63,488 bases of DNA from positions 64,001 through 127,488 of the IMG/VR virus record IMGVR_UViG_3300009826_000001. One strand, given 5' to 3'. Under the pieces are notes generated by a model. That model was given only the letters and a program-made list of their open reading frames with translations. It was not told where the DNA came from and did no database searches. Within the stretch, counting starts at the first letter, position 1. The number at the start of each line of letters is the position of its first letter. The translations under genes and the position numbers were made by a program. This stretch comes from a virus. Taxonomy: Duplodnaviria > Heunggongvirae > Uroviricota > Caudoviricetes. Of the stretch, positions 1 to 63,488 are shown in pieces.

Positions 1-5
1 TCAGT

Positions 6-1136
6 GTGGATATCAAGATCGTCCAGAGATTCGGCCTCAACGCCGCCTTCAGCGCGTCCTCGCAGCTGGCGGCGGGAATGATGACCGCTTCCCACGCCGC
101 GCAACTATCCACCTATACGGCCTCGGGCAGCTTTAGCGTTCCCGACTGGTGTGACGCCTACGACGAGATCGCGCTGGGCGGCGGCGGCGGCGGCCAGGGC
201 GGTGGCGTGGGCTACGTCGCCGGCAGCGGCGGTGACCGGGGCGCCTGGGGTGCGCTCACGGTGGTACGCGGCCGAGACATCACCATGACCAACAGGTCGG
301 GAACCATCGCGGTCGGCGGTGGTGGTGCAGCCGGTGGTGATGGCGGCCAAGGGAGCAGCTCCACCGTCACTGCATCCGGCACATCTCTGACCGCGACCGG
401 CACGGGTGGTGTGGGCGGCAAAGCAAGAAGCTCCTACGACAACAACAACGCGGGCCGGGGAGCGTATGCGCTGAACTGGACTAACGCCTTCGGCAGCGTG
501 GTATCCATCGCCGGGAGTGCCGACACGGGCACGGTCGGGTCTAACGCCAACGGTCAGGCTGCCAATGCTCCCGGTGGCGGTGGTGGTGGTGGTGGCGGCG
601 GTCTTGTGGTCAACCTCGGCAACGGCATCGTGGGCGCCGCGGGGCGCTGCTTCGTCAACTTCTATCAGACCCAGCCCCGGCCCACGATCCTGATCCCGTC
701 CACGGTGTATTACCAGAGCACGGTCTACGCGGACAACGTACCCGCCACCTGGCAATACATGAACAACTTCAACGCCGATGCCAGCAAGAACGGCGGTCAG
801 ACGGGCACCGATGACACGGGCAACGGCGAGTGGATCATGGCCGATACGAACATGTACGCCAATATCACCCACATCGTGCTGGGCTACGACTATCTCAACA
901 ACCTGGATGGCGGCTGGGGCACGAGCTACACCGAAGGCTGCACGGTCTACGGGTGCAACGATGCCGGGGTGGACTGGCCGACGAGCTGGACGCCGATCAC
1001 CACCACTCCCACCTACGCCAGCACCGGCGTGCAGAACGGCCTCGTCGGTATCCGCATCAACGGGGCTTACCGCTGGATTCTGATCGCCTCGGCCGGCTAT
1101 CTCTGCCTGACCGAGTTCGAGGTGTGGCGGTCATGA
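6..1136 (+). CDS. Glycine-rich minor tail protein with probable C-terminal carbohydrate-binding (F5/8C/discoidin-like) domain; probably 5'-truncated by the window
   Basis: GGGGG-rich repeats typical of mycobacteriophage minor tail proteins; C-terminal W-I-x-x-D ... YRWILI ... L-x-L-x-E-F-E-V pattern; lies upstream of the lysis cassette. Confidence 0.7.
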   Translation: MDIKIVQRFGLNAAFSASSQLAAGMMTASHAAQLSTYTASGSFSVPDWCDAYDEIALGGGGGGQGGGVGYVAGSGGDRGAWGALTVVRGRDITMTNRSGTIAVGGGGAAGGDGGQGSSSTVTASGTSLTATGTGGVGGKARSSYDNNNAGRGAYALNWTNAFGSVVSIAGSADTGTVGSNANGQAANAPGGGGGGGGGGLVVNLGNGIVGAAGRCFVNFYQTQPRPTILIPSTVYYQSTVYADNVPATWQYMNNFNADASKNGGQTGTDDTGNGEWIMADTNMYANITHIVLGYDYLNNLDGGWGTSYTEGCTVYGCNDAGVDWPTSWTPITTTPTYASTGVQNGLVGIRINGAYRWILIASAGYLCLTEFEVWRS

Positions 1137-1212
1137 TCGCGTGCTTACCGCCAAGGGCGAGATACGATCATCGCGTGGGAAATCACACCCTTGTGATTAA
1201 GAAGGATGGACG

Positions 1213-1563
1213 ATGGCCATAGCAGTAGCAACGACCCGGCAGGCGTTGGCGAACGCCTACGTCGCGCTGGGGACCTACATCGGGGCGGCTCCTAGCGACC
1301 CCGGCACGTCTGCCACTCCGGCCAGTGAAGCCACCGGTGGCAGCCCCGCCTACGCACGCCAGGCGACCAGCTGGACGCCAGGCTCCGGTGGCAACGCCGC
1401 CGGCTCCGCGGTCACCCTCGACGTGCCGGCCAACGACTACAACTACATCCTGCTGTGCGGCGACGCAGCCGGGAACACCATGATCGACAAGGTCAGCGTG
1501 TCCCAGGTGTCGATGAGCGGCCAGGGCCAGCTTGTCATTACACCGTCGTTCGTCATCCAGTAA
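1213..1563 (+). CDS. Small tail-associated structural protein
   Basis: DPGT...EATGGSPAYAR...W motif common in small actinophage tail-region proteins; SD AAGGA upstream. Confidence 0.6.
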   Translation: MAIAVATTRQALANAYVALGTYIGAAPSDPGTSATPASEATGGSPAYARQATSWTPGSGGNAAGSAVTLDVPANDYNYILLCGDAAGNTMIDKVSVSQVSMSGQGQLVITPSFVIQ

Positions 1564-1621
1564 CCCGACACTCCCGGCGCGCGTTCACGGTTAACCCGGC
1601 CACGGGCAATACCGTGGAATT

Positions 1622-1975
1622 ATGCAGGTCGGGTCAGCGCGCGGCGCCTTTGGTGTCGTGGTATGGCCCGCCTATATCGGCGTGGTCACCAGCGCCGGCG
1701 TCGAACCCGAATTCGGGTGGGACTACAACCGCGGCCAGATCCGCTGGAGCGTGTGCGACGGCGAGGTCATCGGCGAGGCCAGCGTCGAGGTCCCCGGCTC
1801 CGTCCTGGATTACACCCACGTCATCTACACGCATCACCCCACCAAGATGCCGTACTGGACGGTTCAGAAATTCTCCCATCCCTTTCACCTGCCGCAAGGG
1901 GGCACCATCCGGCTGTCCCGGATCACTGAACGCGACGTGACACCACTACGACCCGATCCGGTGCTCCATGACTAG
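1622..1975 (+). CDS. Hypothetical phage protein (tail/lysis boundary)
   Basis: Good codon bias; WPAYIG...RGQIxW...YTHxxY pattern resembles mycobacteriophage tail-region proteins. Confidence 0.5.
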   Translation: MQVGSARGAFGVVVWPAYIGVVTSAGVEPEFGWDYNRGQIRWSVCDGEVIGEASVEVPGSVLDYTHVIYTHHPTKMPYWTVQKFSHPFHLPQGGTIRLSRITERDVTPLRPDPVLHD

Positions 1976-2120
1976 GCCGCTGTGGCTCGCGCTGCTGATC
2001 GCCTTCATCGTCCTGGCGCTCCTGGCCGCGATGGTCATCCTGGACTACCACCACTCCCTGCCGCAGCTGCCGGAGCCACAGCCCGAACCGGCTATTTACC
2101 CCGGGGCGGTGATGACATGA
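1968..2120 (+). CDS. Small single-TM membrane protein
   Basis: MTRPLWLALLIAFIVLALLAAMVIL hydrophobic run; overlaps both neighbours (ATGA coupling at the 3' end). Confidence 0.5.
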   Translation: MTRPLWLALLIAFIVLALLAAMVILDYHHSLPQLPEPQPEPAIYPGAVMT

Positions 2121-2308
2121 CCAAGGCAGGGCTCTACCTGATTCTCTGCGGGATTGTCGTGCTGATGATCGGCGCAGTGATCCTGCTCAACGCGTGCGCG
2201 CCGCCGCACCGGCCGCGCCATCTCTGCTACGACGACGCCCGGTTCTGCCCACGCGCAGCGATCCTGCACGAACAGCCCCAGCCGCTCGTCGGGTACGGGC
2301 AGCGATGA
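2117..2308 (+). CDS. Small single-TM membrane protein
   Basis: LYLILCGIVVLMIGAVILL TM; ATGA overlap with lysin A. Confidence 0.5.
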   Translation: MTKAGLYLILCGIVVLMIGAVILLNACAPPHRPRHLCYDDARFCPRAAILHEQPQPLVGYGQR

Positions 2309-3786
2309 CCGAGCTGAGATTGGACTACGACCGGAGCCTGGTCCCGCAGGTCACGGCCTGGTCCTGTGGAGCGGCCGCGGCCGAGATCATCTTGGACAGC
2401 CTGGGCCGCAATCCCGGTGAGTGGCAACTCATTTCAGAAATTGGCACCCACACCGGCGGCACCGATCACATCGGATGGATAGTAGATCGCAGCCTGCGCA
2501 AGCGGGTGCCCGAGGCTGACTACCGGGTCGTGGAGATGCCGCGCGACCCGCCGACCGACTCGCAGGCCGAGGCGCTCTGGCAACACATCACCCGCTCGAT
2601 TAGGGCCGGCTTCGGGCTGCCGATGAACTGGGTGGTCCCGGCCAACAACCGCCCGCGCGGCGTCAAGGGCTCCATCAGTCCGGGTTATCCCGCGTCCACC
2701 ACCTACCACTACGTCGCCTGCATGGGTTTCGCCGAACATGAGGCCGCCGCCAACGTGCCGGGTGGGCGCGCGGTGTGGATCGCCGATTCGGCCAACTTCG
2801 GCAACATCCAGGGATTCTGGATCAGCTTCTGGCAGTGCGCGACGCTGATCCCGCCCAAAGGCTACGGCTGGGCCGCGGCCTCGCCGATCGTCGTTGAGCC
2901 GCCGCCGGCGGTCGTCGCGCCGCCGGCGCCCGGTGACGTCGACCGGGTGGGGCTGCTGACCGAGCTGATGGGCAACGCGGTGACCCGCGAGCGGTACGCG
3001 GAGCTGCTGGCGCATGTGGCCGACGCGCTGGTGCGTACCGACTGCCTGACCGTCGACCGCATAGCCATGTGGATCGCCCAGATCGGGCACGAAAGCGTCG
3101 GCTTGAAATACTTCCGCGAGCTCTGGGGGCCCACGCCCGATCAGTTGACCTACCAGGGCAGGATGGGCAACGACCAGCCCGGGGACGGGCAGCGGTACCT
3201 TGGACGGGGCCCCTTGCAGGTCACCGGGAAAAACAACTACCGAAACCTCTCGAAGTGGGCCTTCGACCGCGGTTATATCGAGGACCCGCAGCTGTTCGTG
3301 ACCAACCCCGAGCTGCTGGAAACACCCGAGTTCGGCTTCATGGGCGCCATCTGGTACCTCACCGAATGGCATAACTGGTATTCGGGCCGCGAGCCGATCA
3401 TGGTGATGGCCGACCGACGCGACATCCGGGGCGTCACGCACGCGATCAACGGCGGCTACAACGGGCTGCCCGACCGGGAGGGCCGCTACAACCGGGCGCT
3501 GGGCCGCGGTGATGCCCTCCTGGCACTGGTGAGCGCGCCCGAATCCGGGCAGGAACCGCCCGACCTGGAGCCCGAACTGCCCTATGTGCCGCCCGGGCCG
3601 GAACCCGAGCCGGAATTGCCCTATGTGCCACCGCCCGGGCCGCCTACCACGATTCCGCTGATGCCATCGCCCGAGCAGTGGGACCAGATGATGGCGCTGC
3701 AACGCGAGACACTCGACCTGGTGCGCGACCTGGCCGAGGTCACCGTCCAGATCGCCGGACTGCTCACCGAGCAGGTGAACCGATGA
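2305..3786 (+). CDS. Lysin A (N-terminal C39-like peptidase + GH19 chitinase-like domain + Pro/Glu-rich tail)
   Basis: QVTAWSCGAAAA (Cys-peptidase motif) and HYVA; GH19 motifs AQIGHES, YLGRGPLQVTGKNNY, INGGYNGL; duplicated EPELPYVPPPGP at about 3568-3642. Confidence 0.9.
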   Translation: MTELRLDYDRSLVPQVTAWSCGAAAAEIILDSLGRNPGEWQLISEIGTHTGGTDHIGWIVDRSLRKRVPEADYRVVEMPRDPPTDSQAEALWQHITRSIRAGFGLPMNWVVPANNRPRGVKGSISPGYPASTTYHYVACMGFAEHEAAANVPGGRAVWIADSANFGNIQGFWISFWQCATLIPPKGYGWAAASPIVVEPPPAVVAPPAPGDVDRVGLLTELMGNAVTRERYAELLAHVADALVRTDCLTVDRIAMWIAQIGHESVGLKYFRELWGPTPDQLTYQGRMGNDQPGDGQRYLGRGPLQVTGKNNYRNLSKWAFDRGYIEDPQLFVTNPELLETPEFGFMGAIWYLTEWHNWYSGREPIMVMADRRDIRGVTHAINGGYNGLPDREGRYNRALGRGDALLALVSAPESGQEPPDLEPELPYVPPGPEPEPELPYVPPPGPPTTIPLMPSPEQWDQMMALQRETLDLVRDLAEVTVQIAGLLTEQVNR

Positions 3787-4325
3787 GCATCGAGGACCTG
3801 CGCCGGGCCGCCGAGCGACTGGCGACCGCCGCACGGATACCGCCCACCGAGGCGGCGCCCCAGCTCCCCGTCACCGGCCTGGTCGCCTCCATCCAGGAGG
3901 AGCTACTGGCCCAGCCGTGGCTGCGCGAGGTGTACCCGGGCCTGTCGGTGACGGGGATACTCGACGGCGCGACCAAGGCCGCGCTCACCGAGTTCCAGGA
4001 ACGTGCCGCGCAGTTCGGGGCCCAGCTCACCGCGATCCCGCTCTCACTACCCCAGCCCCAGGCGCAAATGAGCGCCCAGTGGCAGCTGCCGCCGGTGCGC
4101 GCCGCAGCGCGTCAGCCCCGCGGCTGGTTGGCCGCGGTGATCTCGCTGGTGGGGATGCTGATCACGGTGCTGACCCTGATCACCGGCCTGGGCATCCTGT
4201 CGCCCGACGCCCGCGACGCCATTGCGGTCGTGCTGGCCGTGCTGACCCCGATCGCCGTCTTCTACGCACCAACGAAGGGAGTGTCCGATGCCGTCACGAC
4301 TGAGCCGCCGCCGGCTGGACCATAG
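3783..4325 (+). CDS. Probable holin (2 C-terminal TMs) with N-terminal peptidoglycan-binding-like segment
   Basis: ATGA overlap with lysin; TMs WLAAVISLVGMLITVLTLITGLGIL and IAVVLAVLTPIAVFYAP; N-terminal VASIQEEL...LSVTGILDGATKAALTEFQ. Confidence 0.6.
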   Translation: MSIEDLRRAAERLATAARIPPTEAAPQLPVTGLVASIQEELLAQPWLREVYPGLSVTGILDGATKAALTEFQERAAQFGAQLTAIPLSLPQPQAQMSAQWQLPPVRAAARQPRGWLAAVISLVGMLITVLTLITGLGILSPDARDAIAVVLAVLTPIAVFYAPTKGVSDAVTTEPPPAGP

Positions 4326-4764
4326 GCCGCTTTATCTCGCGGTCCTGATCGGGTTCGTCATCGACTCGGGGATCGTCTTGAGCCACGCCGCGCTGGGCAC
4401 CGAGGCCCATGCGCGGCTGTCGACCAGCGCGAGCGACCTGATGGCACTGACGCTGGGCATCTTCTCGCTGGTCTGCCTGTTCGCCGCCGCGTCGGGAACT
4501 CGCTTTAGGCCGCACGCGGATTTGAGGGATACCTACCTGCTGCAAGCGTGGGCCCTGATCCCGGTGGTGCTGGCTGTCGGCGTGTTCGCTGTGGGCATCG
4601 TGGCCACCGTGCCCTGGATCGCCAACATCGAGACGGTGGTGGTGCTGATCTCACTCATCGTCGGGCTGGGCTGGACGGCCGTGCACTTCTACCAGCAGGC
4701 CCACCGGCTCACGCGCGAGCTGGTCGTCCGGGCAGCCGAGGAGGCACGGCGTGAACAGCAATAA
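4288..4764 (+). CDS. Multi-TM lysis-cassette membrane protein
   Basis: About 4 hydrophobic segments; position within the lysis cassette. Confidence 0.6.
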   Translation: MPSRLSRRRLDHRPLYLAVLIGFVIDSGIVLSHAALGTEAHARLSTSASDLMALTLGIFSLVCLFAAASGTRFRPHADLRDTYLLQAWALIPVVLAVGVFAVGIVATVPWIANIETVVVLISLIVGLGWTAVHFYQQAHRLTRELVVRAAEEARREQQ

Positions 4765-5038
4765 CCTCATCGAAATACTGACCCTGGTGTCGGGCATCAT
4801 CGTGAGCGTCACCGGCGCGCTGACCACGATTCGCAACCGCCGGGCCAACGACACCGCACTCGGGGGCACCGACCTGGAGCGTGCCAAGGCCACCCAGGAC
4901 ATCGTGCGCGTCGACCAGAGTTACATCGAGCAGGCCGAGGCGATGCGCAAGGAGCTCATTCGGGTCCAGGCGGAGCTGGTGGCGGCGAGAGCCCGATCGT
5001 CCCAGCAGCAGCCACCGCCCACTTCTCCAGCGCCGTAA
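4751..5038 (+). CDS. Single-TM + coiled-coil lysis-cassette protein
   Basis: N-terminal TM followed by heptad-like AEAMRKELIRVQAELVAAR. Confidence 0.55.
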   Translation: MNSNNLIEILTLVSGIIVSVTGALTTIRNRRANDTALGGTDLERAKATQDIVRVDQSYIEQAEAMRKELIRVQAELVAARARSSQQQPPPTSPAP

Positions 5039-5189
5039 CCCGCTTGTGTAATTTGACCAGTTCAGTCCAGACCAGTGTCTCCACGCCCCAGCGCGGAGGT
5101 TTGCCGCAGGGACAGTCGATCGCCGACTCCCAGCACCAGTCTCGTGGTTCGGGTTTGCCACACTTCGAACAGACCTCGTCTTCACTCAT
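4956..5189 (-). CDS. Small Cys-rich hypothetical protein
   Basis: CxxC...CxC; convergent overlap with the preceding gene lowers confidence. Confidence 0.35.
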   Translation of the reverse strand: MSEDEVCSKCGKPEPRDWCWESAIDCPCGKPPRWGVETLVWTELVKLHKRVTALEKWAVAAAGTIGLSPPPAPPGPE

Positions 5190-5367
5190 CGCCAAATCCT
5201 GCCAGTACCTGCTCGAAGCCGTCATCAAGGTCGGCGGGCTCCGCTATCGGCCCCCCTGGAAAACACCGGGCGACCAGCCTGCTGCGGTCGTCGGGAAAGT
5301 GAAACCAGCCCACCTCATCCGGCGTGATGAGGTGGGCGATCGGTTTCCCACAGTGCGCGCACATCAC
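5182..5367 (-). CDS. Small hypothetical protein (CxxC)
   Basis: CAHCGKPI; overlap coupling with neighbours. Confidence 0.4.
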   Translation of the reverse strand: MMCAHCGKPIAHLITPDEVGWFHFPDDRSRLVARCFPGGPIAEPADLDDGFEQVLAGFGDE

Positions 5368-6014
5368 AGCTCGATCTGCCGCCCGGTCGAAGTCCGGTCG
5401 GCGATAGGGCCGGGCTGGTCGAAGTCGATGGCCCGGGCATTGGGAGCCTCGGGCTTCGGCTTCGCCAGCTCGGCGTAGGCGATCAGCACGTTCTCCAGCT
5501 GCTGGCGGGCCCGCTCCATCGGATCGCGGCCCTCGATGGAGGCATACTTCGTGTATTCCACGCGCTCGCTGTCACGCGACCGGACCGGACCGACGCGCCG
5601 GCCGAGTTCTTCGGTGCGGTACTCGGTGCGGTACTCACCCCACATGCAGGTATTACCCGGCATCTGGCGCCACAGCGGGCCCGGCTTGTCGCGCCACACC
5701 ACCTCGGCGATCCCGTGGGTGCGCACCCGCTGGGTGAGCAGCGGCTCGCCGCCCCATAAACGGAACTCGTCGCGCACGTCGGTGACCTCGACATAGAACG
5801 CCGGCGGGTTGCGGATCTCGAGATTCGACCCGTCGTTGAACACGAACGACACGCTGCGGTACTGGTCTTCGTCGAGGTCAGACACGACCTGCTCGAACAG
5901 CTCGCCACCGGCTGCGGGCAGCCGCAACTGCCACCACCACCAGTCCGGCGGCAGGAGCGATGGCCGGCCCGCGCCCAGGTCGAGCAGCGAGGAGTAGAGC
6001 GTGACCTTGGTCAT
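5364..6014 (-). CDS. Hypothetical protein with C-terminal STGRQIEL tail
   Basis: 216 aa ORF with good codon bias; tail shared with three other proteins in the window. Confidence 0.65.
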   Translation of the reverse strand: MTKVTLYSSLLDLGAGRPSLLPPDWWWWQLRLPAAGGELFEQVVSDLDEDQYRSVSFVFNDGSNLEIRNPPAFYVEVTDVRDEFRLWGGEPLLTQRVRTHGIAEVVWRDKPGPLWRQMPGNTCMWGEYRTEYRTEELGRRVGPVRSRDSERVEYTKYASIEGRDPMERARQQLENVLIAYAELAKPKPEAPNARAIDFDQPGPIADRTSTGRQIEL

Positions 6015-6020
6015 GTCGAG

Positions 6021-6224
6021 TTACCACACCTTGCATGATTTACAGAGACCGATTTCGTAGGAACCCTGGACGATCATGGCAATAATGCCAGCGATAGCCG
6101 CCGTGGCCAAGATCGAAAGGACCAGTGTCGCGATCCAGAATAGGAAGTCCTCGCCGCCCATCGCCACCGCCAGTAGCACGATCATCAGCACCGCCAGGAC
6201 GATCCCGGTCACGAACAGGATCAC
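6021..6224 (-). CDS. Two-TM membrane protein
   Basis: GTGA overlap with the upstream HTH gene; two hydrophobic helices. Confidence 0.55.
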   Translation of the reverse strand: MILFVTGIVLAVLMIVLLAVAMGGEDFLFWIATLVLSILATAAIAGIIAMIVQGSYEIGLCKSCKVW

Positions 6225-6523
6225 TCGCGGGCGCCCTGCTGCTTGACCTGATAGGCCCACTCGCGAGTGCCCTGCTGCTTGATCTGATAGATGCGGCCCA
6301 TCGAGAGGCCCGCAGCTATATGGATCGGCACGGCGGTCAGGCCGGCGTCGAAGGCTTCCACGATCATTTTTTGCAACCGTTCCTCGGCGGTGCGTACCAC
6401 GCTGCGTTTGTGGGCCAGGTCAAGTGCGGCGGCCCGTAACTTTTTACACCAGGCGTCGACGACTTCGGCGCTCGCGCGGGAATGATGCGTCAGCACCCCA
6501 CCCTGCCCGTCTACAATTTGCAT
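6221..6523 (-). CDS. Small HTH DNA-binding protein
   Basis: AFDAGLTAVPIHIAAGLSMGRIYQIK helix-turn-helix pattern. Confidence 0.6.
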   Translation of the reverse strand: MQIVDGQGGVLTHHSRASAEVVDAWCKKLRAAALDLAHKRSVVRTAEERLQKMIVEAFDAGLTAVPIHIAAGLSMGRIYQIKQQGTREWAYQVKQQGARE

Positions 6524-6596
6524 GTCCGTTAGTATGCCACCACTAGTAACCCTGCCGCGATATACGATGGTGAGAAGCCGTTGGCATAGGAGCCGG

Positions 6597-6935
6597 GTGA
6601 ACGACCCCGTTGACGACCTGATCAGCCGGATCGACGCGCTGGTCGACTACCAGATGCACGGCGGCGAGGAAAACGCCGAGTGGCGCGCCCGCAACCATTA
6701 TCCCGTTGATGACGCCGGCCACTGCACCTGCCCGGCGTGTAACCGCTACGCAATCCCGCCTGCCTACGCCGAGCGCCAGGCCGCGCACCACCTCGACCAA
6801 TACCGCTGCTGGCAGTGCCAGAGGTATCTACCCGTGACGCGCGCCATCATCGGATTGCGACCCGGCACCTTTGGCGAGCAGGCGATTTGGTGCCAGGAGT
6901 GCCTTGATGCCTGGAGCCGAAGTCAGGGCCGATAG
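6597..6935 (+). CDS. Hypothetical phage protein (Cys-rich)
   Basis: SD AGGAG before GTG; DDLISRIDALVD N-terminal motif common in actinophages; three CxxC. Confidence 0.55.
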   Translation: MNDPVDDLISRIDALVDYQMHGGEENAEWRARNHYPVDDAGHCTCPACNRYAIPPAYAERQAAHHLDQYRCWQCQRYLPVTRAIIGLRPGTFGEQAIWCQECLDAWSRSQGR

Positions 6936-6967
6936 AGGAGTGCCCGGATTCGGGCGCTCAGATTCCT

Positions 6968-7369
6968 TCAGAAACCACTGAACCGGGGCGGTTCATCCTC
7001 GTCTTTAGCCTCGGTCGGCTCTAACGGCTCTAACGGCTCGGGATCGACCACTTCGGCCTGGACGTCCTCGGCTTCGTCGAGCGGTTGCGACTCAGGTTCG
7101 AATAGCTCAGGCTCGTTTTCGGACTGCCCGGTGGATTCGGGCGTCTCGCCACCTGGAACCTCGCCAAAGTGCTCGGGCGGCTCGTGCACGTCCTCGTTCA
7201 CTACGCCGTGCAGGCGCGCCACAGCGTCGCTGAGCGCGTCGACTGTCTCGGGCCTGACCTGGCCTGCGGCGACATCCTCTTTGAGCGCCTTCACCTGGTC
7301 CTGCACGGCGTCGATGCTGGCGTGCAGATTTTCAGCGATCTCGACGAGCACGTCGTCGATGTGCGACAT
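6968..7369 (-). CDS. Acidic coiled-coil protein
   Basis: SD GGAGG; heptad N-terminus and Glu/Pro-rich tail. Confidence 0.55.
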   Translation of the reverse strand: MSHIDDVLVEIAENLHASIDAVQDQVKALKEDVAAGQVRPETVDALSDAVARLHGVVNEDVHEPPEHFGEVPGGETPESTGQSENEPELFEPESQPLDEAEDVQAEVVDPEPLEPLEPTEAKDEDEPPRFSGF

Positions 7370-7683
7370 GACAAATTCCTCCATACGGCGGCGGGATACG
7401 GGCCAGAACCGGCACACGCGACAAGTATGCGGTCGCGTGATGAACATGGGGTGGATATGGGCCGACGTGTCTAATTCGGGCAGACCGCCAGTCGCGTGAC
7501 GCACGGAATCTTACGCGGCTGGCGGTTGATCGGGTTGATGCACATGTGCCACGGGTCGGCATCGCACGTCGGGCAGCGCCACGCGATGACACGGTAGTAA
7601 GCGCGCGGCCAGCCACGCAAAACGCCCCCGAGGTCGAGGTACGGCTGACTAACGGCGTTCACGCCTACTATTTTACCGTGGCT

Positions 7684-8232
7684 GTGAAGTTCCTGGAGAC
7701 GCGAGAAGTCCCCGTGGGTGACCTCAAGAAACATCCCGAGAATCCCAACCGCGGCGATGTCAACACGATAGCCGAGAGCCTGGAGCAATTCGGTCAGTAC
7801 CGCTCCATCGTGGCGACCAAAGACCTGACCATCCTGGCAGGTCACCACGTCGTGCAGGCCGCCAAGAACATCGGTCTGAAAACCCTGCGTGTCGACATCA
7901 TCTCGGCCAACGCGCAGGACGCCAAGAGGATCATGCTGGCGGACAACCGCATCGCAGACTTGGGCCCAGGGCCCGACATCGAGGTGCTCGTCGAGGTGCT
8001 GCGCAGCATCGAGGACCTGACCGGGACCGGCTATGACCCGGAATACCTGGAGAACTTCGAGGAAGACGACGAGCCGCAAGACGACGGGCCGGAGCCCGAC
8101 GTGGTGCGCCGGCGCATCAGCTTGACCGTCGACTACCGCCTGGCGCGGGCCTGGGATGACCACCGGGCCGGTTACGATAACGACACCGACGCGCTGGGCG
8201 CCGTGCTGAAGTGGGACGAGCAGACGGACTGA
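7684..8232 (+). CDS. ParB/Sulfiredoxin-like N-terminal domain protein
   Basis: LKKHPENPNRGDV...IAESLEQFG...ILAGHH...RIMLADNR ParB-box pattern; exact start uncertain. Confidence 0.8.
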   Translation: MKFLETREVPVGDLKKHPENPNRGDVNTIAESLEQFGQYRSIVATKDLTILAGHHVVQAAKNIGLKTLRVDIISANAQDAKRIMLADNRIADLGPGPDIEVLVEVLRSIEDLTGTGYDPEYLENFEEDDEPQDDGPEPDVVRRRISLTVDYRLARAWDDHRAGYDNDTDALGAVLKWDEQTD

Positions 8233-8233
8233 C

Positions 8234-9022
8234 GTGGCCTCACTGGCAGGACTCGATACCTACATCGAGGCGATGGAGTCGGTGGAGGGTTGGTTCGAGC
8301 CCGAGGACGTCTACCTGTTCGACGGGATGCTCTCGGCGCAGCAGCGCCTCATCGGCTCCGGCGACATTCTGGAGATCGGCACCTACCGCGGCAAGAGCGC
8401 GATCGCACTCGGCTATGGGGTGAACCGGCGCAATAACGAGGAGCTGGTGATCTGCGACCCGTTCGAGCGGTTGCCCGAGCACAAGCACGCCGAGTCCAAC
8501 ATCGCCTCACTAAACCCGGACGGCTGCGACATCAACCACTTCGACGCGGCACATTTCCTGGCGAACTGGGATAAATACCATGACTGGGAGCCTGAAATCT
8601 GGAAGTGCGAGTCGGCCGAACTCAAGCTGCGCCGCCGCGTGCGGTTCGCGCACATCGACGGCTGCCACAGCTATTCGTGTGTGCGCCGCGACATTGGGTT
8701 ATGCGCTGCCGCGCTCACCGACAAGGGCGTTCTGGCGATCGACGATTACCGTAATTCGCGCGTTCCCGGCGTGGCGGCCGCCACCTGGGAGGCTGCCCAG
8801 ATTCGGGCGGATGGGCGCCGCGGCATCTATCCGTTCTGCCTGTCGGTGGGCAAGCTCTACGCTGCGACCTCACCCCAGGCGCAGAAGTTCTGGCTGGATG
8901 TGGCCACTGGCTGGATCGACTATGGGAACTGGCGCGGGAGTGTCTATCCGCTATCCGGCATTGAAGTCGTGACAATCTGGCACGAATACCCGCAAGAGGA
9001 AACGGAAGCCGAAGAAGAATAG
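8234..9022 (+). CDS. Class I SAM-dependent methyltransferase (Methyltransf_24-like)
   Basis: ILEIGTYRGKS, FAHIDGCHSY, GVLAIDDY. Confidence 0.8.
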   Translation: MASLAGLDTYIEAMESVEGWFEPEDVYLFDGMLSAQQRLIGSGDILEIGTYRGKSAIALGYGVNRRNNEELVICDPFERLPEHKHAESNIASLNPDGCDINHFDAAHFLANWDKYHDWEPEIWKCESAELKLRRRVRFAHIDGCHSYSCVRRDIGLCAAALTDKGVLAIDDYRNSRVPGVAAATWEAAQIRADGRRGIYPFCLSVGKLYAATSPQAQKFWLDVATGWIDYGNWRGSVYPLSGIEVVTIWHEYPQEETEAEEE

Positions 9023-9024
9023 CC

Positions 9025-9495
9025 ATGTCCGACTCCGAGCGATGGGTGGCAATCCCGGGCTGGGAGGGACTCTATGAAGTCAGCAACCGTGGACGGGTGC
9101 GCAGTTGCGACCGGGTGGTCGTCAACTGGCGCAAGAACCGCACCGGGCGCCGGCGTGAGATTCGCTCGGTGTGGCGGGGCAGGATTTTGCGGCAGGCCCG
9201 CAAGCGCCGGGCCCATCACATCGGCACGGCCGGCGAGAACTATTACGCGGTCGTCACCCTGATCGACCACAACTCGCATCGCCGCTGGTGTGGCCCGGTG
9301 GCCCATCTCGTGCTCGAAGGCTTTGTCGGACCTCGGCCCTATGGTCTGGTTTGTTGCCACACCGACGATGACGGGATGAACAATGACCTCAGTAATCTCC
9401 GCTGGGATACCAGCGCCGGAAACACTGCCGACGCCTACCGAAACGGCCGCCACAACTTCCTGGCCGCCAATCGGGGCAAGGCTAAATGGCGTTGA
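9025..9495 (+). CDS. NUMOD4-HNH homing endonuclease
   Basis: ERWVAIPGWEGLYEVSNRGRVRS (NUMOD4); VAHLVLEGFVG...CHTDDDGMNNDLSNLRW (HNH). Confidence 0.85.
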   Translation: MSDSERWVAIPGWEGLYEVSNRGRVRSCDRVVVNWRKNRTGRRREIRSVWRGRILRQARKRRAHHIGTAGENYYAVVTLIDHNSHRRWCGPVAHLVLEGFVGPRPYGLVCCHTDDDGMNNDLSNLRWDTSAGNTADAYRNGRHNFLAANRGKAKWR

Positions 9496-9496
9496 G

Positions 9497-10378
9497 ATGA
9501 GGGCCACGACGTCGGTCGCCTACGCCGGTTCAGACGAGTTCATCACGGCCGGCACGCCCGAGCACGCTCAGACCATCAGCCCGTCCAAGGTCGCGGCCAT
9601 CTGCGGGGTGAGCCGCTTCGAATCCCCTTACAGCCTGTGGTGCCGGATGAAGGGATGGACTGAGCCGATACCGCCCAACGACATCTTCGCGGTCGGCCAT
9701 GCTTTTGAGCCGGCCCTAGCAGCGCTGTGGAAGATCGAGAATCCGGGCTGGAAGCTGTCCAAGGGCGAGGTCCAGTACGTCACCGACAAGCTCGGCTTCC
9801 CGGCGGTGGCCACGCTGGACCGCCGCGCGGTGCGCGGCTCCAAGCGGCGCATCGTGGAGTTCAAGACCGCCCGGGACCTGTCCCTGTGGGGCGATCCCGA
9901 CCTGGACGGCGACTGCCCGGCCGACTACGCGCTGCAGGTGATCGCCCAGCAGGTCATCACCGGACTGGCCGAACCGGCGCACCTGATGGTGATGGGCCCG
10001 TTCTTCAAATGGCGCACCTACACGGTCTCCTACGACATCGAGGTCGCGTCCTGGATGCTGGAGAAGTGCCGGGCGTTCTACGCCAGCCTGCAGGCCGATG
10101 AGCCCCCGCCATTGGATAGCCATGTGGCGACCTACGCCAGCGTGCGCGAGCAACATCCCGACATCGAGGAGGGCCTGTCCGCAGAGATTCCCGCGGAGCT
10201 GGCGCGAGCGTGGCGCGAGCAGAGCCGGGTGGTCGAGGACGCCAACACCACCCTGCGCGGAGTGAAGGTCCGGGTGCTCAGCAACGTGCGCAACGCCCAA
10301 TACGTGACGTGTGACGGCCAGACGGTCGGCTCACGACGGCCGCATCGCAGCGGATCTGTGATGTTGGTGCTCAGATAA
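9497..10378 (+). CDS. YqaJ/RecE-like exonuclease
   Basis: ISPSKVAAICGVSRFESPYSLW, GHAFEP, ATLD, IVEFKT, YALQVIAQ; adjacent to RecT. Confidence 0.85.
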   Translation: MRATTSVAYAGSDEFITAGTPEHAQTISPSKVAAICGVSRFESPYSLWCRMKGWTEPIPPNDIFAVGHAFEPALAALWKIENPGWKLSKGEVQYVTDKLGFPAVATLDRRAVRGSKRRIVEFKTARDLSLWGDPDLDGDCPADYALQVIAQQVITGLAEPAHLMVMGPFFKWRTYTVSYDIEVASWMLEKCRAFYASLQADEPPPLDSHVATYASVREQHPDIEEGLSAEIPAELARAWREQSRVVEDANTTLRGVKVRVLSNVRNAQYVTCDGQTVGSRRPHRSGSVMLVLR

Positions 10379-10450
10379 CAAGAAAAAAGAAACCGGGTGG
10401 CCGAGGCGGGCAACCGTTACCACCCGGTTCACCAGAAAGGGTAAGAGGAA

Positions 10451-11395
10451 ATGTCCATCGAGCAAGCCAACCACGCCGAACCAGAAGTCATGGTGAGCCA
10501 GCCGGCCACCAAGATGCAGCTGCGGCTGCGCGCCGAGGTCGAAGCACTCAACGATGCCTACCGCTTCGCATCGGCGCTGAGCAAGACCCAGATGGTGCCG
10601 CGGGAGTACCAGCAGTCCTACATCCCCAAGAACGAGCGGGAGCCGCTCGGCGAGACGGCGATCCAGAACCTCGCCGCCGCGATCATGTACGGGATGGAGA
10701 TCGGCCTATCTGCGGTGCAGTCCGCGCAGAACGTCTTCGTCGTCCAGGGCCGTCCGGCCGTCTACGCGCGCACGATGGCCGGCCAGGTGCGCCAGGCCGG
10801 CTACGTCATCGAGCCGGTCGAGGAATCCGACGATCGGTGCGTCTGGAAGGCGCTGCGCGATGGTGCATGGGCGTTCTCGGAGTGGACGATGGACATGGCC
10901 ACCAAGGCGGGTTACACCACCAACGACATGTACCGCAAGAACCCGCGCGCCATGCTGCGTGCCAAGTGCATCGCCGACGTGTGCCGGATCAAATACCAGG
11001 ACATCCTCTTGGGGATGGCCTACACCGTCGAGGAGCTGCAGCTCGAGCACCAGACGATGACGCGCATCGAGCCCGCATCGGTGGTCAAGGGCCTGGCCAA
11101 GCTGCGCGAGCTGGCCAATAACGGCAACAAGAAGGTGGTTGAAGCCGAAGCCCCGCCCGAATCCGGGCAGGAACCCGAGCCTGAACCCGAGCCCGAAGCC
11201 GACGCACCGGCCGTGGGCGCCCAGCTGGCCGAGATCAAGAAGCTCTACAAGGCCCGCGGCTTCACCGCCAAGGACATGCTCGGCGACATGGCGCAGTACC
11301 TGTGCCGCGACGAGCCGCTGCGGGACTTTACCGAGCTGACCTACGGCGAGGCCGCCGATGTCATCAAGTACCTGACCACCCCGCCGTCGAAATGA
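10451..11395 (+). CDS. recT: RecT-like single-strand annealing protein
   Basis: AAIMYGMEIGL...VFVVQGRP, YRKNPRAML.AKC, LLGMAYTVEEL; follows the YqaJ gene. Confidence 0.8.
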   Translation: MSIEQANHAEPEVMVSQPATKMQLRLRAEVEALNDAYRFASALSKTQMVPREYQQSYIPKNEREPLGETAIQNLAAAIMYGMEIGLSAVQSAQNVFVVQGRPAVYARTMAGQVRQAGYVIEPVEESDDRCVWKALRDGAWAFSEWTMDMATKAGYTTNDMYRKNPRAMLRAKCIADVCRIKYQDILLGMAYTVEELQLEHQTMTRIEPASVVKGLAKLRELANNGNKKVVEAEAPPESGQEPEPEPEPEADAPAVGAQLAEIKKLYKARGFTAKDMLGDMAQYLCRDEPLRDFTELTYGEAADVIKYLTTPPSK

Positions 11396-11616
11396 CAGAC
11401 AAGGAGTTGCTGCAGTGCCTGATCTGCCGGCACCGTATCCGTGGCAACGTCTACGTCACCGAGGCGCAGCAGGTGGTCTGTCCGGTCTGCATAGGGCAGG
11501 CCCAGACGCACGCCCGGCTACACCCGGGCTGCCCGATTCCGGGTCACCTGGCGTCGGATCACTGGGCCAACTTGTGCTCCCAGGATGAAGCGCGGTCCAT
11601 CCTGACCCAGCAGTAA
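11392..11616 (+). CDS. Small Zn-finger hypothetical protein
   Basis: CLIC...CPVC; ATGA overlap with recT. Confidence 0.5.
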   Translation: MTDKELLQCLICRHRIRGNVYVTEAQQVVCPVCIGQAQTHARLHPGCPIPGHLASDHWANLCSQDEARSILTQQ

Positions 11617-11848
11617 GTACCGAAAGTTTACCCGCACGTCAATGTTAATACTAACAGTCTGGGGACAACTCTGTGCATAACGTGTTAGTGCAGGTGGGGA
11701 GTATTTTTTGACGCGCAACACGCCGGGAATAGCCTTGAGATCAGGTTTCGCCAAGGTTAACCTGACCCGATGCCACTAGCCGATCCGCGAGGGGAGGTGG
11801 TGTCTAACGAGGTAATTCCTTCTGGGCAAAGCGATGTGTGTTGCATGC

Positions 11849-11880
11849 AAGAGGCCACGGTTCTGACGCCGTGGCCTCTT
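11849..11880. terminator. 12-bp GC-rich hairpin (terminator/attenuator-like)
   Basis: AAGAGGCCACGG-N8-CCGTGGCCTCTT in an AT-rich intergenic region. Confidence 0.55.
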
Positions 11881-11955
11881 GTGCACAAATGACAATAAAG
11901 AGGTTATCTAATAGATGGGCACGATTCAAGGCGGGGCATATCAGGCGGTGTCCTG

Positions 11956-12804
11956 ATGCCCGATACACGACTTCCGGTCCGCTGGCTCAATGACCGCAGG
12001 ATTCAACGCTTATCGTCGCGCGCCTTCAAATCATTCATCTGTTCGCTCATCTGGTCGGTCGCTAATCGGACTGACGGCGTAATCGAGCCGGCCGACCTGT
12101 CCCTTATTCCAGGCTTTGAACTTGGTGACGAACTTGAGCTGTGCCTGTCAACCCTGTGGCTCCATGTCGAGACAGGGTGGTGCATCGACCAGTTCGAGGC
12201 CACCCAGACGAGCAAAGCTGAGCACGAGGCATTAGAGCATGCTCGGGCCTGTGGTCGTGTGCGTCAGGCCAAATATCGCGCCAAGCAGGCCGAACAACAG
12301 CGTAACGCTACGCCAAACGTCACGGGTGACGTTACGGATGACGTTAGCGACGTTACGGGTGACGTTACTGGTGACGCTACGACCGGCGTTACTACACAGG
12401 AAGGCAGGCAGGCTTCGCCTGCCTGCTCTGCAAAGGACATACACACACAAGCAACTACCCCAGCACTACCAACAGAACCTGGGGTTGCGTTACCGAGCAA
12501 GAAGACCGCGCGTGCGCGAGCAACTCGGCTGCCACAAGGGTGGGACCCTCCACGCAAGGTCATCGAGGAGATGCACGAAAGGTTTCCTGACCTGGACCTC
12601 AAGACCGAGCACGAGCTGTTCTGCAACTACTGGCACGCGAAGTCGGGCCAGGGCGCCACCAAGGTCGATTGGCTGTTGACCTGGCGGAACTGGATCATCA
12701 AGGCCGCACAGCAGGCACCACGGCAAAACGGTCACAACGGACACCAGCTCAATGGTGTCGACGAGAAGGCAGCAGGTTGGCAATCAAGAAAGGATCGCTC
12801 ATGA
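11956..12804 (+). CDS. Phage replication initiator (RepA/lambda-O-like)
   Basis: N-terminal WSVANRTDGVI pattern of actinophage Rep proteins; C-terminal RATRLP.GW...FCNYWHAKSG...KVDW..TWRNWI; internal VTGD repeats. Confidence 0.7.
   Translation: MPDTRLPVRWLNDRRIQRLSSRAFKSFICSLIWSVANRTDGVIEPADLSLIPGFELGDELELCLSTLWLHVETGWCIDQFEATQTSKAEHEALEHARACGRVRQAKYRAKQAEQQRNATPNVTGDVTDDVSDVTGDVTGDATTGVTTQEGRQASPACSAKDIHTQATTPALPTEPGVALPSKKTARARATRLPQGWDPPRKVIEEMHERFPDLDLKTEHELFCNYWHAKSGQGATKVDWLLTWRNWIIKAAQQAPRQNGHNGHQLNGVDEKAAGWQSRKDRS
12328..12392 (+). repeat. Six GACGTTAC-like direct repeats (candidate iterons) inside the rep gene
   Basis: Copies at 12328, 12340, 12349, 12361, 12373, 12385 (mostly 12-bp spacing). 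Confidence 0.6.
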
Positions 12805-13076
12805 CAATCGAATTCCCGTGGCTGCTGCAGAAATCAACAGGTAATCCCTGCGATCACTGCGGCGAGTCGATTGATAACGGCTTTTTGATATTCCAGCCCG
12901 TCGAGGCATTTCACGAATCACCGAATGGCGATTCGTTCCCGTGCAAGCATTGGCTTTGTCTGTCGTGCTGCTCGCGGATCGTCACGAAGTGGACCCGCGA
13001 CTCGGGTGTCGCCTACCGGCCCAGCCGCAAGGAGGACCGGCCGCACTACCAGAACCAGGAGGAACCGCCATTTTAA
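12801..13076 (+). CDS. Cys-rich hypothetical protein
   Basis: SD AAGGA; ATGA overlap; CDHC...CLSC. Confidence 0.55.
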   Translation: MTIEFPWLLQKSTGNPCDHCGESIDNGFLIFQPVEAFHESPNGDSFPCKHWLCLSCCSRIVTKWTRDSGVAYRPSRKEDRPHYQNQEEPPF

Positions 13077-13696
13077 GCCGCAACGACGTCCTTGACGCCA
13101 TCACCAAGTGTGTGGGCTATGACCCCGTGCGTGCACCCAAACAGTCCGAGATCATCGAAAACGCCTGGGCAGAGCACTTCGAGCAATTCCCGAACCTCAC
13201 TCGCACCGACCTGCTGGCCGCGGTCACGGAGTATTACCGGACACCGGGACAGCCGTGGCCGCAGCCGGCAGCGATCAGCTCGATCGCAGTGCTGCTCGCC
13301 GGCAGCCGGGCCGCGATCGAGGGAGCCCCTGAGAGGGACAACCTCGACGCCATCCAAAGCCTGTGCCGCGAAGCCCTGGGTGACGCGAAGTCCGGCGACG
13401 AACAGGCGCTGGCATGGCTGGTGCGCGAGTTCGACTACTACGGCCGCAGCGCGGTGCTGTGGGCGACCAAGCGCAAGATCGACTGGCGCAATACCAGCCT
13501 GGTGATGTCGGGTGGTCCGGTTCACGGTGACCGTGCCGGAGTGGGCGCGCAGAACAGCGGGGGCTGGCAGAACACGCGCCGGGTGCGAACGCCCGATTTC
13601 ATGATCCCTGAGCGGCATCGCGATGCGGTGAACAAGGAGCTGCGCAAGCTGCTCACCGAGGATGAGCGGTGGCAAGTGCTTGGAGATCCGGCATGA
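13070..13696 (+). CDS. Putative helicase-loader-like protein (possible ATT start)
   Basis: SRNDVLDAITKCVGYD...NAWAEHF...DLLAAVTEYY...WPQPAAI pattern seen after actinophage rep genes; AGGAGG 7 nt before ATT. Confidence 0.5.
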   Translation: MLSRNDVLDAITKCVGYDPVRAPKQSEIIENAWAEHFEQFPNLTRTDLLAAVTEYYRTPGQPWPQPAAISSIAVLLAGSRAAIEGAPERDNLDAIQSLCREALGDAKSGDEQALAWLVREFDYYGRSAVLWATKRKIDWRNTSLVMSGGPVHGDRAGVGAQNSGGWQNTRRVRTPDFMIPERHRDAVNKELRKLLTEDERWQVLGDPA

Positions 13697-14037
13697 CCGG
13701 CGCCGGATCTCTCAGGTGCACCTGGTGCGGGGCGCTGCCGGGAACGCCGTGCATGGTCCCGGCCGGCCCGGGCGCCAAGAAGAAACTTTTCCCGCGCGCA
13801 CCGCTGCGCCTGTCGAGTTACCACCCCAGCCGCATCGAGGCCGCAATGAAGCTGGATGGCGCCACAGAGGCCGAAATCGAGCAGCGGGTGACCGGAGTGC
13901 TCGGCGCGGCGGTCAACGCCGCCAGGGAGATCCTGGGGGATCGTAAACCCACGACCTACATCGCTGAGCCAGAGATCAAACCCACCGAGAAACCACAAGA
14001 ACCACAGGCACCGGAAGGAGAACCCACAGATGCCTGA
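13693..14037 (+). CDS. Zn-finger hypothetical protein
   Basis: CTWCGALPGTPC motif; ATGA overlap. Confidence 0.55.
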   Translation: MTGAGSLRCTWCGALPGTPCMVPAGPGAKKKLFPRAPLRLSSYHPSRIEAAMKLDGATEAEIEQRVTGVLGAAVNAAREILGDRKPTTYIAEPEIKPTEKPQEPQAPEGEPTDA

Positions 14038-14380
14038 TGTCACCCTTTCCGGCAAGCTTCCCGGCGGCAACGCCAATGGCCTGTCGCAGATCATCAAGTC
14101 GTTGATCGAGGAGCCCGATCGTGTCCATGCGCTGATGGTGCTGGTGTCCACGGCCAAGCTGGTGACCGAGGTGGATACCGGCGAGACTGTGCCGGCACTG
14201 CGCATCCGTCGCGTCGAGGTCATCCGCGACGAGGACTTGGCCCAGGCCCAAGGGCTCATCCTGCGCTCATGGGAGGAACGCAACGGCGGCCAGGTGTTGC
14301 CCCAGGATGTCGCTGACGAAGTCAGCCAGCTCGGTCTGGGACGTGAGATCGACCTGACGCCACCCGAGGTCGCCGAGTGA
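14030..14380 (+). CDS. Hypothetical protein
   Basis: SD AAGGAG; good codon bias. Confidence 0.6.
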   Translation: MPDVTLSGKLPGGNANGLSQIIKSLIEEPDRVHALMVLVSTAKLVTEVDTGETVPALRIRRVEVIRDEDLAQAQGLILRSWEERNGGQVLPQDVADEVSQLGLGREIDLTPPEVAE

Positions 14381-14655
14381 ACAAACACGACCCCGCCTAC
14401 GCCCAGTCCCTGCGTCTGGTCATGGGGCATCTCGTCGACCCGCACGACGCTGCACCGATCCAAGCGGTCATGGCCGACATCGAGCGCATCGTGGGTGACG
14501 GTTCCGGCAGTCACGAGAAGTTCGTCGGCTGCATCGTGCGGCTCATGCAGGCGCTCACCAGCGCCGCCGGTGCGTTCGCCCTGATCGCCTTCCGCAGCTC
14601 TGACGAGGCGACCAGAGTCCTGGCGCAGATGATCGACATGGAAATCTCGGCGTAG
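14377..14655 (+). CDS. Hypothetical protein
   Basis: GTGA overlap coupling. Confidence 0.5.
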   Translation: MNKHDPAYAQSLRLVMGHLVDPHDAAPIQAVMADIERIVGDGSGSHEKFVGCIVRLMQALTSAAGAFALIAFRSSDEATRVLAQMIDMEISA

Positions 14656-14657
14656 CC

Positions 14658-15647
14658 GTGTACTACCACGACGAGCAGATCACGCTGTATCACGGCGACG
14701 CGCTGGCGATCGCCCGGCAGCTGCCCGAGGACAGCGTGAACTGCATCTGCACCAGCCCGCCCTATTTCGGGCTGCGCAACTACGGCGACCCGGGCCAGTA
14801 CGGGCACGAGCCTTCCGTCGCCGAGTACGTCGAACGGCTGCGCGTGCTGTTCGCCGAGCTGCGCCGGGTGCTGGCCGACGACGGCACGGCGTGGCTCAAC
14901 ATCGGCGAGAGCTACGCGCGCAAGAACATGCTGGGGATTCCCTGGAGTGTGGCGCTCGCGCTCCAGGCCGATGGCTGGTTCCTGCGCAACGCGATCGTGT
15001 GGGAGAAGATCAAGACCGTGCCGGAGTCCGTGGTCGACCGGCTCTCCAACCGCTACGAGCACATCTTCCTGCTTTCCAAGGCCGCGAACTATTGGTTCGA
15101 TCTCGATCCGATCCGTGACGAGCGCAAGGACCCCAAGCCCGACGCCGGCTGGTCACAGTGGGACCAGCATCCCTACCAGCCCAGCGAACGGCTCAAGGGG
15201 ATGCCTGAGCGCAAGGCCAAGTGCCGGGAGCTGCTGAGCCAGGGTGTGGGCCAGGAGAAGGCGGCGGAGCTTGCGGGCGTCAGCAAGGGTGTGGCGTGGG
15301 AGCTGGCCAACGGCATCGAGCGCGGTATTCACAAGCGGTCGCGCAAGGCCACCGGCGACGTCAACCGCGGCACCAACCCCGGCGACGTGTGGAAAATCTG
15401 CACCGAGTCCGTGCCGGGTCACCCGGCGGTGTATCCGCTCGCACTGCCGGCGCGCTGCATCGTCGCCGGCTGTAAACCCGGCGGGACCGTGCTCGATCCG
15501 TTCTCCGGCTCGGGAACGACCGGCCTGGCGGCCCAGCAGCTCGGGCGCAGCTACATCGGCATCGACATCAACGCGCAATACCTCGACCTGTCGCTGCGCA
15601 CCCGGCTGGCCGGGCGGCTGATGGACTTCGGGGAGACGGGAGCCTGA
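14658..15647 (+). CDS. DNA N6-adenine/N4-cytosine methyltransferase (beta class) with HTH-like insertion
   Basis: TSPPYFGLRNY catalytic motif; VLDPFSGSGTTG SAM-binding motif; HPAVYP. Confidence 0.9.
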   Translation: MYYHDEQITLYHGDALAIARQLPEDSVNCICTSPPYFGLRNYGDPGQYGHEPSVAEYVERLRVLFAELRRVLADDGTAWLNIGESYARKNMLGIPWSVALALQADGWFLRNAIVWEKIKTVPESVVDRLSNRYEHIFLLSKAANYWFDLDPIRDERKDPKPDAGWSQWDQHPYQPSERLKGMPERKAKCRELLSQGVGQEKAAELAGVSKGVAWELANGIERGIHKRSRKATGDVNRGTNPGDVWKICTESVPGHPAVYPLALPARCIVAGCKPGGTVLDPFSGSGTTGLAAQQLGRSYIGIDINAQYLDLSLRTRLAGRLMDFGETGA

Positions 15648-15648
15648 C

Positions 15649-15867
15649 GTGGGCGGTGGCCTGAGAGTCAACATCAACGGCGGCGAGGACCAGGGTGGCG
15701 AGCCCACCGGCGAGTTCGAGGCGTTGCAGCGCGACGACGGCCTGTGGCGCTGGCGCTACGTGTCGCCCAACGGCGCGGAATACCTGGGCGCGGACTGGTA
15801 CAAATCTAAGTCCAGCGCGCTCAAGGCCGGTCGCGCGTGGCTCACCAAAAAGCAGAAGCGCCGGTGA
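15649..15867 (+). CDS. DUF1508/YegP-like small protein
   Basis: DGLWRWRYVSPNG...YKSKSSA pattern. Confidence 0.45.
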   Translation: MGGGLRVNINGGEDQGGEPTGEFEALQRDDGLWRWRYVSPNGAEYLGADWYKSKSSALKAGRAWLTKKQKRR

Positions 15868-15879
15868 TACGTTGCCCCA

Positions 15880-16410
15880 ATGCCGCGCCGGAAACGGTCC
15901 GTGGACAGCGACGAGGGCTGGGAGTTCATCATCCCGGAGCGAGTTCCTTTGCCGCTGGGCCGGCGCACCGTGCGGCCTCCCGTCGAGCCGATCTGCCCGG
16001 CCTGCTGCACTCCCGTTGACATTGCTGAGGGCGGCCGTATCGGGCCTCACAAGGACGCAGACGGCCGTTTATGCCCGATGGGTGCCGGAGGGCCAGGATG
16101 GACCGAGCAGGACAGCAGGGACGCTGTAGCGGGCCGCTCCGGCGGCATCTGCGAGTTCTGCCAGATGTGCTCGGCCCGCGACATGCACCACCGCAAGAGC
16201 CGGGGTGTGGGCGGTCCCTGGACGCCGGCCAACCTGCTGCACCTGTGCCGGGGATGTCATCGCCGGGCCACCGAGCACCCGGCCTGGGCGCGCGGCTTTG
16301 GCCTGGTGATCTGGCGCCGCGACGACCCGGCCAAGATTCCCGTAATTCGGGAGAACATGACGCGCTTCCAGCCCAGCGACGACGTAACGACGAGAGGACC
16401 CCGGGGGTGA
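15880..16410 (+). CDS. HNH endonuclease
   Basis: CEFC...HHRKSRGVGG...ANLLHLCRGCH. Confidence 0.8.
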   Translation: MPRRKRSVDSDEGWEFIIPERVPLPLGRRTVRPPVEPICPACCTPVDIAEGGRIGPHKDADGRLCPMGAGGPGWTEQDSRDAVAGRSGGICEFCQMCSARDMHHRKSRGVGGPWTPANLLHLCRGCHRRATEHPAWARGFGLVIWRRDDPAKIPVIRENMTRFQPSDDVTTRGPRG

Positions 16411-16619
16411 AGTTGCTGCTGCGCACGTTCTTTCTGGCGGCGGTGATCGCCAACGTCATCGCCTACATCACCACGCGTGACGTTGATAAACTGGTGGATG
16501 CCGGCCTGGTGTTCACGATCATGCTGTTGGTCGATGCTCTATGGAGGGCCCACGCTTTCAACACCCAATGCCTGCGACTGCTCGAACTCGAGCGATCCAA
16601 CGTCTGGGCCGACGATTAA
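16407..16619 (+). CDS. Two-TM membrane protein
   Basis: GTGA overlap; two hydrophobic segments. Confidence 0.5.
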   Translation: MKLLLRTFFLAAVIANVIAYITTRDVDKLVDAGLVFTIMLLVDALWRAHAFNTQCLRLLELERSNVWADD

Positions 16620-16682
16620 GACCATCGGCGGGCGCGTCAAACCGGGCTTTTACATGTCTGAGTTCACCGGCAAGGGCGGATC

Positions 16683-17018
16683 ATGACCCCCTCCTTTCGG
16701 GGAGAGTCCGTTCCTGCGCGCCCGCCGAACCCCCACATCGCCGATCGCGTCGAGATTCGCCACGAATGTGACTGCCCCAGCGCCACTGTGCGGCCCCGGG
16801 GCGGTCACCCCGAGCACGTCTTCACCGTGGACGGGGTCGACTTCCCCTGGTATATCACCGAGTCCGGCCCGAGCATCGCGCGCGTCTTCGATGACCTCTA
16901 CGAGATCACCGTCACGTTCTACGCGCACGAGGTGGACGCTAGCGGCGTCGACGTGATCGACGCACGATCCAGATCAGCGCCCACAGCAGAAACTTCCACC
17001 ACATCTAGTCATCCATGA
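16683..17018 (+). CDS. Hypothetical protein
   Basis: ORF with phage-like codon bias. Confidence 0.5.
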   Translation: MTPSFRGESVPARPPNPHIADRVEIRHECDCPSATVRPRGGHPEHVFTVDGVDFPWYITESGPSIARVFDDLYEITVTFYAHEVDASGVDVIDARSRSAPTAETSTTSSHP

Positions 17019-17238
17019 ACAGCAGCCGGGTGGCGCCCACCGGGCCGATCGCGATCATCTCGTTGATGTTGTCGTAGATCCCCAGGCGCAGCTGCTCGTC
17101 CCACCAGCGCAGCGCGACCATCCCATCGCTGAACACCACACCCTCGGCCACGGCCAGCTTGCCGTCGAGCACGAACCGGCGCATCGAACCGCGCTGGAAT
17201 TCCCTCAGTCGGCGTGCCACGTCCCCTCCGTAGACCAT
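17005..17238 (-). CDS. Hypothetical phage protein
   Basis: VAEGVVFSDGMVALRW motif recurrent in phage proteins; start uncertain. Confidence 0.5.
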   Translation of the reverse strand: MVYGGDVARRLREFQRGSMRRFVLDGKLAVAEGVVFSDGMVALRWWDEQLRLGIYDNINEMIAIGPVGATRLLFMDD

Positions 17239-17627
17239 GCGGTAGCCACGTTATCGGAGCCGGCCCGAAGTTCGACGCAGACAAGCTGGGTCAGCGGCAG
17301 GGCATGGATGGCACGACGCGCCAGCTCGCAGGCGATCGCCTCGGTGCTGGGCGGTCCCTCGATCACATAGTGCTTGAGCTTGTGCTCGCGCAGATAGGAC
17401 AGGAACTCATCGTCGCGGCCGACCAGGAAGCCATGGTCGAACAGCTCCGCGACCATCACCCGCAGGATGGCCTTGATCGCGTCGAACTCCATCGTGCCGT
17501 GCACGAAACTGAACACCGCACGGTAGGTGTGACCGTGCAGGTTGCCGCACTTAGCCGCCGAACCCGACAGCCCTAGCACGCGATGGCCCGCGGAGAAGTC
17601 GCAGCCCACCGACACCGTGACGGTCAC
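17205..17627 (-). CDS. queD: 6-carboxy-5,6,7,8-tetrahydropterin synthase (QueD/PTPS family)
   Basis: FSAGHR, KCGNLHGHTY, FDHGFL, PSTEAIA. Confidence 0.85.
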   Translation of the reverse strand: MTVTVSVGCDFSAGHRVLGLSGSAAKCGNLHGHTYRAVFSFVHGTMEFDAIKAILRVMVAELFDHGFLVGRDDEFLSYLREHKLKHYVIEGPPSTEAIACELARRAIHALPLTQLVCVELRAGSDNVATAWSTEGTWHAD

Positions 17628-17647
17628 GGCAAGCCACCGCGGCGAGG

Positions 17648-18109
17648 TTACTCGTCGTCGCCGGTGTCCTCGACGTCCTTGTGCTCTTTCTTATCCTTGT
17701 GCTCGCGCTTGCGGTCGTCGTCCTTGTCGGGCTTGTCCTTGTCCTTGTGCTCGCGCTTGCGGTCCTTGTCGTCATCCTTGTCAGGCTCGCGGTCCTTGTG
17801 CTCGCGCTTGCGGTCCTTGTCGTCCTTGTCGTCCTCGCGCTCCTTGTGCTCGCGCTCGGGCTTCTTGTCGTCGTCGACCGTCTCCTCACCGGCACCGTGC
17901 TTGCCGGGGAACTTGTCCTTGTCGGCGCGCTCGGAGCTGATCTTGGTGGTGTTGGTGGCCACCTCGGCATCGGCCCGGAAGCTGCCCTCGGCGGTGCTCT
18001 GGGACAGCTGAGGGTTGGCGCGGATGGTGCTCGGTGGCGGCGCGCTGGCCGTTGAACCGAGCGGGTTGGGGTTGCTCTGGGGAATGTTGAACGAGCGGTA
18101 CTGCGTCAT
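17648..18109 (-). CDS. Highly charged low-complexity (K/D/E/R/H repeat) protein
   Basis: SD AAGGGA before ATG 18109; repeated RKREHKD / DKDDD units. Confidence 0.65.
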   Translation of the reverse strand: MTQYRSFNIPQSNPNPLGSTASAPPPSTIRANPQLSQSTAEGSFRADAEVATNTTKISSERADKDKFPGKHGAGEETVDDDKKPEREHKEREDDKDDKDRKREHKDREPDKDDDKDRKREHKDKDKPDKDDDRKREHKDKKEHKDVEDTGDDE

Positions 18110-18483
18110 CACTGTCCCTTCTGGACGAGGTTGTCGTACGGCAGGAATTCTTGTCCAGCTTCCAGGAGCTGCCTCTCCTGAGTCTTGAGGCGCGTTTGCG
18201 CATGGTGATCGCGGTCGTAAGCAAGATGACACCGCTGGCACATGGCCAGCAGGTTATCGCCGCGACAATTCTCGGGGGTGTGATCCAGGTGGGCGACGGT
18301 CAGGATGATCCGAGCGCCCGTTTCCGGGCTGGTCCCGTAGTCCTCCCGGCCGCACCAGCCGTGGTGGCACCCGCAGTGCCCGGAGCACTCGCAGCGGCTG
18401 TGCGCGCGGTCCAGCCGGATGTGCCGGCTGATGGCCGGCCAGTCCTTGGGGTAGCGATCGCGCTGGCTAGGCCGTATCGGCAT
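18109..18483 (-). CDS. HNH endonuclease-like protein
   Basis: MPIRP...YPKDW...LTVAHLDHTPENC...NLLAMCQRCHLAYD. Confidence 0.8.
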   Translation of the reverse strand: MPIRPSQRDRYPKDWPAISRHIRLDRAHSRCECSGHCGCHHGWCGREDYGTSPETGARIILTVAHLDHTPENCRGDNLLAMCQRCHLAYDRDHHAQTRLKTQERQLLEAGQEFLPYDNLVQKGQ

Positions 18484-18901
18484 TCGCGTCTTCCAGGGTG
18501 ATAGCCGGAGAGGGGACGATCCGCACGCGGGACTGGCCGAACACCGATGCCACCTCGCTAGCCTGCTCCTTGGCGCGCTGTAGTGAGCCGTCCGAGCTGT
18601 AGCGCACCCACTCGTCCTCCACGGACTCGCGCAGCTGCATCGGGCTACTCACCTCGATATGCCACTTGGGGCTGTCCACGTCCTCGATGTCACGCATCCG
18701 ATAGCTGCTCAGGTAGCGATCGAAGCCTTCCATCTCGACCAGCTCGCCGCGGTCGTCTTCCACTCCGACCAGGCACAGGTCCGTGTCCTCATCGCCCTCA
18801 TGGGTGAAGATGGCCGCCGCGCGCCGCAGCGCTGCCTTGCCGTCCTCGGCCAGCTCGACCTCGAGGATGCTGCGATTGCGGTACCACACCTTGTACGCCA
18901 T
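18467..18901 (-). CDS. Hypothetical protein
   Basis: 144 aa, coupled to neighbours. Confidence 0.55.
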   Translation of the reverse strand: MAYKVWYRNRSILEVELAEDGKAALRRAAAIFTHEGDEDTDLCLVGVEDDRGELVEMEGFDRYLSSYRMRDIEDVDSPKWHIEVSSPMQLRESVEDEWVRYSSDGSLQRAKEQASEVASVFGQSRVRIVPSPAITLEDANADTA

Positions 18902-18904
18902 GTG

Positions 18905-19294
18905 TCATCCTACCCGTAGTTGATCTGCTGCGCGTTGGTGCGCCGTGGCAGCACGGCGCCGGTATTCCCAGCGCAGGTTGTCCAGGCTGTTGTTCGTGAC
19001 GTCCCCGTCGATGTTGACCGCGTCCATCCCGAACGGCTGTGGCCCCACGAACGCCAGCAGCATCAGGCGCCGGATGGGCACCTGCTGGCACTCACCGCCG
19101 TGCCACAGGTTGGCCGCCGTCGTGCCACAGGGCCGCTTAGTGAGCGTCAGCGGCCGGCCCGAGATCACGCGCCGGCTCTGCTGGCCCGAGCGCATCAGCT
19201 TGGCGCCGACCTTGCGCGGGATCGAGTAGACAACGCCGTCGTCGGAAATCTTGTACCCCGGGTAACCGGGGATTTTGCGCCACTGCGTCGTCAC
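18905..19294 (-). CDS. NUMOD4-HNH-like protein, catalytic His apparently missing
   Basis: WRKIPGYPGYKISDDG; LMLLAFVG...AVNIDGDVTNNSLDNLRW. Confidence 0.7.
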   Translation of the reverse strand: MTTQWRKIPGYPGYKISDDGVVYSIPRKVGAKLMRSGQQSRRVISGRPLTLTKRPCGTTAANLWHGGECQQVPIRRLMLLAFVGPQPFGMDAVNIDGDVTNNSLDNLRWEYRRRAATAHQRAADQLRVG

Positions 19295-19367
19295 CCCAAC
19301 AGTTTGTCATGGCCGGGCGTGTTCACCGGCACAGCGACACGCACCGCCAATTACCATGAGAAATGCG

Positions 19368-19550
19368 ATGACCGGACCAGCTCCAATCGGCGCTACAACC
19401 AACCTGTGCCCTTGGTGCGGTCACGCCAACTACGTGCACAACGACCGGGGTTGCACCTACGTCAGCGAAGCGCGCTCGTCACATGAAGTGCCCTGGGCCT
19501 GCGACTGCGACCACCCCCACCCGCTACTGAGAGAAGACGATGGCGCATAG
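19368..19550 (+). CDS. Small Cys/His-rich protein
   Basis: CPWCGH...H...C...CDC. Confidence 0.45.
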   Translation: MTGPAPIGATTNLCPWCGHANYVHNDRGCTYVSEARSSHEVPWACDCDHPHPLLREDDGA

Positions 19551-19815
19551 GGACCACCCCACCGTCGATGGCGGGGTCTGCACCGCCGCCGACCTGTGCT
19601 CGTCCTGCCGCGCGATGGCCGAACACGAACGCATAGCGGCTCGCCAGACGAACTGGATCGGCTGTGCGGTCTGCCTGAACCTGACCGGCCAGCGCGTGCC
19701 GGCCGAGTTCATCGCCGGCGGTCTGTCGGTCTGCGAGAAGCATGTCGAGCTGGCGAGCCACAAGAACATCTGGGACATCATCCGGGACAACCCGCGGATA
19801 AAGGGCGCAACTTAG
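19540..19815 (+). CDS. Small Cys-rich protein
   Basis: CSSC...CAVC...CEKH. Confidence 0.5.
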   Translation: MAHRDHPTVDGGVCTAADLCSSCRAMAEHERIAARQTNWIGCAVCLNLTGQRVPAEFIAGGLSVCEKHVELASHKNIWDIIRDNPRIKGAT

Positions 19816-20461
19816 ACCATCGCTTGCGTTGGTAGACGGTGATCTGGTCGTGGATCGCCCACCACTGCACCGGCGTGTGCACGTCTACCTCGCGCCACTG
19901 ATCGTCGAGCAGCTCATGTAGGTCGTCGTCGCCGGTGCAGCCGCCGGAGCCCTCGCCGATGTAGATGATCCGGCTGCCCTTGTACTCGCGCACGGTTCTA
20001 AACCCACCGGGCTCAGAGTAGGGCGGCCATGCCAGCAGCAGCGTGCGGTCGGGATGGTTGTCGATGACCACCTCGCCATAGCCCTGGGCGACCGGGGCCC
20101 ACAACGGGTGCTTCTGATGCCAGGGGTTGTCCTTGGGCGAGGCGTCGTAGCTCACCACGTCGATGCCGCACTGGCCCAGCAGGAACGCCCAGTAGCCGGT
20201 CCCGGCCATCGGGTCGACCAGGCCGTTACGGACATGGCTGGCGACGAACCCCACGCTGTCGGGATCGGTGATCGTCCAGGCGTAGCGCGCGACCAGTTTG
20301 TTGCGATCCGGGATCGCAGCGAACTCCTCGTCGGTCAACTCCAGGCGGCGCCCATACTCGTCACACCGGCCGAACAGCCGGCCCACAGTGCGGCCCTCCC
20401 ACGGCACTTCCGGTGGACGCACATAGTCGCGCACGGTGTCCCAGTAGGGATTGGTCATCAT
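19778..20461 (-). CDS. Putative SAM-dependent methyltransferase
   Basis: LVDPMAGTGYW (motif I), LLLAWPPY, IIYIGEGSGGCTGD. Confidence 0.7.
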   Translation of the reverse strand: MMTNPYWDTVRDYVRPPEVPWEGRTVGRLFGRCDEYGRRLELTDEEFAAIPDRNKLVARYAWTITDPDSVGFVASHVRNGLVDPMAGTGYWAFLLGQCGIDVVSYDASPKDNPWHQKHPLWAPVAQGYGEVVIDNHPDRTLLLAWPPYSEPGGFRTVREYKGSRIIYIGEGSGGCTGDDDLHELLDDQWREVDVHTPVQWWAIHDQITVYQRKRWSKLRPLSAGCPG

Positions 20462-20589
20462 TTGTTCACGCGCCTAATCTTGTCCGCCACGATCTCCCAC
20501 ATCAGCTGGCCCATCCGAAATCCCAGCACCCAGCTGGTCACACCCGCCAGCCAGCAAACCCAGAGCCACATATCAACCACCGCGCTCAT
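20458..20589 (-). CDS. Small TM protein
   Basis: ATGA overlaps; hydrophobic. Confidence 0.4.
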   Translation of the reverse strand: MSAVVDMWLWVCWLAGVTSWVLGFRMGQLMWEIVADKIRRVNK

Positions 20590-20756
20590 TGGTCGATCCC
20601 AAAGATGCGGTTGAGCACCCGTTGCCAGGGCTTCTGGATGAACGCCCCGTACACGATGTGCCCGATCAGCACGCCCAGAAGCAAGCTGGGAATCCAGATC
20701 CACGCCGGGAGTCCGTCACCTATCCAGTCCGAGATCCAGCGCCAGACGCCGCTCAT
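20586..20756 (-). CDS. Small TM protein
   Basis: ATGA overlaps; WIWIPSLLLGVLIGHIVYG. Confidence 0.45.
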   Translation of the reverse strand: MSGVWRWISDWIGDGLPAWIWIPSLLLGVLIGHIVYGAFIQKPWQRVLNRIFGIDQ

Positions 20757-21562
20757 GATCGCGCCTTTGCGATGAGACAGTTCACGGAGGGCTGATCGCG
20801 CCAATAGCCTTGGTAGGTGTCGATCAGCCATTGATCCAGCTGTTCCCGGTCGGCATGGTCAGGCAGATCGGACGAGACTGTGTGCGCAACCAGTTCGTCG
20901 CGCAGATCCTCGATGCTGTCCAGGACGGTCTGCTTGTCGACGCCACCGCGCCGCACGTCAAGTAGCCAGTCGCACTGGGGCTGTGGGATCGGCAGGGTGA
21001 TCTTGCCGCTGCTCAGCAGCTCCACTCCCTGAAACCCGAGCCGTAGCGCGTGGTAGGCGAATTTGGTGTCGAAACCGTGGATTTTGATCAACTCAGGCCG
21101 GTTGGTGCGTTGAGAGCGCAGGCCCAGCATCCGATCGCGCTGCCCGTCGAGGTAGCCGATGAACCGGCGCCCGCAGTCGCGGCTCAAGAACATAGGCGCG
21201 TTCTTCTGCAGCTCCACGCCTGGCAGCCCTACAGACACCACCTCGTGTGCCGGGACGAACAACAGCAGCAGCACGGTGGGATTGCCGGCGGCGGCCAGCC
21301 GTGCCCATTTCCGCAGCGAGTAGATGACCAGGTCCAAGTCGCCCGGTCCCGACCGCACCCCCTCGGGCTGGGTGCGGTATTGGTATTGCTCGAAACGCCG
21401 GAGCCCGATCACGCACTCGGGCGGCTCGATGCAGACCCCCATCTCGTCGCGGTCGTCGGTCCCGGCCACCGTCACGCCGTGCAGCCCGGAACCGACCTGG
21501 GCGCGCAGGATCGTGTTGTCGATGGCGATCTGGCGGTGCCAGTCGCTGGTGTGTGCGCTCAT
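20753..21562 (-). CDS. Nucleotidyltransferase (Pol-beta superfamily)
   Basis: QVGSGLHG...DDRDEMG (GS + DxD), YSLRKW...GNPTVL. Confidence 0.85.
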   Translation of the reverse strand: MSAHTSDWHRQIAIDNTILRAQVGSGLHGVTVAGTDDRDEMGVCIEPPECVIGLRRFEQYQYRTQPEGVRSGPGDLDLVIYSLRKWARLAAAGNPTVLLLLFVPAHEVVSVGLPGVELQKNAPMFLSRDCGRRFIGYLDGQRDRMLGLRSQRTNRPELIKIHGFDTKFAYHALRLGFQGVELLSSGKITLPIPQPQCDWLLDVRRGGVDKQTVLDSIEDLRDELVAHTVSSDLPDHADREQLDQWLIDTYQGYWRDQPSVNCLIAKARS

Positions 21563-21729
21563 ACTGGGATGTCCTTCGGGTCGATACGGACGTAGATGCC
21601 CGAGCGTGTCGTTTTCTTGCACAGCACGCACTGCTCGGTGTCGCGGAATTCCTCTCTCATCCGTATCGGCTCTCCACGGTTGAGGCCGGCGTAGCAGGTG
21701 TCGCAGACAGGATGCGTCCAGCCGGGCAC
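21559..21729 (-). CDS. Small CxxC protein
   Basis: Translated by eye: MPGWTHPVCDTC...CVLC...; overlap-coupled. Confidence 0.4.
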   Translation of the reverse strand: MPGWTHPVCDTCYAGLNRGEPIRMREEFRDTEQCVLCKKTTRSGIYVRIDPKDIPV

Positions 21730-21863
21730 TAGCCAATCTCCTTAAGGTGTCCGCACGCGAGGAGGGCGACGCGCTCGCCGTCCTCGTCGCGGCCTACTTT
21801 GGTGACCTCCTGCTGCCCGTGCTCGGTGCAGTACAGATGCCACGGCGGCAGGTATTGCGCCAT
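21729..21863 (-). CDS. Small hypothetical protein
   Basis: MAQYLPPWHLYCTEHG...LACGH; SD AAGGAGG. Confidence 0.45.
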   Translation of the reverse strand: MAQYLPPWHLYCTEHGQQEVTKVGRDEDGERVALLACGHLKEIG

Positions 21864-21864
21864 G

Positions 21865-22104
21865 TCAGCCCTCCTTCATCTCGGCGAGCTCGCGCCACAG
21901 CTTCGCGGTGTCACGCCAGCAGTTCGACACGCTGCGCCACATGTCCACGGATTTCTGATAGCCGATCATGCTGCACATCAGCAGCGCGATGAGCAGATGA
22001 TTCCAGTCATGGCCAGCCGCAAAGAACGTCCACACGTTCACCACCGCCGCGCACAGGTAGACCGTGATGCAGAAGTGTGACCATTTCAGATGGTTGTCGT
22101 TCAC
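21865..22104 (-). CDS. Two-TM membrane protein
   Basis: SD GGAGGA; hydrophobic segments. Confidence 0.5.
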   Translation of the reverse strand: MNDNHLKWSHFCITVYLCAAVVNVWTFFAAGHDWNHLLIALLMCSMIGYQKSVDMWRSVSNCWRDTAKLWRELAEMKEG

Positions 22105-22292
22105 CGGCCCATCCTCCTTGCCTCGGCGGTGTGCTGGCGGCCCTCGGTCTGAGCACGGTCCCAGGCGAACGCGACGTTCGGAATTGCAAGGTGGTTGCGA
22201 CCCATCCAGTTGCATCCCCGCGCCGTGCACCGGGCGCGACACCCGGCCCCGGTGAAATTGATTGTGGTGTTGTGATATTCAGCCATGTTCAT
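22101..22292 (-). CDS. Small hypothetical protein
   Basis: SD GAAAGGA; CxxxxC-x-W. Confidence 0.4.
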   Translation of the reverse strand: MNMAEYHNTTINFTGAGCRARCTARGCNWMGRNHLAIPNVAFAWDRAQTEGRQHTAEARRMGR

Positions 22293-22297
22293 CCTTT

Positions 22298-22993
22298 CTA
22301 GGTTGTGACGTGGTTACCCGGTTCCGGGCAACGTCGCGGCAAAGCATGAAGCGTGCGAATGTCGTGAACGCGCTCGGGCAGCACGACCACCTCATACTCA
22401 AAGCGGCGCTCGAGATAGGCGATGACGTCGGTGCGGTAGACCCAGCCGTGCGCGACGAAGCTGTCCTCACAGGGCCCACAGCGCGTGGCATACCAGCCGG
22501 CGATCACCGAGTTGGTGGTCCAGCTCAGGCCGTCCTGCGTACCCCGGCTGCTGTACCCGCGGTAGATGAACGCCTTGCCGGGGAATATCTCGACGAACCG
22601 TCGCGACTCGCCCTCGGTCATCATGTGGTCGCTGTGGCGCCGGCGTGACGAGAGCAGCTCGCGCCAGGTCGCCATGTCGCGCCAGAGGCTCTGCGCAGCG
22701 CAGTAGAGCTCACCGAGTAGTCGCCAATACTGCTTGTCGGTCAGGTGATCCTCAATCTCGGCCAGCGCGTCGAGCCGGTGACCCTCAGCGTGTAGCTCGA
22801 TGAACCGCTTCCAGTCCTTATCGACGAACGCGCAGGCGGCCTGGATGCGCTTGTTGCGCAGCATCGCGTTGTAGAACTCGTTGAATTCCGGGCGGTGGGA
22901 CTCCGAGTACACCAAAGGGTGAGTGATGGTCACCGATCCGTCGTCGTGCTCACGGCGGTGAGCTAACAGCTCCGGGTCGAGGTCGACGATCAT
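22298..22993 (-). CDS. Putative ADP-ribosyltransferase-like protein (R-S-E motifs)
   Basis: IYRG, GLSWT, RFEYEVVV in the canonical order; ATGA overlap start. Confidence 0.5.
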   Translation of the reverse strand: MIVDLDPELLAHRREHDDGSVTITHPLVYSESHRPEFNEFYNAMLRNKRIQAACAFVDKDWKRFIELHAEGHRLDALAEIEDHLTDKQYWRLLGELYCAAQSLWRDMATWRELLSSRRRHSDHMMTEGESRRFVEIFPGKAFIYRGYSSRGTQDGLSWTTNSVIAGWYATRCGPCEDSFVAHGWVYRTDVIAYLERRFEYEVVVLPERVHDIRTLHALPRRCPEPGNHVTT

Positions 22994-23184
22994 CGCCGAA
23001 CCACCTTGATGCCGTTGGTGCGCCAGGCGTTCAGCAACTTCACCGCAGCGCGTTCGGCGCCGCTCTCGGTGGTGTAATGCCGGCACGACCGGGCCACCGT
23101 GGCGTTGTTGGGCGCATTGATCCACCACATCCACCACCCGTCCATCGACTGCTGGGTGCTGATCTCATACGGCCTTACGCTCAC
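22990..23184 (-). CDS. DUF1508/YegP-like small protein
   Basis: WWMWWINAPNNATVARS..Y...GAERA. Confidence 0.45.
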   Translation of the reverse strand: MSVRPYEISTQQSMDGWWMWWINAPNNATVARSCRHYTTESGAERAAVKLLNAWRTNGIKVVRR

Positions 23185-23351
23185 AGCACCGGCTCCTGAA
23201 TCCGCACCCACAACTCGACCTGGTAGTTGCAGCTGATCTTGTAGTCACCGGCCAACTGGTGGTGGCGCAGTGTGGCGCAGAACGTCTCCAGGTCGGCCAG
23301 CGTGAAGGGCGTCTTGAGCTCTAACTGCCGGAAATGATTGATCGCGGTCAT
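23181..23351 (-). CDS. Small hypothetical protein
   Basis: Overlap-coupled at both ends; SD GAAAGGA. Confidence 0.4.
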   Translation of the reverse strand: MTAINHFRQLELKTPFTLADLETFCATLRHHQLAGDYKISCNYQVELWVRIQEPVL

Positions 23352-23698
23352 GGCGTTCCTTTCAGTCGCGCCGCGGCCTGCTCGACAGCGTCCAGTCTCC
23401 GTAGCCGCTCGTTTTCCTCGCGGATCGCCTGGCCGAACTCAATGTGGTCAAGCTGGTGCCGCAGGGCCTCAACAGCAGGAATGTCCTCCAGGCTTACCGG
23501 GGGATACGCACCGTGGATACCGGCCGTCAGATCACCCGACATCAGCGCGTTGTGTTGAGCATCGGCGCGTTCGGCCAACGCCGCCAGATGCTTGTGCTCT
23601 AGCCGCCGTGTGATCCGCCGGTCATCAATCAGCATCAAGCAGAACGGGACGAGCGCGATGAAGACCAGCAAGAGTAGTCCGAACACGTCTTTGCTCAT
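23348..23698 (-). CDS. Membrane-anchored protein with RADxQH...G.HG.YPP motif
   Basis: N-terminal TM; motif shared with 62101-62283. Confidence 0.6.
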   Translation of the reverse strand: MSKDVFGLLLLVFIALVPFCLMLIDDRRITRRLEHKHLAALAERADAQHNALMSGDLTAGIHGAYPPVSLEDIPAVEALRHQLDHIEFGQAIREENERLRRLDAVEQAAARLKGTP

Positions 23699-24171
23699 GC
23701 GGTTTCCAGTCCTTTCCCGGTAGGTATGCCCGGCTGCCAGTCGCGCTGGCGTGCCGCCGTGCGGCCGTACTGCGCCTCCATCTCCTCCTGTGTGCCCACG
23801 TTGCTCACCCAGAGCAGGAACGGGAACTGTTCCTCCCAGCCCTCCGGCACGACCCACAGGTGGTACTCGTTGGCCGCGTCGGTGAGCGCGGACTCCGGTG
23901 GAAACACCTCGCAGGCCAGCCGTTCAGGGCCAGCGACCTCGTTCTTGATCGCCTGGAAATGGCGCCAGTCGCGTACCGCGGCCCGGTTGTGCCGATGGAA
24001 GCTGATGTGCAGCGCACCCTCGCCGATCTCACGGACAAACACCGAGTACAGATCGTTGACGTAGGTGCGGTCGGGAACGGATAGGCCGTTGCTGACGAAC
24101 GGCTCCGGGTCGGCCGGCGCGCACAGCCGTAAGGGCTGCCAACGCCGCACGGGTTTGCGCTTGGCCTTCAT
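23695..24171 (-). CDS. Conserved hypothetical phage protein
   Basis: LHISF...DWRHFQAIKNEVAGPE...EVFPPES.L.D.AN.YHLWV, a widespread phage domain. Confidence 0.7.
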   Translation of the reverse strand: MKAKRKPVRRWQPLRLCAPADPEPFVSNGLSVPDRTYVNDLYSVFVREIGEGALHISFHRHNRAAVRDWRHFQAIKNEVAGPERLACEVFPPESALTDAANEYHLWVVPEGWEEQFPFLLWVSNVGTQEEMEAQYGRTAARQRDWQPGIPTGKGLETA

Positions 24172-24320
24172 CGCGGCTCACCCGTGGGTTCCGCTTCCGG
24201 CTGCTCCTTGTCGGCACGCCGGAGTCGGCGATTGCAGCTCGCGACGTTGGTACAGCTACCCTCGACCATTCCACTTGTCGAGCGGCGTCCGCATCGGTTG
24301 CACTCGACCAACTCCCTCAT
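24168..24320 (-). CDS. Small Cys-rich protein
   Basis: CNRC...C...C; ATGA overlaps. Confidence 0.4.
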   Translation of the reverse strand: MRELVECNRCGRRSTSGMVEGSCTNVASCNRRLRRADKEQPEAEPTGEPR

Positions 24321-24748
24321 GAGTGCGTCCCGTTCAGTTCGGCAGTCCCGACGCGATAGCGATCGCGATCCACCTTGTGTGCCATGTCGCGGTCGATCAG
24401 CTTCCGCAGCCGGTAGAGCGCCCCGGCGTGGGAGAGCCCGAACGCCTTGGCCATCTCATCGGCAGCCACGCCCTCGGCGCGATCGGCAGCGGCCAACCAC
24501 GCCCAGCTCTCGTCCATCTCCTTGGTCAGCGGCCGGTCGGCCTTGGGTGCTACCAGTTGCTTACGGATCTGCTCGGCTGATCGCGCCCGCTTCTGCTTGC
24601 GCTTGGGCGCCTCGGCGCGCTGGAGCTTGACCGGCTTGGGTGCGGCGATCGGAGCCGGCGCGTAGAGCTCACGCACGAACTCGGCGGCGGTCGGGCTATC
24701 GGGAGTTTCGACGGTGATAGTGCCGTCCGGGCTGATGGTCAGTTTCAT
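24317..24748 (-). CDS. Winged-HTH DNA-binding protein
   Basis: GVAADEMAKAFGLSHAGALYRLRKL. Confidence 0.6.
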   Translation of the reverse strand: MKLTISPDGTITVETPDSPTAAEFVRELYAPAPIAAPKPVKLQRAEAPKRKQKRARSAEQIRKQLVAPKADRPLTKEMDESWAWLAAADRAEGVAADEMAKAFGLSHAGALYRLRKLIDRDMAHKVDRDRYRVGTAELNGTHS

Positions 24749-25110
24749 GCCGTCTTCCTCTTTCGGGGTTGGACCTTCTTAGGCTTGGGCGTCTTAGTCA
24801 CACCACCGCGCAGTGCGATGTTGCGTGCCCTGATACGGGCCCGGTCGTCGGCCGTCATGATGTAGCCGCGGTGACCTTCAACCTTGTAGCCGGGCGGGTA
24901 GTCGTATGTGGGACTGGTTACCGGCCGAAACGCCTTGTCGAGTTTCTGTGTTTTGTGCGTGCCGCAGTTATCGCACCGGACGGTGCGCCATATCTCCCAG
25001 TGCTCCGTGCGCCTGTTGAACACCTCGCGGGCGACCTCGCTGTCGGGACTCCACGCGTGCCGCATGTCCTTGCACCACAGGTACTCGGGGGGGATCTCGT
25101 CGGCGAACAT
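24745..25110 (-). CDS. Hypothetical protein with basic tail
   Basis: Strong SD in CCCCACGAAAGGAG; WCKDMRHAW, CDNC. Confidence 0.65.
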   Translation of the reverse strand: MFADEIPPEYLWCKDMRHAWSPDSEVAREVFNRRTEHWEIWRTVRCDNCGTHKTQKLDKAFRPVTSPTYDYPPGYKVEGHRGYIMTADDRARIRARNIALRGGVTKTPKPKKVQPRKRKTA

Positions 25111-25180
25111 CGAACTCCTTTCGTGGGGCTATTTTTGCCGTGATTGTACGACAGGATTGCCAACGCGTTAGTAGACACGC

Positions 25181-25393
25181 TCATCGGTAGTCGATCCCCC
25201 ACCCCTCGGGGATGGGCCAGACTTCGAGGCAGGTGCTGCACTGCAAGTGCTCGTCGCCAGCACCCTCCTCGCTGAAATCTTCGGAGCCGCTGTAGAAAGC
25301 AATGAGTGTTCGCGACTTCTCATCGAACTGGGTGTGCCACGTCCTGATGTAGCCGGTCTCGGTGAGTCGCCAGTTGTGGTCGCAGTCGCTCAT
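25181..25393 (-). CDS. Small hypothetical protein
   Basis: CDH...CSTC; ATGA overlap. Confidence 0.5.
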   Translation of the reverse strand: MSDCDHNWRLTETGYIRTWHTQFDEKSRTLIAFYSGSEDFSEEGAGDEHLQCSTCLEVWPIPEGWGIDYR

Positions 25394-25809
25394 AGCCCTG
25401 GCACCTGGATGATCTGACTCCACCCGGGTGCCTCGATGACCTCGGGGCCGATCTGGCGGGTGGTCAGCGTGCGCAGATCGCGCGTCGGCAGGTACTGCGT
25501 GCCGGGCGCACCCAGATCCGGGAATCGTGTCTGGCCGTTCTCCGCAGACCAGCGCGCCCAGGTCTGCAGCGTGGCGATCGCAGCCGGGAAGTTGTCGTCG
25601 ATGGCCACCAGCTCGGCGTTGCCCTGGTCGATGAGATGCAGCTGGTAGCTCACCCGGTCGCCCTTACGCAGCGCGAGCAGCACCAGCGCCGGTGCGCTCA
25701 TGTCGCCGCCGACGTTGTGCCAGATCACCTCCTCCTTCGCCGCCGGCGGCTTAAGCAGTGCGTAGGCGATCCCGGCGCCGATCAGTCCGGGGATCACTGC
25801 TCCACCCAA
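25390..25809 (-). CDS. Hypothetical protein (possible N-terminal TM)
   Basis: ORF track; start uncertain. Confidence 0.45.
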   Translation of the reverse strand: MGGAVIPGLIGAGIAYALLKPPAAKEEVIWHNVGGDMSAPALVLLALRKGDRVSYQLHLIDQGNAELVAIDDNFPAAIATLQTWARWSAENGQTRFPDLGAPGTQYLPTRDLRTLTTRQIGPEVIEAPGWSQIIQVPGL

Positions 25810-26159
25810 GCCGGCCGGGGCCCAGTGATCGCGGGGCCGCGCTCATCGCCGAGTGGACCGAAATACTTCTCGGCGACCGGGATGCCCGCGTTCTGGATGA
25901 GCCAGTTCAGCGCCAGCTTCTCATCGACGAAATGCCACGTCGGGACGGTGCCTTCCCATTGCGACCAGCAATGCAATACCCAGCGCCCCTGGCCTGTTCG
26001 GTAGAGCCGCTGGTGGTCCCATTGCGAGCCGGTGGCCGCGGAGATGTTGTTATGGCCGTCCCAGTGAGTGTCCTCGTCGAACGCCGTGGCGGCGTCCCGG
26101 TCGAACCACCCCACCTGGAGCTCGCCGTCTTCCTCGTACTGCACGTCGATCCTGTCCAT
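25794..26159 (-). CDS. Hypothetical phage protein
   Basis: SD AAGGGAG; LYRTGQGRWVL motif common in phage proteins. Confidence 0.6.
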   Translation of the reverse strand: MDRIDVQYEEDGELQVGWFDRDAATAFDEDTHWDGHNNISAATGSQWDHQRLYRTGQGRWVLHCWSQWEGTVPTWHFVDEKLALNWLIQNAGIPVAEKYFGPLGDERGPAITGPRPAWVEQ

Positions 26160-26176
26160 GTCAGTTCTCCCTTCTG

Positions 26177-26764
26177 TCAGTTCTGCTCGAATTGCTCAAC
26201 ACCTGTGCGTACCTTGCGAAACGCGTTCATGGCCGGCCGTAACACTTCGTCGAACTTGCCGGCCGCGATGCGCTCCTGGCACCACTGCTGGAAGTCCTCG
26301 GGGATGGCAGCGCCCACCTTCATCCCGGCATGGATGGCGTCGGCGAAGCGACCACCCGTGGCCTCGGCGCCGAGCCGGTCCCACGCTCCCAATAGCACCC
26401 GGTTGTCGCGGCGGTGCAGCGCAGCCGAGTACATGCAGCTTCCATCGCGGGTGACGTGCAGAACCATGACCACCTCCTTTCGGTCGGGATGCTCTGAGGG
26501 CCGGAACTCAGGGTTGGTGCCCTTGGGCGCTTGGACCATCCAGGTCACCGAGGCGAAGACCGCCTCGTCGGGTTGGGTGACCGTGACGGCAGCCCCCATC
26601 AGGTCGGCAATGTCGTTCTTGGTTTCGTCGGCCATCGCCGCCAGGCCGAAGTAGAACTCCTGGCCACCGCGCCGGGTGATCAAAAACGGCATGAAGTCGG
26701 CTTCGCCCCGCAGGTCTTGCACCAGGGACTCGATGTGCTGTTGGGCATTGGTCAATGTGCTCAT
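26177..26764 (-). CDS. Hypothetical protein
   Basis: SD AAAGGAG; PSEHPDRKEVV motif. Confidence 0.65.
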   Translation of the reverse strand: MSTLTNAQQHIESLVQDLRGEADFMPFLITRRGGQEFYFGLAAMADETKNDIADLMGAAVTVTQPDEAVFASVTWMVQAPKGTNPEFRPSEHPDRKEVVMVLHVTRDGSCMYSAALHRRDNRVLLGAWDRLGAEATGGRFADAIHAGMKVGAAIPEDFQQWCQERIAAGKFDEVLRPAMNAFRKVRTGVEQFEQN

Positions 26765-26852
26765 GCTGCTCCTTTGTCTGAATTGTCGTGGGTTGGTAAG
26801 CTGATCGCGGTTCTCACGAGGAACCTTCTCCTTTGTCGTGGGGATAAAGGTG

Positions 26853-26880
26853 GACGGCCCCGGCTTTCGCCGGGGCCGTC
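26853..26880 (-). terminator. Hairpin downstream of the clamp gene
   Basis: GACGGCCCCGG-N6-CCGGGGCCGTC; weak U-tract. Confidence 0.55.
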
Positions 26881-26885
26881 ATTCT

Positions 26886-28004
26886 TTAGGCGGGCATCCG
26901 AATCGGCATCATCATGTGGAAATCGTCGTCGTAGCCGGCGCCGGTGAGCACCACCGGCTTGTGCGGGTGGTTGGCGTCGAGTTGCAGTGCCCCCGACGCG
27001 ATACCCTTGGCACACTCCTCGAGGCTGGTGCGCGCCAGCCGAACCGTGAACGGCAGCTCACCCGCGAACGCGAGATAGGTCACTTCGATCGACTGCTCGA
27101 TCTCGGTGTCGCCGGCGCGGTCGGTACTGACCACCCGCATCACACCCTGTCCTTCGTCGTCGGGTTCCTCAAGAGTCAGGGTGACGTCTTCACCCTTGCC
27201 CATCGCCGCCAGCAGATCGCGCCGCCGGAACATCACCGACACCGCAGCCGACTCCGGGATCAGGTTCTGCCACTTCGGGAAATCAGCGTCGAGCACCCGC
27301 GTGATGCTGATCCGTTCATCAGCACTGCGCAGCCGCAGCGCACCGATGCCGATGCGCGCCCCGTCACCGGCAAGCCGGCCGCCTTCGATGAAGATGGCCT
27401 CGTCGCCGGCAGCGAACGGCCGCAGGGCCGCACCGCTGACCGACGCCGTGATGCCGCCCTCCCTGTCATAACGGATGCGCGACAGTCGGATGCGGTTCGT
27501 GGACACCATCATGCCCTCGTCGAACCGCAGCGCGGTCAGCGCCGGCAAGGTGTCGTCGGTGCCGATCGACACCAGCGCACGGGCCAGCTGCCGCGCGCTG
27601 ATCAACGTTTCATCGGCGTCATCAGGAATGAACTTCGGCCAGGTCGGAAACTCGGCCCCGCCCACATTCATTGCCTTGAGCTTGACCGTCCGCTCTGCCG
27701 ACGAGATCGTCAGATGGGTGTCGGTGATCGTGAGATCGGCCACCCCTGTCACCGTTTTGGCGATGGGCTTGAGCTGGGCCACCAGATTGCCGGGATCAAT
27801 CAGGATGGTCGCGTTGGCGCCCCCATCGGCATCGAGCACCGCCTCGACGAACACCTCGTAATCGGTGCGCCGCAGCCGCAGTCCACCGACGAGCGCTGTG
27901 ACTTCCACAGCACCTAGCACGGGGACGCTGCGTGACGGCGGCACAGCCCTGGCGATCCAGGTCGCCTGCCGTGCCAAGTCAGCGGCGTTCACTGTGAGAT
28001 TCAT
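26886..28004 (-). CDS. dnaN: DNA polymerase III beta sliding clamp-like protein
   Basis: 372 aa; PVLGAV, RTDYEV, EFPTWP, STNRIRL, DFPKWQNLIP, KPVVL...MMMPIR. Confidence 0.85.
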   Translation of the reverse strand: MNLTVNAADLARQATWIARAVPPSRSVPVLGAVEVTALVGGLRLRRTDYEVFVEAVLDADGGANATILIDPGNLVAQLKPIAKTVTGVADLTITDTHLTISSAERTVKLKAMNVGGAEFPTWPKFIPDDADETLISARQLARALVSIGTDDTLPALTALRFDEGMMVSTNRIRLSRIRYDREGGITASVSGAALRPFAAGDEAIFIEGGRLAGDGARIGIGALRLRSADERISITRVLDADFPKWQNLIPESAAVSVMFRRRDLLAAMGKGEDVTLTLEEPDDEGQGVMRVVSTDRAGDTEIEQSIEVTYLAFAGELPFTVRLARTSLEECAKGIASGALQLDANHPHKPVVLTGAGYDDDFHMMMPIRMPA

Positions 28005-28064
28005 GGAGTTACCCTCTTTCTGTTTGTGTGGAAAAACCGATACCCGGATTCGGGTAACGGCGTG

Positions 28065-28571
28065 TCACTCGTAAACCACTCGGGCACGCTGCACCGTGAC
28101 GGCGTTGTCCTTCACGGAGATGCGGCCCTGGTCACTACGGTCTTCACCGACCCACTCCACCTCGCCGTTGAGCTCATAGCCCCACGGCACGATGAACTTG
28201 GCGATCAGATACTCCAGCCATGAGACGTAGTTGTAGAACTTCTCGACGCCGTCCCACTCGATGCACCGGCCGGCGTCATCGGGCACCCAACCACACCACA
28301 GGCCCGGCTGAGAGCCGGGTGGCCGGTTGCTGTTGAGCACGTCGTCGCCCTCGTCCTGGCCCATCATCCCGGTCTCGCCGACGAAATACTCGCCCTGCTC
28401 CCCGATCGGCAGCCCTACCGCCTCCCGCACCGGATCAGGCCGCGTTGCCGTCACCGCCGCGTTACGCACCACGCGCCGTGTCTTGTTGAAGAACAGCAGA
28501 TAAGCCCGCTGCTCGTCGGTCAGTGGCTTGTCCAGCTCGAACTCGCCGTAGAAATCGGTCGTGTAACCCAT
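28065..28571 (-). CDS. Conserved hypothetical phage protein
   Basis: MGYTTDFYGEF.LDKPL...LWCGW...IEWDGVEKFYNYVSWLEYLI; SD AAGGAG. Confidence 0.7.
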   Translation of the reverse strand: MGYTTDFYGEFELDKPLTDEQRAYLLFFNKTRRVVRNAAVTATRPDPVREAVGLPIGEQGEYFVGETGMMGQDEGDDVLNSNRPPGSQPGLWCGWVPDDAGRCIEWDGVEKFYNYVSWLEYLIAKFIVPWGYELNGEVEWVGEDRSDQGRISVKDNAVTVQRARVVYE

Positions 28572-28795
28572 CAGTTCTCCTTCACTAGTGGTTGATCGCC
28601 GTTGAGGTCGACGATCCGTCCGTAGGTGTGCTGCTCTAGCACTTCGGAGGGCCATTGGCCGTCCTGCACCATATCGACCAGGTCAAAAAGTCCCTGGCGA
28701 TCGAAATCCGATGCCACCGGCACGCGGTAGGTAATCCGCTCGTGTGTGGTCACCGTGATGGTTAACAGCCGGCCAGCATCATCGACGGGACTCAC
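28571..28795 (-). CDS. Small hypothetical protein
   Basis: GTGA overlap with the SWIM gene. Confidence 0.45.
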   Translation of the reverse strand: MSPVDDAGRLLTITVTTHERITYRVPVASDFDRQGLFDLVDMVQDGQWPSEVLEQHTYGRIVDLNGDQPLVKEN

Positions 28796-29166
28796 AGGTC
28801 GATCTGCCGTCCAGTCGATGCCCGGTGCGCGACCGGGACGCTTCCGCCCAGGTCCAAGAACGCGGTACGGGCGCTGGCCAGCATCGCCAGCGTGGCCGCA
28901 TCGAGCTCCATCTTCGCCTCGAACTCGACCTTGACCAGCCGCGCCAGAATGTCCGTCAAGTGCTTGCACTTGCGGTGCCGTTTCCAGCCCCAGCAGTCGC
29001 AGCCCCAGCTCCCATCGCTGCGGCGTTGAGCCACCCGGTAGACCGACGACGAGCTGGTGGACTTCACCATGAAGCGGTTGATCCATTGCGCGTTGTTGTC
29101 ATCCAGCGAGCTGCCGATCTGCGCGGCGATCTTCTCGACCTGGCTACGTGGTGTGTGTGTCATCAC
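28792..29166 (-). CDS. SWIM zinc-finger protein with C-terminal RTAFLDL...STGRQIDL tail
   Basis: WGCDCWGW...CKHL (CxC-xn-CxH). Confidence 0.8.
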   Translation of the reverse strand: MMTHTPRSQVEKIAAQIGSSLDDNNAQWINRFMVKSTSSSSVYRVAQRRSDGSWGCDCWGWKRHRKCKHLTDILARLVKVEFEAKMELDAATLAMLASARTAFLDLGGSVPVAHRASTGRQIDL

Positions 29167-29336
29167 GCCTCCGCCTCGTAGCCATCGAAGGCGGTGACGT
29201 CACCAACCGCGTTCCTGTAGCTCGTGGCAGGGTCCTGGCACCACGCCTGCGCTTGTTCGAGCGTGAGCCCGGTCTTGACCACTTCGCGCGGCCGATCGCT
29301 GCGGTAGAACCGGACAATCCTGTAGGTATCGCTCAT
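29163..29336 (-). CDS. Small hypothetical phage protein
   Basis: YRIVRFY...KTGLTLEQAQAWC.DP.TS. Confidence 0.55.
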   Translation of the reverse strand: MSDTYRIVRFYRSDRPREVVKTGLTLEQAQAWCQDPATSYRNAVGDVTAFDGYEAEA

Positions 29337-29641
29337 CGCTTGTTCACCCACTCGTTCTCGTCGTAGCTGCGGAACATGCCAGCGAAGTACGCGGCCTGCG
29401 CGACCTCGAAGCAGTCCACGTCGGTGCGCTGACCCTTGATCCACTCCTGGCCACCGCGCCGGAACACCCGCGTGACGGTGTAGTAGTCCATCGGGGTCAG
29501 CTCGACGCGCACCGCATAACCGTTGGACACGGGCAGCTCGATGCCATCGGCGATGGCCTTCACCCGGCCGCCCGAGATCGAGGCGATGTTCATTCGCCCG
29601 ATCTGGCGCGCGATCTCCTGTCGCTGTTCTGGGTCGATCAT
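29333..29641 (-). CDS. Hypothetical phage protein
   Basis: QIGRMNIASISGG...LPVSNGY.V...DYYTV.R. Confidence 0.65.
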   Translation of the reverse strand: MIDPEQRQEIARQIGRMNIASISGGRVKAIADGIELPVSNGYAVRVELTPMDYYTVTRVFRRGGQEWIKGQRTDVDCFEVAQAAYFAGMFRSYDENEWVNKR

Positions 29642-29971
29642 TTTGTTCCTTTCATCGTGGGTTGGTTGTCGTGTCGTAGTTTGTCGATGACCACCGACAG
29701 CTGCGCCTCGGCGGCTGCGGCCCAGGCTTTGCGCTCCCGGTTCTGGGCGGCCCCTCCGACTGGCCGCGGACCAGCAGCCCGTACCCAGTCCTGCACGGCC
29801 AGCTGGACCTCGAACATTGTGTTCTCTCCTAGGTGGTTGGGCTCTAGTCTTGTGTGATGGTTTGCTCGGGTATGGTGACGGTTACTCCGCCGTCGTGTGG
29901 GAAGTCAACGCTGTACTCGATACCTAGGTAGTCGAGTAGTTCTGTCAGACATGCCTGGTTTAGGTCCACGG

Positions 29972-30187
29972 TTACACTCCTAACGCTTTCAGTAGTTCGG
30001 TGGCGTCTGCCAGTTCCCCCGAAGCCAGCTCCTGGTCGATCAGCGCGATCTTGAGCTCCGCGAGCTGGCGCTCCGCGTCGGTGGTGTGCTCCAGTTCGAG
30101 CCACGCCTGCCACTGCCGGCGATAGTTCAGCAGTGCCTCACGAGCGATGTCGATTGTTGTTGTCACGTTCTTCCTTCCGATCTTCAT
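29972..30187 (-). CDS. Hypothetical protein
   Basis: Overlap-coupled; helical. Confidence 0.5.
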   Translation of the reverse strand: MKIGRKNVTTTIDIAREALLNYRRQWQAWLELEHTTDAERQLAELKIALIDQELASGELADATELLKALGV

Positions 30188-30405
30188 GACGGGTCCTCTC
30201 GTACCGGACGCTTGCCGACCGCTTTGCGCGCGGCCATGTGCCGGTCGTAACGGGCCATGCGCTCAGGCAAGCTGTCCCACTGGCGGCGCGCATCGCGCAC
30301 CGCCGGGTCGGTTCGTTCCAGCTTGTCCAACTCGGCCTTGAGCTTGCTGTAACCAATCGGTTTCAGCCGGCCGATCGCCTTCCCGTTGCGGCGTTTGCTG
30401 CTCAT
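30184..30405 (-). CDS. Small basic protein
   Basis: SD GAGGG; ATGA overlap. Confidence 0.5.
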   Translation of the reverse strand: MSSKRRNGKAIGRLKPIGYSKLKAELDKLERTDPAVRDARRQWDSLPERMARYDRHMAARKAVGKRPVREDPS

Positions 30406-30791
30406 GACGCACCCTCAATGAGGACGTCAGCCGGGTCCACCTTGAGCAGACCGCGGCGCGCCGACCGCAGGTATTGACCGTTCGCGCCGCCCAGCCTGGC
30501 GAGGCTGACCGTTGCACCGCCGCGATCAGTGATCACCACCCACAACCCGGCGTACTTGCCGCTAGTGATCCGCACCAGCTCGCCGGGGTGGTAGTACGTC
30601 TCAGCGGTCACCGCACTGACGTGCGTGCCGGGCTCGATCAAGATCCGGTACGGCGCCCGTAGGCCGCGGCCGCCGCCGTCAGGCATGAGCACCGCGTTGA
30701 CCGGGTTGAGCGCCTTGATCGTCCAGGTGCCCGGGAACTTCGGGTCGTCGACGCTGACCTTGTCGCCGACGCGCAATTTCGCTCTGTCCAT
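30402..30791 (-). CDS. Hypothetical protein (two SH3/KOW-like repeats)
   Basis: LRVGDKVSV and YHPGELVRI..GKYAG patterns. Confidence 0.55.
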   Translation of the reverse strand: MDRAKLRVGDKVSVDDPKFPGTWTIKALNPVNAVLMPDGGGRGLRAPYRILIEPGTHVSAVTAETYYHPGELVRITSGKYAGLWVVITDRGGATVSLARLGGANGQYLRSARRGLLKVDPADVLIEGAS

Positions 30792-30816
30792 TCTGGTTCT
30801 CCATTCCTTGAGTTGG

Positions 30817-31140
30817 TTACTTGAATCCTGGGAATCCTGGGATATCTTTCGGGTCGAGGCCGAGCTCCCTCAGTCGCTCAACTTCTTCCCAGATGCCGAG
30901 CGCCTGCAGTCGTTCGACCACTTCGTAGGGAAGTTGCCGGGCCTGTGCTGCGCGGTGTGCTTCGCTGCCGGCCTCCGCCCACGCCGGCAGGGGCTCGTCC
31001 GGCGGATCACCGGGGAGCAGCGATCCGATGAGCGAGTGCGCCTGGATGGGACGTCGTTGCGCATCCTCGAACTCCGCGCGGCTGAACTTGATCTCGTCCA
31101 ACAGCGTCACGCCGTCGTCGTCGATCAGTAGTAACTTCAT
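30817..31140 (-). CDS. Hypothetical protein
   Basis: SD AAGGAGG. Confidence 0.55.
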   Translation of the reverse strand: MKLLLIDDDGVTLLDEIKFSRAEFEDAQRRPIQAHSLIGSLLPGDPPDEPLPAWAEAGSEAHRAAQARQLPYEVVERLQALGIWEEVERLRELGLDPKDIPGFPGFK

Positions 31141-31685
31141 GCGACGAACCCTCCTTGTAGGAATTTCTGCAGTTTGGCGCCACAGTCAGGACAGAGCACC
31201 TTCTTCTCGCCGGTCGCACGGTTGAGCTTCCACACCTGGACGTCAAGCCTGGTCAGCTCACCGCTGTAGTCGATCGGTTTGTAGCACCCGGCACAGCGCT
31301 CGCCACCCACCCGGATTCGGGTCTCCAGTGCCTCGATGAGCTCGCGCATCACCAGATCGGGCAGCTCGGCGGTATGAGCCATCGGATGGTCGGCATAGGC
31401 GATCTGGGTATCGCCCGCATCGCGGTAGACGCCGATAGCGAATCCCACCGTCGATACCAGCGCAGGCTGTTCCCGGTCCAGCCGGTCGCGCGTCGGCTGG
31501 TCGGTGATAGTTGCCTCGTGGCCGTTCGGGCTTTTCGCCGAGTCGGTGATCATCACCGTGGTGTCCGTGCCGAAGTACCCGACCAGGGCCGTACAGCCGC
31601 CGCCGGTATCCCACAGCTGGAACGTCACGCCCAGCGTTTCCTCCAGCACGTCGACCATCGGCGCGTACAGCGATGGCTCACTCAT
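31137..31685 (-). CDS. Hypothetical protein (WDTGGGC family) with C-terminal Zn ribbon
   Basis: SD GGAGG; paralog of 49225-49629. Confidence 0.6.
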   Translation of the reverse strand: MSEPSLYAPMVDVLEETLGVTFQLWDTGGGCTALVGYFGTDTTVMITDSAKSPNGHEATITDQPTRDRLDREQPALVSTVGFAIGVYRDAGDTQIAYADHPMAHTAELPDLVMRELIEALETRIRVGGERCAGCYKPIDYSGELTRLDVQVWKLNRATGEKKVLCPDCGAKLQKFLQGGFVA

Positions 31686-31918
31686 CACGCCTCCGCACAA
31701 ACGCGGTGACGCCACTCGCTCGCAGGCAGGACGTCCCAGCAGTCGCCGGAGCCCTCCTCGATCCGCAGTCCGAGGCGTGCCGCCACGGTCTTGGGCTGCG
31801 CCGCTTCGATCTCGGCGACCTCCGCACACGCGCCGTCGAGCGTGCGGAAGTTGACCCGCGCCACGAACTGCGCGGTATCACCTTGCTTGAGCCCGAGGTT
31901 GACTGTCACTCGATACAT
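31685..31918 (-). CDS. Small hypothetical protein
   Basis: SD in CCCCACGAAAGGAG. Confidence 0.55.
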   Translation of the reverse strand: MYRVTVNLGLKQGDTAQFVARVNFRTLDGACAEVAEIEAAQPKTVAARLGLRIEEGSGDCWDVLPASEWRHRVCAEA

Positions 31919-31944
31919 CTGATTCTCCTTTCGTGGGGTGATGG

Positions 31945-32928
31945 TTAGGACGCCGCTGCCTTGCGGGGAGCGGCCTTGCGGGGAGCTGCCTTCTTGGCGG
32001 GTGCCTTCTTGGCCGGAGCTTTTCCCTTGGCGGGATGCGCCGCGATGGACGCCTCCAATGCGGTGTCTTCGTCCAGGCTGACCGCCGGCTTGCTTCCCTT
32101 CTTGGCCGCCACGCTGGCTTCCAGCTTGGCGATCAGGTCGCTCACGTCGTCCGGTGGTGCGTCGGGAGCGTCCGCAGTGACCTCAATGGACTGTCCAGCC
32201 GCCCTGGCCTCGATCGCCTTGGACAACTGCTGCTGGTACACGTCGACGTATTCAGCAGGGTTCCAGTCCTCGATCATGGCTTGCACGACCGACCGGCCCA
32301 CCGGCAACAGCCGCTGATCCACTGGCACATCCTTGGCCTCGGTGAGCACGGAGAACGCCGGGGAGCGCACCTCGTCGGGCCACAGCATGTTCTGGACCAC
32401 CAGGATGCCGCCGAACTCAGTGGGTTCGGGCCGCAAGATCGCGATCCGGTTGGTGGTTCGCATGGTGTACTGCACGACCGCGACCAGGTCTTCTTCGGTC
32501 ATGATCTGCAGGATCATCTTGTAGGTGGCGATCGCCGCGTTGCCGCCGCGCTTCGGGTTCTTGTCAGGCAACAGGTAGTACGCCTTCTCGCCGGAGAACA
32601 TCAGCGACTTGATCTCCTTGAGCCGCACGAAGCGCAGGATCTCCATGCCACCGCCGGCGTTCGTGACGATGGCGTCCTTGTCGGCCGGCGTGAGAAACAC
32701 GATGCCGTCGTCGTGCTCATAGCCGCTGACCAGATCGCCCTGCTGGACGGTCACTTCGCAGGTGGCACACATGCGGGGCATCGTGATCCGCGTGTAGCTG
32801 CCATCGGCGTGGGGGCCGTGATAGTTGCCAGCAGGCCGATCGTGGTTGTCGATCGCGGTCATCAGCTGGATGGGGAAGTTGACCAGCCCCATTCCCAGGC
32901 TGCCGTTATAGATGGATCGAGGACTCAT
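31945..32928 (-). CDS. ku: Ku-like DNA end-binding protein with PAKK-rich tail
   Basis: RSIYNGSLGMGLVNFPIQL, YYLLPD, AVVQYTMR, MLWPDEVR, WNPAEYVDVY; basic AKKAP repeats. Confidence 0.9.
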   Translation of the reverse strand: MSPRSIYNGSLGMGLVNFPIQLMTAIDNHDRPAGNYHGPHADGSYTRITMPRMCATCEVTVQQGDLVSGYEHDDGIVFLTPADKDAIVTNAGGGMEILRFVRLKEIKSLMFSGEKAYYLLPDKNPKRGGNAAIATYKMILQIMTEEDLVAVVQYTMRTTNRIAILRPEPTEFGGILVVQNMLWPDEVRSPAFSVLTEAKDVPVDQRLLPVGRSVVQAMIEDWNPAEYVDVYQQQLSKAIEARAAGQSIEVTADAPDAPPDDVSDLIAKLEASVAAKKGSKPAVSLDEDTALEASIAAHPAKGKAPAKKAPAKKAAPRKAAPRKAAAS

Positions 32929-32980
32929 TTTCGTTTCTCCATTTCGTGGGGATTTGGATTTACCCGTTTCCGGGTGGGTG

Positions 32981-33262
32981 TTACTGGTGTTGCTTACGCC
33001 GTTTTCTTCGGCGCTCTTGCTGGTAGAGCCTTGCCCAGCGGCTGCACGCATCACAGCCGCACTTATAGAACCCGTAGCCACTGGCGGTGCCGTGTTTGTC
33101 GTCGGGGCATCCCCGCACGGCCGCACGACGCTTTGCCCGCTGGCTGATGACACTCGTGCGCTGGCGCCGGCACTCCGGTGAACACGTCACCGATGGCCGG
33201 CCCGTGGGTGCGGGGCTGTATTGACGACCGCAGACCACGCACACACGGGTTGGCGCGTCCAT
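32981..33262 (-). CDS. Small basic Zn-binding protein
   Basis: CVVCG...TCSPEC and HGTASGY..YKCGCDAC; first gene after promoter copy 1. Confidence 0.6.
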   Translation of the reverse strand: MDAPTRVCVVCGRQYSPAPTGRPSVTCSPECRRQRTSVISQRAKRRAAVRGCPDDKHGTASGYGFYKCGCDACSRWARLYQQERRRKRRKQHQ

Positions 33263-33309
33263 TTTCGAACTCCTTTCTGTCGATTCCGATTTCTCAACCT
33301 TCAACTACT

Positions 33310-33338
33310 ATTATACCGCACTTGACGCCTTATGTCAA
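33310..33338 (-). promoter_or_regulatory. SigA-type promoter, copy 1
   Basis: TTGACA-N17-TATAAT followed by the AGTAGTTGAAGGTTGAGAAA leader. Confidence 0.9.
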
Positions 33339-33344
33339 GTGTTT

Positions 33345-34955
33345 TCAATGTGCCAGATACTCGTTGTAAACCTTGTCGGCCTTGAGTTTGCCGGTCATAA
33401 CCTCCTCAACGGGTGCCAGCGTGTAGCCGTTGGCGGCGAGGAACTCCAGGTAGCACTTGGCGCCCACAGCACGCGACCACTCGTTGACCGACTTGCGCCA
33501 CTCGTCCTTGGGCGTGCGATTCTCCAACGCGCCCAGCACCAGCCCAAGCGTGATCACCAGTGCGCGGGGATCGCCGGTGTCGGGCAACGCGTCCAGCACC
33601 GCACCCAGACTGGCCGCCTGCGACTCGTCCTTGTCCTTGCGTACCCCGTACTCAAACCGGCTGCGCCTGACGCTGTCGACGCCGAGCAGCTCCGCGGTCA
33701 CGTCGCCGGCATGGTAGTCGGACAGCAGATGGCCGTCGTCGGTCAGGCATTTGGCGATGAAGATCGCCGCGCCCTGAGGCGGTGTCTTGCGCTCCAGCAT
33801 GGCCTTGACGAACTCGCGGCGGACCTGCTGGGCCGCATCGCCCAGTCGGTTGAGCGCGATCACCTTGCGCCGTTCGCGCTTCTCAGCCTTGGCCGCTTCG
33901 GCTGCCGCCATTGGCGTCTGCTGACCGGCCTCACCGGCCCTCGTCGGTCGGTCGGGACGCTTACGCAGCCGCAGTCCCGCACCCTCGACGTCGATGCAGT
34001 AGTAGTCGGCGACGAAAGCCTCCCGTTCCTCGACGCTGTCGGCATGACGCAGACCTTCCTCGGGCTCGGCATCGGGCCGACCTTCGGTTGTCCAGTCGAC
34101 CCATTCCTCGTCGAGGAACTCGCCGGTCTTCTTGTCGACCAGCACGGTTTCCTCGATCAGATGCACCGCCCACAGCTTCGGATTGGCGGTAGTGGCGTCC
34201 TTGGTCACGTCCCCGCCGTCGCTGGTTTCCAGCCGGTCTAGCGCGATGTACTTCTCGTCAAAGCTGCTGGGCCAGTGGTCGACAGTGGTGAACCCGACCT
34301 CGCGGTAGCTTTCTGCGGCCTTGTCCAGCTTCTCGTCGCGCTTGCGCCGCTCGCGCAGCTGCGCGGCGACGTGCTCGAAGCTGGAATGACCCACGCTGTT
34401 GCGCAGCCGGACCAGGGCCTGCTCGTCGCCATCGAACTCCGCGAGCACTGCGGCCTCGGCGAACGTGAGCTGGCTGTTCTCTTTGAGCTCGTCGAGCGCG
34501 AGCTGTGAGGCGCCGATCGCCTTGGCCGCTTTGATCGTCGCTGGCGGGACCGACAGCTTCTTGGCGATCTTGGCCTGCGACATTCCGACGCCCAGCAACT
34601 CCTGGATGCCCAGCACCCGCTCCACGTTGGTGAGCTCCTGGCGTTGATCGTTTTCGACGATCTGAGTGGTCACCCGCTCGACCGTGTTCTCGATCAGCTC
34701 CAGCGGCGCCTCGGTGATGTAGACCGGGATGCTGGCTAATCCGGCCTTGCGCGCCGCAAGAGTGCGGCGCTGGCCTAGTCGGACCCTGACCGTCCCGTCC
34801 GCATCACGCGTGGCGCCCACCGGCTCCAGCACGCCGTGCTCGGCGATGCTGGCCAGGAAGTCCTTGGTCAGATTCGCCTCGGTGCGGACGTTGGTGTCCA
34901 GCACCAGCGTGTTCGGGTCGAGAAATTCGAGGTGGCCGTTGTCCTGGTTACTCAT
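33345..34955 (-). CDS. parB: ParB/RepB/Spo0J family partition protein
   Basis: LDTNVR...SIAEHGVLEP...GQRRTLAA...ENDQRQELTNVER, HTH GMSQAKIAKKL; SD GAAAGGAAG. Confidence 0.85.
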   Translation of the reverse strand: MSNQDNGHLEFLDPNTLVLDTNVRTEANLTKDFLASIAEHGVLEPVGATRDADGTVRVRLGQRRTLAARKAGLASIPVYITEAPLELIENTVERVTTQIVENDQRQELTNVERVLGIQELLGVGMSQAKIAKKLSVPPATIKAAKAIGASQLALDELKENSQLTFAEAAVLAEFDGDEQALVRLRNSVGHSSFEHVAAQLRERRKRDEKLDKAAESYREVGFTTVDHWPSSFDEKYIALDRLETSDGGDVTKDATTANPKLWAVHLIEETVLVDKKTGEFLDEEWVDWTTEGRPDAEPEEGLRHADSVEEREAFVADYYCIDVEGAGLRLRKRPDRPTRAGEAGQQTPMAAAEAAKAEKRERRKVIALNRLGDAAQQVRREFVKAMLERKTPPQGAAIFIAKCLTDDGHLLSDYHAGDVTAELLGVDSVRRSRFEYGVRKDKDESQAASLGAVLDALPDTGDPRALVITLGLVLGALENRTPKDEWRKSVNEWSRAVGAKCYLEFLAANGYTLAPVEEVMTGKLKADKVYNEYLAH

Positions 34956-35122
34956 GGTTGTTGCTTCCTTTCGGTGTTGGTTTCCTGGTTGCCCGGATTT
35001 GGGTCGGGCTGGTCGAGCTTGTTGACGGCCTGGTGGAACCGCTTGTCCTCGAGCGGCCCGTGGTGCCACGCCCGCCGCCGCTTCCAGTGCTTGCCCTTCT
35101 GCGGTTTGCCATCGCCGCCCAC
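34952..35122 (-). CDS. Small basic hypothetical protein
   Basis: SD GAAAGGAG before GTG; ATGA overlap with parB. Confidence 0.4.
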   Translation of the reverse strand: MGGDGKPQKGKHWKRRRAWHHGPLEDKRFHQAVNKLDQPDPNPGNQETNTERKQQP

Positions 35123-35185
35123 CTGAAATCTCCTTTCATCGCGCCGGCCGCGACGCCGCGACGCCGGCAAATTTTTCATGCGTTG

Positions 35186-35587
35186 TCATCGCGCGATTCC
35201 CACGAGGGTGCCGCGCGGGGGCACCGGAGCGGGCACGTTCGCCTGCTCTGTTTGCGCCCCCGGCGCATCCGGGCACAGATAGCGCCCGGCGTCGGTGACC
35301 AGGCACTCCACATAGATGTGCGGCCACTGCGCCATGATCGTTGTCTCGTAGATCAACTGGTTGGCGGGCATGTGCTGCAGCTCGTCGCACAGCATCCGGC
35401 CCTTGTCCAGCGTGGCCCACGCCGGACTCGGGTCGATTCCCTGGCTGCGCAGCGCGCTGATATAGGCGCTGTCCTGCGCTGTGTCAGCCTTGGCCATGCC
35501 GGCGGCGATGACCAGGCCGGCCGCGGTCAGCATCGCGCCGGCGGCGATGCCGCCACCAATGACGAGCCGCTTTGTTGAGGTATCCAT
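35186..35587 (-). CDS. DUF732-like exported protein
   Basis: Signal peptide ending AKA-D; DSAYISALRSQGI...GRMLCDEL...YLCP. Confidence 0.75.
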   Translation of the reverse strand: MDTSTKRLVIGGGIAAGAMLTAAGLVIAAGMAKADTAQDSAYISALRSQGIDPSPAWATLDKGRMLCDELQHMPANQLIYETTIMAQWPHIYVECLVTDAGRYLCPDAPGAQTEQANVPAPVPPRGTLVGIAR

Positions 35588-35588
35588 G

Positions 35589-35825
35589 TCAGTTTCCTTT
35601 CAATCCGAATCCGTCGAGCCAACCGATGCCCAGCTCGTCGAGTGTGAGTTCCTGTAGGTCGATCTGATACCGCTTACCCTCCTTGTCGCGGACCACGAAG
35701 CACACCGCTGTGCTCTGTGGATCACGCATGATCGCCAGCGCTGCCTTCGCAGCGTCGGTCGGCGTCTTGCCGGGGACGCTGATCGCCCAGTAGACGTCGA
35801 ACTCCTGTTCTTCCGGGGATTCCAA
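35589..35825 (-). CDS. Small hypothetical protein
   Basis: SD AAGGAG; AKAALAIMRDPQSTAVCF. Confidence 0.55.
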   Translation of the reverse strand: MESPEEQEFDVYWAISVPGKTPTDAAKAALAIMRDPQSTAVCFVVRDKEGKRYQIDLQELTLDELGIGWLDGFGLKGN

Positions 35826-35899
35826 TTGACACTCCTTCTTCTCGTGGGGTTAACTTCGGCGCGGCGTTGCCAGGACGGCAACAACAGGCGGTTGATACT

Positions 35900-36013
35900 G
35901 AGGCGGCGGACCCGCCGTCTGCTGAGGAACAGCTTTGACCACAGCTGAGAGAGGCACAGGGTAAAGCCGACCGCAGAGGGAAACCACCGCGGACGGGGCG
36001 ACGGGTCCGCCTC
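35900..36013. ncRNA. Candidate structured RNA in an apparently non-coding gap
   Basis: Bulged closing stem GAGG/CGGACCCG/CCGTC pairs with 35991-36013; internal hairpins; no convincing ORF. Confidence 0.3.
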
Positions 36014-36051
36014 GTCATCAATATTCCAGAACCATCTGACATCTCCTTTCG

Positions 36052-36363
36052 TCACTCATTGATCCAGTCCAGAACGATCTTCAACGGGGCTTCGGAGTCG
36101 TCCTCGTCGTAGCCGTGGTCCTCGGGATAGGTTTCGTAGCAGCTCGCTGCCACCTGTTCCAAGGTCATTTCGGGATCGGTGAACAGGCGTTGACCAACCG
36201 CGTTGACCAGCAGGTTGAGCGCATCGCGCGTCCCGGCGTCCGGTAATTCGGCCGCCTCACAGATTGCGTCGGCCGCCCAGTTCAGGGCATCGCTGATCTC
36301 CTTCTGGGTATGGAGTCCAGCGAAGCGGCCACCGCTGCGACCCTGCTCGTTGTACCCGCTCAT
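36052..36363 (-). CDS. Hypothetical protein
   Basis: Acidic, phage-like codon bias. Confidence 0.55.
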   Translation of the reverse strand: MSGYNEQGRSGGRFAGLHTQKEISDALNWAADAICEAAELPDAGTRDALNLLVNAVGQRLFTDPEMTLEQVAASCYETYPEDHGYDEDDSEAPLKIVLDWINE

Positions 36364-36533
36364 GTCACTTCCCTGCCCTCGTTCCAGGCCGCGACCAGTG
36401 CTTGCGCCCAGCCACGGTCCATGCACTGTGCGACCACATCGCCGTCGACGGTGTAGACCGTGGCGAGTTCGGATTTGAGGTCCGTCGCATACCTCAAGAC
36501 ACTGCGAACCTCGGCCGGCTGCCAGCCACTCAC
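36360..36533 (-). CDS. Small hypothetical protein
   Basis: GTGA/ATGA overlap-coupled; translated by eye. Confidence 0.4.
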   Translation of the reverse strand: MSGWQPAEVRSVLRYATDLKSELATVYTVDGDVVAQCMDRGWAQALVAAWNEGREVT

Positions 36534-36865
36534 CAGATACCCCTAACTTCGTCGCGGTAGGTCGACATGGCGCGAAACTCCGCGTCATGCCAGTCCAGTC
36601 CAGCGGCATCACACAGGTGCCGCAGGTCGCACAGGAGATCACACATCGCCGTTTCGATGTCTTCTCCTGCTTCGGTCATGTTCGTGCGCTCAGCGAACGC
36701 TGACAGTGCGGTAGCTGCCCAGCTCGCGCGGGCGCTGTTGTCGGCTACCTCGTCGCCATCAGGTGACAGCTTGCGTGTCGCCAACTTGCCCGAGAAGCCA
36801 TAGAAGCGCAGATCGGCAAGGCTTCCCAGGTTCGGCAGTACCGCCTTGTATTCCGGTTCGGTCAC
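36530..36865 (-). CDS. Conserved hypothetical phage protein
   Basis: NSARASWAATAL...DLLCDLRHLC motif. Confidence 0.65.
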   Translation of the reverse strand: MTEPEYKAVLPNLGSLADLRFYGFSGKLATRKLSPDGDEVADNSARASWAATALSAFAERTNMTEAGEDIETAMCDLLCDLRHLCDAAGLDWHDAEFRAMSTYRDEVRGIW

Positions 36866-37092
36866 AATTCCTCCTCGTCAAAATCGTCGAAGAACCTGCC
36901 GTCGTTGCCGAGTGCCAAGAGCTCAGCGACGACACGTTCGGGTGGTACCGCGGTGGTTTCCGACCCCGTTTCGAAGCCGCACGCATCACCGTCGTAGGAC
37001 TCCGCGAGCGCGTGCTGGATGTTGTGTAACGGCGCATCGCTGCGGTGCAGCACTGTGAACGTGAACGTGGTCTTGCTGATGTCTGGGGTCAT
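36862..37092 (-). CDS. Hypothetical protein
   Basis: SD GAAAGGGA; overlap. Confidence 0.55.
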   Translation of the reverse strand: MTPDISKTTFTFTVLHRSDAPLHNIQHALAESYDGDACGFETGSETTAVPPERVVAELLALGNDGRFFDDFDEEEL

Positions 37093-37283
37093 GATTCCCT
37101 TTCTCGCTTGGTGTTGATGAGTTCATGCAACTGGCGTTCGGTGGTCCTGAGTTTGTCGTTGAGCAGCCCGATGCCCCTGAGGTCTGGCCGCTGCACGAAC
37201 GCGCGTTCCAGTGCTTGGCGCGCACCGCGCAGACATTCCGACGCCATGCCCAGCTCACTGTCCGTGTCACTCATGGCACCCAC
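37089..37283 (-). CDS. Small coiled-coil protein
   Basis: Overlap-coupled. Confidence 0.45.
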   Translation of the reverse strand: MGAMSDTDSELGMASECLRGARQALERAFVQRPDLRGIGLLNDKLRTTERQLHELINTKRERES

Positions 37284-37549
37284 TCCACGGTCGCGTCTGC
37301 GCTGTGTTCGTCCTGCGGCACCAGGTCGGGCTGGCGCAGATCACCCCAATGGATGAACCGCAGTGGGCATGTTTCGGCCCACACGTCGGGCAGCTCGGAC
37401 GGATGCCGGAAATCCGACTCTGACCAGCCCAGCTCATCGACAAAGCGCCGCCGCGCCTCCTCGTTGTCGATGATGTAGACCTTGTGGCATCCGTCGTAGA
37501 CGAACACCATCCCCTCGGCCGGCACCGGCTTGCCGTTGATCCTCAACAT
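37271..37549 (-). CDS. Hypothetical phage protein
   Basis: FVYDGCHKVYII...W..TCPLRFI..GDL. Confidence 0.65.
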   Translation of the reverse strand: MLRINGKPVPAEGMVFVYDGCHKVYIIDNEEARRRFVDELGWSESDFRHPSELPDVWAETCPLRFIHWGDLRQPDLVPQDEHSADATVEWVP

Positions 37550-37550
37550 T

Positions 37551-37802
37551 TCAAAATCCCCATTTCTCGTAGACGGGTTTCATCTGGTCATAGATATCCG
37601 CGATGGTGTCCTTGAGGAACTCAGGCGCCGCCTCCACGTCCTCGCGTCTGCTCTCCTCGAACTCATCCATGTCGTAGCCGGCACCGGGATCGAAGCTCCA
37701 GTAATGAAAATCGGTGTCGGCCGCGAGCGGCTTGCCATCGACGTAGACCTCGACGTCGCAACTGCTGTCGGGGTCGCGCTGGTGGATGATGTCAATTCGC
37801 AC
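37551..37802 (-). CDS. Acidic hypothetical protein
   Basis: SD GGAGGAA before GTG. Confidence 0.55.
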   Translation of the reverse strand: MRIDIIHQRDPDSSCDVEVYVDGKPLAADTDFHYWSFDPGAGYDMDEFEESRREDVEAAPEFLKDTIADIYDQMKPVYEKWGF

Positions 37803-38094
37803 GCTGGTTCCTCCCTCGCTGGTAGTAGTTGTGGATACTGATGCCGAACGCCGCCCGGAAATGGGTGGCGCACAGTCCGCGCAGCTGCGCCTGTAGGTTG
37901 CACTCACGGCAGCGAGCGTGAGTCCTGTGACGGTCACGCTGGCGGCGTGCGGCCGCCTGCCTGCAGGCCCGGCACGGCTGCTCGCCACGCCGCTGATGGG
38001 CCCGGTAGTTGGCCTCGGTCCCACACGCCGCCCAATCGAGCGGCGTGGCAGGGAATCGCCCGTGCTTGGCGCCATACAAAATGGGCGGACTCAT
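37792..38094 (-). CDS. Zn-finger protein
   Basis: CGTEANYRAHQRRGEQPCRACR (common actinophage motif); CxxC...LCxxH. Confidence 0.6.
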   Translation of the reverse strand: MSPPILYGAKHGRFPATPLDWAACGTEANYRAHQRRGEQPCRACRQAAARRQRDRHRTHARCRECNLQAQLRGLCATHFRAAFGISIHNYYQRGRNQRAN

Positions 38095-38327
38095 GACGCA
38101 CCCAGCTCACGACGCACATGCGCGTGCAGCGCGTCGACGTAGGTCAGAATGTCCTCGGCATCGCCTTCGAGGATCATTCCGTCGCCATTGTCGGTGAACA
38201 GTCCCAGCACAAACGGCGACTCGAACGGGACTTCGAGCCCCAGGGCCCATTGCTCGTCGGCTTTGCCGGCCGGCAGTAATCCATAGCCCGCTCCGTTGAC
38301 GCCACCGTATTCGATGTGGGTACTCAT
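38091..38327 (-). CDS. Hypothetical protein
   Basis: ATGA overlaps. Confidence 0.5.
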   Translation of the reverse strand: MSTHIEYGGVNGAGYGLLPAGKADEQWALGLEVPFESPFVLGLFTDNGDGMILEGDAEDILTYVDALHAHVRRELGAS

Positions 38328-38728
38328 GACGCCACCGGGCTGCGCAGCTCGTCCTGCACCCAGGCGACGGCTGCGGCCATCTCGGTCAGCACCGGGCTCT
38401 CCGCGGTGACAATGGCGACACCCTTTCCCATAATCGGGTCCTTGGTCGGGTCGACCATGTACATGATCGCGTGGGCGTAGTTCTCCCAGACCTCGAAGCC
38501 GACGCCCCATTGCGTGCCCGCGTACTTGCTGGTGGCGGGAATCTCGAATGTGAGCCTGCTTGCACCGCCCCGTTCCCAGGCGTCGGGCAGGAAACCGCCC
38601 TTGGTCAGCCAGTCATCTAGTGCGCCGACTAGGTCGGCTAACGTCTGGCCATCTGCAAGATCGAACGTTTCCGTGTCAGCACGAGCGAACAGCTCACGGA
38701 TGCTGTCCAGTGTTGCGTTCGGGTCCAT
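38324..38728 (-). CDS. Hypothetical phage protein
   Basis: MDPNATL...LDDWLTKGGFLPDAW motif; SD AAGGAG. Confidence 0.7.
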   Translation of the reverse strand: MDPNATLDSIRELFARADTETFDLADGQTLADLVGALDDWLTKGGFLPDAWERGGASRLTFEIPATSKYAGTQWGVGFEVWENYAHAIMYMVDPTKDPIMGKGVAIVTAESPVLTEMAAAVAWVQDELRSPVAS

Positions 38729-38802
38729 CAGTTCTCCTTCGGTGTGTGTGTGGGGATGAAATTGGTCTGGGGGGTACCCGAATTTCGGGACACCCACCGT
38801 GG

Positions 38803-39144
38803 TTAACCTCGTGGGTGCCAGCTGGCGCCCCCGTCGTGGGAGTGAACTCCCTTCTGGACGGCCTTCTGGCTGATCTTGCGACCGGCCCGCTGCTCGGCCT
38901 CGATGACCCGCTGCATGGTTCCTTCCGAACCGCGGTTCATGAGCATCTGGTAGATGCACACGTCCGTCATGCCGGCGCGCAGCTGCTCGTCGAGCCCCGT
39001 GAATGTCACGGCACCCTGTGGGCCCACCTTGATGCCCACCTTGCGTTTGGCGACCAGTTTGTCGATGTCGGTGACCGCCTTTTTGACCTCGGCCCGTCGC
39101 TGCGCCTGCGTCTGGTTGCGCCTGGGCCGCGAATAGCACGGCAT
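38803..39144 (-). CDS. Small basic protein of the AAA ATPase module
   Basis: KVGPQGAVTF...TDVCIY...GVHSHDGGASWH; SD GAAGGGA. Confidence 0.7.
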   Translation of the reverse strand: MPCYSRPRRNQTQAQRRAEVKKAVTDIDKLVAKRKVGIKVGPQGAVTFTGLDEQLRAGMTDVCIYQMLMNRGSEGTMQRVIEAEQRAGRKISQKAVQKGVHSHDGGASWHPRG

Positions 39145-39146
39145 GG

Positions 39147-39368
39147 TTATTTCCCTTCCTCGTCGTCGTCCTGGCTGAACCAGCCGGGATCTTTGGGCAA
39201 GTCGCCGCCCATTTTGCGGATCTCGTCCTCGGCTAACTGGACGAATTCGTACAGCACGTCGTGTTCCGCGTCGTTGGAGCCACCCTCGCTCATGGCGTCA
39301 TAGGCGCGAGCCAAGAGATCCTGTACATAGCGCAGATGCGTGCCCTTCTCGGCCAGCTCGTGTGCCAT
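39147..39368 (-). CDS. Small acidic protein
   Basis: TGATG overlap with the upstream gene. Confidence 0.55.
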   Translation of the reverse strand: MAHELAEKGTHLRYVQDLLARAYDAMSEGGSNDAEHDVLYEFVQLAEDEIRKMGGDLPKDPGWFSQDDDEEGK

Positions 39369-40108
39369 CAGATCACCAGCTCCAGTGAGCGGCCGGCGCC
39401 CGACACCGGCTCGGCGATCTCGTCGGCGGAGTCGAGGTCCAGGAACGCCGTGCGCGACTCGGCGATGAGCCGGATGGTGGATCGCTCCATCTCCCCGACG
39501 ATCGCGTCGCCGCGCTTCTTGATCCGCGTGGCCGCCCCGCGCGCCGCTTTGATGACTTCCTCCAGCTCGGCCTTGGCCTCGCCGTCGAGCATCTGGCCGA
39601 CGTTCTGCGCCTCGTTGGCGATCTGGCGCACCCGCTTGACGTCGAGCTTCTCCAGGCCGATCTCCATCTGGCGCATGAACTCGCCGACCTTGTTGAAGAT
39701 CGTCTTGGCCGCCTCGACGTCGTCCTGCTGGACCTCGCCACAGATCAGATTGAGCTGGATGTGGTTGTAGATCGCCATCGAGTTGAAGTCGTTGACCAAC
39801 TGCCGCGCGTCGGCAATGCCCTTCTCCAATTCGTCTCTGCGGTCGAGTGGGCAGATATACCACCCCTTCGATTTCGAGCACGGTCGCAGGATCAGCGTGC
39901 GCGCCCTGTTGCGGATCTTCTCGGCCGATCGCTGCTCGTCGGGGTCGGCGACGCGCTTGCGCACGTTCATCTCGGACTCGACCGAACCGTCGTCCTGCTC
40001 GGTCGGGTACTCGATCACCTCCCTGGTATAGCTCGTGTTGCCGCGGTTCGATGTGCCCAGCGACACGAGGATTCCGGGCTTGACCCGGGCGACGAAAGTG
40101 GTGCTCAT
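39368..40108 (-). CDS. Coiled-coil partner of the AAA ATPase with RTAFLDLD...GRSLEL tail
   Basis: 246 aa, helical C-terminal half; SD AGGAG. Confidence 0.7.
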   Translation of the reverse strand: MSTTFVARVKPGILVSLGTSNRGNTSYTREVIEYPTEQDDGSVESEMNVRKRVADPDEQRSAEKIRNRARTLILRPCSKSKGWYICPLDRRDELEKGIADARQLVNDFNSMAIYNHIQLNLICGEVQQDDVEAAKTIFNKVGEFMRQMEIGLEKLDVKRVRQIANEAQNVGQMLDGEAKAELEEVIKAARGAATRIKKRGDAIVGEMERSTIRLIAESRTAFLDLDSADEIAEPVSGAGRSLELVI

Positions 40109-40163
40109 TTCTTTCTCCTGTTCATTTCCGTGGGGTTTGTGCGATACCCGGATTCGGGTGTCG

Positions 40164-41849
40164 TCACAGGTCGAGCTGACGGCTCTGTGAGGCGACCGAC
40201 CGTGTCATGGTCAAGACCTGCTCAGTTCTGGTGGCCGGCTTGGCACGCCCGGCCCATTCCTCGCGCAGATCCCTGATCTCCTTGTCCTTGGTCTTGGCCA
40301 GCGGCACCACGTCGCGCGCCGCCATCAACAGATCCTTTGTGGTGATCTCGCGCTGGCCGTCCGCGAACGCGGTGTACATGCCGTCACGCACCAGTGCGGC
40401 GATCTCTGCGCCGGTGAACGTGTTGGTGGCCGAGGCGATCTCGTCCAGGTCCATGTCGGCCATCGCGTCGGCATCGCGCTTGCGCTCCCGCAACGCCGCC
40501 CGTGCCACGGCCACCCGCTCGGTCTCGTTGGGCAGATCGACCCAGAAGATTTCGTCGAAGCGGCCCTTACGCATGAACTCCGGCGGGAGCGCCGAGGCGT
40601 CGTTGGCCGTGGCCATGACGAACGCCTGTCCGTTGCGTTCCTGCATCCACGTCAGGACCGCACCCAGCATGTCCGCAGACACGCCGCCGTCAGCACTCCC
40701 TGACGTGGCGCCCTGCAGCGCCTTCTCGATCTCGTCCCACCAGACGATGCACCGGCCCAGCGCCTCGATCACGCTGAACGCCTTGCGCAAGTTCTGCTCG
40801 GAGTCGCCGACGAACTTGCTCTTGAGCGCACCCAGGTCGAGCCGGATGACCGGCACGCCCCACTCGATGCCGGTGCATTTGACGATGAGCGACTTCCCGC
40901 AGCCCGAGATGCCGATCAACAGGATGCCCAGCGGGGTGGGCAGGTTGTACTCGCGCGCCGCGTCGCTCCAGGCCATCTCGAGGCGTTTGAGGAACAGTTT
41001 GGTGTTCTCATGGCCGCCGACGCACTCGAAGCCACCGGGGCCCTCGATCCATTCCAGTGCCGGATTGCTGGCGATCACCTGCTTTTTCTCCTGGGCGACC
41101 ATCGCCGGGTCGATCACCTGCTTGAGCACCAACGAGGTCGCAAAACACGACGCGGCCTCGTTCTCGGTGAGCCCGATCGAGGCGTCGATCGCCGCTGTGC
41201 GCGCCTCGCCGCTGATGGATGCCCGAATCGCTGCCTTCATGTCCGCGGTGATCCTCGCTTCACCCGTTTCCGGGTCGACCGCTTCGCTGTTGAGCAGCGG
41301 CTCGCAGGCGTCATCGAGGATCTTGCCCATCTCGAATCGGTCGGGCATCGGCCAGTCGACGACCTGGGCGTCACTGGCGATCTCCGGCGGGATGTCGGGA
41401 TTGGCGGTGACGATGATGATGGTCTGGGCTCGGTCGCTGGGCAGCTTGGGCAGGTCGTTGATCAGGTTCCGCAAGGCACGCTGGTTGATCCAGAACGGCT
41501 CCTTGAGGTAGGGGATCAGGTCGAACATCACCCATACACAGCGGCTGCGGTTCTCGCGGATCACAGTGAACGCCTCGCGCACGTCTTCGACACCGCGATC
41601 ACCCATCAGCTGCCTGCCGGCCAAGTCGGTGAAACCGCGGGCGACGTCGTAGTAACGGGTTTCGTACTGCGGCCGGATGGATGCGGCCATCTCGAACAGA
41701 TACCGGCCGGCGCGAGCTTCTTGGGCGGTACGGACGATGATGAGGCCGGTGCGTGCTCGGACCTTTGCCTGGACCATCGTTGCGGCGACTTTCGAGGCGA
41801 ATTGGGGCGCCTCGGGCTTCGCACTCTTGCGGGGGGACTTAACGGACAT
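40164..41849 (-). CDS. AAA+ ATPase (Ycf46/Vps4-like; degenerate N-terminal plus active C-terminal AAA domain)
   Basis: Walker A GISGCGKS, Walker B VWWDEIEK, ATAN sensor, PPEFMRKGRFDE arginine finger; C-terminus SRQLDL. Confidence 0.9.
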   Translation of the reverse strand: MSVKSPRKSAKPEAPQFASKVAATMVQAKVRARTGLIIVRTAQEARAGRYLFEMAASIRPQYETRYYDVARGFTDLAGRQLMGDRGVEDVREAFTVIRENRSRCVWVMFDLIPYLKEPFWINQRALRNLINDLPKLPSDRAQTIIIVTANPDIPPEIASDAQVVDWPMPDRFEMGKILDDACEPLLNSEAVDPETGEARITADMKAAIRASISGEARTAAIDASIGLTENEAASCFATSLVLKQVIDPAMVAQEKKQVIASNPALEWIEGPGGFECVGGHENTKLFLKRLEMAWSDAAREYNLPTPLGILLIGISGCGKSLIVKCTGIEWGVPVIRLDLGALKSKFVGDSEQNLRKAFSVIEALGRCIVWWDEIEKALQGATSGSADGGVSADMLGAVLTWMQERNGQAFVMATANDASALPPEFMRKGRFDEIFWVDLPNETERVAVARAALRERKRDADAMADMDLDEIASATNTFTGAEIAALVRDGMYTAFADGQREITTKDLLMAARDVVPLAKTKDKEIRDLREEWAGRAKPATRTEQVLTMTRSVASQSRQLDL

Positions 41850-41932
41850 ACTCTCTCCTATTTGTTGGATGGATTACCCGAATTCGGGTTTTCCGGTGGG
41901 GATTCAAAGGTATATTTCAACCTTCACTACTA

Positions 41933-41961
41933 ATTATACGCCATTTTGACGCTTATGTCAA
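41933..41961 (-). promoter_or_regulatory. SigA-type promoter, copy 2
   Basis: TTGACA-N17-TATAAT plus leader hairpin 41906-41925. Confidence 0.9.
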
Positions 41962-42086
41962 GTGTTTTGAAGTAAAATTCCTGGCGTGGGAATGATGGAG
42001 GTTTGCGCCGGTACTTACGTCAGCCAACAGCGTATCGGCGCGCCTGAGACCGGCTCGGCGCCTAACTCCATCACTCGCCACGGACC

Positions 42087-42458
42087 CTAGCACCGTGCCA
42101 CGTCAGCCTCGCAGCAATTGGATACCAGCTTGCGTTCGACGTCGCCGTCGCAGCAATTGGACACCCACTCCAGGCGCACGTCGTTGCCGGGGATGCCCCA
42201 ATACTCATAAGGCCCGATACCGAAATCGCGCTGGACCTCACGGCACTCCTTCTCGCAGGATTTGCACCTGAGCACCCAGACGCCTTCGTCGTCGCACCGA
42301 CCGCAGGTTTTGCACTTGAGCACAGGGGCAGTATCGCCGGGTCCTCCGACATGCGGCACGATGTCATCCCAGTTGCAGGCTTGGCACCACCAACCGTTGA
42401 TGACGAACGCGCAGGTTGCGCCGCAACGCGGACACAGCATCTCGTCGCTTTTGCTCAT
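42087..42458 (-). CDS. Cys-rich protein with duplicated VSNCC tail
   Basis: Four CxxC; near-identical 17-nt repeat at 42110 and 42149. Confidence 0.55.
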   Translation of the reverse strand: MSKSDEMLCPRCGATCAFVINGWWCQACNWDDIVPHVGGPGDTAPVLKCKTCGRCDDEGVWVLRCKSCEKECREVQRDFGIGPYEYWGIPGNDVRLEWVSNCCDGDVERKLVSNCCEADVARC

Positions 42459-42754
42459 CGCCACACCGGCTCCCGATGCCACCAGTAGTCGGCGTCCCAG
42501 TCCCAGGACCAGGCCGCCGCCGCCTGCCGTGCCGCGCGCTCGTCGGCGACTTGGGCGATCATCTTGTCCAGGTCACCGATCGGGTCTTTGAGCCGCTTGA
42601 TGTCGCACTCGACGTCGTAGATGGCGTAGTTGAGCCGGTTGAACGTCACTGCGTAGAGATGGTCCATCCGCATGGCCGCGCAGTGCTGTTCCAGCGTGGA
42701 GCTGCCCGCGCCGTTGGGGTTCATCAGGTTGATGATGCGTTCGTAGTCGCTCAC
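42455..42754 (-). CDS. Hypothetical protein
   Basis: SD GAGGAGG. Confidence 0.55.
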   Translation of the reverse strand: MSDYERIINLMNPNGAGSSTLEQHCAAMRMDHLYAVTFNRLNYAIYDVECDIKRLKDPIGDLDKMIAQVADERAARQAAAAWSWDWDADYWWHREPVWR

Positions 42755-42993
42755 GAATCCTCCTCGGTGATTTGATAGTCGCGATTGTGTTCGCCCTTGG
42801 CGACGTGGGCGTCCATGTCAGCAGTGCTGCCCTCAAACGAGCAACCCGTTTCCGGGCAGCCGCAGTAGTCGCCGTAGTCGCCGTCCTCGTCGCGGTCGAA
42901 CGGATCGGTGGTCAGCCACCGATCCAGCGCGTTGTCCAGGTGCCGATCGCCGAAGCTCATGCCGGTACGTCCTATTCTTCTGACGTGGGCCAT
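42751..42993 (-). CDS. Small acidic Zn-finger-like protein
   Basis: CPETGCSF...H...H; start may be 42961. Confidence 0.5.
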   Translation of the reverse strand: MAHVRRIGRTGMSFGDRHLDNALDRWLTTDPFDRDEDGDYGDYCGCPETGCSFEGSTADMDAHVAKGEHNRDYQITEEDS

Positions 42994-43063
42994 TGGGATG
43001 GGGCCACAGGCAGGATGATTCGGTGGCCTTCCACCACGATCCTGCCGACCATGCCCATCTCGC

Positions 43064-43282
43064 TCATCGCTCCTCCTCCCATAGGCTCAGTGTGTCGCGC
43101 AGCGTGACGCCACGGCGCACCAGCTCGGCCTGGATCAAGTCCAGGTCGGCGCTGTCCTCGTCGCTGTCCACCGGCATCGTCCAGTAGTGGTGGACCAGAT
43201 CCTTGGTCGGGACTCGGGCCGGACCGGCGAATGGGTTGTCGCCGGTGTCGACCAGGGCTTCCAGAACTTCGTTGAGCGTCAT
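43064..43282 (-). CDS. Small hypothetical protein
   Basis: ATGA overlap. Confidence 0.5.
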   Translation of the reverse strand: MTLNEVLEALVDTGDNPFAGPARVPTKDLVHHYWTMPVDSDEDSADLDLIQAELVRRGVTLRDTLSLWEEER

Positions 43283-43719
43283 GAGCTGGAGCTCCCATCC
43301 GGTGCCACGCCGACCCAGATCGTCTTCGGATCGGCGCCGACGTAGCCCTCGACGTAGCCCGGCAAGAAGGTCGCGTCCGGCGCGTGCAGCACGTAGTCGT
43401 CTTCCCGGAACGCCATGTTGTAGCCCGCGCACAGCTCCCATAGCCGATCGCGTTGCGCAAGCGTCATGCGCTGCCGACCATCCGCGCGCTTGCCGGCCAC
43501 ATCGCGGCCCGGCAACGGGTGCTGATCGAAGTTGACCGTCAGGCACTCGCCGTCGATGAGTAGGCCAGCCGCCGTTTCCGTTGCCTCGTCGCCGTAGATG
43601 CCAGCCTGGTTGTAGTTCGCGAACAGGCATTTGATGGCATCGTCGCGGGTCGCGTGCACCGTCGTGGCGGCCTCACACGGGTTGTCCGCGTCGATGGTCA
43701 TTGTCCAGATGGTTTCCAT
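43279..43719 (-). CDS. Hypothetical protein
   Basis: SD AGGAAGGAA. Confidence 0.6.
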   Translation of the reverse strand: METIWTMTIDADNPCEAATTVHATRDDAIKCLFANYNQAGIYGDEATETAAGLLIDGECLTVNFDQHPLPGRDVAGKRADGRQRMTLAQRDRLWELCAGYNMAFREDDYVLHAPDATFLPGYVEGYVGADPKTIWVGVAPDGSSSS

Positions 43720-43731
43720 GTCAGTTCCTTC

Positions 43732-43986
43732 CTAGATTCCCTTGGTGAAGTAGCGGATGCCGGCCATGTAGAGAGCTTCGCTGAGCTCGCTGTTGAGCTG
43801 GAGCTCTTTGATGGCGAGCTCGAAGACTCCGCCCTCGTCATAGAGCACCGTGGACGTCCGCACGTCCAGGTGCGCCCGGTTGAGCAGGTCATCGTTGATG
43901 AACGCGACCATCAGGCCGCGGTTGACCTCCCGGCGCATTACGCTGCGCAGCTCGTCGGGCAGCTCGGTGATGGTTTTGTCGGACAT
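43732..43986 (-). CDS. Hypothetical protein
   Basis: SD AGGAG. Confidence 0.6.
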   Translation of the reverse strand: MSDKTITELPDELRSVMRREVNRGLMVAFINDDLLNRAHLDVRTSTVLYDEGGVFELAIKELQLNSELSEALYMAGIRYFTKGI

Positions 43987-44023
43987 GTTGTTCTCCTGTT
44001 CTGTGTAAATGCCCGGATCTGGG

Positions 44024-44488
44024 TTAGCGGGGTACTACTTCGACTTCGGGTATGCCGATTTCCTCCTTCCACAAGTTGATGATCGGCGGGTTGTCGTCGA
44101 TGGCGGCGACGAACTGGTAGTTGCGCACCAGGTAGCGGTACATGCGCCGCTTGATCGCCACGTCGGAGATGCGCTCGCCCGGCTCGCGCACCATGATCGG
44201 ACCGTCGAACGGCGTGACCATGTGCCGGTCGAGCCACAGCCGGCTGACTTCCTCGTGCTGCTGGGCCCGCGCCGTGGCCACGACGATGACGTGGCCCAGC
44301 TCGTGATGACGCACGCAGAAGTCCAGCGCCTGCTGGTTGGCAGGGCAGGACAACGACTCGCGGTGAAAGCTATCGAAATCTTTCTCCGCGCTCGGCCGCT
44401 CGACGTAGTGCAGGATCGAGCGCACGTCGACCAGCGTGCCGTCCATGTCGACCAGGACGGCCTTGGGTCTGATATGTCGGTTCATCAT
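44024..44488 (-). CDS. HAD-superfamily phosphatase (T4 PNK 3'-phosphatase-like)
   Basis: VLVDMDGTL (DxDxT), VATAR, K, AAIDDNP. Confidence 0.85.
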   Translation of the reverse strand: MMNRHIRPKAVLVDMDGTLVDVRSILHYVERPSAEKDFDSFHRESLSCPANQQALDFCVRHHELGHVIVVATARAQQHEEVSRLWLDRHMVTPFDGPIMVREPGERISDVAIKRRMYRYLVRNYQFVAAIDDNPPIINLWKEEIGIPEVEVVPR

Positions 44489-44619
44489 CAGACCTCCGCC
44501 CGTTCCAGCCCGTAGCACTCCTGCGGCTCAGGCAAATGAATGCTGGCCTCTCGCTCGGTGGCGGCTTCGATGGTTTGGCCCGTGGGTTCGCCGAACTCGT
44601 CGACTACGTTCCAGATCAT
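44488..44619 (-). CDS. Small acidic protein
   Basis: SD AGGAG; TGATG overlap. Confidence 0.45.
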   Translation of the reverse strand: MIWNVVDEFGEPTGQTIEAATEREASIHLPEPQECYGLERAEV

Positions 44620-44642
44620 TGCTTGCTCCTGTCTCGTTGTTC

Positions 44643-45008
44643 TCATCTTCCGAATGGTCCTGACAGATACTGCGGGCAAAAGTGAAACTCGGCGTGCAAG
44701 ACCGAATCAATGGCGATGTCGCTGGGCGATACGCCGTAGGCGCCCAGCTCAGCCCTGCTGGCAGCGCGCAGCGCCTTGGCGACCAGCTGGCTTTCGCTAT
44801 ACCCCTGCGCACGCTGGCTGCACAGGCTCAGTCCCATCTGGTAGACGTCGCTGTACTCGCTGTACGGCCACCCATCCCGCGCCAGCTCCGACATATATGC
44901 CCAGCCATTGCGGTCACCCGCATACCCGTAGGTGCTCGCGTCGGCGTTTGCCACCGGGCTGGCGACCAGCGCCGCGGTCAATACCGCGGCCGCGATCCTG
45001 ACGGCCAT
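44643..45008 (-). CDS. DUF732-like exported protein
   Basis: Signal peptide ending ANA-D; YMSELARDG...GLSLC...HFCPQY. Confidence 0.65.
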   Translation of the reverse strand: MAVRIAAAVLTAALVASPVANADASTYGYAGDRNGWAYMSELARDGWPYSEYSDVYQMGLSLCSQRAQGYSESQLVAKALRAASRAELGAYGVSPSDIAIDSVLHAEFHFCPQYLSGPFGR

Positions 45009-45370
45009 CACGACGCGCCGCCCTTCTGCGCCAGCCCGATCACGAAAACCGCCAGGCAGTCCAGCGCGCCAAACGCCCACAGATCGTCGGCAATGGTCAG
45101 CGATTGGCGTGTGGCGGCAATGTCGTCGAGCACCGCCTCGTGATCGACTTCGGCGCCCGACGCGAGTGCGGCCAGGGCTGAACCGATCGCGCCCGACGAT
45201 TGCCACTGGCCGGCGATCGTGGCCGCGACCTCGGGCCTGATCTCGGTCTGTGTGATCGGGTTGCCACCGGGCCCCCGAAGCCAGTCGGCGTCCTTGTGCT
45301 GAACGCGCCAGACGTCCAGCTGAACGTCGTCGTTGCTGACGAACTTCACATCTTTCAGGCGTATTTTCAT
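45008..45370 (-). CDS. Hypothetical phage protein
   Basis: AATIAGQWQSSG..G..LA.LASG motif. Confidence 0.6.
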   Translation of the reverse strand: MKIRLKDVKFVSNDDVQLDVWRVQHKDADWLRGPGGNPITQTEIRPEVAATIAGQWQSSGAIGSALAALASGAEVDHEAVLDDIAATRQSLTIADDLWAFGALDCLAVFVIGLAQKGGAS

Positions 45371-45630
45371 GACCCGCTCTCCATTTCGACGAAGTTGTCA
45401 ATGACCGCGCGCCGGATGCCCTGGCGGTCGCGCTTCCAGCGCATGTGCCCGATCGCTGCCAGCGACGCCGATCTGTACTCCTCCACCACCCGGCTCTGCA
45501 GGTCGTTGTTCCAGAACAGGGAGGTTTTCCAACCCAGTTCCGGGCGGGGACTCGCCACGTCGTGCTGCGGGACCGGGGTGGTGTAGATCCGCACCGTCAA
45601 TCCCGATACCCTCACCGTGCTCTTGTGCAT
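45367..45630 (-). CDS. Hypothetical protein
   Basis: SD AGGAG. Confidence 0.5.
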   Translation of the reverse strand: MHKSTVRVSGLTVRIYTTPVPQHDVASPRPELGWKTSLFWNNDLQSRVVEEYRSASLAAIGHMRWKRDRQGIRRAVIDNFVEMESGS

Positions 45631-45639
45631 ATTTATCTC

Positions 45640-45927
45640 CTAACCTGGACTTTTGTAGCGTTTCTTGGCGTCGGCCAGCTCAGACATGCGTTCGGCCTGA
45701 GCCAGCCGCCATTTCCGTGTGGGGTTGTTGATCGGCGGCTTCGGCCCAGGTAGGACCCGCACCGTCGCCTCGATCACCTTGACCCGCAGCCGCGGCTGGC
45801 GCCATCGCAGCGCTTCCGCGTGCTCATGCGCGTCACCGGCGACGCGGTGGGTGGAACGCACCGTCCAGACGAACCGGACGGGGTTCCACGCCACCACGCG
45901 CCATACCGTGGTGCTAGCCGCGCTCAT
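45640..45927 (-). CDS. Basic hypothetical protein
   Basis: Start re-assigned to MSAAS; overlap with the upstream gene. Confidence 0.4.
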   Translation of the reverse strand: MSAASTTVWRVVAWNPVRFVWTVRSTHRVAGDAHEHAEALRWRQPRLRVKVIEATVRVLPGPKPPINNPTRKWRLAQAERMSELADAKKRYKSPG

Positions 45928-46381
45928 CCCGGCACTGCTCGGCGCGGCCCAGCAGGTGGTCGATGTACTCCACCACCACCTCGGTTGTGTTGGTGCTGTG
46001 GAACAACGTGTCGGCCTCGATGATGGAGAGCCCGAGCAGCTCGCGGGCGTACTCGGAGACCCCCCGCACATCGCCGTCCGCGGTGATGCACTGGTCGCAC
46101 GACACCACGTCACCGTCTTCGGGAGTGCCGACCCGCTCGAGGTCGAGCACCATCTTGGCGCCGGCCTCCAGTACGGTATGCCCGGCTGCACACGCCGCAG
46201 TCGGGCAGGCCACCACCAGCCTGGTCACCTGGCTGGTCCCGACTCGCATCGGTTTCAGGGCGGCAGCGACCTCCTGGCTCCAGCGCACATAGGCCCAGTC
46301 GCCTTGGTCGTGCCGGCCCGCCTCGGCTTCCAGCAGGATGTTGTCGCGCAACCGCTTGAGCGCATCAATGTTGTAGGTCAT
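45914..46381 (-). CDS. Hypothetical phage protein
   Basis: SD AAGGAG; HDQGDW...TAACAAGHTV...ARELLGL motif. Confidence 0.65.
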   Translation of the reverse strand: MTYNIDALKRLRDNILLEAEAGRHDQGDWAYVRWSQEVAAALKPMRVGTSQVTRLVVACPTAACAAGHTVLEAGAKMVLDLERVGTPEDGDVVSCDQCITADGDVRGVSEYARELLGLSIIEADTLFHSTNTTEVVVEYIDHLLGRAEQCRDERG

Positions 46382-46503
46382 GCTGATGTTCTCCTTCTGT
46401 TGTTGTTTTGGCCCAGCTCCCGAATTTCGGGAGCTGGGTTTTTCCTGAGTTCCTCGACGGCTAATCCGATCCAGACCGTGAAACACAATGCGGCCCATAA
46501 CAT
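46378..46503 (-). CDS. 41-aa single-TM peptide coupled to the voltage-sensor gene
   Basis: MLWAALCFTVWIGLAVEELRK...; TGATG overlap upstream and ATGA overlap downstream. Confidence 0.5.
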   Translation of the reverse strand: MLWAALCFTVWIGLAVEELRKNPAPEIRELGQNNNRRRTSA

Positions 46504-46910
46504 CACAGCCACCGCCTACCGAATCGGCCGGCTCGCGACGCGAGCCTTCCTGCACGCACGGAACGAGCCACCAGGCCGACCGCCCGCAGATGCGTGACGT
46601 GCCGGCCGAAATGCAACAGCCGTGCGATCCTGGCCACCCGCAGCACCGACACGTCCACGCCCATCATCGGCAGCAGCGCCAGCACGATCACGACGGAATC
46701 GAACCAGCACCACGCCGAGCGCAGAAATCCCTTGAACCCGTGCGAATGCAATCGCACGGCGAGCTCCACGCAGAAGAACAGCAAGCAGCCGTTCTCGACG
46801 TTCTCCCACAGCTCCCGGTGATCCTCGTCCAGCGCCGAGGCCACCAGGAGCAACGAGTTCAAGATGATCACGCCGATGACCGCGACGTGGAAGTAGCGGT
46901 GGAATCGCAA
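46503..46910 (-). CDS. Stand-alone voltage-sensor domain (S1-S4) protein, no pore domain
   Basis: S1 IILNSLL, S2 E..CLLFFCVELAVRL, S3 WCWFDSVVIV, S4 LRVARIARLLH; SD GGAAGGAAAG before TTG. Confidence 0.8.
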   Translation of the reverse strand: MRFHRYFHVAVIGVIILNSLLLVASALDEDHRELWENVENGCLLFFCVELAVRLHSHGFKGFLRSAWCWFDSVVIVLALLPMMGVDVSVLRVARIARLLHFGRHVTHLRAVGLVARSVRAGRLASRAGRFGRRWL

Positions 46911-46955
46911 CAGCTTTCCTTCCGTGTGGTGGGGAATTGCCCAGATTCGGGTGGT

Positions 46956-47249
46956 TCAGCTTGTGCATGGCCGTGCCGCCTGACGAGCCAGCCGCTCCCA
47001 ATGAAAGGCGGCCTCCGCGCTGACCCGCATCAGCTCCGCGCTCTGGCGGATCTGCACCACAATGCCGGCGGTGGACATGAGCTGGATGTAGCGCCCACTG
47101 CGGTCACGGACGACCTCGGGTGGCTCCGTGATCGCCCACAGCTTGTTGGCGTAGACGATCACGTCGCCCGGTTTGACGTCGGTGACCTTGACCGGCTCCT
47201 GGGTCACCGCAGCGTCGTCGAAAACGATCCTTGTCTGAATTTCTGACAC
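46956..47249 (-). CDS. Hypothetical protein (KOW-like VKPGDVI)
   Basis: First gene after promoter copy 3; SD GGAG. Confidence 0.55.
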   Translation of the reverse strand: MSEIQTRIVFDDAAVTQEPVKVTDVKPGDVIVYANKLWAITEPPEVVRDRSGRYIQLMSTAGIVVQIRQSAELMRVSAEAAFHWERLARQAARPCTS

Positions 47250-47314
47250 GACTATCTCCAATTCATTTATCGTGGGGATTTCTGAATGAAGGTATTTCTC
47301 AACCTTCAACTACT

Positions 47315-47343
47315 ATTATACCCTATTCTGACCCTTATGTCAA
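47315..47343 (-). promoter_or_regulatory. SigA-type promoter, copy 3
   Basis: TTGACA-N17-TATAAT; leader hairpin 47287-47308; 20-bp inverted repeat 47317-47336/47352-47371. Confidence 0.9.
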
Positions 47344-47380
47344 GTCTTTTAAAGGGTCAGAATAGGGTATATTTGCCGGC

Positions 47381-47692
47381 TTAGACGACGCCCCGGCACG
47401 CCTCACACTCCCAGCCGCCCGGCTGCTTGGTGCAGGTGCGCCGTTGCTCGCACAGCCAGCACAGCTGGTTGCGCTTGGGCTCGCGCCCATCGGCGATGCG
47501 TAACGTGCGTTGCTGCTCGGCGTAAGCGGCGTGCACCGCAGCATCGCGGTCGGCGATCTCGTCGGCGGTCATCGGCTCTCCAACCCGCAGACTGGGCCCG
47601 AACGCCGTCACACACTCGGGACACGGATGGCCGATGAGCTCGACCAAGTTCTTGCAGCCGGGCAGTACGCACTCCGGCAACAGAGTGGTCAC
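47381..47692 (-). CDS. Cys-rich hypothetical protein
   Basis: CVLPGC...CPEC...CWLCEQRRTC...WECEAC. Confidence 0.65.
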   Translation of the reverse strand: MTTLLPECVLPGCKNLVELIGHPCPECVTAFGPSLRVGEPMTADEIADRDAAVHAAYAEQQRTLRIADGREPKRNQLCWLCEQRRTCTKQPGGWECEACRGVV

Positions 47693-48099
47693 CGCGGGTC
47701 CTCCGCGAGAACCGACGACGCCGGGTCCTCCGCGAGAATCTTTTCCAGCAGCTCGGCGGTGGCCGGCATCGCCCGGTATTGCAGCCCGGCGATGGCGACG
47801 GTTACCCGGTCATCATCGTCCGGGGTGGTCACAGGTGGGGTGGTCAACGGTGGGTTCTCACCACGTTCGGCGTGCCACCGTGAGCACCAAGCCTGGTGCT
47901 CATTGGGCGCGCCACACTCAGTGCACTTGATCTTGGACACGGCATCGGTGTTGTCCGCGCCCCCGCGCACGATATGGAGATCCTTGGCGGCCAGCTGACG
48001 GATGATCGCGTCGGTGGCGGCTTCGAGATTGCTGCCCTGTGGCAAACCCTGGAGAGCCTTGAGGATGATGTCGCGGCTGTAGACGTTCTTGCGTTGCAT
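47689..48099 (-). CDS. Hypothetical protein
   Basis: SD AAGGAG; CTECG..H..WC. Confidence 0.55.
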   Translation of the reverse strand: MQRKNVYSRDIILKALQGLPQGSNLEAATDAIIRQLAAKDLHIVRGGADNTDAVSKIKCTECGAPNEHQAWCSRWHAERGENPPLTTPPVTTPDDDDRVTVAIAGLQYRAMPATAELLEKILAEDPASSVLAEDPR

Positions 48100-48126
48100 G
48101 TCAGTTCTCCTTATTCGTTCGAGGGC

Positions 48127-48327
48127 TCACAATTGAACAGCCGAGAGGCTGATGACGACATCAGCGGGAATGACCTCATGCGGGGTCCAGACGACCTGGT
48201 ACACCACGAACACCAGCGGACTGCCATCGGCTGCGGTCAGCTCGACCAGCTCATTGCATCGAGGTACTGCCGGCATCTCATGGTCTTGCTCGGGCTGTCC
48301 GGGGATGAAGAAGCGGACTTTTATCAC
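48127..48327 (-). CDS. Small hypothetical protein
   Basis: SD AGGAG before GTG. Confidence 0.5.
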   Translation of the reverse strand: MIKVRFFIPGQPEQDHEMPAVPRCNELVELTAADGSPLVFVVYQVVWTPHEVIPADVVISLSAVQL

Positions 48328-48337
48328 CTGGGTTCTC

Positions 48338-48901
48338 CTATTTCTCGTGGGTTGATTTGAAGCTGAGCTGGTAGGCGCGCACGACGCCCAGCGCAGCGAT
48401 GATCTCGCGCGGCAGCGGATCACCGTAGGTATCGGTGTCGCCCTCGTAGATGTAGACGCTGGCCAGCGCGTCATCGAGTGCTGCGACCGCGGCGCGCCGC
48501 CGCCGGCCCAGCTCGGCGCTGGTCAGGCCGCCCCGGTATTCCAGCTCAGCGTTACGCGCGGCCTTCCACCTGACGTTGGACTCCAGTCCGGTCCAGCCGT
48601 TGACGGTCCACTGGTGGCGGTTGATGCCGGATTCACCCATCTCGTCTATCTCGCGGGTGACCGTCCTGGTGCACTCGCACTCGCTTAACCGGTCGTTGAG
48701 CCGTTCGGCGAGGTAGAAGGCCAGGTCGACGTCGGGCAGCTCGCCCCAGGCCGCGCGGCCCTGCTCGGGGTCCTCGAACACGGCACCAGGACTATTGCCG
48801 TATTCGTCGTCCTCGAGCAGCAGCGCGATCGCGTCGGCCCGGTTGTAGGAAATCTGCTCCACCGTGGTCTTACGAACGTGAAAGATCAGCTCATCGGTCA
48901 T
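48338..48901 (-). CDS. Hypothetical protein
   Basis: SD GAAAGGAA. Confidence 0.6.
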   Translation of the reverse strand: MTDELIFHVRKTTVEQISYNRADAIALLLEDDEYGNSPGAVFEDPEQGRAAWGELPDVDLAFYLAERLNDRLSECECTRTVTREIDEMGESGINRHQWTVNGWTGLESNVRWKAARNAELEYRGGLTSAELGRRRRAAVAALDDALASVYIYEGDTDTYGDPLPREIIAALGVVRAYQLSFKSTHEK

Positions 48902-48941
48902 GGTGTTCCTTTCGTTGTGGTTGTTACCCGAGTTCGGGTAG

Positions 48942-49232
48942 TCAGTGGCGCCGGCCGCGACCCAGGCCGGGCAATCCACCGCGCACGGTGGCGGGGTGGT
49001 AGCCCACATCGCGGCCATCGCGGTCATCAGGCGGGTCCTCCAACACGGTCGGCCGGCTCAGCTTGGTCCGGTCGGGCTCGACCGGCTTGGCGTTAACCGG
49101 ACGCCGCGAGTTGGGGCAGCGTTCCCAGCCCGGATGGTTTTCCTTGCGCCGGCGGTGGTGGCTGAGCACGCCGTCGATCGCCCCAACATTGCGGCCACAC
49201 ACCTTGCACAGCGCGAGCGTCGCCTTACTCAT
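48942..49232 (-). CDS. Small basic Zn-binding protein
   Basis: CKVC...H...CPNS; C-terminal VRGGLPGLGR motif. Confidence 0.55.
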   Translation of the reverse strand: MSKATLALCKVCGRNVGAIDGVLSHHRRRKENHPGWERCPNSRRPVNAKPVEPDRTKLSRPTVLEDPPDDRDGRDVGYHPATVRGGLPGLGRGRRH

Positions 49233-49629
49233 CGCGCCGGCGCTCCGGCTCGCCCCAGTGGTCGGTGCCGTAGCGAATCCACAGGCCGCGCTGGTATTCC
49301 TGGCGCTCGCTGGCCGGCACGCCTGCCAGCGCATCCAGCGCATCGCGCACCAGCGTGATCACGTCAGGGATATCCGCCTCGTCATCGGCGTTGGCGTAGA
49401 CGAACTCGGCACCCTCGTCATCGGCGAACACCGTAACGCCGAAGCCGTGATAACAAGGGGTGTGGCCGATCGCGGGCGACAGCGATCCGAAGGCGTCGGT
49501 GATGTGGACCCAGTGACCGCTCTCGGTGACGGCACGCAGGCACATCTCGCCACCGCCGGTGTTGTACTCGACGAAGCTCATCCCGAACTTGTCGTGCAGC
49601 GCCCGAATCAGGGTGTCGTAGCCCATCAT
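49225..49629 (-). CDS. Hypothetical protein (TGGG family)
   Basis: YNTGGGEMCL...HITDA; paralog of 31137-31685. Confidence 0.6.
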   Translation of the reverse strand: MMGYDTLIRALHDKFGMSFVEYNTGGGEMCLRAVTESGHWVHITDAFGSLSPAIGHTPCYHGFGVTVFADDEGAEFVYANADDEADIPDVITLVRDALDALAGVPASERQEYQRGLWIRYGTDHWGEPERRRDE

Positions 49630-49850
49630 GCGAGCACCAGGCCGGCGGGGTGGTGATTCTTCACTGCGCCCAGTGGATACCGCCAGTACACACGCACCAG
49701 GTCGTCGCCGATCAGATCAACGACGGTGCCATCCCACGTCGGCGTCGTCTGGTTGACGATCGTGACGTGATCGCCGATGCGCCACGGCCGGCGCAGCGGC
49801 CTATGGCCCGCCATGTAGCGAACCAGCTCCATCGGATGCCGCTTCGTCAT
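49626..49850 (-). CDS. Small hypothetical protein
   Basis: SD GGAGGAG; WRIGDHV. Confidence 0.5.
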   Translation of the reverse strand: MTKRHPMELVRYMAGHRPLRRPWRIGDHVTIVNQTTPTWDGTVVDLIGDDLVRVYWRYPLGAVKNHHPAGLVLA

Positions 49851-50545
49851 GCCGACTCCTCCAGCTGCGAACCACGCGCGAGCGCCCGACGTTCGCGTTC
49901 GGAGCGACCACCCCAGATGCCGAACCGCTGCTCGTTGTCCAAGGCAAACTGTAGGCACTCCTGTGTCACCGGACACCGCTCACACACCTTCTTGGCGCCA
50001 GCTGTCGAGCCGCCCTTTTCGGGAAACCACAGGTCGGGATCGACCTGGGCGCATAGTGCTGCGCGCACCCAATCACCCGGCATCGCGGCTGCCAGTGACA
50101 GCAACGGGTCCAGCACGCCGCGGCGCTGCCTGATCCCGTAGCAGGATTTGCACAGCCGCCGGTGTGTCGCACGAGTAGGCCGGCCACAGATCGCGCAGGC
50201 CAACAAGGGTGTGACCGGCGGCGGTGGGTCGGGTTCCCGAATTTCGGGAACCGGCTCGGGGTCGACCTGCTGCTGCTCTGCCGCCTTGGTGCGCCGCCAG
50301 GGATGGCGACCGCGCACCACTGCCGCTGCGGCCTCGCGCTTGGCATCGCCAGGACGGCGATCGGGGTCAATACAGCACAAAAAAAAGGCGATATCGGGGT
50401 CGATTTTGCGCCGGCCGTTGACGATGAAGGCGATGGTGATCTCGTCGGCTGGACCGGCCGAAGCTATCTCTCGATAGCTCCAGCCGGCCGCCACCAGCCG
50501 TGCGATGTGCTCACGCGCACGCCGCGCCGGCACCAGGGCGCTCAT
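49847..50545 (-). CDS. whiB: WhiB-family transcription factor fused to N-terminal HTH and Zn finger
   Basis: C-terminal ALCAQVDPDLWFPEKG...AKKVCERCPVTQECL...GIWGG; N-terminal LVAAGWSYREIAS; middle CAIC...LCKSC. Confidence 0.85.
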   Translation of the reverse strand: MSALVPARRAREHIARLVAAGWSYREIASAGPADEITIAFIVNGRRKIDPDIAFFLCCIDPDRRPGDAKREAAAAVVRGRHPWRRTKAAEQQQVDPEPVPEIREPDPPPPVTPLLACAICGRPTRATHRRLCKSCYGIRQRRGVLDPLLSLAAAMPGDWVRAALCAQVDPDLWFPEKGGSTAGAKKVCERCPVTQECLQFALDNEQRFGIWGGRSERERRALARGSQLEESA

Positions 50546-50880
50546 GGCAGTTCCATAAGCGACTCGTTGAACTCGATCGCCTCGTTGATGGCGTCGTCGA
50601 TGAGCTCCTGCGCCAGCCGGTCGTACTTGGCGAAGTCGATGTTGTTCGGGTCGATGTCCTCAGGCTTCTCGACATAGATCAGCCGGTGCGGCCACCACTC
50701 CTGGTGGACACGAGCGAACCGCTCGGCGGATTCCTTGGTCGGGAACGGAATCCGGTCGGGCTCGCCGGACCAGTTCTGCTCGTCGAGGTAGACGTACCAA
50801 TACTGCTTGCCCGGCGTCATAATCGGGCCGCCGCGCTTGTGCGGCGCCATGTACTCGTGCCAGCCGCGGAATGTGGTCAT
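50542..50880 (-). CDS. Hypothetical protein
   Basis: ATGA overlaps. Confidence 0.55.
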   Translation of the reverse strand: MTTFRGWHEYMAPHKRGGPIMTPGKQYWYVYLDEQNWSGEPDRIPFPTKESAERFARVHQEWWPHRLIYVEKPEDIDPNNIDFAKYDRLAQELIDDAINEAIEFNESLMELP

Positions 50881-51017
50881 GGCTTGGGCTGCGCTTCCAC
50901 TACCTGCCGCCGCCCGGATTCGGGTCGTGGGTCTGCCGGCTTGGGTATGACCTGCTGCCGGCTGCGTTCGATGATCCTGGCCCAGCCAGCCAGTGATCGG
51001 TTGTCGTTGTTCTGCAT
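50877..51017 (-). CDS. Small protein, first gene after promoter copy 4
   Basis: CCCCACGAAAGG SD. Confidence 0.45.
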   Translation of the reverse strand: MQNNDNRSLAGWARIIERSRQQVIPKPADPRPESGRRQVVEAQPKP

Positions 51018-51105
51018 CGCAGTGCCTTTCGTGGGGAAAACGGTAGGGGTGGTCACCGACACGCCCTGGATTTGTCGAAGTTGACATTTATCAACTTCAA
51101 CTACT

Positions 51106-51134
51106 ATTATACGCCATTTCAACGGTTAAGTCAA
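51106..51134 (-). promoter_or_regulatory. SigA-type promoter, copy 4
   Basis: TTGACT-N17-TATAAT; 11-bp leader hairpin 51074-51101. Confidence 0.85.
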
Positions 51135-51216
51135 GTGTTTGTAATGCTAGCGTAAGGGGTGGTCAACGCGCCGCTGAACGCGAAAAATTTTTCGGCAACG
51201 CATGAAGCTTGTGCAC

Positions 51217-51251
51217 AAAAAAACCCCGCGACCGTAGTCGCGGGGCTTCTT
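51217..51251 (-). terminator. Intrinsic terminator
   Basis: CCCCGCGAC/GTCGCGGGG stem plus T7 on the minus strand. Confidence 0.85.
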
Positions 51252-51261
51252 ACTGTTCGAG

Positions 51262-51534
51262 CTAGATCGAGGCGCCGTAGCTGCTGATCGGATTGCCGTA
51301 GCTGCCGGGTTCAGGCGGCTCGTAGGGCGGCCGCTCGTCGTCCTCCATGAAGTTGAGCTCAGTTCGGATGTAGCTCTTGAGCGCCGGCGTCACCGCCTCG
51401 TCACCGCTGAACACTTGAGCTGCCACGTCACCGCTGTCCACACCCAGGTACTCCTGGATGCACAGACACGCGGCGTCGAGCGCTCGTTGGGCCAGCTTGT
51501 CGATATCGACTCCCTTGTAAATCTCGCCGGTCAT
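51262..51534 (-). CDS. Acidic hypothetical protein (YKGVD paralog)
   Basis: YKGVDIDKLA shared with the upstream gene. Confidence 0.6.
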   Translation of the reverse strand: MTGEIYKGVDIDKLAQRALDAACLCIQEYLGVDSGDVAAQVFSGDEAVTPALKSYIRTELNFMEDDERPPYEPPEPGSYGNPISSYGASI

Positions 51535-51935
51535 GATTCCTCCTTCATCTCTGCCCGGATCTGCTCCACCAGGTCGATCTCAGCACGGACATATTTCTTG
51601 AGCAGGTCCAGGATCAGCTCGTGGTGCTCGTCGGAGAATATCCGGCAGAACACCGCGTCGGCGCGCTCACCCTGTGGGTCACCGTAGCCGCGGGTGTCGT
51701 CGACCTGCTCTTGCACATAGAAAATGGCCTTCTCGAGCGCGTCGAACGCCAGCTTGCCGGTGTCCACGCCTTTGTAGGTGTCGGCCACGATGCGCGTGTT
51801 CTCGATCTTGCGGAGCGCGGCCATCAGTGCGTTGCCGTCGATCCCGGCGACGAGCTTGACGCCCTCGAAGCCGCTGGCCGCGAGCTTGGCCACAGCCTCG
51901 CGTTCGTCGTTGTTGAGGTTGGGTCCGGTCATCAT
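51531..51935 (-). CDS. Hypothetical protein (YKGVD paralog)
   Basis: SD AGGAG; YKGVDTGKLA. Confidence 0.6.
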   Translation of the reverse strand: MMTGPNLNNDEREAVAKLAASGFEGVKLVAGIDGNALMAALRKIENTRIVADTYKGVDTGKLAFDALEKAIFYVQEQVDDTRGYGDPQGERADAVFCRIFSDEHHELILDLLKKYVRAEIDLVEQIRAEMKEES

Positions 51936-51937
51936 GT

Positions 51938-52147
51938 TCAGTTCTCCTGTTCGGTGGGGTGGTTGATCACTACCGACGCGATCGCACGCGCCGACTCGAG
52001 CTCGACCTCGCGCACGATCTCCATCGCCCGCGTGATGCCGGCCGGGTCAAAGCGCAGACCTTCGGCGCAGATCCGGCGGGACGCTCTCAGCGAGAGGCCG
52101 CGTTCGCTGGGTGTGAGTTCGGTCGGGGGCATCTTGATTTCGCTCAT
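51938..52147 (-). CDS. Small protein, first gene after promoter copy 5
   Basis: SD AGGAG. Confidence 0.5.
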   Translation of the reverse strand: MSEIKMPPTELTPSERGLSLRASRRICAEGLRFDPAGITRAMEIVREVELESARAIASVVINHPTEQEN

Positions 52148-52210
52148 CACTGTCTCCTGTATCTGTGGGGTGGGAATTTGAATGAAGGTATTTCTCAACC
52201 TTCAACTACT

Positions 52211-52239
52211 ATTATACCGCACTTGACGCCTTAAGTCCA
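52211..52239 (-). promoter_or_regulatory. SigA-type promoter, copy 5
   Basis: TGGACT-N17-TATAAT; leader hairpin 52183-52204. Confidence 0.8.
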
Positions 52240-52298
52240 GCAAAGGCCCAGGTCAGGCTCTCCTGTTTCCCCGGATTCGGGCGGAACGAGGGCATAAG

Positions 52299-52331
52299 AA
52301 AACCCCCGCACCTGGCTGGTGCGGGGGTTTT
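52299..52331. terminator. Bidirectional intrinsic terminator
   Basis: AAAACCCCCGCACC-N5-GGTGCGGGGGTTTT. Confidence 0.85.
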
Positions 52332-52344
52332 CCTTATTCAGTTG

Positions 52345-53238
52345 TTAGGCAACGCCCTCGCCGTTGGACTCGACGGTGACCGGGGCCGGAGCCTTGGCCG
52401 CGACCTCGGCCTTGGCCGCCTCGACGTCGGCCTTGGTCGGGACGACCTTGGCCTTGCCGGCGTTGGCCTTGCGCGCCTCCGCCCGCTTCTTGGCGGCTTC
52501 CTTGGCCTCCTGCTTGCGGTTCATCAGCCCGACGACGGCCAGGAAGCCGTCCTCGTAGATCCGCTTGGCCTTGAGCAGCTGGTCGAGCGTCATGCCGCTG
52601 GCGCCCTCCAGGTTCTCCATGACCGGACCGCTGGCCGCCTGCAACGCCTCGAGCCGCTTGTCGTTCAGCTCGGCCTTGGTCGGCTCCTTGGCTTCCGGCT
52701 TCTTGGCAGCGCCGGTCTTCTTGGAGTTCCGGGTTTCGGCCGACTGCTCGACGTCCTCCGGGCTGGAGTTCTCGTCGACGCCCATCGCCTTCTGGTTCTG
52801 GGAGATGTCGTTGACGATGCCCTTGCTCGCGCCCGAGCCCTCGATCGCCTGGGCGTGGGTTGCGCCCTTGGACAACAGGACCGCAGCGGTGATCTTCTTC
52901 ACCGCGAGCGCGGCGTCCGGCGAGCCCTCCAGCCGGTTGGCGAGGTAGGCACCCAGGTTCTTGAACAGCTGCTTGCCCTCGTCGTCCTTGAAGGTCTTCC
53001 AGACGCGGGTCTTCTCGCCCTGGAACTCGACCTCGGCGTCGGCCATCGCGACGGCCGTGGCCATCTGGCCGAGCGCCTTCTGGACGGACGTACCCGCAGA
53101 GACGACCTGCTTGTCGATCTTGTCCCGGCCCTTGACCGTGAGCTTGATGCTGACGATCTTGACCGCGGCGTTCTCGGCGGTGGTGCCCGCGCCTTCGACG
53201 TTGTTCTCGACGACCGGGGCGATTGTGGTGCTTGTCAT
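52345..53238 (-). CDS. Ala/Lys-rich probable DNA-binding protein (HTH), monocistronic; paralog of 59519-60277
   Basis: LLSKGATHAQAIEGSGASKGIVND HTH-like; strong codon bias; own promoter and terminator. Confidence 0.7.
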   Translation of the reverse strand: MTSTTIAPVVENNVEGAGTTAENAAVKIVSIKLTVKGRDKIDKQVVSAGTSVQKALGQMATAVAMADAEVEFQGEKTRVWKTFKDDEGKQLFKNLGAYLANRLEGSPDAALAVKKITAAVLLSKGATHAQAIEGSGASKGIVNDISQNQKAMGVDENSSPEDVEQSAETRNSKKTGAAKKPEAKEPTKAELNDKRLEALQAASGPVMENLEGASGMTLDQLLKAKRIYEDGFLAVVGLMNRKQEAKEAAKKRAEARKANAGKAKVVPTKADVEAAKAEVAAKAPAPVTVESNGEGVA

Positions 53239-53371
53239 GTCGTTCTTCTTTCGTTGGACCCGTTTCCGGGTGTTTGGTTCCCGTCTCCCGAATTTCGGGA
53301 AATCGGCCTGGCGTCGCGTGCTTTCCGGCCAGGTCTGAAAGCCGTTATGTCTATTTCGACCTTCAACTACT

Positions 53372-53400
53372 ATTCTACACCATTCTTGCACTTATGTCAA
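53372..53400 (-). promoter_or_regulatory. SigA-type promoter, copy 6
   Basis: TTGACA-N17-TAGAAT; leader hairpin 53336-53365. Confidence 0.85.
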
Positions 53401-53429
53401 GTGTCAAGAAGCTTTTTTAACGCCATTTA

Positions 53430-54026
53430 TTAGGCGTGTTGTGCGGGCTTGGGCATCTCCCGCGCGACCGGACGAGCCGCGCGCTTGCGCGGCTTCTCCT
53501 CGACCGCCTCGGCAACCTCGGCGATGTCAATGCCGTCGAGTGGTTCCCTGGCTTTCCCGACGCTGTTGATCGGCAGACCCGCTTGCCTGGCGACGGCCTG
53601 GGCGGCGACCCCGAACGCGAACGCACAGCCCAGGTTCTCGGCCTTTTCCTCGACTGAGGCGCCGGGACGTTCGGCCGCGCGCTGGTAGCGGTCCTCTTTG
53701 GAGAGGAACTGCTTGTGCAGCCGGATGAGCTCGGGCGACATCCTGCGCAGCAGCATCTTGCAGCCCTGATGCCCACAGCTCTCGTGCTCAGGGACGGCGA
53801 GCAGCAGCGTCTCGCGCACGATGCGGCCGCCGCCATACGACGTGGTGGCGCGTATGCGGTGAACCTTGTGCGGCGTGTCACCAGCGCCTTTGATCTGGAT
53901 CGGGTGGGTGCCCAGGCACCGCTTGCTCACTGTTGCGTCGTGCATGTTGTTCTCACTTTCTGGTTGGGGTTTGGCCGCCCGGATCTGGGTGAACCATTCT
54001 TGCGGGAGGGTGACGTAATCGGTCAT
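53430..54026 (-). CDS. Hypothetical protein (alternative start 53945)
   Basis: ATGA overlap at 54026; second SD-supported ATG at 53945. Confidence 0.55.
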   Translation of the reverse strand: MTDYVTLPQEWFTQIRAAKPQPESENNMHDATVSKRCLGTHPIQIKGAGDTPHKVHRIRATTSYGGGRIVRETLLLAVPEHESCGHQGCKMLLRRMSPELIRLHKQFLSKEDRYQRAAERPGASVEEKAENLGCAFAFGVAAQAVARQAGLPINSVGKAREPLDGIDIAEVAEAVEEKPRKRAARPVAREMPKPAQHA

Positions 54027-54355
54027 CGACGCCGTCCTCGTGTGATCGGGGTGACGCGAGCGCGGTGACCGTTGGTCCAGACCGGCTCGCCGCGGACGAC
54101 GAAGATGTGCTCGCCGGCGCGCACGATGTCGCACTCACAGCCGGGGTCGCCCATCGTGCACTGGTGATTGACGACGTAGATCGCGGCTGGCTCGCTGGCG
54201 TCGGGGATGGTCTTGAACCGCGCCATGCAGTTCTCGAAACCGACCTTGTCCTCGAAGGCGAAGCCACCCAGGTCGTAGCAGGATTCATTGACGTCGAGAA
54301 TGATCTCTCGCCACACGGGGTGGTCAACGACCGGCTTTGTTTTTGTTGCTGGCAT
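54023..54355 (-). CDS. Hypothetical protein, first gene after promoter copy 7
   Basis: SD AAGGAG; HQCTMGDPGCEC. Confidence 0.6.
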   Translation of the reverse strand: MPATKTKPVVDHPVWREIILDVNESCYDLGGFAFEDKVGFENCMARFKTIPDASEPAAIYVVNHQCTMGDPGCECDIVRAGEHIFVVRGEPVWTNGHRARVTPITRGRRR

Positions 54356-54430
54356 TGCTTTCTCCTTCCCGAAATTCGGGTGATTTGTTGTGGGATTTGA
54401 AGGTCTTCGATTTCTCAACCTTCAACTACT

Positions 54431-54459
54431 ATTCTACCCTATTTGGACGCTTATGTCAA
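54431..54459 (-). promoter_or_regulatory. SigA-type promoter, copy 7
   Basis: TTGACA-N17-TAGAAT; leader hairpin 54397-54425. Confidence 0.85.
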
Positions 54460-54474
54460 GTCTTTTAAAGTCCT

Positions 54475-54557
54475 GGGGTGGTCAAACGTGGGGTGGTCAA
54501 CGACGGGTACACGCAAAAAATTTTGGCGGCAGCGCATGAATCGTGCCCGGATCTGGG
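54475..54557. repeat. Upstream cassette: 2x GGGGTGGTCAA, A6T4 tract, CAGCGCATGAA, CCCGGATCTGGG
   Basis: Near-identical to 56824-56921; partial copy at 51156-51206. Confidence 0.85.
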
Positions 54558-54570
54558 TGAACCAGGGCAA

Positions 54571-54606
54571 CAAAAAACCCCGCGGCTTGCGCTGCGGGGT
54601 TTTTTG
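54571..54606. terminator. Bidirectional intrinsic terminator
   Basis: AAAAAACCCCGC...GCGGGGTTTTTT. Confidence 0.85.
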
Positions 54607-54618
54607 TTTCGTCGCCGG

Positions 54619-54777
54619 CTACTCGTAGCCGGCCATGTGGCGTTCATAGCTGGCCACTTCGGCGGCGGCCTTTTCCTCCTTCATCTCGGCGATCTCGTGC
54701 TCCAACTTCTCTACCCGCTCACGCAACCGGCAGAACTCGATCGTGAGCTGCGCCAGGAGCTCCTTGTTGGTGCTCAT
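54619..54777 (-). CDS. Small coiled-coil protein
   Basis: MSTNKELLAQLTIEFCRLRERVEKLEHEI; SD AAGGCG. Confidence 0.5.
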   Translation of the reverse strand: MSTNKELLAQLTIEFCRLRERVEKLEHEIAEMKEEKAAAEVASYERHMAGYE

Positions 54778-54782
54778 GCGAC

Positions 54783-55040
54783 TCACGCCTTCCGGTATTC
54801 GTCGCGGAGCACCGGGTTGACGTCGGGCACATACGAGACGACGATCCTCGTCTCGATCCGGTAACCCTTGGGGCAGTGCTCTGACATGTGCGCAACGGCG
54901 TTGCGCAGGTGCAGCGCGTTGGCCCGCTGGCGGTCGCGCACGTGGGTGAATCCCTCGCGCGCTGCCCGGTCGGCCTCGCAGTCGAACGCCACCGACGTGT
55001 CCTGTGCGCTGACGGTGAACGAGTAGTCGTCCATGGTCAT
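54783..55040 (-). CDS. Hypothetical protein
   Basis: SD AAGGAG. Confidence 0.55.
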   Translation of the reverse strand: MTMDDYSFTVSAQDTSVAFDCEADRAAREGFTHVRDRQRANALHLRNAVAHMSEHCPKGYRIETRIVVSYVPDVNPVLRDEYRKA

Positions 55041-55042
55041 TT

Positions 55043-55192
55043 TCAGTTCTCCTTCTGGTATTCGATCAGTGCGTGCTCGCTGGCGCGACGATGCTGCGCC
55101 AGCCGTTCACCCAGCTCGCCGATGATCTCGTCGGCGAGCTGGGTGCCAGTCATTCCACTGCGGTCGACACCGCCCAGAATGATTTGGGTCAT
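55043..55192 (-). CDS. Small hypothetical protein
   Basis: SD GGAG; ATGA overlap. Confidence 0.4.
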   Translation of the reverse strand: MTQIILGGVDRSGMTGTQLADEIIGELGERLAQHRRASEHALIEYQKEN

Positions 55193-55281
55193 CGGCTTCT
55201 CCACTCCAGGTACTTCTGGAGTCCGACCACAAGCCACGCCGGCCACGCGATCGCGGCGGCGAGCTCGAGCAGGGTGGTCAT
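55189..55281 (-). CDS. 30-aa TM peptide
   Basis: MTTLLELAAAIAWPAWLVVGL; ATGA overlaps at both ends. Confidence 0.35.
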   Translation of the reverse strand: MTTLLELAAAIAWPAWLVVGLQKYLEWRSR

Positions 55282-55715
55282 GCGTCGGCGTCCAGGAACC
55301 TGGTGCTGGGCACCGGCACCGCAATGCTGACGACATCGCTGAGATACAGGTTGTGCACGAATCCCCAGCGGTGCAATCGCAGGTACGACGACGTCGGCGG
55401 GTTGACGGTGACCGACTCGATCATGGCCGCGTCCACGGTCTGCTCGACCGAGTTCTCCCGCACGTAGCGGCTCAGCCGGGTGTTGAAGGTGATGATCACC
55501 GGCAGCTGCGAGCCGATGGCGTTGACGACGACGCGCCAGGTGTCCGCGTCGAGCCGCGGCTCGGTGGCGCACAGCGAGTTGGCCAGCGTCAGCCGGCCCA
55601 TCCAGTCGTTGCACTGGGCCTTGATCGTGCGCTTGGTGATGGCCTGCTCGAAGGTCACGCCATGCGTGTGACCATCGGGCCGGTGGGTGCCGCAAACTGC
55701 GCAATCTCTAATCAT
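55278..55715 (-). CDS. Hypothetical protein
   Basis: SD GAAAGGA. Confidence 0.55.
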   Translation of the reverse strand: MIRDCAVCGTHRPDGHTHGVTFEQAITKRTIKAQCNDWMGRLTLANSLCATEPRLDADTWRVVVNAIGSQLPVIITFNTRLSRYVRENSVEQTVDAAMIESVTVNPPTSSYLRLHRWGFVHNLYLSDVVSIAVPVPSTRFLDADA

Positions 55716-55770
55716 CGTTCTCGATTCCTTTCGTTGTTTCCCGAATTTCGGGGTTACCCGGATCTGGGTA

Positions 55771-56073
55771 TCAGTCGGTGATCTTGACGTCGGCGGAGTT
55801 GACGTCGGGCGCGGCGTCGTACCAGCCCCTGAAACGCTCCCGTTCCAGGCGCTCATTGGCCGCGATGACGTCATGCGCGTAATCGCCGAGCCGGTTGAGC
55901 GCGGCCAGCATGTCGCCGGCCTCGATCGCGGACACGATCCAGGCCGCAGCCAGGTAGCGTCCCTGCGCGTGGCCCAGCAGTGCGAGCCGCTCGGCCACCG
56001 TGTCCACGGTGTTGCCACCATCGCCGGCCAGGATGGACACGACGGCCTTGCGCTTGACGGTGTTGATGTTCAT
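55771..56073 (-). CDS. Hypothetical protein
   Basis: SD GAAAGGAAAG. Confidence 0.55.
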   Translation of the reverse strand: MNINTVKRKAVVSILAGDGGNTVDTVAERLALLGHAQGRYLAAAWIVSAIEAGDMLAALNRLGDYAHDVIAANERLERERFRGWYDAAPDVNSADVKITD

Positions 56074-56307
56074 CTACTTTCCTTTCTCCGTGTATTCCTT
56101 GACGTAGTTGGCGTGCTTGAGCTCGGCCTCGAGCTTCTCGACCCGGTAGCGGTCCTTGCGCAGCACCCGCTCGTAGCCGGGCTGCGCCTGGTGGCGTGGG
56201 TTGGATTCCATGTCGGCGAGTACCTCACGCGCCCGCTCGAGCTCACGCTCGATGCGCTCGATGCGGGCCTCGTGCAGCACCGCAGTGATGTCGACAAGAT
56301 GTTTCAC
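56074..56307 (-). CDS. Coiled-coil protein
   Basis: SD AGGAG. Confidence 0.55.
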   Translation of the reverse strand: MKHLVDITAVLHEARIERIERELERAREVLADMESNPRHQAQPGYERVLRKDRYRVEKLEAELKHANYVKEYTEKGK

Positions 56308-56335
56308 GGCATTCTCCTGTTCTTGTGGGGTGGTT

Positions 56336-56671
56336 TTAGATGACGACGGACTCAGGGCTGTATTTCTCGAGGGCCTCGTCGCTGTGGTCGGCGCACAGCC
56401 ACTCGTGGCGGACGTTCTTCTCGTTCCTGACTGGACCGCTGGTCATCTCGACGTCCCGGCAGCCGCAGTCGCGGACGCTGACCACGAGCTGCAAGTCCTG
56501 CGGAACGCCGTGACCGATCTCGGATTCCTTGAGCCAGAACACGCGTCGGGTGGCGAACTGCTCCAGCTGCTCGATGCGGAAACCCGAAATTCGGGAAGCC
56601 AGCTCGATCGCGGCCGCGTCGTTGTCGTGCTCGGGCTGGCCGGTTCCGGCCGGCGTGGAATTGGCGTGCAT
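56336..56671 (-). CDS. Hypothetical protein, first gene after promoter copy 8
   Basis: SD AAAGGAG. Confidence 0.55.
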   Translation of the reverse strand: MHANSTPAGTGQPEHDNDAAAIELASRISGFRIEQLEQFATRRVFWLKESEIGHGVPQDLQLVVSVRDCGCRDVEMTSGPVRNEKNVRHEWLCADHSDEALEKYSPESVVI

Positions 56672-56731
56672 CAATAACTCCTTTGTTTTGTGGGATTTGA
56701 AGGGACTTCGATTTCTCAACCTTCAACTACC

Positions 56732-56760
56732 ATTCTACTCGCAAAAGGCGCTTAAGTCAA
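56732..56760 (-). promoter_or_regulatory. SigA-type promoter, copy 8
   Basis: TTGACT-N17-TAGAAT; leader hairpin 56697-56726. Confidence 0.85.
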
Positions 56761-56823
56761 GTGTTTTAAAGTCTGGCGACGAGCTGGGTTGGAGCGCTGT
56801 AATTTCGCTGTTCAGCGCCTGCT

Positions 56824-56921
56824 GGGGTGGTCAACGCGGGGTGGTCAACGCGGGGTGGTCAACGTGCGGTACACGCAAAAAAATTTTGCGCGGCAGCGCA
56901 TGAATCGTGCCCGGATCTGGG
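56824..56921. repeat. Upstream cassette: 3 tandem 14-bp GGGGTGGTCAACG(C) repeats, A7T4 tract, CAGCGCATGAA, CCCGGATCTGGG
   Basis: Boxes at 56824, 56838, 56852; matches 54475-54557. Confidence 0.85.
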
Positions 56922-56930
56922 TGACGCCAA

Positions 56931-56966
56931 CAAAAAACCCCGCGACCGAAGCCGCGGGGTTTTTTG
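56931..56966. terminator. Bidirectional intrinsic terminator
   Basis: AAAAAACCCCGCG...CGCGGGGTTTTTT. Confidence 0.85.
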
Positions 56967-56974
56967 GTTGACGA

Positions 56975-57238
56975 TCAGCGCACGTTGCGAGCGCGCTGCT
57001 GCTTGTACTCCTTGCTCTCGGTGACCAGCTTGTGGCCGGTGTAGCGGTCCACATCGTCGGGCATCCCCGACTCGTACCAGGCGCTGAGGTTCGCGCCCTC
57101 GCGCTCCCGGCGCGCCTTGCGCGCGGCGTATGCGGCCGCCTCACGCGCCTGGTCGGCCTCACGGCGCGCGATCGTCGCGGCCGTGATCTGCGCTTGCGTG
57201 GCCCCGATCTTGGCCAGCATGTCCTTCGGTGTTGTCAT
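56975..57238 (-). CDS. Ala/Arg-rich hypothetical protein
   Basis: SD AAAGGAG. Confidence 0.55.
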   Translation of the reverse strand: MTTPKDMLAKIGATQAQITAATIARREADQAREAAAYAARKARREREGANLSAWYESGMPDDVDRYTGHKLVTESKEYKQQRARNVR

Positions 57239-57251
57239 CCTGTTCTCCTTT

Positions 57252-57689
57252 TCAGCGGATCTCGTTGGCGTGCATCATCGCCGCCTCGGCCTCGTTGGCG
57301 TCGGCGTCCTCGTCGTACTCGGGGTTGCTGAAGTGCAGCGTCGTCTCCTCGATCGCCGGCGCCCAGGTCTGACTGAAGCGCCACGCTTCGGCTTCCTCCT
57401 GGCTGGTCGTGACCTTGCAGATCGACTGCGGGTTGTACTCGTCCTCACTGCCCGACGTCAGCACCCACGCCCGATAGGTCGCGCCGACAATGGTCGCGGT
57501 CGGGACATTCTCGATCGCCCACAGCGTGTCGTGGTGATCGCCGTAGTCGTCGCTGTAGCTGTAGTCCACCTTCCAGCGCGGCTCATGCTCGGTGACGGAC
57601 TCGACGGCGCCCACCACATCGCCCAGCTGGATGAGATCGCCGGGGCTCAGGTTGGACGGGTGGGTGTAGCTGTTGATTATTCGGATCAC
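57252..57689 (-). CDS. Hypothetical protein (KOW-like LSPGDLI)
   Basis: SD GAAAGGAA before GTG 57689. Confidence 0.6.
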   Translation of the reverse strand: MIRIINSYTHPSNLSPGDLIQLGDVVGAVESVTEHEPRWKVDYSYSDDYGDHHDTLWAIENVPTATIVGATYRAWVLTSGSEDEYNPQSICKVTTSQEEAEAWRFSQTWAPAIEETTLHFSNPEYDEDADANEAEAAMMHANEIR

Positions 57690-57735
57690 TGCAGTTCCTT
57701 TCAATGGATGGTTGTCGCCGTTCCCGAATTTCGGG

Positions 57736-57855
57736 GCCGGAGGGTTGGTCGGCAGCCGGAGGGTCCGGTGCTGCCGGAGGGTTCGATCGCCAAGGAGGGT
57801 CACTCTCACAAGGAGGGTCATACCGCCAAGGAGGGTCACACTGCCGGAGGGTCAC
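57736..57855. repeat. Seven GGAGGGT cores at 16-19 nt period with variable spacers
   Basis: Cores at 57739, 57758, 57776, 57794, 57812, 57830, 57846. Confidence 0.85.
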
Positions 57856-58196
57856 ATATCCGCCAGTCGGCGCAGCGCCTCGCCATGCTGCTCGGTCACG
57901 CGCTTGAGCGCCGCTTTGAACACCTCCTCTCGCGTGTACCAGTTGAACGGGTCGGCCGCGATCTGCTCGGCCCGCTCGAACAGCTGCGGCACGGTCACAT
58001 TGAGCTTGCGTGCGATGTCGGCCAGCATGATCCCGCTGGCCTCGCGCACGCCGCTCTCGACGTTGCCCAGATGCGAGTTGGAGATCACCGACCGCAGATC
58101 ATCGCGAGACAGCCCGCGCTCCATGCGGATCGCCTGGATCGCACGCCCCATTGCCTGACGGCGACGCTGCTCGTCGGCCACCCATTGCACGGTCAT
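57852..58196 (-). CDS. XRE-family HTH regulator
   Basis: AIQAIRMERGLSRDDL..VISNSHLGNVESGVREAS..ML.DIA..LNV. Confidence 0.85.
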   Translation of the reverse strand: MTVQWVADEQRRRQAMGRAIQAIRMERGLSRDDLRSVISNSHLGNVESGVREASGIMLADIARKLNVTVPQLFERAEQIAADPFNWYTREEVFKAALKRVTEQHGEALRRLADM

Positions 58197-58615
58197 GCGG
58201 TCACCCGGTAACGGGCGGCGTGGTGAACTGTGGTCATCGGGCCGGCCAGCACGCGCTCGCCGCGCTCGTTGCGCGCCCACTTGGTGCGCTCGTCGGTCCG
58301 CACGCACGGCTGGTGCGCCAGCACATTGCATCGCGGGCACGGCCGCGCCGCGGCTGCGGCGAAGTCCGGGTTAGTCGCCATCAGCTGCACGCGCGCCTCG
58401 TTGGCGCAGCACGGCCGACCACAGCTCTCGCCCAGCGGGCGCAGCACCTGGACCTGCTTGCCACGCACGCCGCACGTGCGCGGGTTGTCCTCGACCACGA
58501 CCAGCGTGTGGCTGCAATAGATGACCGCGCCCGGCGCGGCCTCCGGGTCGATGATCGGATTGCCGATCTGCATGCACCGCTCGCTGGCGATGACCCAATC
58601 ACTTTTCTTTGCCAT
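58193..58615 (-). CDS. Cys-rich protein with C-terminal Zn finger
   Basis: RPCPRCNVLAHQPC; SD AGGAG. Confidence 0.55.
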   Translation of the reverse strand: MAKKSDWVIASERCMQIGNPIIDPEAAPGAVIYCSHTLVVVEDNPRTCGVRGKQVQVLRPLGESCGRPCCANEARVQLMATNPDFAAAAARPCPRCNVLAHQPCVRTDERTKWARNERGERVLAGPMTTVHHAARYRVTA

Positions 58616-58638
58616 GTTCATTCTCCTAACTGGTTGTT

Positions 58639-58920
58639 TTATTTGCTGACGTTGAACTGCTTGCGCAGCCAGATGATCGACGAGCCGCTCACTGCGCCCG
58701 TGCGCTCGGCCCACGCGATGCGCGCCGCTTGACTGTCACCGTGCGCCTCGATCTGCTCGCGCACCTGCTTGCGTAGCCAGCCCGCGACTCCGCTGGTGAC
58801 AACGCCTTCGTACTCCGCGTCGGCGATCGACGACTCGAGGATGTCGTCGCGGTCGTTGTGCGCCGCCATGTGGATGATCCGCAACAACACCTCGTCGCGG
58901 CTGATCTGTGGTCTTGCCAT
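58639..58920 (-). CDS. Hypothetical protein
   Basis: SD AAAGGAA. Confidence 0.55.
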   Translation of the reverse strand: MARPQISRDEVLLRIIHMAAHNDRDDILESSIADAEYEGVVTSGVAGWLRKQVREQIEAHGDSQAARIAWAERTGAVSGSSIIWLRKQFNVSK

Positions 58921-58983
58921 TTCGTTCCTTTACGGGTTGTGCCCCGCGCTCCCCGAATTTCGGGAAGCGCGGGGCTGAATTGG

Positions 58984-59094
58984 TCAGTCGTTGATGATGA
59001 GCACTGGTGGCAACGGCGCCATCCAGACGATGCCGACGCCGGCGATGCAACCGCAGATCCACGGCCAGCGCGTCGTCCAGTCGATGCTTGGCAT
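58984..59094 (-). CDS. 36-aa TM peptide, first gene after promoter copy 9
   Basis: MPSIDWTTRWPWICGCIAGVGIVWMAP...; SD GGAAGGAG. Confidence 0.5.
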   Translation of the reverse strand: MPSIDWTTRWPWICGCIAGVGIVWMAPLPPVLIIND

Positions 59095-59137
59095 GTCGTT
59101 CTCCTTCCTTGTTCGTTTTCTCAACCTTTCAACTACC

Positions 59138-59166
59138 ATTATATAGCAAACCTATACTTATGTCAA
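59138..59166 (-). promoter_or_regulatory. SigA-type promoter, copy 9
   Basis: TTGACA-N17-TATAAT followed by GGTAGTTGAAAGGTTGAGAAA. Confidence 0.9.
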
Positions 59167-59476
59167 GTGATGTTAAGTATGCTGCAGCGTATCTCTGCAC
59201 GCCGTTTCCCGAATTTCGGGAACCGACTGCCGAAAAACATTTCGTTTCGTAAAAACATTTGTGCGTTTGTCGAACAAATCGACAACGCATGAATTTCACC
59301 CAGAACCGGGTGGGACGCATGACACGATCCCGATCCCGCGGCGCGGCGCGCGCGCGCGGTGGCGGCGCGGCGTGGGGACCGGGAGCCTTGGCCTGCGCGA
59401 AAAAGCCCGGTCCCGTTTCCCCCCGAATTTCGGGGCGGGGGCCGGGCTTCCCGAAATTCGGGAAATCCGAGCGCTG

Positions 59477-59510
59477 AAAAAGCCCCGCCGCTGGATGCGG
59501 CGGGGCTTTT
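59477..59510. terminator. Intrinsic terminator (bidirectional-looking)
   Basis: AAAAAGCCCCGCCGC-N4-GCGGCGGGGCTTTT. Confidence 0.85.
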
Positions 59511-59518
59511 GTCAGTGA

Positions 59519-60277
59519 CTAGGCGCTGGCCTTGGCCTTGGTCGCCCGGCTCGTGCGAGTCGCGGCGGTCTTTTGGACCTTGGTGATCTCGCCCTTGCTC
59601 TCGCGCATGGCGTTGACCATGTTCAGCGCTTCGGCCAAGGTCAACGCGTACTTGGCACGCTCTGCCTTGGTCATATCGGCGATGTTGTCATTGGCCTTGG
59701 TGGTCGCGGAAATCGCCTGGTCAAGCGACTTCTTGGCCTTGGCCTTGACGTCGGTGGTCCCGCCGGTGGTCCGTTGCTTGCGCGGCGGAGCGGCGGCGGC
59801 CACGATTTCGTCGGAGGTCAACTCTTTGCCCTCGCTGGCAGCCTGGGCTTTTGCTGCCTTGATTCGCTTGTTCACCTCATAGACCGAGCTGGCAGGCATC
59901 CCGGACGCTTCCATCGCTTCCGCATAGCCTTTGCCCAAGTCAAGAGTGATTCCGGCGATGGCCTTACGAACAATGTCAGTGTTCTCTACCTCAAACGCTG
60001 CCATCTGGTACGCAAGGAACTTTGACCAGCTACCGAATGTCTTGCCATTGCTGTCCTTTGCGAATCGCCAGACTTCCGCGACCTTGCCCGACTCAACGTC
60101 GGTCACCTTGCGGTTGACCTGGTAGAAACCCGCCGCAAGAGTCTTGACGGACTTGCCAGTCCCGACCATCGCCCGACCGAAGATCGTGACGCTGTTCACG
60201 ATGGCCTTGGCATCTGCAAAGACTGCCTCGCCCGCCGCGGCCGCGGCGGCGTTCTCAATTGCCTTGTTCTCAGACAC
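59519..60277 (-). CDS. Ala/Lys-rich probable DNA-binding protein (HTH); paralog of 52345-53238
   Basis: EVWRFAKDSNGK...FLA and LDLGKGYAEAMEASGMPASSVYEV. Confidence 0.65.
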   Translation of the reverse strand: MSENKAIENAAAAAAGEAVFADAKAIVNSVTIFGRAMVGTGKSVKTLAAGFYQVNRKVTDVESGKVAEVWRFAKDSNGKTFGSWSKFLAYQMAAFEVENTDIVRKAIAGITLDLGKGYAEAMEASGMPASSVYEVNKRIKAAKAQAASEGKELTSDEIVAAAAPPRKQRTTGGTTDVKAKAKKSLDQAISATTKANDNIADMTKAERAKYALTLAEALNMVNAMRESKGEITKVQKTAATRTSRATKAKASA

Positions 60278-60393
60278 TTCAATCTCTTTTCTTTGTGTTG
60301 GTTGTCGGTATCAGGTGATCCCGACATATCCGATAGATCGTGTCTAGCGTGCAATGTCAACCCTCTATTGTGCGAGGTCTCTACCAGCGGTTA

Positions 60394-60537
60394 TGGGAGC
60401 GCTCCCACGATCCCGAAATTCGGGGAGCAAAATCGCGCAATTCTGCACGATCGGCCCGCCAGCGAGCGCTCGCTGGCGACGCCAATCGGCGACCGGGTAG
60501 GCCATGCGAATCTTCAGCGCCGCCGCCGGCGGCGCTG
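60394..60537. repeat. Palindrome cluster: 14-bp and 22-bp perfect palindromes plus a 10-bp-stem hairpin
   Basis: TGGGAGCGCTCCCA 60394-60407; CGCCAGCGAGCGCTCGCTGGCG 60457-60478; CAGCGCCGCC-gcc-GGCGGCGCTG 60515-60537. Confidence 0.85.
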
Positions 60538-60789
60538 GCCGAAGGCCGCCAAATGTATCCCCGCCGGTTCTTGTGCGTTTTCGATGCGTTTTGCCCAAAT
60601 ACGGTGTCATCGGCCTGGATCAGCCCCGATTCGCCCCGATTCGCGCGGATTCGATGGGACTTCCAGCAGCTAACAGGGCCGCGGTTGTCTGGCACCGTGA
60701 ATTTTGAGCCTTCGCCCAGCTCGGTATCAAGCCGGTTGACACCGGCAGCAAATGTCTAGTGCGGCCTAGACGAGTCCGTCAACCACGCA

Positions 60790-61359
60790 CTAGACAACGG
60801 CGATCGGGGGCTCAGCAGCGTGGCCGCTGCCCGGCCGGTGCATCACCACCAGGCCGGAGTCCATGATCGCCATCACGCCACCGTTGCGCAGCCGCTCATT
60901 GCCGCCATCGGGCTCCCATTCCTCCAGGCTCTTGCCGCCCAGGCGCAGTGGCAGCGGCCCCGCGGTCTTCTCTAGGTAGGACACTGTGGAGCGGTGCGCG
61001 ACGATCAGCGGCACGCGGGTGCCCGACAGCAGCGGTTCCAGCGCGAGCTGGCAGCGGTTGGCGTACTGGTTGAGGGTCTCGTCGTCCTCGTTGTAGGCGC
61101 GCAGTTCCCAGATCGGCGTGGCCGGTGCGGTGCCCAGCGTGCGCGCGGTGATCGCGGCAGTCTCGCGGGTGCGCGCCAGGTCGCTGGAAACCAGGTAATC
61201 CGGGGCCCGGTGTCCCTCCTCGATGGCGTTCTTGAGGTAGTCGGCACCGGACTGCACGCTGGCGCGCCCGGCGTCAGTGAGGCCGATCTGGAGCCATTTC
61301 TCCGGGGTGGGACTCAGCGCCGTCTCGCCGTGGCGCATCAGGTACGCGAGTAGCTTCAC
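60790..61359 (-). CDS. Histidine phosphatase (phosphoglycerate mutase-like)
   Basis: YLMRHGET, GLTDAG, VSSDLARTRETA, LIVAH. Confidence 0.85.
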   Translation of the reverse strand: MKLLAYLMRHGETALSPTPEKWLQIGLTDAGRASVQSGADYLKNAIEEGHRAPDYLVSSDLARTRETAAITARTLGTAPATPIWELRAYNEDDETLNQYANRCQLALEPLLSGTRVPLIVAHRSTVSYLEKTAGPLPLRLGGKSLEEWEPDGGNERLRNGGVMAIMDSGLVVMHRPGSGHAAEPPIAVV

Positions 61360-61508
61360 TCGCCGACGCCGGCCACGCCACCGCCGCCCATCCCCGGCGG
61401 TGCTTCGGTGGGCTCGTCGTCTTCGCCGGCGCTCATGACGCGGTCGAATTCAGCGCGAGCGTCGTCGGCCCATTGCGCCCAAGACTTGGGGTGCTCACCG
61501 GATGTCAT
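61356..61508 (-). CDS. Small acidic protein
   Basis: GTGA overlap with the phosphatase gene. Confidence 0.4.
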   Translation of the reverse strand: MTSGEHPKSWAQWADDARAEFDRVMSAGEDDEPTEAPPGMGGGGVAGVGE

Positions 61509-61912
61509 GGCAGCAGAATAGGCCGTGGCGCGCCCGGATTCGGGCAGATCCACCGCTACACTTTCGTGTTGTCCACCTGGAAGCGCGCCGTTAACACCTG
61601 GATGCGGAGCACCTGGCTTTCTCGCCGAAATCCACTTCCAGGTGGACCTATCCGAAGATCGGGTTGGGCGGGATGACGATGACCTTCATCGTGTGCATCG
61701 GACACACCCCGTCGATGAGCGCCCGACGTGGCCGGGCCTGACCACACTCCGCACAGTTGGCGTAGTCGGCGAACCACGGCTTGCGATGCGGCATCCACCA
61801 GTTCATCTGCCGATACTATCGAGGTCATGAGCTGGAACGACATGTGGTGGTGGTGCGAGGCGTGCCAGACCTATCACCCGAGTGGCAACAGTTGTTATGG
61901 ACCGAGGACATC

Positions 61913-62098
61913 ATGAGCTCAAGCTATGGCGAATATCCGGCGCCGAAAGCTACCGGCACACCGATAGCCGGGATGGGCCGCAGAGACAACAACCCGCAGC
62001 AGCCCGAGCAGCCGGATGCGCCACCGGACCTGGGAAGTGGCTACCCGGCGCAGAATCCCGGCACGTATGAGGCCGATCCAGAGGAACCTGAGCCCTAG
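61913..62098 (+). CDS. Small Pro/Gly/acidic disordered protein
   Basis: SD GAGGA. Confidence 0.5.
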   Translation: MSSSYGEYPAPKATGTPIAGMGRRDNNPQQPEQPDAPPDLGSGYPAQNPGTYEADPEEPEP

Positions 62099-62100
62099 AC

Positions 62101-62283
62101 GTGGGCGTTGCGCTGGCCTGGTCCCTGATTCTCCTGCCCCTTCCCCTGTTCTTCCTACTCCAGCGCGCCCGGCGCAGCGAATCCGCGTGCGAGCTGGCGC
62201 GCCGCGCCGACGAGCAACACGCCGCGCTGGTGCGCGGTGACAGAATTCAGGGCATTCACGGGCTCTACCCACCTAGCATTTAA
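62101..62283 (+). CDS. Membrane-anchored protein with RADxQH...G.HG.YPP motif
   Basis: N-terminal TM; paralog of 23348-23698. Confidence 0.55.
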   Translation: MGVALAWSLILLPLPLFFLLQRARRSESACELARRADEQHAALVRGDRIQGIHGLYPPSI

Positions 62284-62286
62284 CCC

Positions 62287-62553
62287 ATGCCATCTCACAC
62301 ATACAGCCCCTTCCCCGAGGGCATTCCCAACCCGGCCAACGGCTTCTACGCGCGCACCACGCGGTCCAAGGACAAGGACGAGGACGACGACGAGCGCCAG
62401 GGCGTCAAGAACTTCGGCGGCAAGCAGGCCAAGCCGTTCGGCAAGAAGGATGACGACAAGCGTGACGCCGGCGATGACATCGCCGCCGGCGACGCCGCCG
62501 GGGGTGACATCGGCGCCGAACCCGCGGTCGGTGGCGAGGGCGAGTGGGCTTAG
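62287..62553 (+). CDS. Small disordered charged protein (KNFGGKQAKPFGKK)
   Basis: Strong codon bias, low complexity. Confidence 0.55.
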   Translation: MPSHTYSPFPEGIPNPANGFYARTTRSKDKDEDDDERQGVKNFGGKQAKPFGKKDDDKRDAGDDIAAGDAAGGDIGAEPAVGGEGEWA

Positions 62554-62584
62554 GAAACCCGCTCGGGTGTAGCAAAATAGACCC

Positions 62585-62863
62585 ATGACGACAGCTACAG
62601 AGACGGTCAACGAGGTATCGCCCGTCTGGGGAAACACCCCGCATCCCACCGGCGTGCCGGCCAACCCGATCCCCGAGCCCGAGTTCGACTCCAACAGCCA
62701 GGGCGGGACGCCGACTGAGCCCGGCACCGGCGTATGTGCCGACACCTTCCACACTGTCGAGGACCGGCTGGCGGCCGATCCCGGCCTGGGCCCGGTGGCC
62801 GCGCGCGAGGGCGCTGCAGCCTACGTCGCCAGCCTGGACACCGCGCCGAGTTCACCGACCTGA
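62585..62863 (+). CDS. Small Pro/Thr/acidic protein
   Basis: ORF track; codon bias. Confidence 0.5.
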   Translation: MTTATETVNEVSPVWGNTPHPTGVPANPIPEPEFDSNSQGGTPTEPGTGVCADTFHTVEDRLAADPGLGPVAAREGAAAYVASLDTAPSSPT

Positions 62864-63087
62864 TCAGACCACGCACCAAACAATCAGCGCCGCGCGGCAT
62901 AGCGCCGCGATGAGCACGGCGTTGGGCCAGCTCACCGCACCACCTCCACTGTGCTGTCTGCAGGTGCCGAGTAGACGACAGTGGTCTTACCGTCTTTGGA
63001 CCGGCAGTAAATCGTGACGGTCTTCCCATCTTCGGAATGCACGATGCGCTCCACCGTAAGCAGCATTAGCCCTCCCTCTCCATCCGG

Positions 63088-63333
63088 TCATCGCTGCCCG
63101 CTTCCGGGCAGCTTGGCCAGCGCCAGCCGGTGCACGGCCAGTGCCACCAGGATCTGCGCCAGATCAGCGGGCATGTCACTGATCGAATTCAGCAGCCGGC
63201 CTGAGGCGGCGGCGTTGTCGCCGTCGTAGTTTTTCTCCAGCGTCTTAACCCAGTGATCGACCATCGTCGAGAGAATCTGGTTCCACTCGGCGTGAATCTG
63301 GTCGGATAGCGCCAGCCGTTCTGCCTCGTTCAT
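63088..63333 (-). CDS. Hypothetical helical protein
   Basis: SD AGGAGG. Confidence 0.55.
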   Translation of the reverse strand: MNEAERLALSDQIHAEWNQILSTMVDHWVKTLEKNYDGDNAAASGRLLNSISDMPADLAQILVALAVHRLALAKLPGSGQR

Positions 63334-63488
63334 CTATCCTCCTAAGTGTTCACCTTGCGCGAGTCCCCACGGTGAGGAGCCGGTAACCAACGCGGTGATT
63401 GGCAGGGGCAAACTCCGCTGCTCGCGCGGGTTCAAGCTCTACCCTTAGAGCTATGCCGTGGCACATTGACAAGAAATCCGATCGCTGC

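What the first reader, a model, noticed from the sequence alone, without database searches (positions are those of the whole stretch)
33290..59169. Nine consensus SigA promoters, most followed by a covarying 5' RNA hairpin: a repeated promoter-stem-loop expression cassette
Seen in sequence (minus strand). TTGACA/TTGACT/TGGACT-N17-TATAAT/TAGAAT occurs at 33310, 41933, 47315, 51106, 52211, 53372, 54431, 56732 and 59138. Every spacer is exactly 17 nt, and each is followed by a conserved (A/G)GTAGTTGAAGGTTGAGAAA-like leader. In seven copies the leader folds on itself: UGAAGGU-UGAGAAAU-ACCUUCA (copies 3, 5); GUUGAAGUUGA-UAAAUG-UCAACUUCGAC (copy 4, different sequence, 11 bp); UGAAGGUC...GGCUUUCA (copy 6, wobble substitutions); similar in 2, 7, 8. 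Compensatory changes argue for selected RNA structure. Established: T4-type phages carry repeated promoter/stem-loop cassettes (PeSL) implicated in modular gene shuffling, and lambda boxB hairpins recruit antiterminators. Inference: these are early host-takeover transcription units whose 5' hairpin stabilises the mRNA or recruits a phage RNA-binding or antitermination protein, and which may double as recombination boundaries.
Basis: partly seen in the sequence, partly recalled or inferred. Interest (0 to 1): 0.8.

Follow-up and report, generated by a model that had tools for sequence, protein, structure and literature searches.

The report
Repeated phage promoter-hairpin expression cassettes
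An uncultured Corndog-like actinobacteriophage starts nine blocks of non-structural genes with one inherited module, a near-perfect host-type promoter whose transcript probably begins with a small RNA hairpin; the hairpin's function is untested, and this extends promoters already predicted in Cluster O mycobacteriophages rather than being a new kind of system.

Summary
Nine TKGACW-N17-TAKAAT sites lie on the minus strand, with none expected by chance and no others in the 127-kb genome. All carry the leader RGTAGTTGAAGGTTGAG. Copies 3-8 fold into clear hairpins, copy 2 folds weakly, and copies 1 and 9 do not.

The cassette is homologous to the four predicted SigA-like promoters in the leftward arm of Cluster O mycobacteriophages (PMC4351075, which mentions no leader hairpin). 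P2 and P1 sit at the same gene junctions as in phage Dylan. About 35 distinct copies occur in Cluster O phages and uncultured high-GC phage contigs, and none in 185,579 bacterial species genomes.

The hairpin covaries (GAAGG/CCUUC, GGAGG/CCUCC, GUGGG/CCCGC). 86% of cells pair, against 32-49% in slid controls, and 21% of cells are G-U. That points to selection on the sense RNA.

Canonical terminators precede P4, P5, P7 and P8, so these are insulated transcription units.

The likeliest role is a strong host-polymerase promoter plus a hairpin at or near the RNA 5' end that protects it. This is inferred, since no start site or RNA data exist. Antitermination is disfavoured, and evidence for recombination at cassettes is weak.

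This scan has noted similar promoter-hairpin cassettes in other actinophages.

The parts
33310..33338 (-). P1 promoter TTGACA-17-TATAAT. It begins 7 nt after the ParB-like gene's stop and drives the Zn-ribbon gene (32981-33262) and Ku. It is the positional ortholog of the Dylan promoter between ParB and gene 88/Ku.
41933..41961 (-). P2 promoter TTGACA-17-TATAAT upstream of the AAA-ATPase gene (40164-41849). It is the positional ortholog of the Dylan and G004 promoters upstream of their AAA-ATPase genes.
41906..41925 (-). P2 leader hairpin GAAGGU/ACCUUU (weak, -5.5 kcal/mol)
47315..47343 (-). P3 promoter TTGACA-17-TATAAT
47287..47308 (-). P3 leader hairpin UGAAGGU-UGAGAAAU-ACCUUCA
47317..47371 (-). 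Perfect 20-bp inverted repeat. It encloses the P3 -35 in its loop, and its 3' arm forms the spacer and the start of the -10. This PeSL-like geometry is unique to P3.
51106..51134 (-). P4 promoter TTGACT-17-TATAAT
51074..51101 (-). P4 leader hairpin, 12 bp, in a different register (GUUGAAGUUGAU/GUCAACUUCGAC), -15.7 kcal/mol
51217..51245 (-). Canonical intrinsic terminator (CCCCGCGAC-tacg-GTCGCGGGG-T7) ending the P5 unit, 83 nt upstream of the P4 -35
52211..52239 (-). P5 promoter TGGACT-17-TATAAT. Its spacer is identical to P1 (17/17) and its hairpin matches P3, so it looks chimeric.
52183..52204 (-). P5 leader hairpin, identical to that of P3
52299..52327 (-). Intrinsic terminator (CCCCCGCACC-agcca-GGTGCGGGGG-TTTT) upstream of P5
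53372..53400 (-). P6 promoter TTGACA-17-TAGAAT, with a 133-nt leader
53335..53366 (-). P6 leader hairpin UUGAAGGUCG/CGGCUUUCAG, with G-U wobbles and a 12-nt loop
54431..54459 (-). P7 promoter TTGACA-17-TAGAAT
54397..54425 (-). P7 leader hairpin UUGAAGGUU/GACCUUCAA
54572..54599 (-). Intrinsic terminator (CCCCGC-agcgcaagcc-GCGGGG-T6) upstream of P7, flanked by an A-run and a T-run
56732..56760 (-). P8 promoter TTGACT-17-TAGAAT
56697..56726 (-). P8 leader hairpin UUGAAGG/CCUUCAA
56932..56959 (-). Intrinsic terminator (CCCCGCG-gcttcggt-CGCGGGG-T6) upstream of P8
59138..59166 (-). P9 promoter TTGACA-17-TATAAT. It has the conserved leader but no hairpin, and a 43-nt leader to a 36-aa membrane-like ORF.
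56824..56861 (-). Three tandem TTGACCACCCC repeats (14-nt period) between the terminator and P8. Two more lie upstream of P7 (54475-54499) and one upstream of P4 (51156-51165). Function unknown.
54368..54380 (.). CCCGAAATTCGGG dyad in the P7 leader between the hairpin and the SD. The same dyad sits in the leaders of P2 (41877-41888) and P6 (53287-53299). It occupies the same leader slot as the 17-bp dyad of Cluster O phages.

Best explanation
The nine sites are promoters read by the host's primary-sigma (SigA/HrdB-type) RNA polymerase. They divide about 26 kb of leftward, non-structural genes of a Corndog-like actinobacteriophage into short, insulated transcription units.

The promoter and the first ~20 transcribed bases form one inherited module. 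It is shared with Cluster O mycobacteriophages (their four predicted leftward-arm promoters) and with many uncultured high-GC phages.

Transcription probably starts at the T-G step 7-8 nt after the -10. The RNA would then begin directly with the 5' arm (GAAGGU or GGAGGU), which pairs with a downstream CCUUC/CCUCC.

I infer that this 5'-terminal stem-loop hinders 5'-end-dependent decay (pyrophosphohydrolase, RNase E, RNase J). Where a terminator hairpin closes the 3' end, the mRNA would be capped by structure at both ends. The purine-rich, conserved initial transcribed sequence may also help RNA polymerase escape from a consensus promoter.

An A/C-rich stretch (AAAUCCCCAC) and the SD follow the hairpin.

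Shown here: the promoters, their homology and positional orthology, RNA-level covariation of the hairpin, and the upstream terminators.

Inferred: the start site, expression timing, and stabilisation as the hairpin's job.
For: - Promoters: 9 found against 0 in shuffles, all on one strand and all inside 26 kb.
- Homology: the Dylan copies read TTGACATAAG..GTAGAAT-AGTAGTTG(G)AGGTYGA.
- Positional orthology: P2 lies upstream of the AAA-ATPase gene in this phage, in Dylan and in record G004. P1 lies between ParB and the Zn-ribbon/Ku genes in this phage and in Dylan. The proteins are only 45-48% identical and the DNA is not alignable.
- The three P2 orthologs have three different stems: GAAGGU/ACCUUU, GAGGUC/GGCCUC and GUGGG/CCCGC.
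- Family size: about 35 distinct copies in high-GC phage contigs.
- Not seen outside phages: none of the 67 listed matches from the 185,579-species scan comes from an actinobacterium.
- Covariance-model alignment A4: 86% of cells paired against 32-49% when the partner is slid. 6 of 9 pairs change on both sides. One pair is A-U in 12 sequences and G-C in 12. 63 of 301 cells are G-U.
- Permutation of 3' arms among copies: own-arm score 16.5 against 13.8 +/- 0.4, 0 of 5000 permutations as high.
- Folding of window copies 3-8: z from -2.1 to -6.7.
- The base 8 nt after the -10 is a purine in nearly every copy, usually preceded by T.
- Canonical terminators lie upstream of P4, P5, P7 and P8.
- Stabilisation of mRNA by 5'-terminal stem-loops is established in E. 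coli and B. subtilis (primary papers listed in review PMC3997798).
Against: - No transcription start, timing or half-life data exist for this phage or for Cluster O.
- Copies 1 and 9 lack the hairpin, and copy 2's is weak.
- The 5' arm and the first loop bases (UYGAR) are far more conserved than pure structure needs. This hints at sequence-specific recognition or a DNA-level role.
- Most covariation rests on one A-U/G-C swap plus a few rarer changes.
- Related copies are not independent observations, and alignment A4 was fitted to the model.
- If transcription started several bases upstream, the hairpin would not be strictly terminal.
Confidence: 0.55

Rival explanations
1. The hairpin is an RNA operator. 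A conserved phage or host protein would bind the stem and the conserved 5' loop bases (UYGAR) to control translation, stability or elongation of the whole set of transcripts. Models include lambda N-boxB and Aca2-type HTH proteins that bind both DNA and RNA.
For: - AGTAGTTGRAGGTYGAG is nearly invariant across phages whose proteins are only 45-48% identical. Structure alone does not need that much conservation.
- An XRE-type HTH gene (57852-58340) and a WhiB-domain gene lie inside these units.
- The scan has noted an Aca2-like reading for another mycobacteriophage cassette.
Against: - No candidate binding protein was identified or tested.
- Loop length varies from 4 to 15 nt, and the distal loop is not conserved.
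- For antitermination specifically, terminators are followed at once by a fresh promoter. That makes read-through unnecessary.
- No boxA-like element was searched for.
- By eye, the promoter inverted repeat and the hairpin share no sequence, unlike Aca2 sites.
Confidence: 0.17
2. The conserved leader works mainly at the DNA level, as an operator just downstream of +1 or as an initial transcribed sequence tuned for promoter escape. On this view the RNA hairpin is incidental.
For: - The 5' half is much more conserved than the 3' arm.
- The initial transcribed sequence is purine-rich. From my own knowledge of phage T5 N25 promoter studies, such sequences favour escape from consensus promoters.
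- Copies 1 and 9 keep the leader but have no hairpin.
Against: - The 3' arm tracks changes in the 5' arm across lineages, at variable distance.
- 21% of cells are G-U. These pair only in sense RNA and would be A-C mismatches on the other strand.
- A DNA operator does not need a downstream complement.
Confidence: 0.12
3. The cassettes are chiefly recombination linkers, PeSL-like mobile regulatory cassettes that mediate gene shuffling, and their expression role is secondary.
For: - P5 combines the P1 spacer (17/17 identical) with the P3 hairpin.
- Among five Cluster O genomes, one insertion (1532 bp in Catdawg, 638 bp in JangDynasty) ends 19 bp upstream of the -35 of the ATPase cassette.
- One 220-260-bp insertion lies inside a cassette leader.
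- The composite terminator + promoter layout resembles PeSL logic.
Against: - Most Cluster O indels (about 8 of 10) are not at cassettes. Several are bounded by the 17-bp dyads instead (PMC4351075).
- Positional orthology of P1 and P2 over deep divergence argues for stability, not mobility.
- Public termite-gut runs gave no strain variants of this phage.
Confidence: 0.08
4. The 5' arm (GGAGG/GAAGG) is a STAB-SD-type ribosome-binding decoy. It would hold a 30S subunit at the 5' end and so stabilise the mRNA.
For: - In many relatives the arm is a perfect SD core, GGAGGU, placed at the predicted 5' end.
- The STAB-SD mechanism is known in B. subtilis (cited in PMC3997798).
Against: - The arm is kept paired with CCUCC, which would block 30S binding.
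- The variants GUGGG and GGAAGU keep the pairing but lose the SD match.
Confidence: 0.04

Closest known systems
Predicted SigA-like promoters in the leftward arm of Cluster O mycobacteriophages (Corndog, Dylan, Firecracker, Catdawg; Cresawn et al. 2015, PMC4351075)
   Same: - Homologous sequence: TTGACATAAG...GTAKAAT-AGTAGTTG(R)AGGTYGA.
- 17-nt spacer.
- Leftward non-structural arm.
- The same gene junctions: upstream of the AAA-ATPase gene, and between ParB-like and Zn-ribbon/Ku.
- A phage-specific dyad repeat in the leader.
   Different: - Nine copies here against four.
- The arm is GAAGG/CCUUC rather than GGAGG/CCUCC.
- An A-tract lies upstream of the -35 instead of ACCCC.
- The dyad is different (CCCGAAWTTCGGG against TGTTCGGNNNCCGAACA).
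- The genome is 127 kb against about 70 kb.
- The paper reports only promoter hexamers. It mentions neither the conserved leader nor its hairpin.
PeSL (promoter-early stem-loop) cassettes of T4-type phages (Arbiol et al. 2010, PMC2839356; Comeau et al. 2014, PMC4122927)
   Same: - Repeated strong sigma70-type promoters with an AT-rich upstream tract.
- Combined with terminators.
- They flank small genes of unknown function in non-core regions.
- There are hints of recombination between copies.
   Different: - The PeSL stem-loop lies between or over the -35/-10 boxes and is itself the terminator of upstream transcription.
- Here the conserved hairpin is in the transcribed leader, and separate terminators lie upstream.
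- There is no sequence homology, and the phage lineage and host phylum differ.
- No mini-circles or frequent cassette-bounded swaps were shown here.
5'-terminal stabiliser stem-loops (E. coli ompA and papA leaders, B. subtilis aprE leader; the phage T7 gene 10 leader is from my own knowledge)
   Same: A hairpin at or within a few nt of the predicted 5' end, followed by an unstructured leader and an SD. The job would be to block 5'-end-dependent decay.
   Different: - The function is untested here.
- The host is an actinobacterium with both RNase E and RNase J.
- The element is fused to a conserved promoter and reiterated as a module.
Lambda-type nut sites (boxA + boxB hairpin bound by N)
   Same: A small hairpin early in phage early transcripts, with partly conserved loop bases.
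   Different: - Loops are 4-15 nt, not 5-nt GNRA-like.
- No boxA or N-like protein was identified.
- Terminators are followed by new promoters rather than being read through.
Cluster O 17-bp dyad repeat, and the stoperator comparison discussed in PMC4351075
   Same: A short phage-specific palindrome occurs many times in the early arm, including in the leaders between hairpin and SD. Here it is 15 copies of CCCGAAWTTCGGG.
   Different: The sequence and length differ, and the function is unknown in both. It is a separate element that only partly overlaps the cassette (3 of 9 leaders).

Membership tests
Cluster O-type SigA-like promoter cassette (leftward-arm promoters of PMC4351075) | -35 TTGACA-like and -10 TAnAAT hexamers with a 17-nt spacer | tested here: met
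Cluster O-type SigA-like promoter cassette (leftward-arm promoters of PMC4351075) | Sequence homology beyond the hexamers (TAAG after the -35, G before the -10, AGTAGTTG + RAGGTYGA leader) | tested here: met
   (nhmmer E 1e-8 to 1e-19)
Cluster O-type SigA-like promoter cassette (leftward-arm promoters of PMC4351075) | Same genomic positions (upstream of the AAA-ATPase gene; between ParB-like and Zn-ribbon/Ku) | tested here: met
Cluster O-type SigA-like promoter cassette (leftward-arm promoters of PMC4351075) | Promoter activity and start site shown experimentally | not testable with these tools
   The promoters are only predicted in the paper too. No RNA run holds this phage.
T4-type PeSL | Strong sigma70-type promoter with an AT-rich upstream tract | tested here: met
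   (cTTTAAAAcAC before the -35)
T4-type PeSL | Stem-loop located between or over the -35/-10 boxes and acting as terminator of upstream transcription | tested here: not met
   Only P3 has such a stem (20 bp). The other eight do not exceed chance. The conserved hairpin is downstream of the -10.
T4-type PeSL | Recombination between copies causes gene gain, loss or replacement between close relatives | tested here: inconclusive
   P5 is a chimera. About 2 of 10 Cluster O indels touch a cassette. No variants of this phage were found.
5'-terminal stabiliser stem-loop | Hairpin begins within about 0-3 nt of the RNA 5' end | tested here: inconclusive
   The stem starts 6-8 nt after the -10 in nearly all copies, but the start site is only predicted.
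5'-terminal stabiliser stem-loop | Structure maintained by selection (covariation) | tested here: met
5'-terminal stabiliser stem-loop | Removing the stem shortens mRNA half-life | not testable with these tools
   This needs reporter and rifampicin-chase assays.
Lambda nut/boxB antitermination site | 5-bp stem with a GNRA-like pentaloop, plus boxA | tested here: not met
   Loops are 4-15 nt and variable. boxA was not searched for.
Lambda nut/boxB antitermination site | Downstream terminators that must be read through | tested here: not met
   Terminators are followed by a new copy of the promoter.
Any Rfam family | Match to a curated covariance model | tested here: not met
   no match at any cassette. 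Only sub-threshold Thr_leader hits at the upstream terminators.

The most novel reading that the evidence does not exclude
The invariant 5' arm plus UYGAR loop start would be the recognition site of a conserved but unidentified phage or host RNA-binding protein. The cassettes would then form a post-transcriptional regulon that switches the whole early gene set of Corndog-like actinophages on or off together. To my knowledge, no such RNA-level early-gene switch has been described in actinobacteriophages.
Probability: 0.15. Interest if true: 0.7.

Novelty: new variant of a known kind. Interest (0 to 1): 0.42.

Why it matters
- It turns the bare promoter predictions for Cluster O mycobacteriophages into a defined, conserved promoter-plus-leader module with positional orthologs and a covarying 5' hairpin.
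- The module is present across a wide, mostly uncultured, group of high-GC phages.
- It gives a clear, cheap experiment in a tractable system (Corndog or Dylan on M. smegmatis). That experiment would show how phages of actinobacteria build strong, insulated transcription units and whether 5' hairpins protect mRNA in hosts that have both RNase E and RNase J.
- If validated, the compact module could serve as an expression part for mycobacterial genetics.
- It does not change the general picture of phage gene expression.

Tried and rejected
- Close relatives in INPHARED by megablast or blastn of 7-10 kb: none.
- Exact 19-mer scan of IMG/VR: only chance hits in low-GC contigs.
- Scan of 185,579 bacterial species genomes: only Streptococcus, Clostridia and similar chance matches, no actinobacterial or prophage copy.
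- RNA evidence: no RNA holder listed. The only holders are termite-gut DNA runs.
- Laying contigs of four runs: the contigs are identical to the window, with no differing letters on the long pieces. They simply break at the repeated cassettes (47293-47322, 52003-52204). There are no strain variants, so no test of cassette-bounded swaps in this phage.
- My idea that every promoter is wrapped in an inverted repeat joining the upstream DNA to the spacer: true only for P3. The others are at chance level.
- Whole-leader MFE z-scores with the 3' part shuffled: uninformative in GC-rich relatives. I replaced this with an arm-matching permutation.
- Full-text search for the cassette sequence and for Cluster O transcriptomes: nothing relevant.
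- Rfam: nothing.
- Similarity to a Pseudomonas Bruynoghevirus promoter and leader: judged convergence or chance. That promoter drives tRNA genes, and its 3' arm is part of a local CTTAAG repeat.

Full report
OBSERVATION

A pattern search found exactly nine TKGACW-N17-TAKAAT sites in the window. The window is the second half (64001-127488) of a 127,488-bp IMG/VR virus record. Its 123-bp terminal overlap suggests a circular assembly, and GC is about 64%. A relaxed scan of the whole genome found no further copies, so the nine are confined to about 26 kb.

Conservation extends beyond the hexamers. There is an A-rich tract (cTTTAAAAcAC) before the -35, TAAG after it, usually G before the -10, and then RGTAGTTGAAGGTTGAGAAAT.

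Folding the first 36 transcribed bases gave clear hairpins for copies 3-8 (-8.6 to -15.7 kcal/mol, z -2.1 to -6.7). Copy 2 has the same arms but folds weakly (-5.5, z -0.5). Copy 1 has only a marginal alternative fold, and copy 9 has none. Within the window alone, however, the 'compensatory change' argument rests on copy 4 and copy 6 only.

WHAT THE PHAGE IS

No DNA-level relative exists among 50,697 phage records. The region does encode an AAA-ATPase, a ParB-like protein, a small Zn-ribbon-like protein and a Ku homolog. By tblastn the ATPase is 45% identical to that of Cluster O mycobacteriophages: Dylan, Firecracker, Catdawg and others. These four genes follow the same order in Dylan. Other genes in the units are mostly of unknown function. 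The exceptions are a WhiB-domain protein, an XRE-type HTH, a PNKP-like phosphatase, a voltage-sensor-like membrane protein and a DUF732 protein. Public runs that hold the phage are termite-gut metagenomes.

HOMOLOGY OF THE CASSETTE

Dylan carries the same module four times in its leftward arm: TTGACATAAGCCCCTGTCAAGAGTAGAAT-AGTAGTTG(G)AGGTYGA... followed by a complement, GGCCTCC. Cresawn et al. 2015 (PMC4351075) predicted SigA-like promoters in this arm, and these four copies correspond to them. That paper reports three other stem-loops as terminators, and a 17-bp dyad repeat, but it mentions no conserved leader or leader hairpin.

Two window copies are positional orthologs:
- P2 lies directly upstream of the ATPase gene here, in Dylan and in IMG/VR record G004.
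- P1 lies between the ParB-like gene and the Zn-ribbon/Ku genes here and in Dylan.

The surrounding proteins have diverged to 45-48% identity and the DNA can no longer be aligned. The promoter and the first ~20 transcribed bases have nevertheless stayed nearly the same, which argues for purifying selection.

Degenerate pattern scans of IMG/VR and of JGI metagenomes, followed by an nhmmer profile search, gave about 35 distinct copies in high-GC phage contigs. Several contigs hold 2-5 copies. The same pattern in one genome from each of 185,579 bacterial and archaeal species hit only low-GC Firmicutes and a few unrelated MAGs. By this pattern, the module was seen only in phages.

IS THE HAIRPIN SELECTED?

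Across the family the 5' arm is GAAGG, GGAGG, GAGGUC, GUGGG, GGAAGU or GAAG. In each case the 3' arm matches it: CCUUC, CCUCC, GGCCUC/GACCUC, CCCGC, ACUUUC or CUUC. The three orthologs of P2 alone show three different stems.

Permuting the downstream segments among copies lowers the best arm-to-arm helix score from 16.5 to 13.8 +/- 0.4, and 0 of 5000 permutations reached the observed value.

A covariance model built on 16 clean copies recovered 38 matches. Their alignment (A4) shows:
- 86% of cells paired, against 32-49% when the partner is slid by 1-3 columns.
- 6 of 9 pairs with changes on both sides.
- One pair split A-U 12 / G-C 12.

63 of 301 cells are G-U. These pair only in the sense transcript, which argues against a DNA palindrome or a structure on the antisense strand.

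There are caveats. The alignment is fitted to the model, copies within one phage are not independent, and one swap carries most of the signal. No Rfam family matches.

ARCHITECTURE AROUND THE PROMOTERS

Canonical intrinsic terminators (8-10 bp GC-rich stem followed by T4-T7) lie upstream of P4, P5, P7 and P8. Between terminator and promoter, P4, P7, P8 and partly P9 share a longer module. It contains ATTCATGCGYTGCCG, an AAAATTTTT palindrome and 1-3 tandem TTGACCACCCC repeats.

After the hairpin comes an A/C-rich motif (AAAUCCCCAC; CCCCACGA in relatives). In P2, P6 and P7 a CCCGAAWTTCGGG dyad follows, and then the SD. That dyad occurs 15 times in the genome (0 in shuffles), with 14 copies in the leftward arm.

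Relatives have their own dyad in the same leader slot:
- TGTTCGGAAACCGAACA in Cluster O
- GTGTACGGAACCCGTACAC in L032
- GTCCGGTTTCCGGAC in L127, L214 and L120
- GGTGTTGCATTTCGCAACACC in L226

P3 is embedded in a perfect 20-bp inverted repeat whose loop holds the -35. The other copies show nothing above chance there.

HOW IT MOST LIKELY WORKS

The hexamers and spacing fit the primary-sigma consensus, so host RNA polymerase should read these promoters without phage help. This follows from established promoter knowledge and was not tested here.

The base 8 nt after the -10 is a purine in nearly every copy and is usually preceded by T. By the pyrimidine(-1)/purine(+1) rule this is the likely start (my own knowledge). 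The RNA would then begin with the first paired base of the stem.

5'-terminal stem-loops protect mRNAs from 5'-end-dependent decay in E. coli and B. subtilis (Emory 1992, Bouvet & Belasco 1992, Arnold 1998 and Hambraeus 2002, as listed in PMC3997798). RNase E governs the decay of most M. smegmatis mRNAs (PMC10641625, abstract).

With a terminator hairpin at the 3' end, the units fed by P5, P6, P8 and P9 would give mRNAs closed by structure at both ends. My best reading is therefore a strong promoter, a 5' protective hairpin, an unstructured A/C-rich spacer and an SD, reiterated as insulated units.

The extra conservation of the 5' arm and the first loop bases may reflect a second constraint. 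That could be promoter escape from a consensus promoter, or a binding protein. This keeps the RNA-operator rival alive.

Processive antitermination is unlikely, because terminators here are followed by a fresh promoter rather than being read through.

RECOMBINATION IDEA

P5 has the P1 spacer (17/17 identical, while other pairs reach at most 14/17) and the P3 hairpin. That suggests exchange between copies.

I compared the right arms of five Cluster O genomes and found roughly ten indel events:
- One insertion (1532 bp in Catdawg, 638 bp in JangDynasty) ends 19 bp upstream of the -35 of the ATPase cassette.
- One 220-260-bp insertion sits inside a cassette leader and is bounded by ~40-bp repeats that include the 17-bp dyad.
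- The rest lie elsewhere, often at dyads, as the Cluster O paper already noted.

This is suggestive at best. Contigs from four termite-gut runs were identical to the window and gave no variants.

COMPARISON AND VERDICT

The cassette belongs to the Cluster O promoter family by sequence and by position. It extends that family with a covarying leader hairpin that the paper did not describe, and with a broad uncultured distribution.

It resembles T4 PeSLs in logic (strong promoter plus terminator, repeated around genes of unknown function). It fails the defining PeSL geometry, and it is not homologous.

This scan has already noted similar promoter-hairpin-dyad cassettes in several other actinophage genomes, two of them compared to Cluster O. 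I did not check those notes.

My overall assessment is a real, tidy regulatory module and a new variant of a known kind. Interest is moderate, and it offers a directly testable hypothesis in a cultivable model.

Noticed in passing
window 38777-60424 (15 sites; e.g. 41877, 53287, 54368, 59208, 59422, 59450) and 1706: The 12-13-bp dyad CCCGAA(A/T)TTCGGG occurs 15 times in the genome (0 in shuffles), 14 of them in the leftward early arm. Three sit in cassette leaders. It occupies the same leader slot as the Cluster O 17-bp dyad, and each related phage lineage has its own dyad sequence there. That suggests a regulator and its site evolving together.
   Followed up: partly
window 56824-56861, 54475-54499, 51156-51165, 51046-51055, 47822-47846, 54317-54326 (minus strand): TTGACCACCCC occurs 10 times exactly on the minus strand within 47.8-56.9 kb, where I estimate about 0.5 by chance for the whole genome. 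It forms tandem arrays of 3, 2 and 1 just upstream of P8, P7 and P4. This could be an activator or repressor site array, or decayed -35 duplicates.
   Followed up: partly
window 51135-51260, 54460-54610, 56761-56970, 59167-59300 (minus strand): The intergenic regions upstream of P4, P7, P8 and P9 share a longer module: terminator, CACCCAGATCCGGG, ATTCATGCGYTGCCG, and an AAAATTTTT palindrome. The repeated unit is therefore about 200-250 bp in these copies, not just promoter plus leader.
   Followed up: partly
L115:601-680 (Pseudomonas phage Epa2, MT108724; also Pa223, PaP3 and TL-type Bruynogheviruses): An annotated sigma70 promoter upstream of a tRNA cluster is 78-79% identical over 62 nt to cassette copy 3 (best record E 2e-5). 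The match includes a UAAGGU-UGAGAAAUU-ACCUUA hairpin with the same loop start. It is probably convergence plus chance, but it is unexplained.
   Followed up: partly
L032:3529-3593 (minus strand) and the Cluster O copies in L015: In Cluster O-type copies the -35 is half of a 7-bp inverted repeat, CTTGACA-N8-TGTCAAG. One L032 copy has TGGACA paired with TGTCCA, a compensated variant. This is a candidate dimeric operator overlapping the -35. Only P1 and P2 keep it in the window.
   Followed up: partly
window 52295-52361, 54541-54628, 56929-57068: Sub-threshold Rfam Thr_leader hits (29-38 bits against a gathering score of 55) fall on or beside the terminators upstream of P5, P7 and P8. They most likely reflect terminator-like hairpins rather than attenuators.
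   Followed up: no
L012/L013 (IMG/VR, 35% GC) and L297 (Thermoflexus MAG): Unrelated low-GC or bacterial sequences carry TTGACA-17-TATAAT followed by AGTAGTTG. In L012 GAAGGTGAG serves as the SD. In L297 AGTAGTTG pairs with CAACTACT as a 5' hairpin. I treated both as chance.
   Followed up: no
window 47293-47322 and 52003-52204: Logan contigs of four termite-gut runs end exactly at cassette copies 3 and 5. These copies share more than 31 identical bases, so this is an assembly effect of the repeat and not biological variation.
   Followed up: yes
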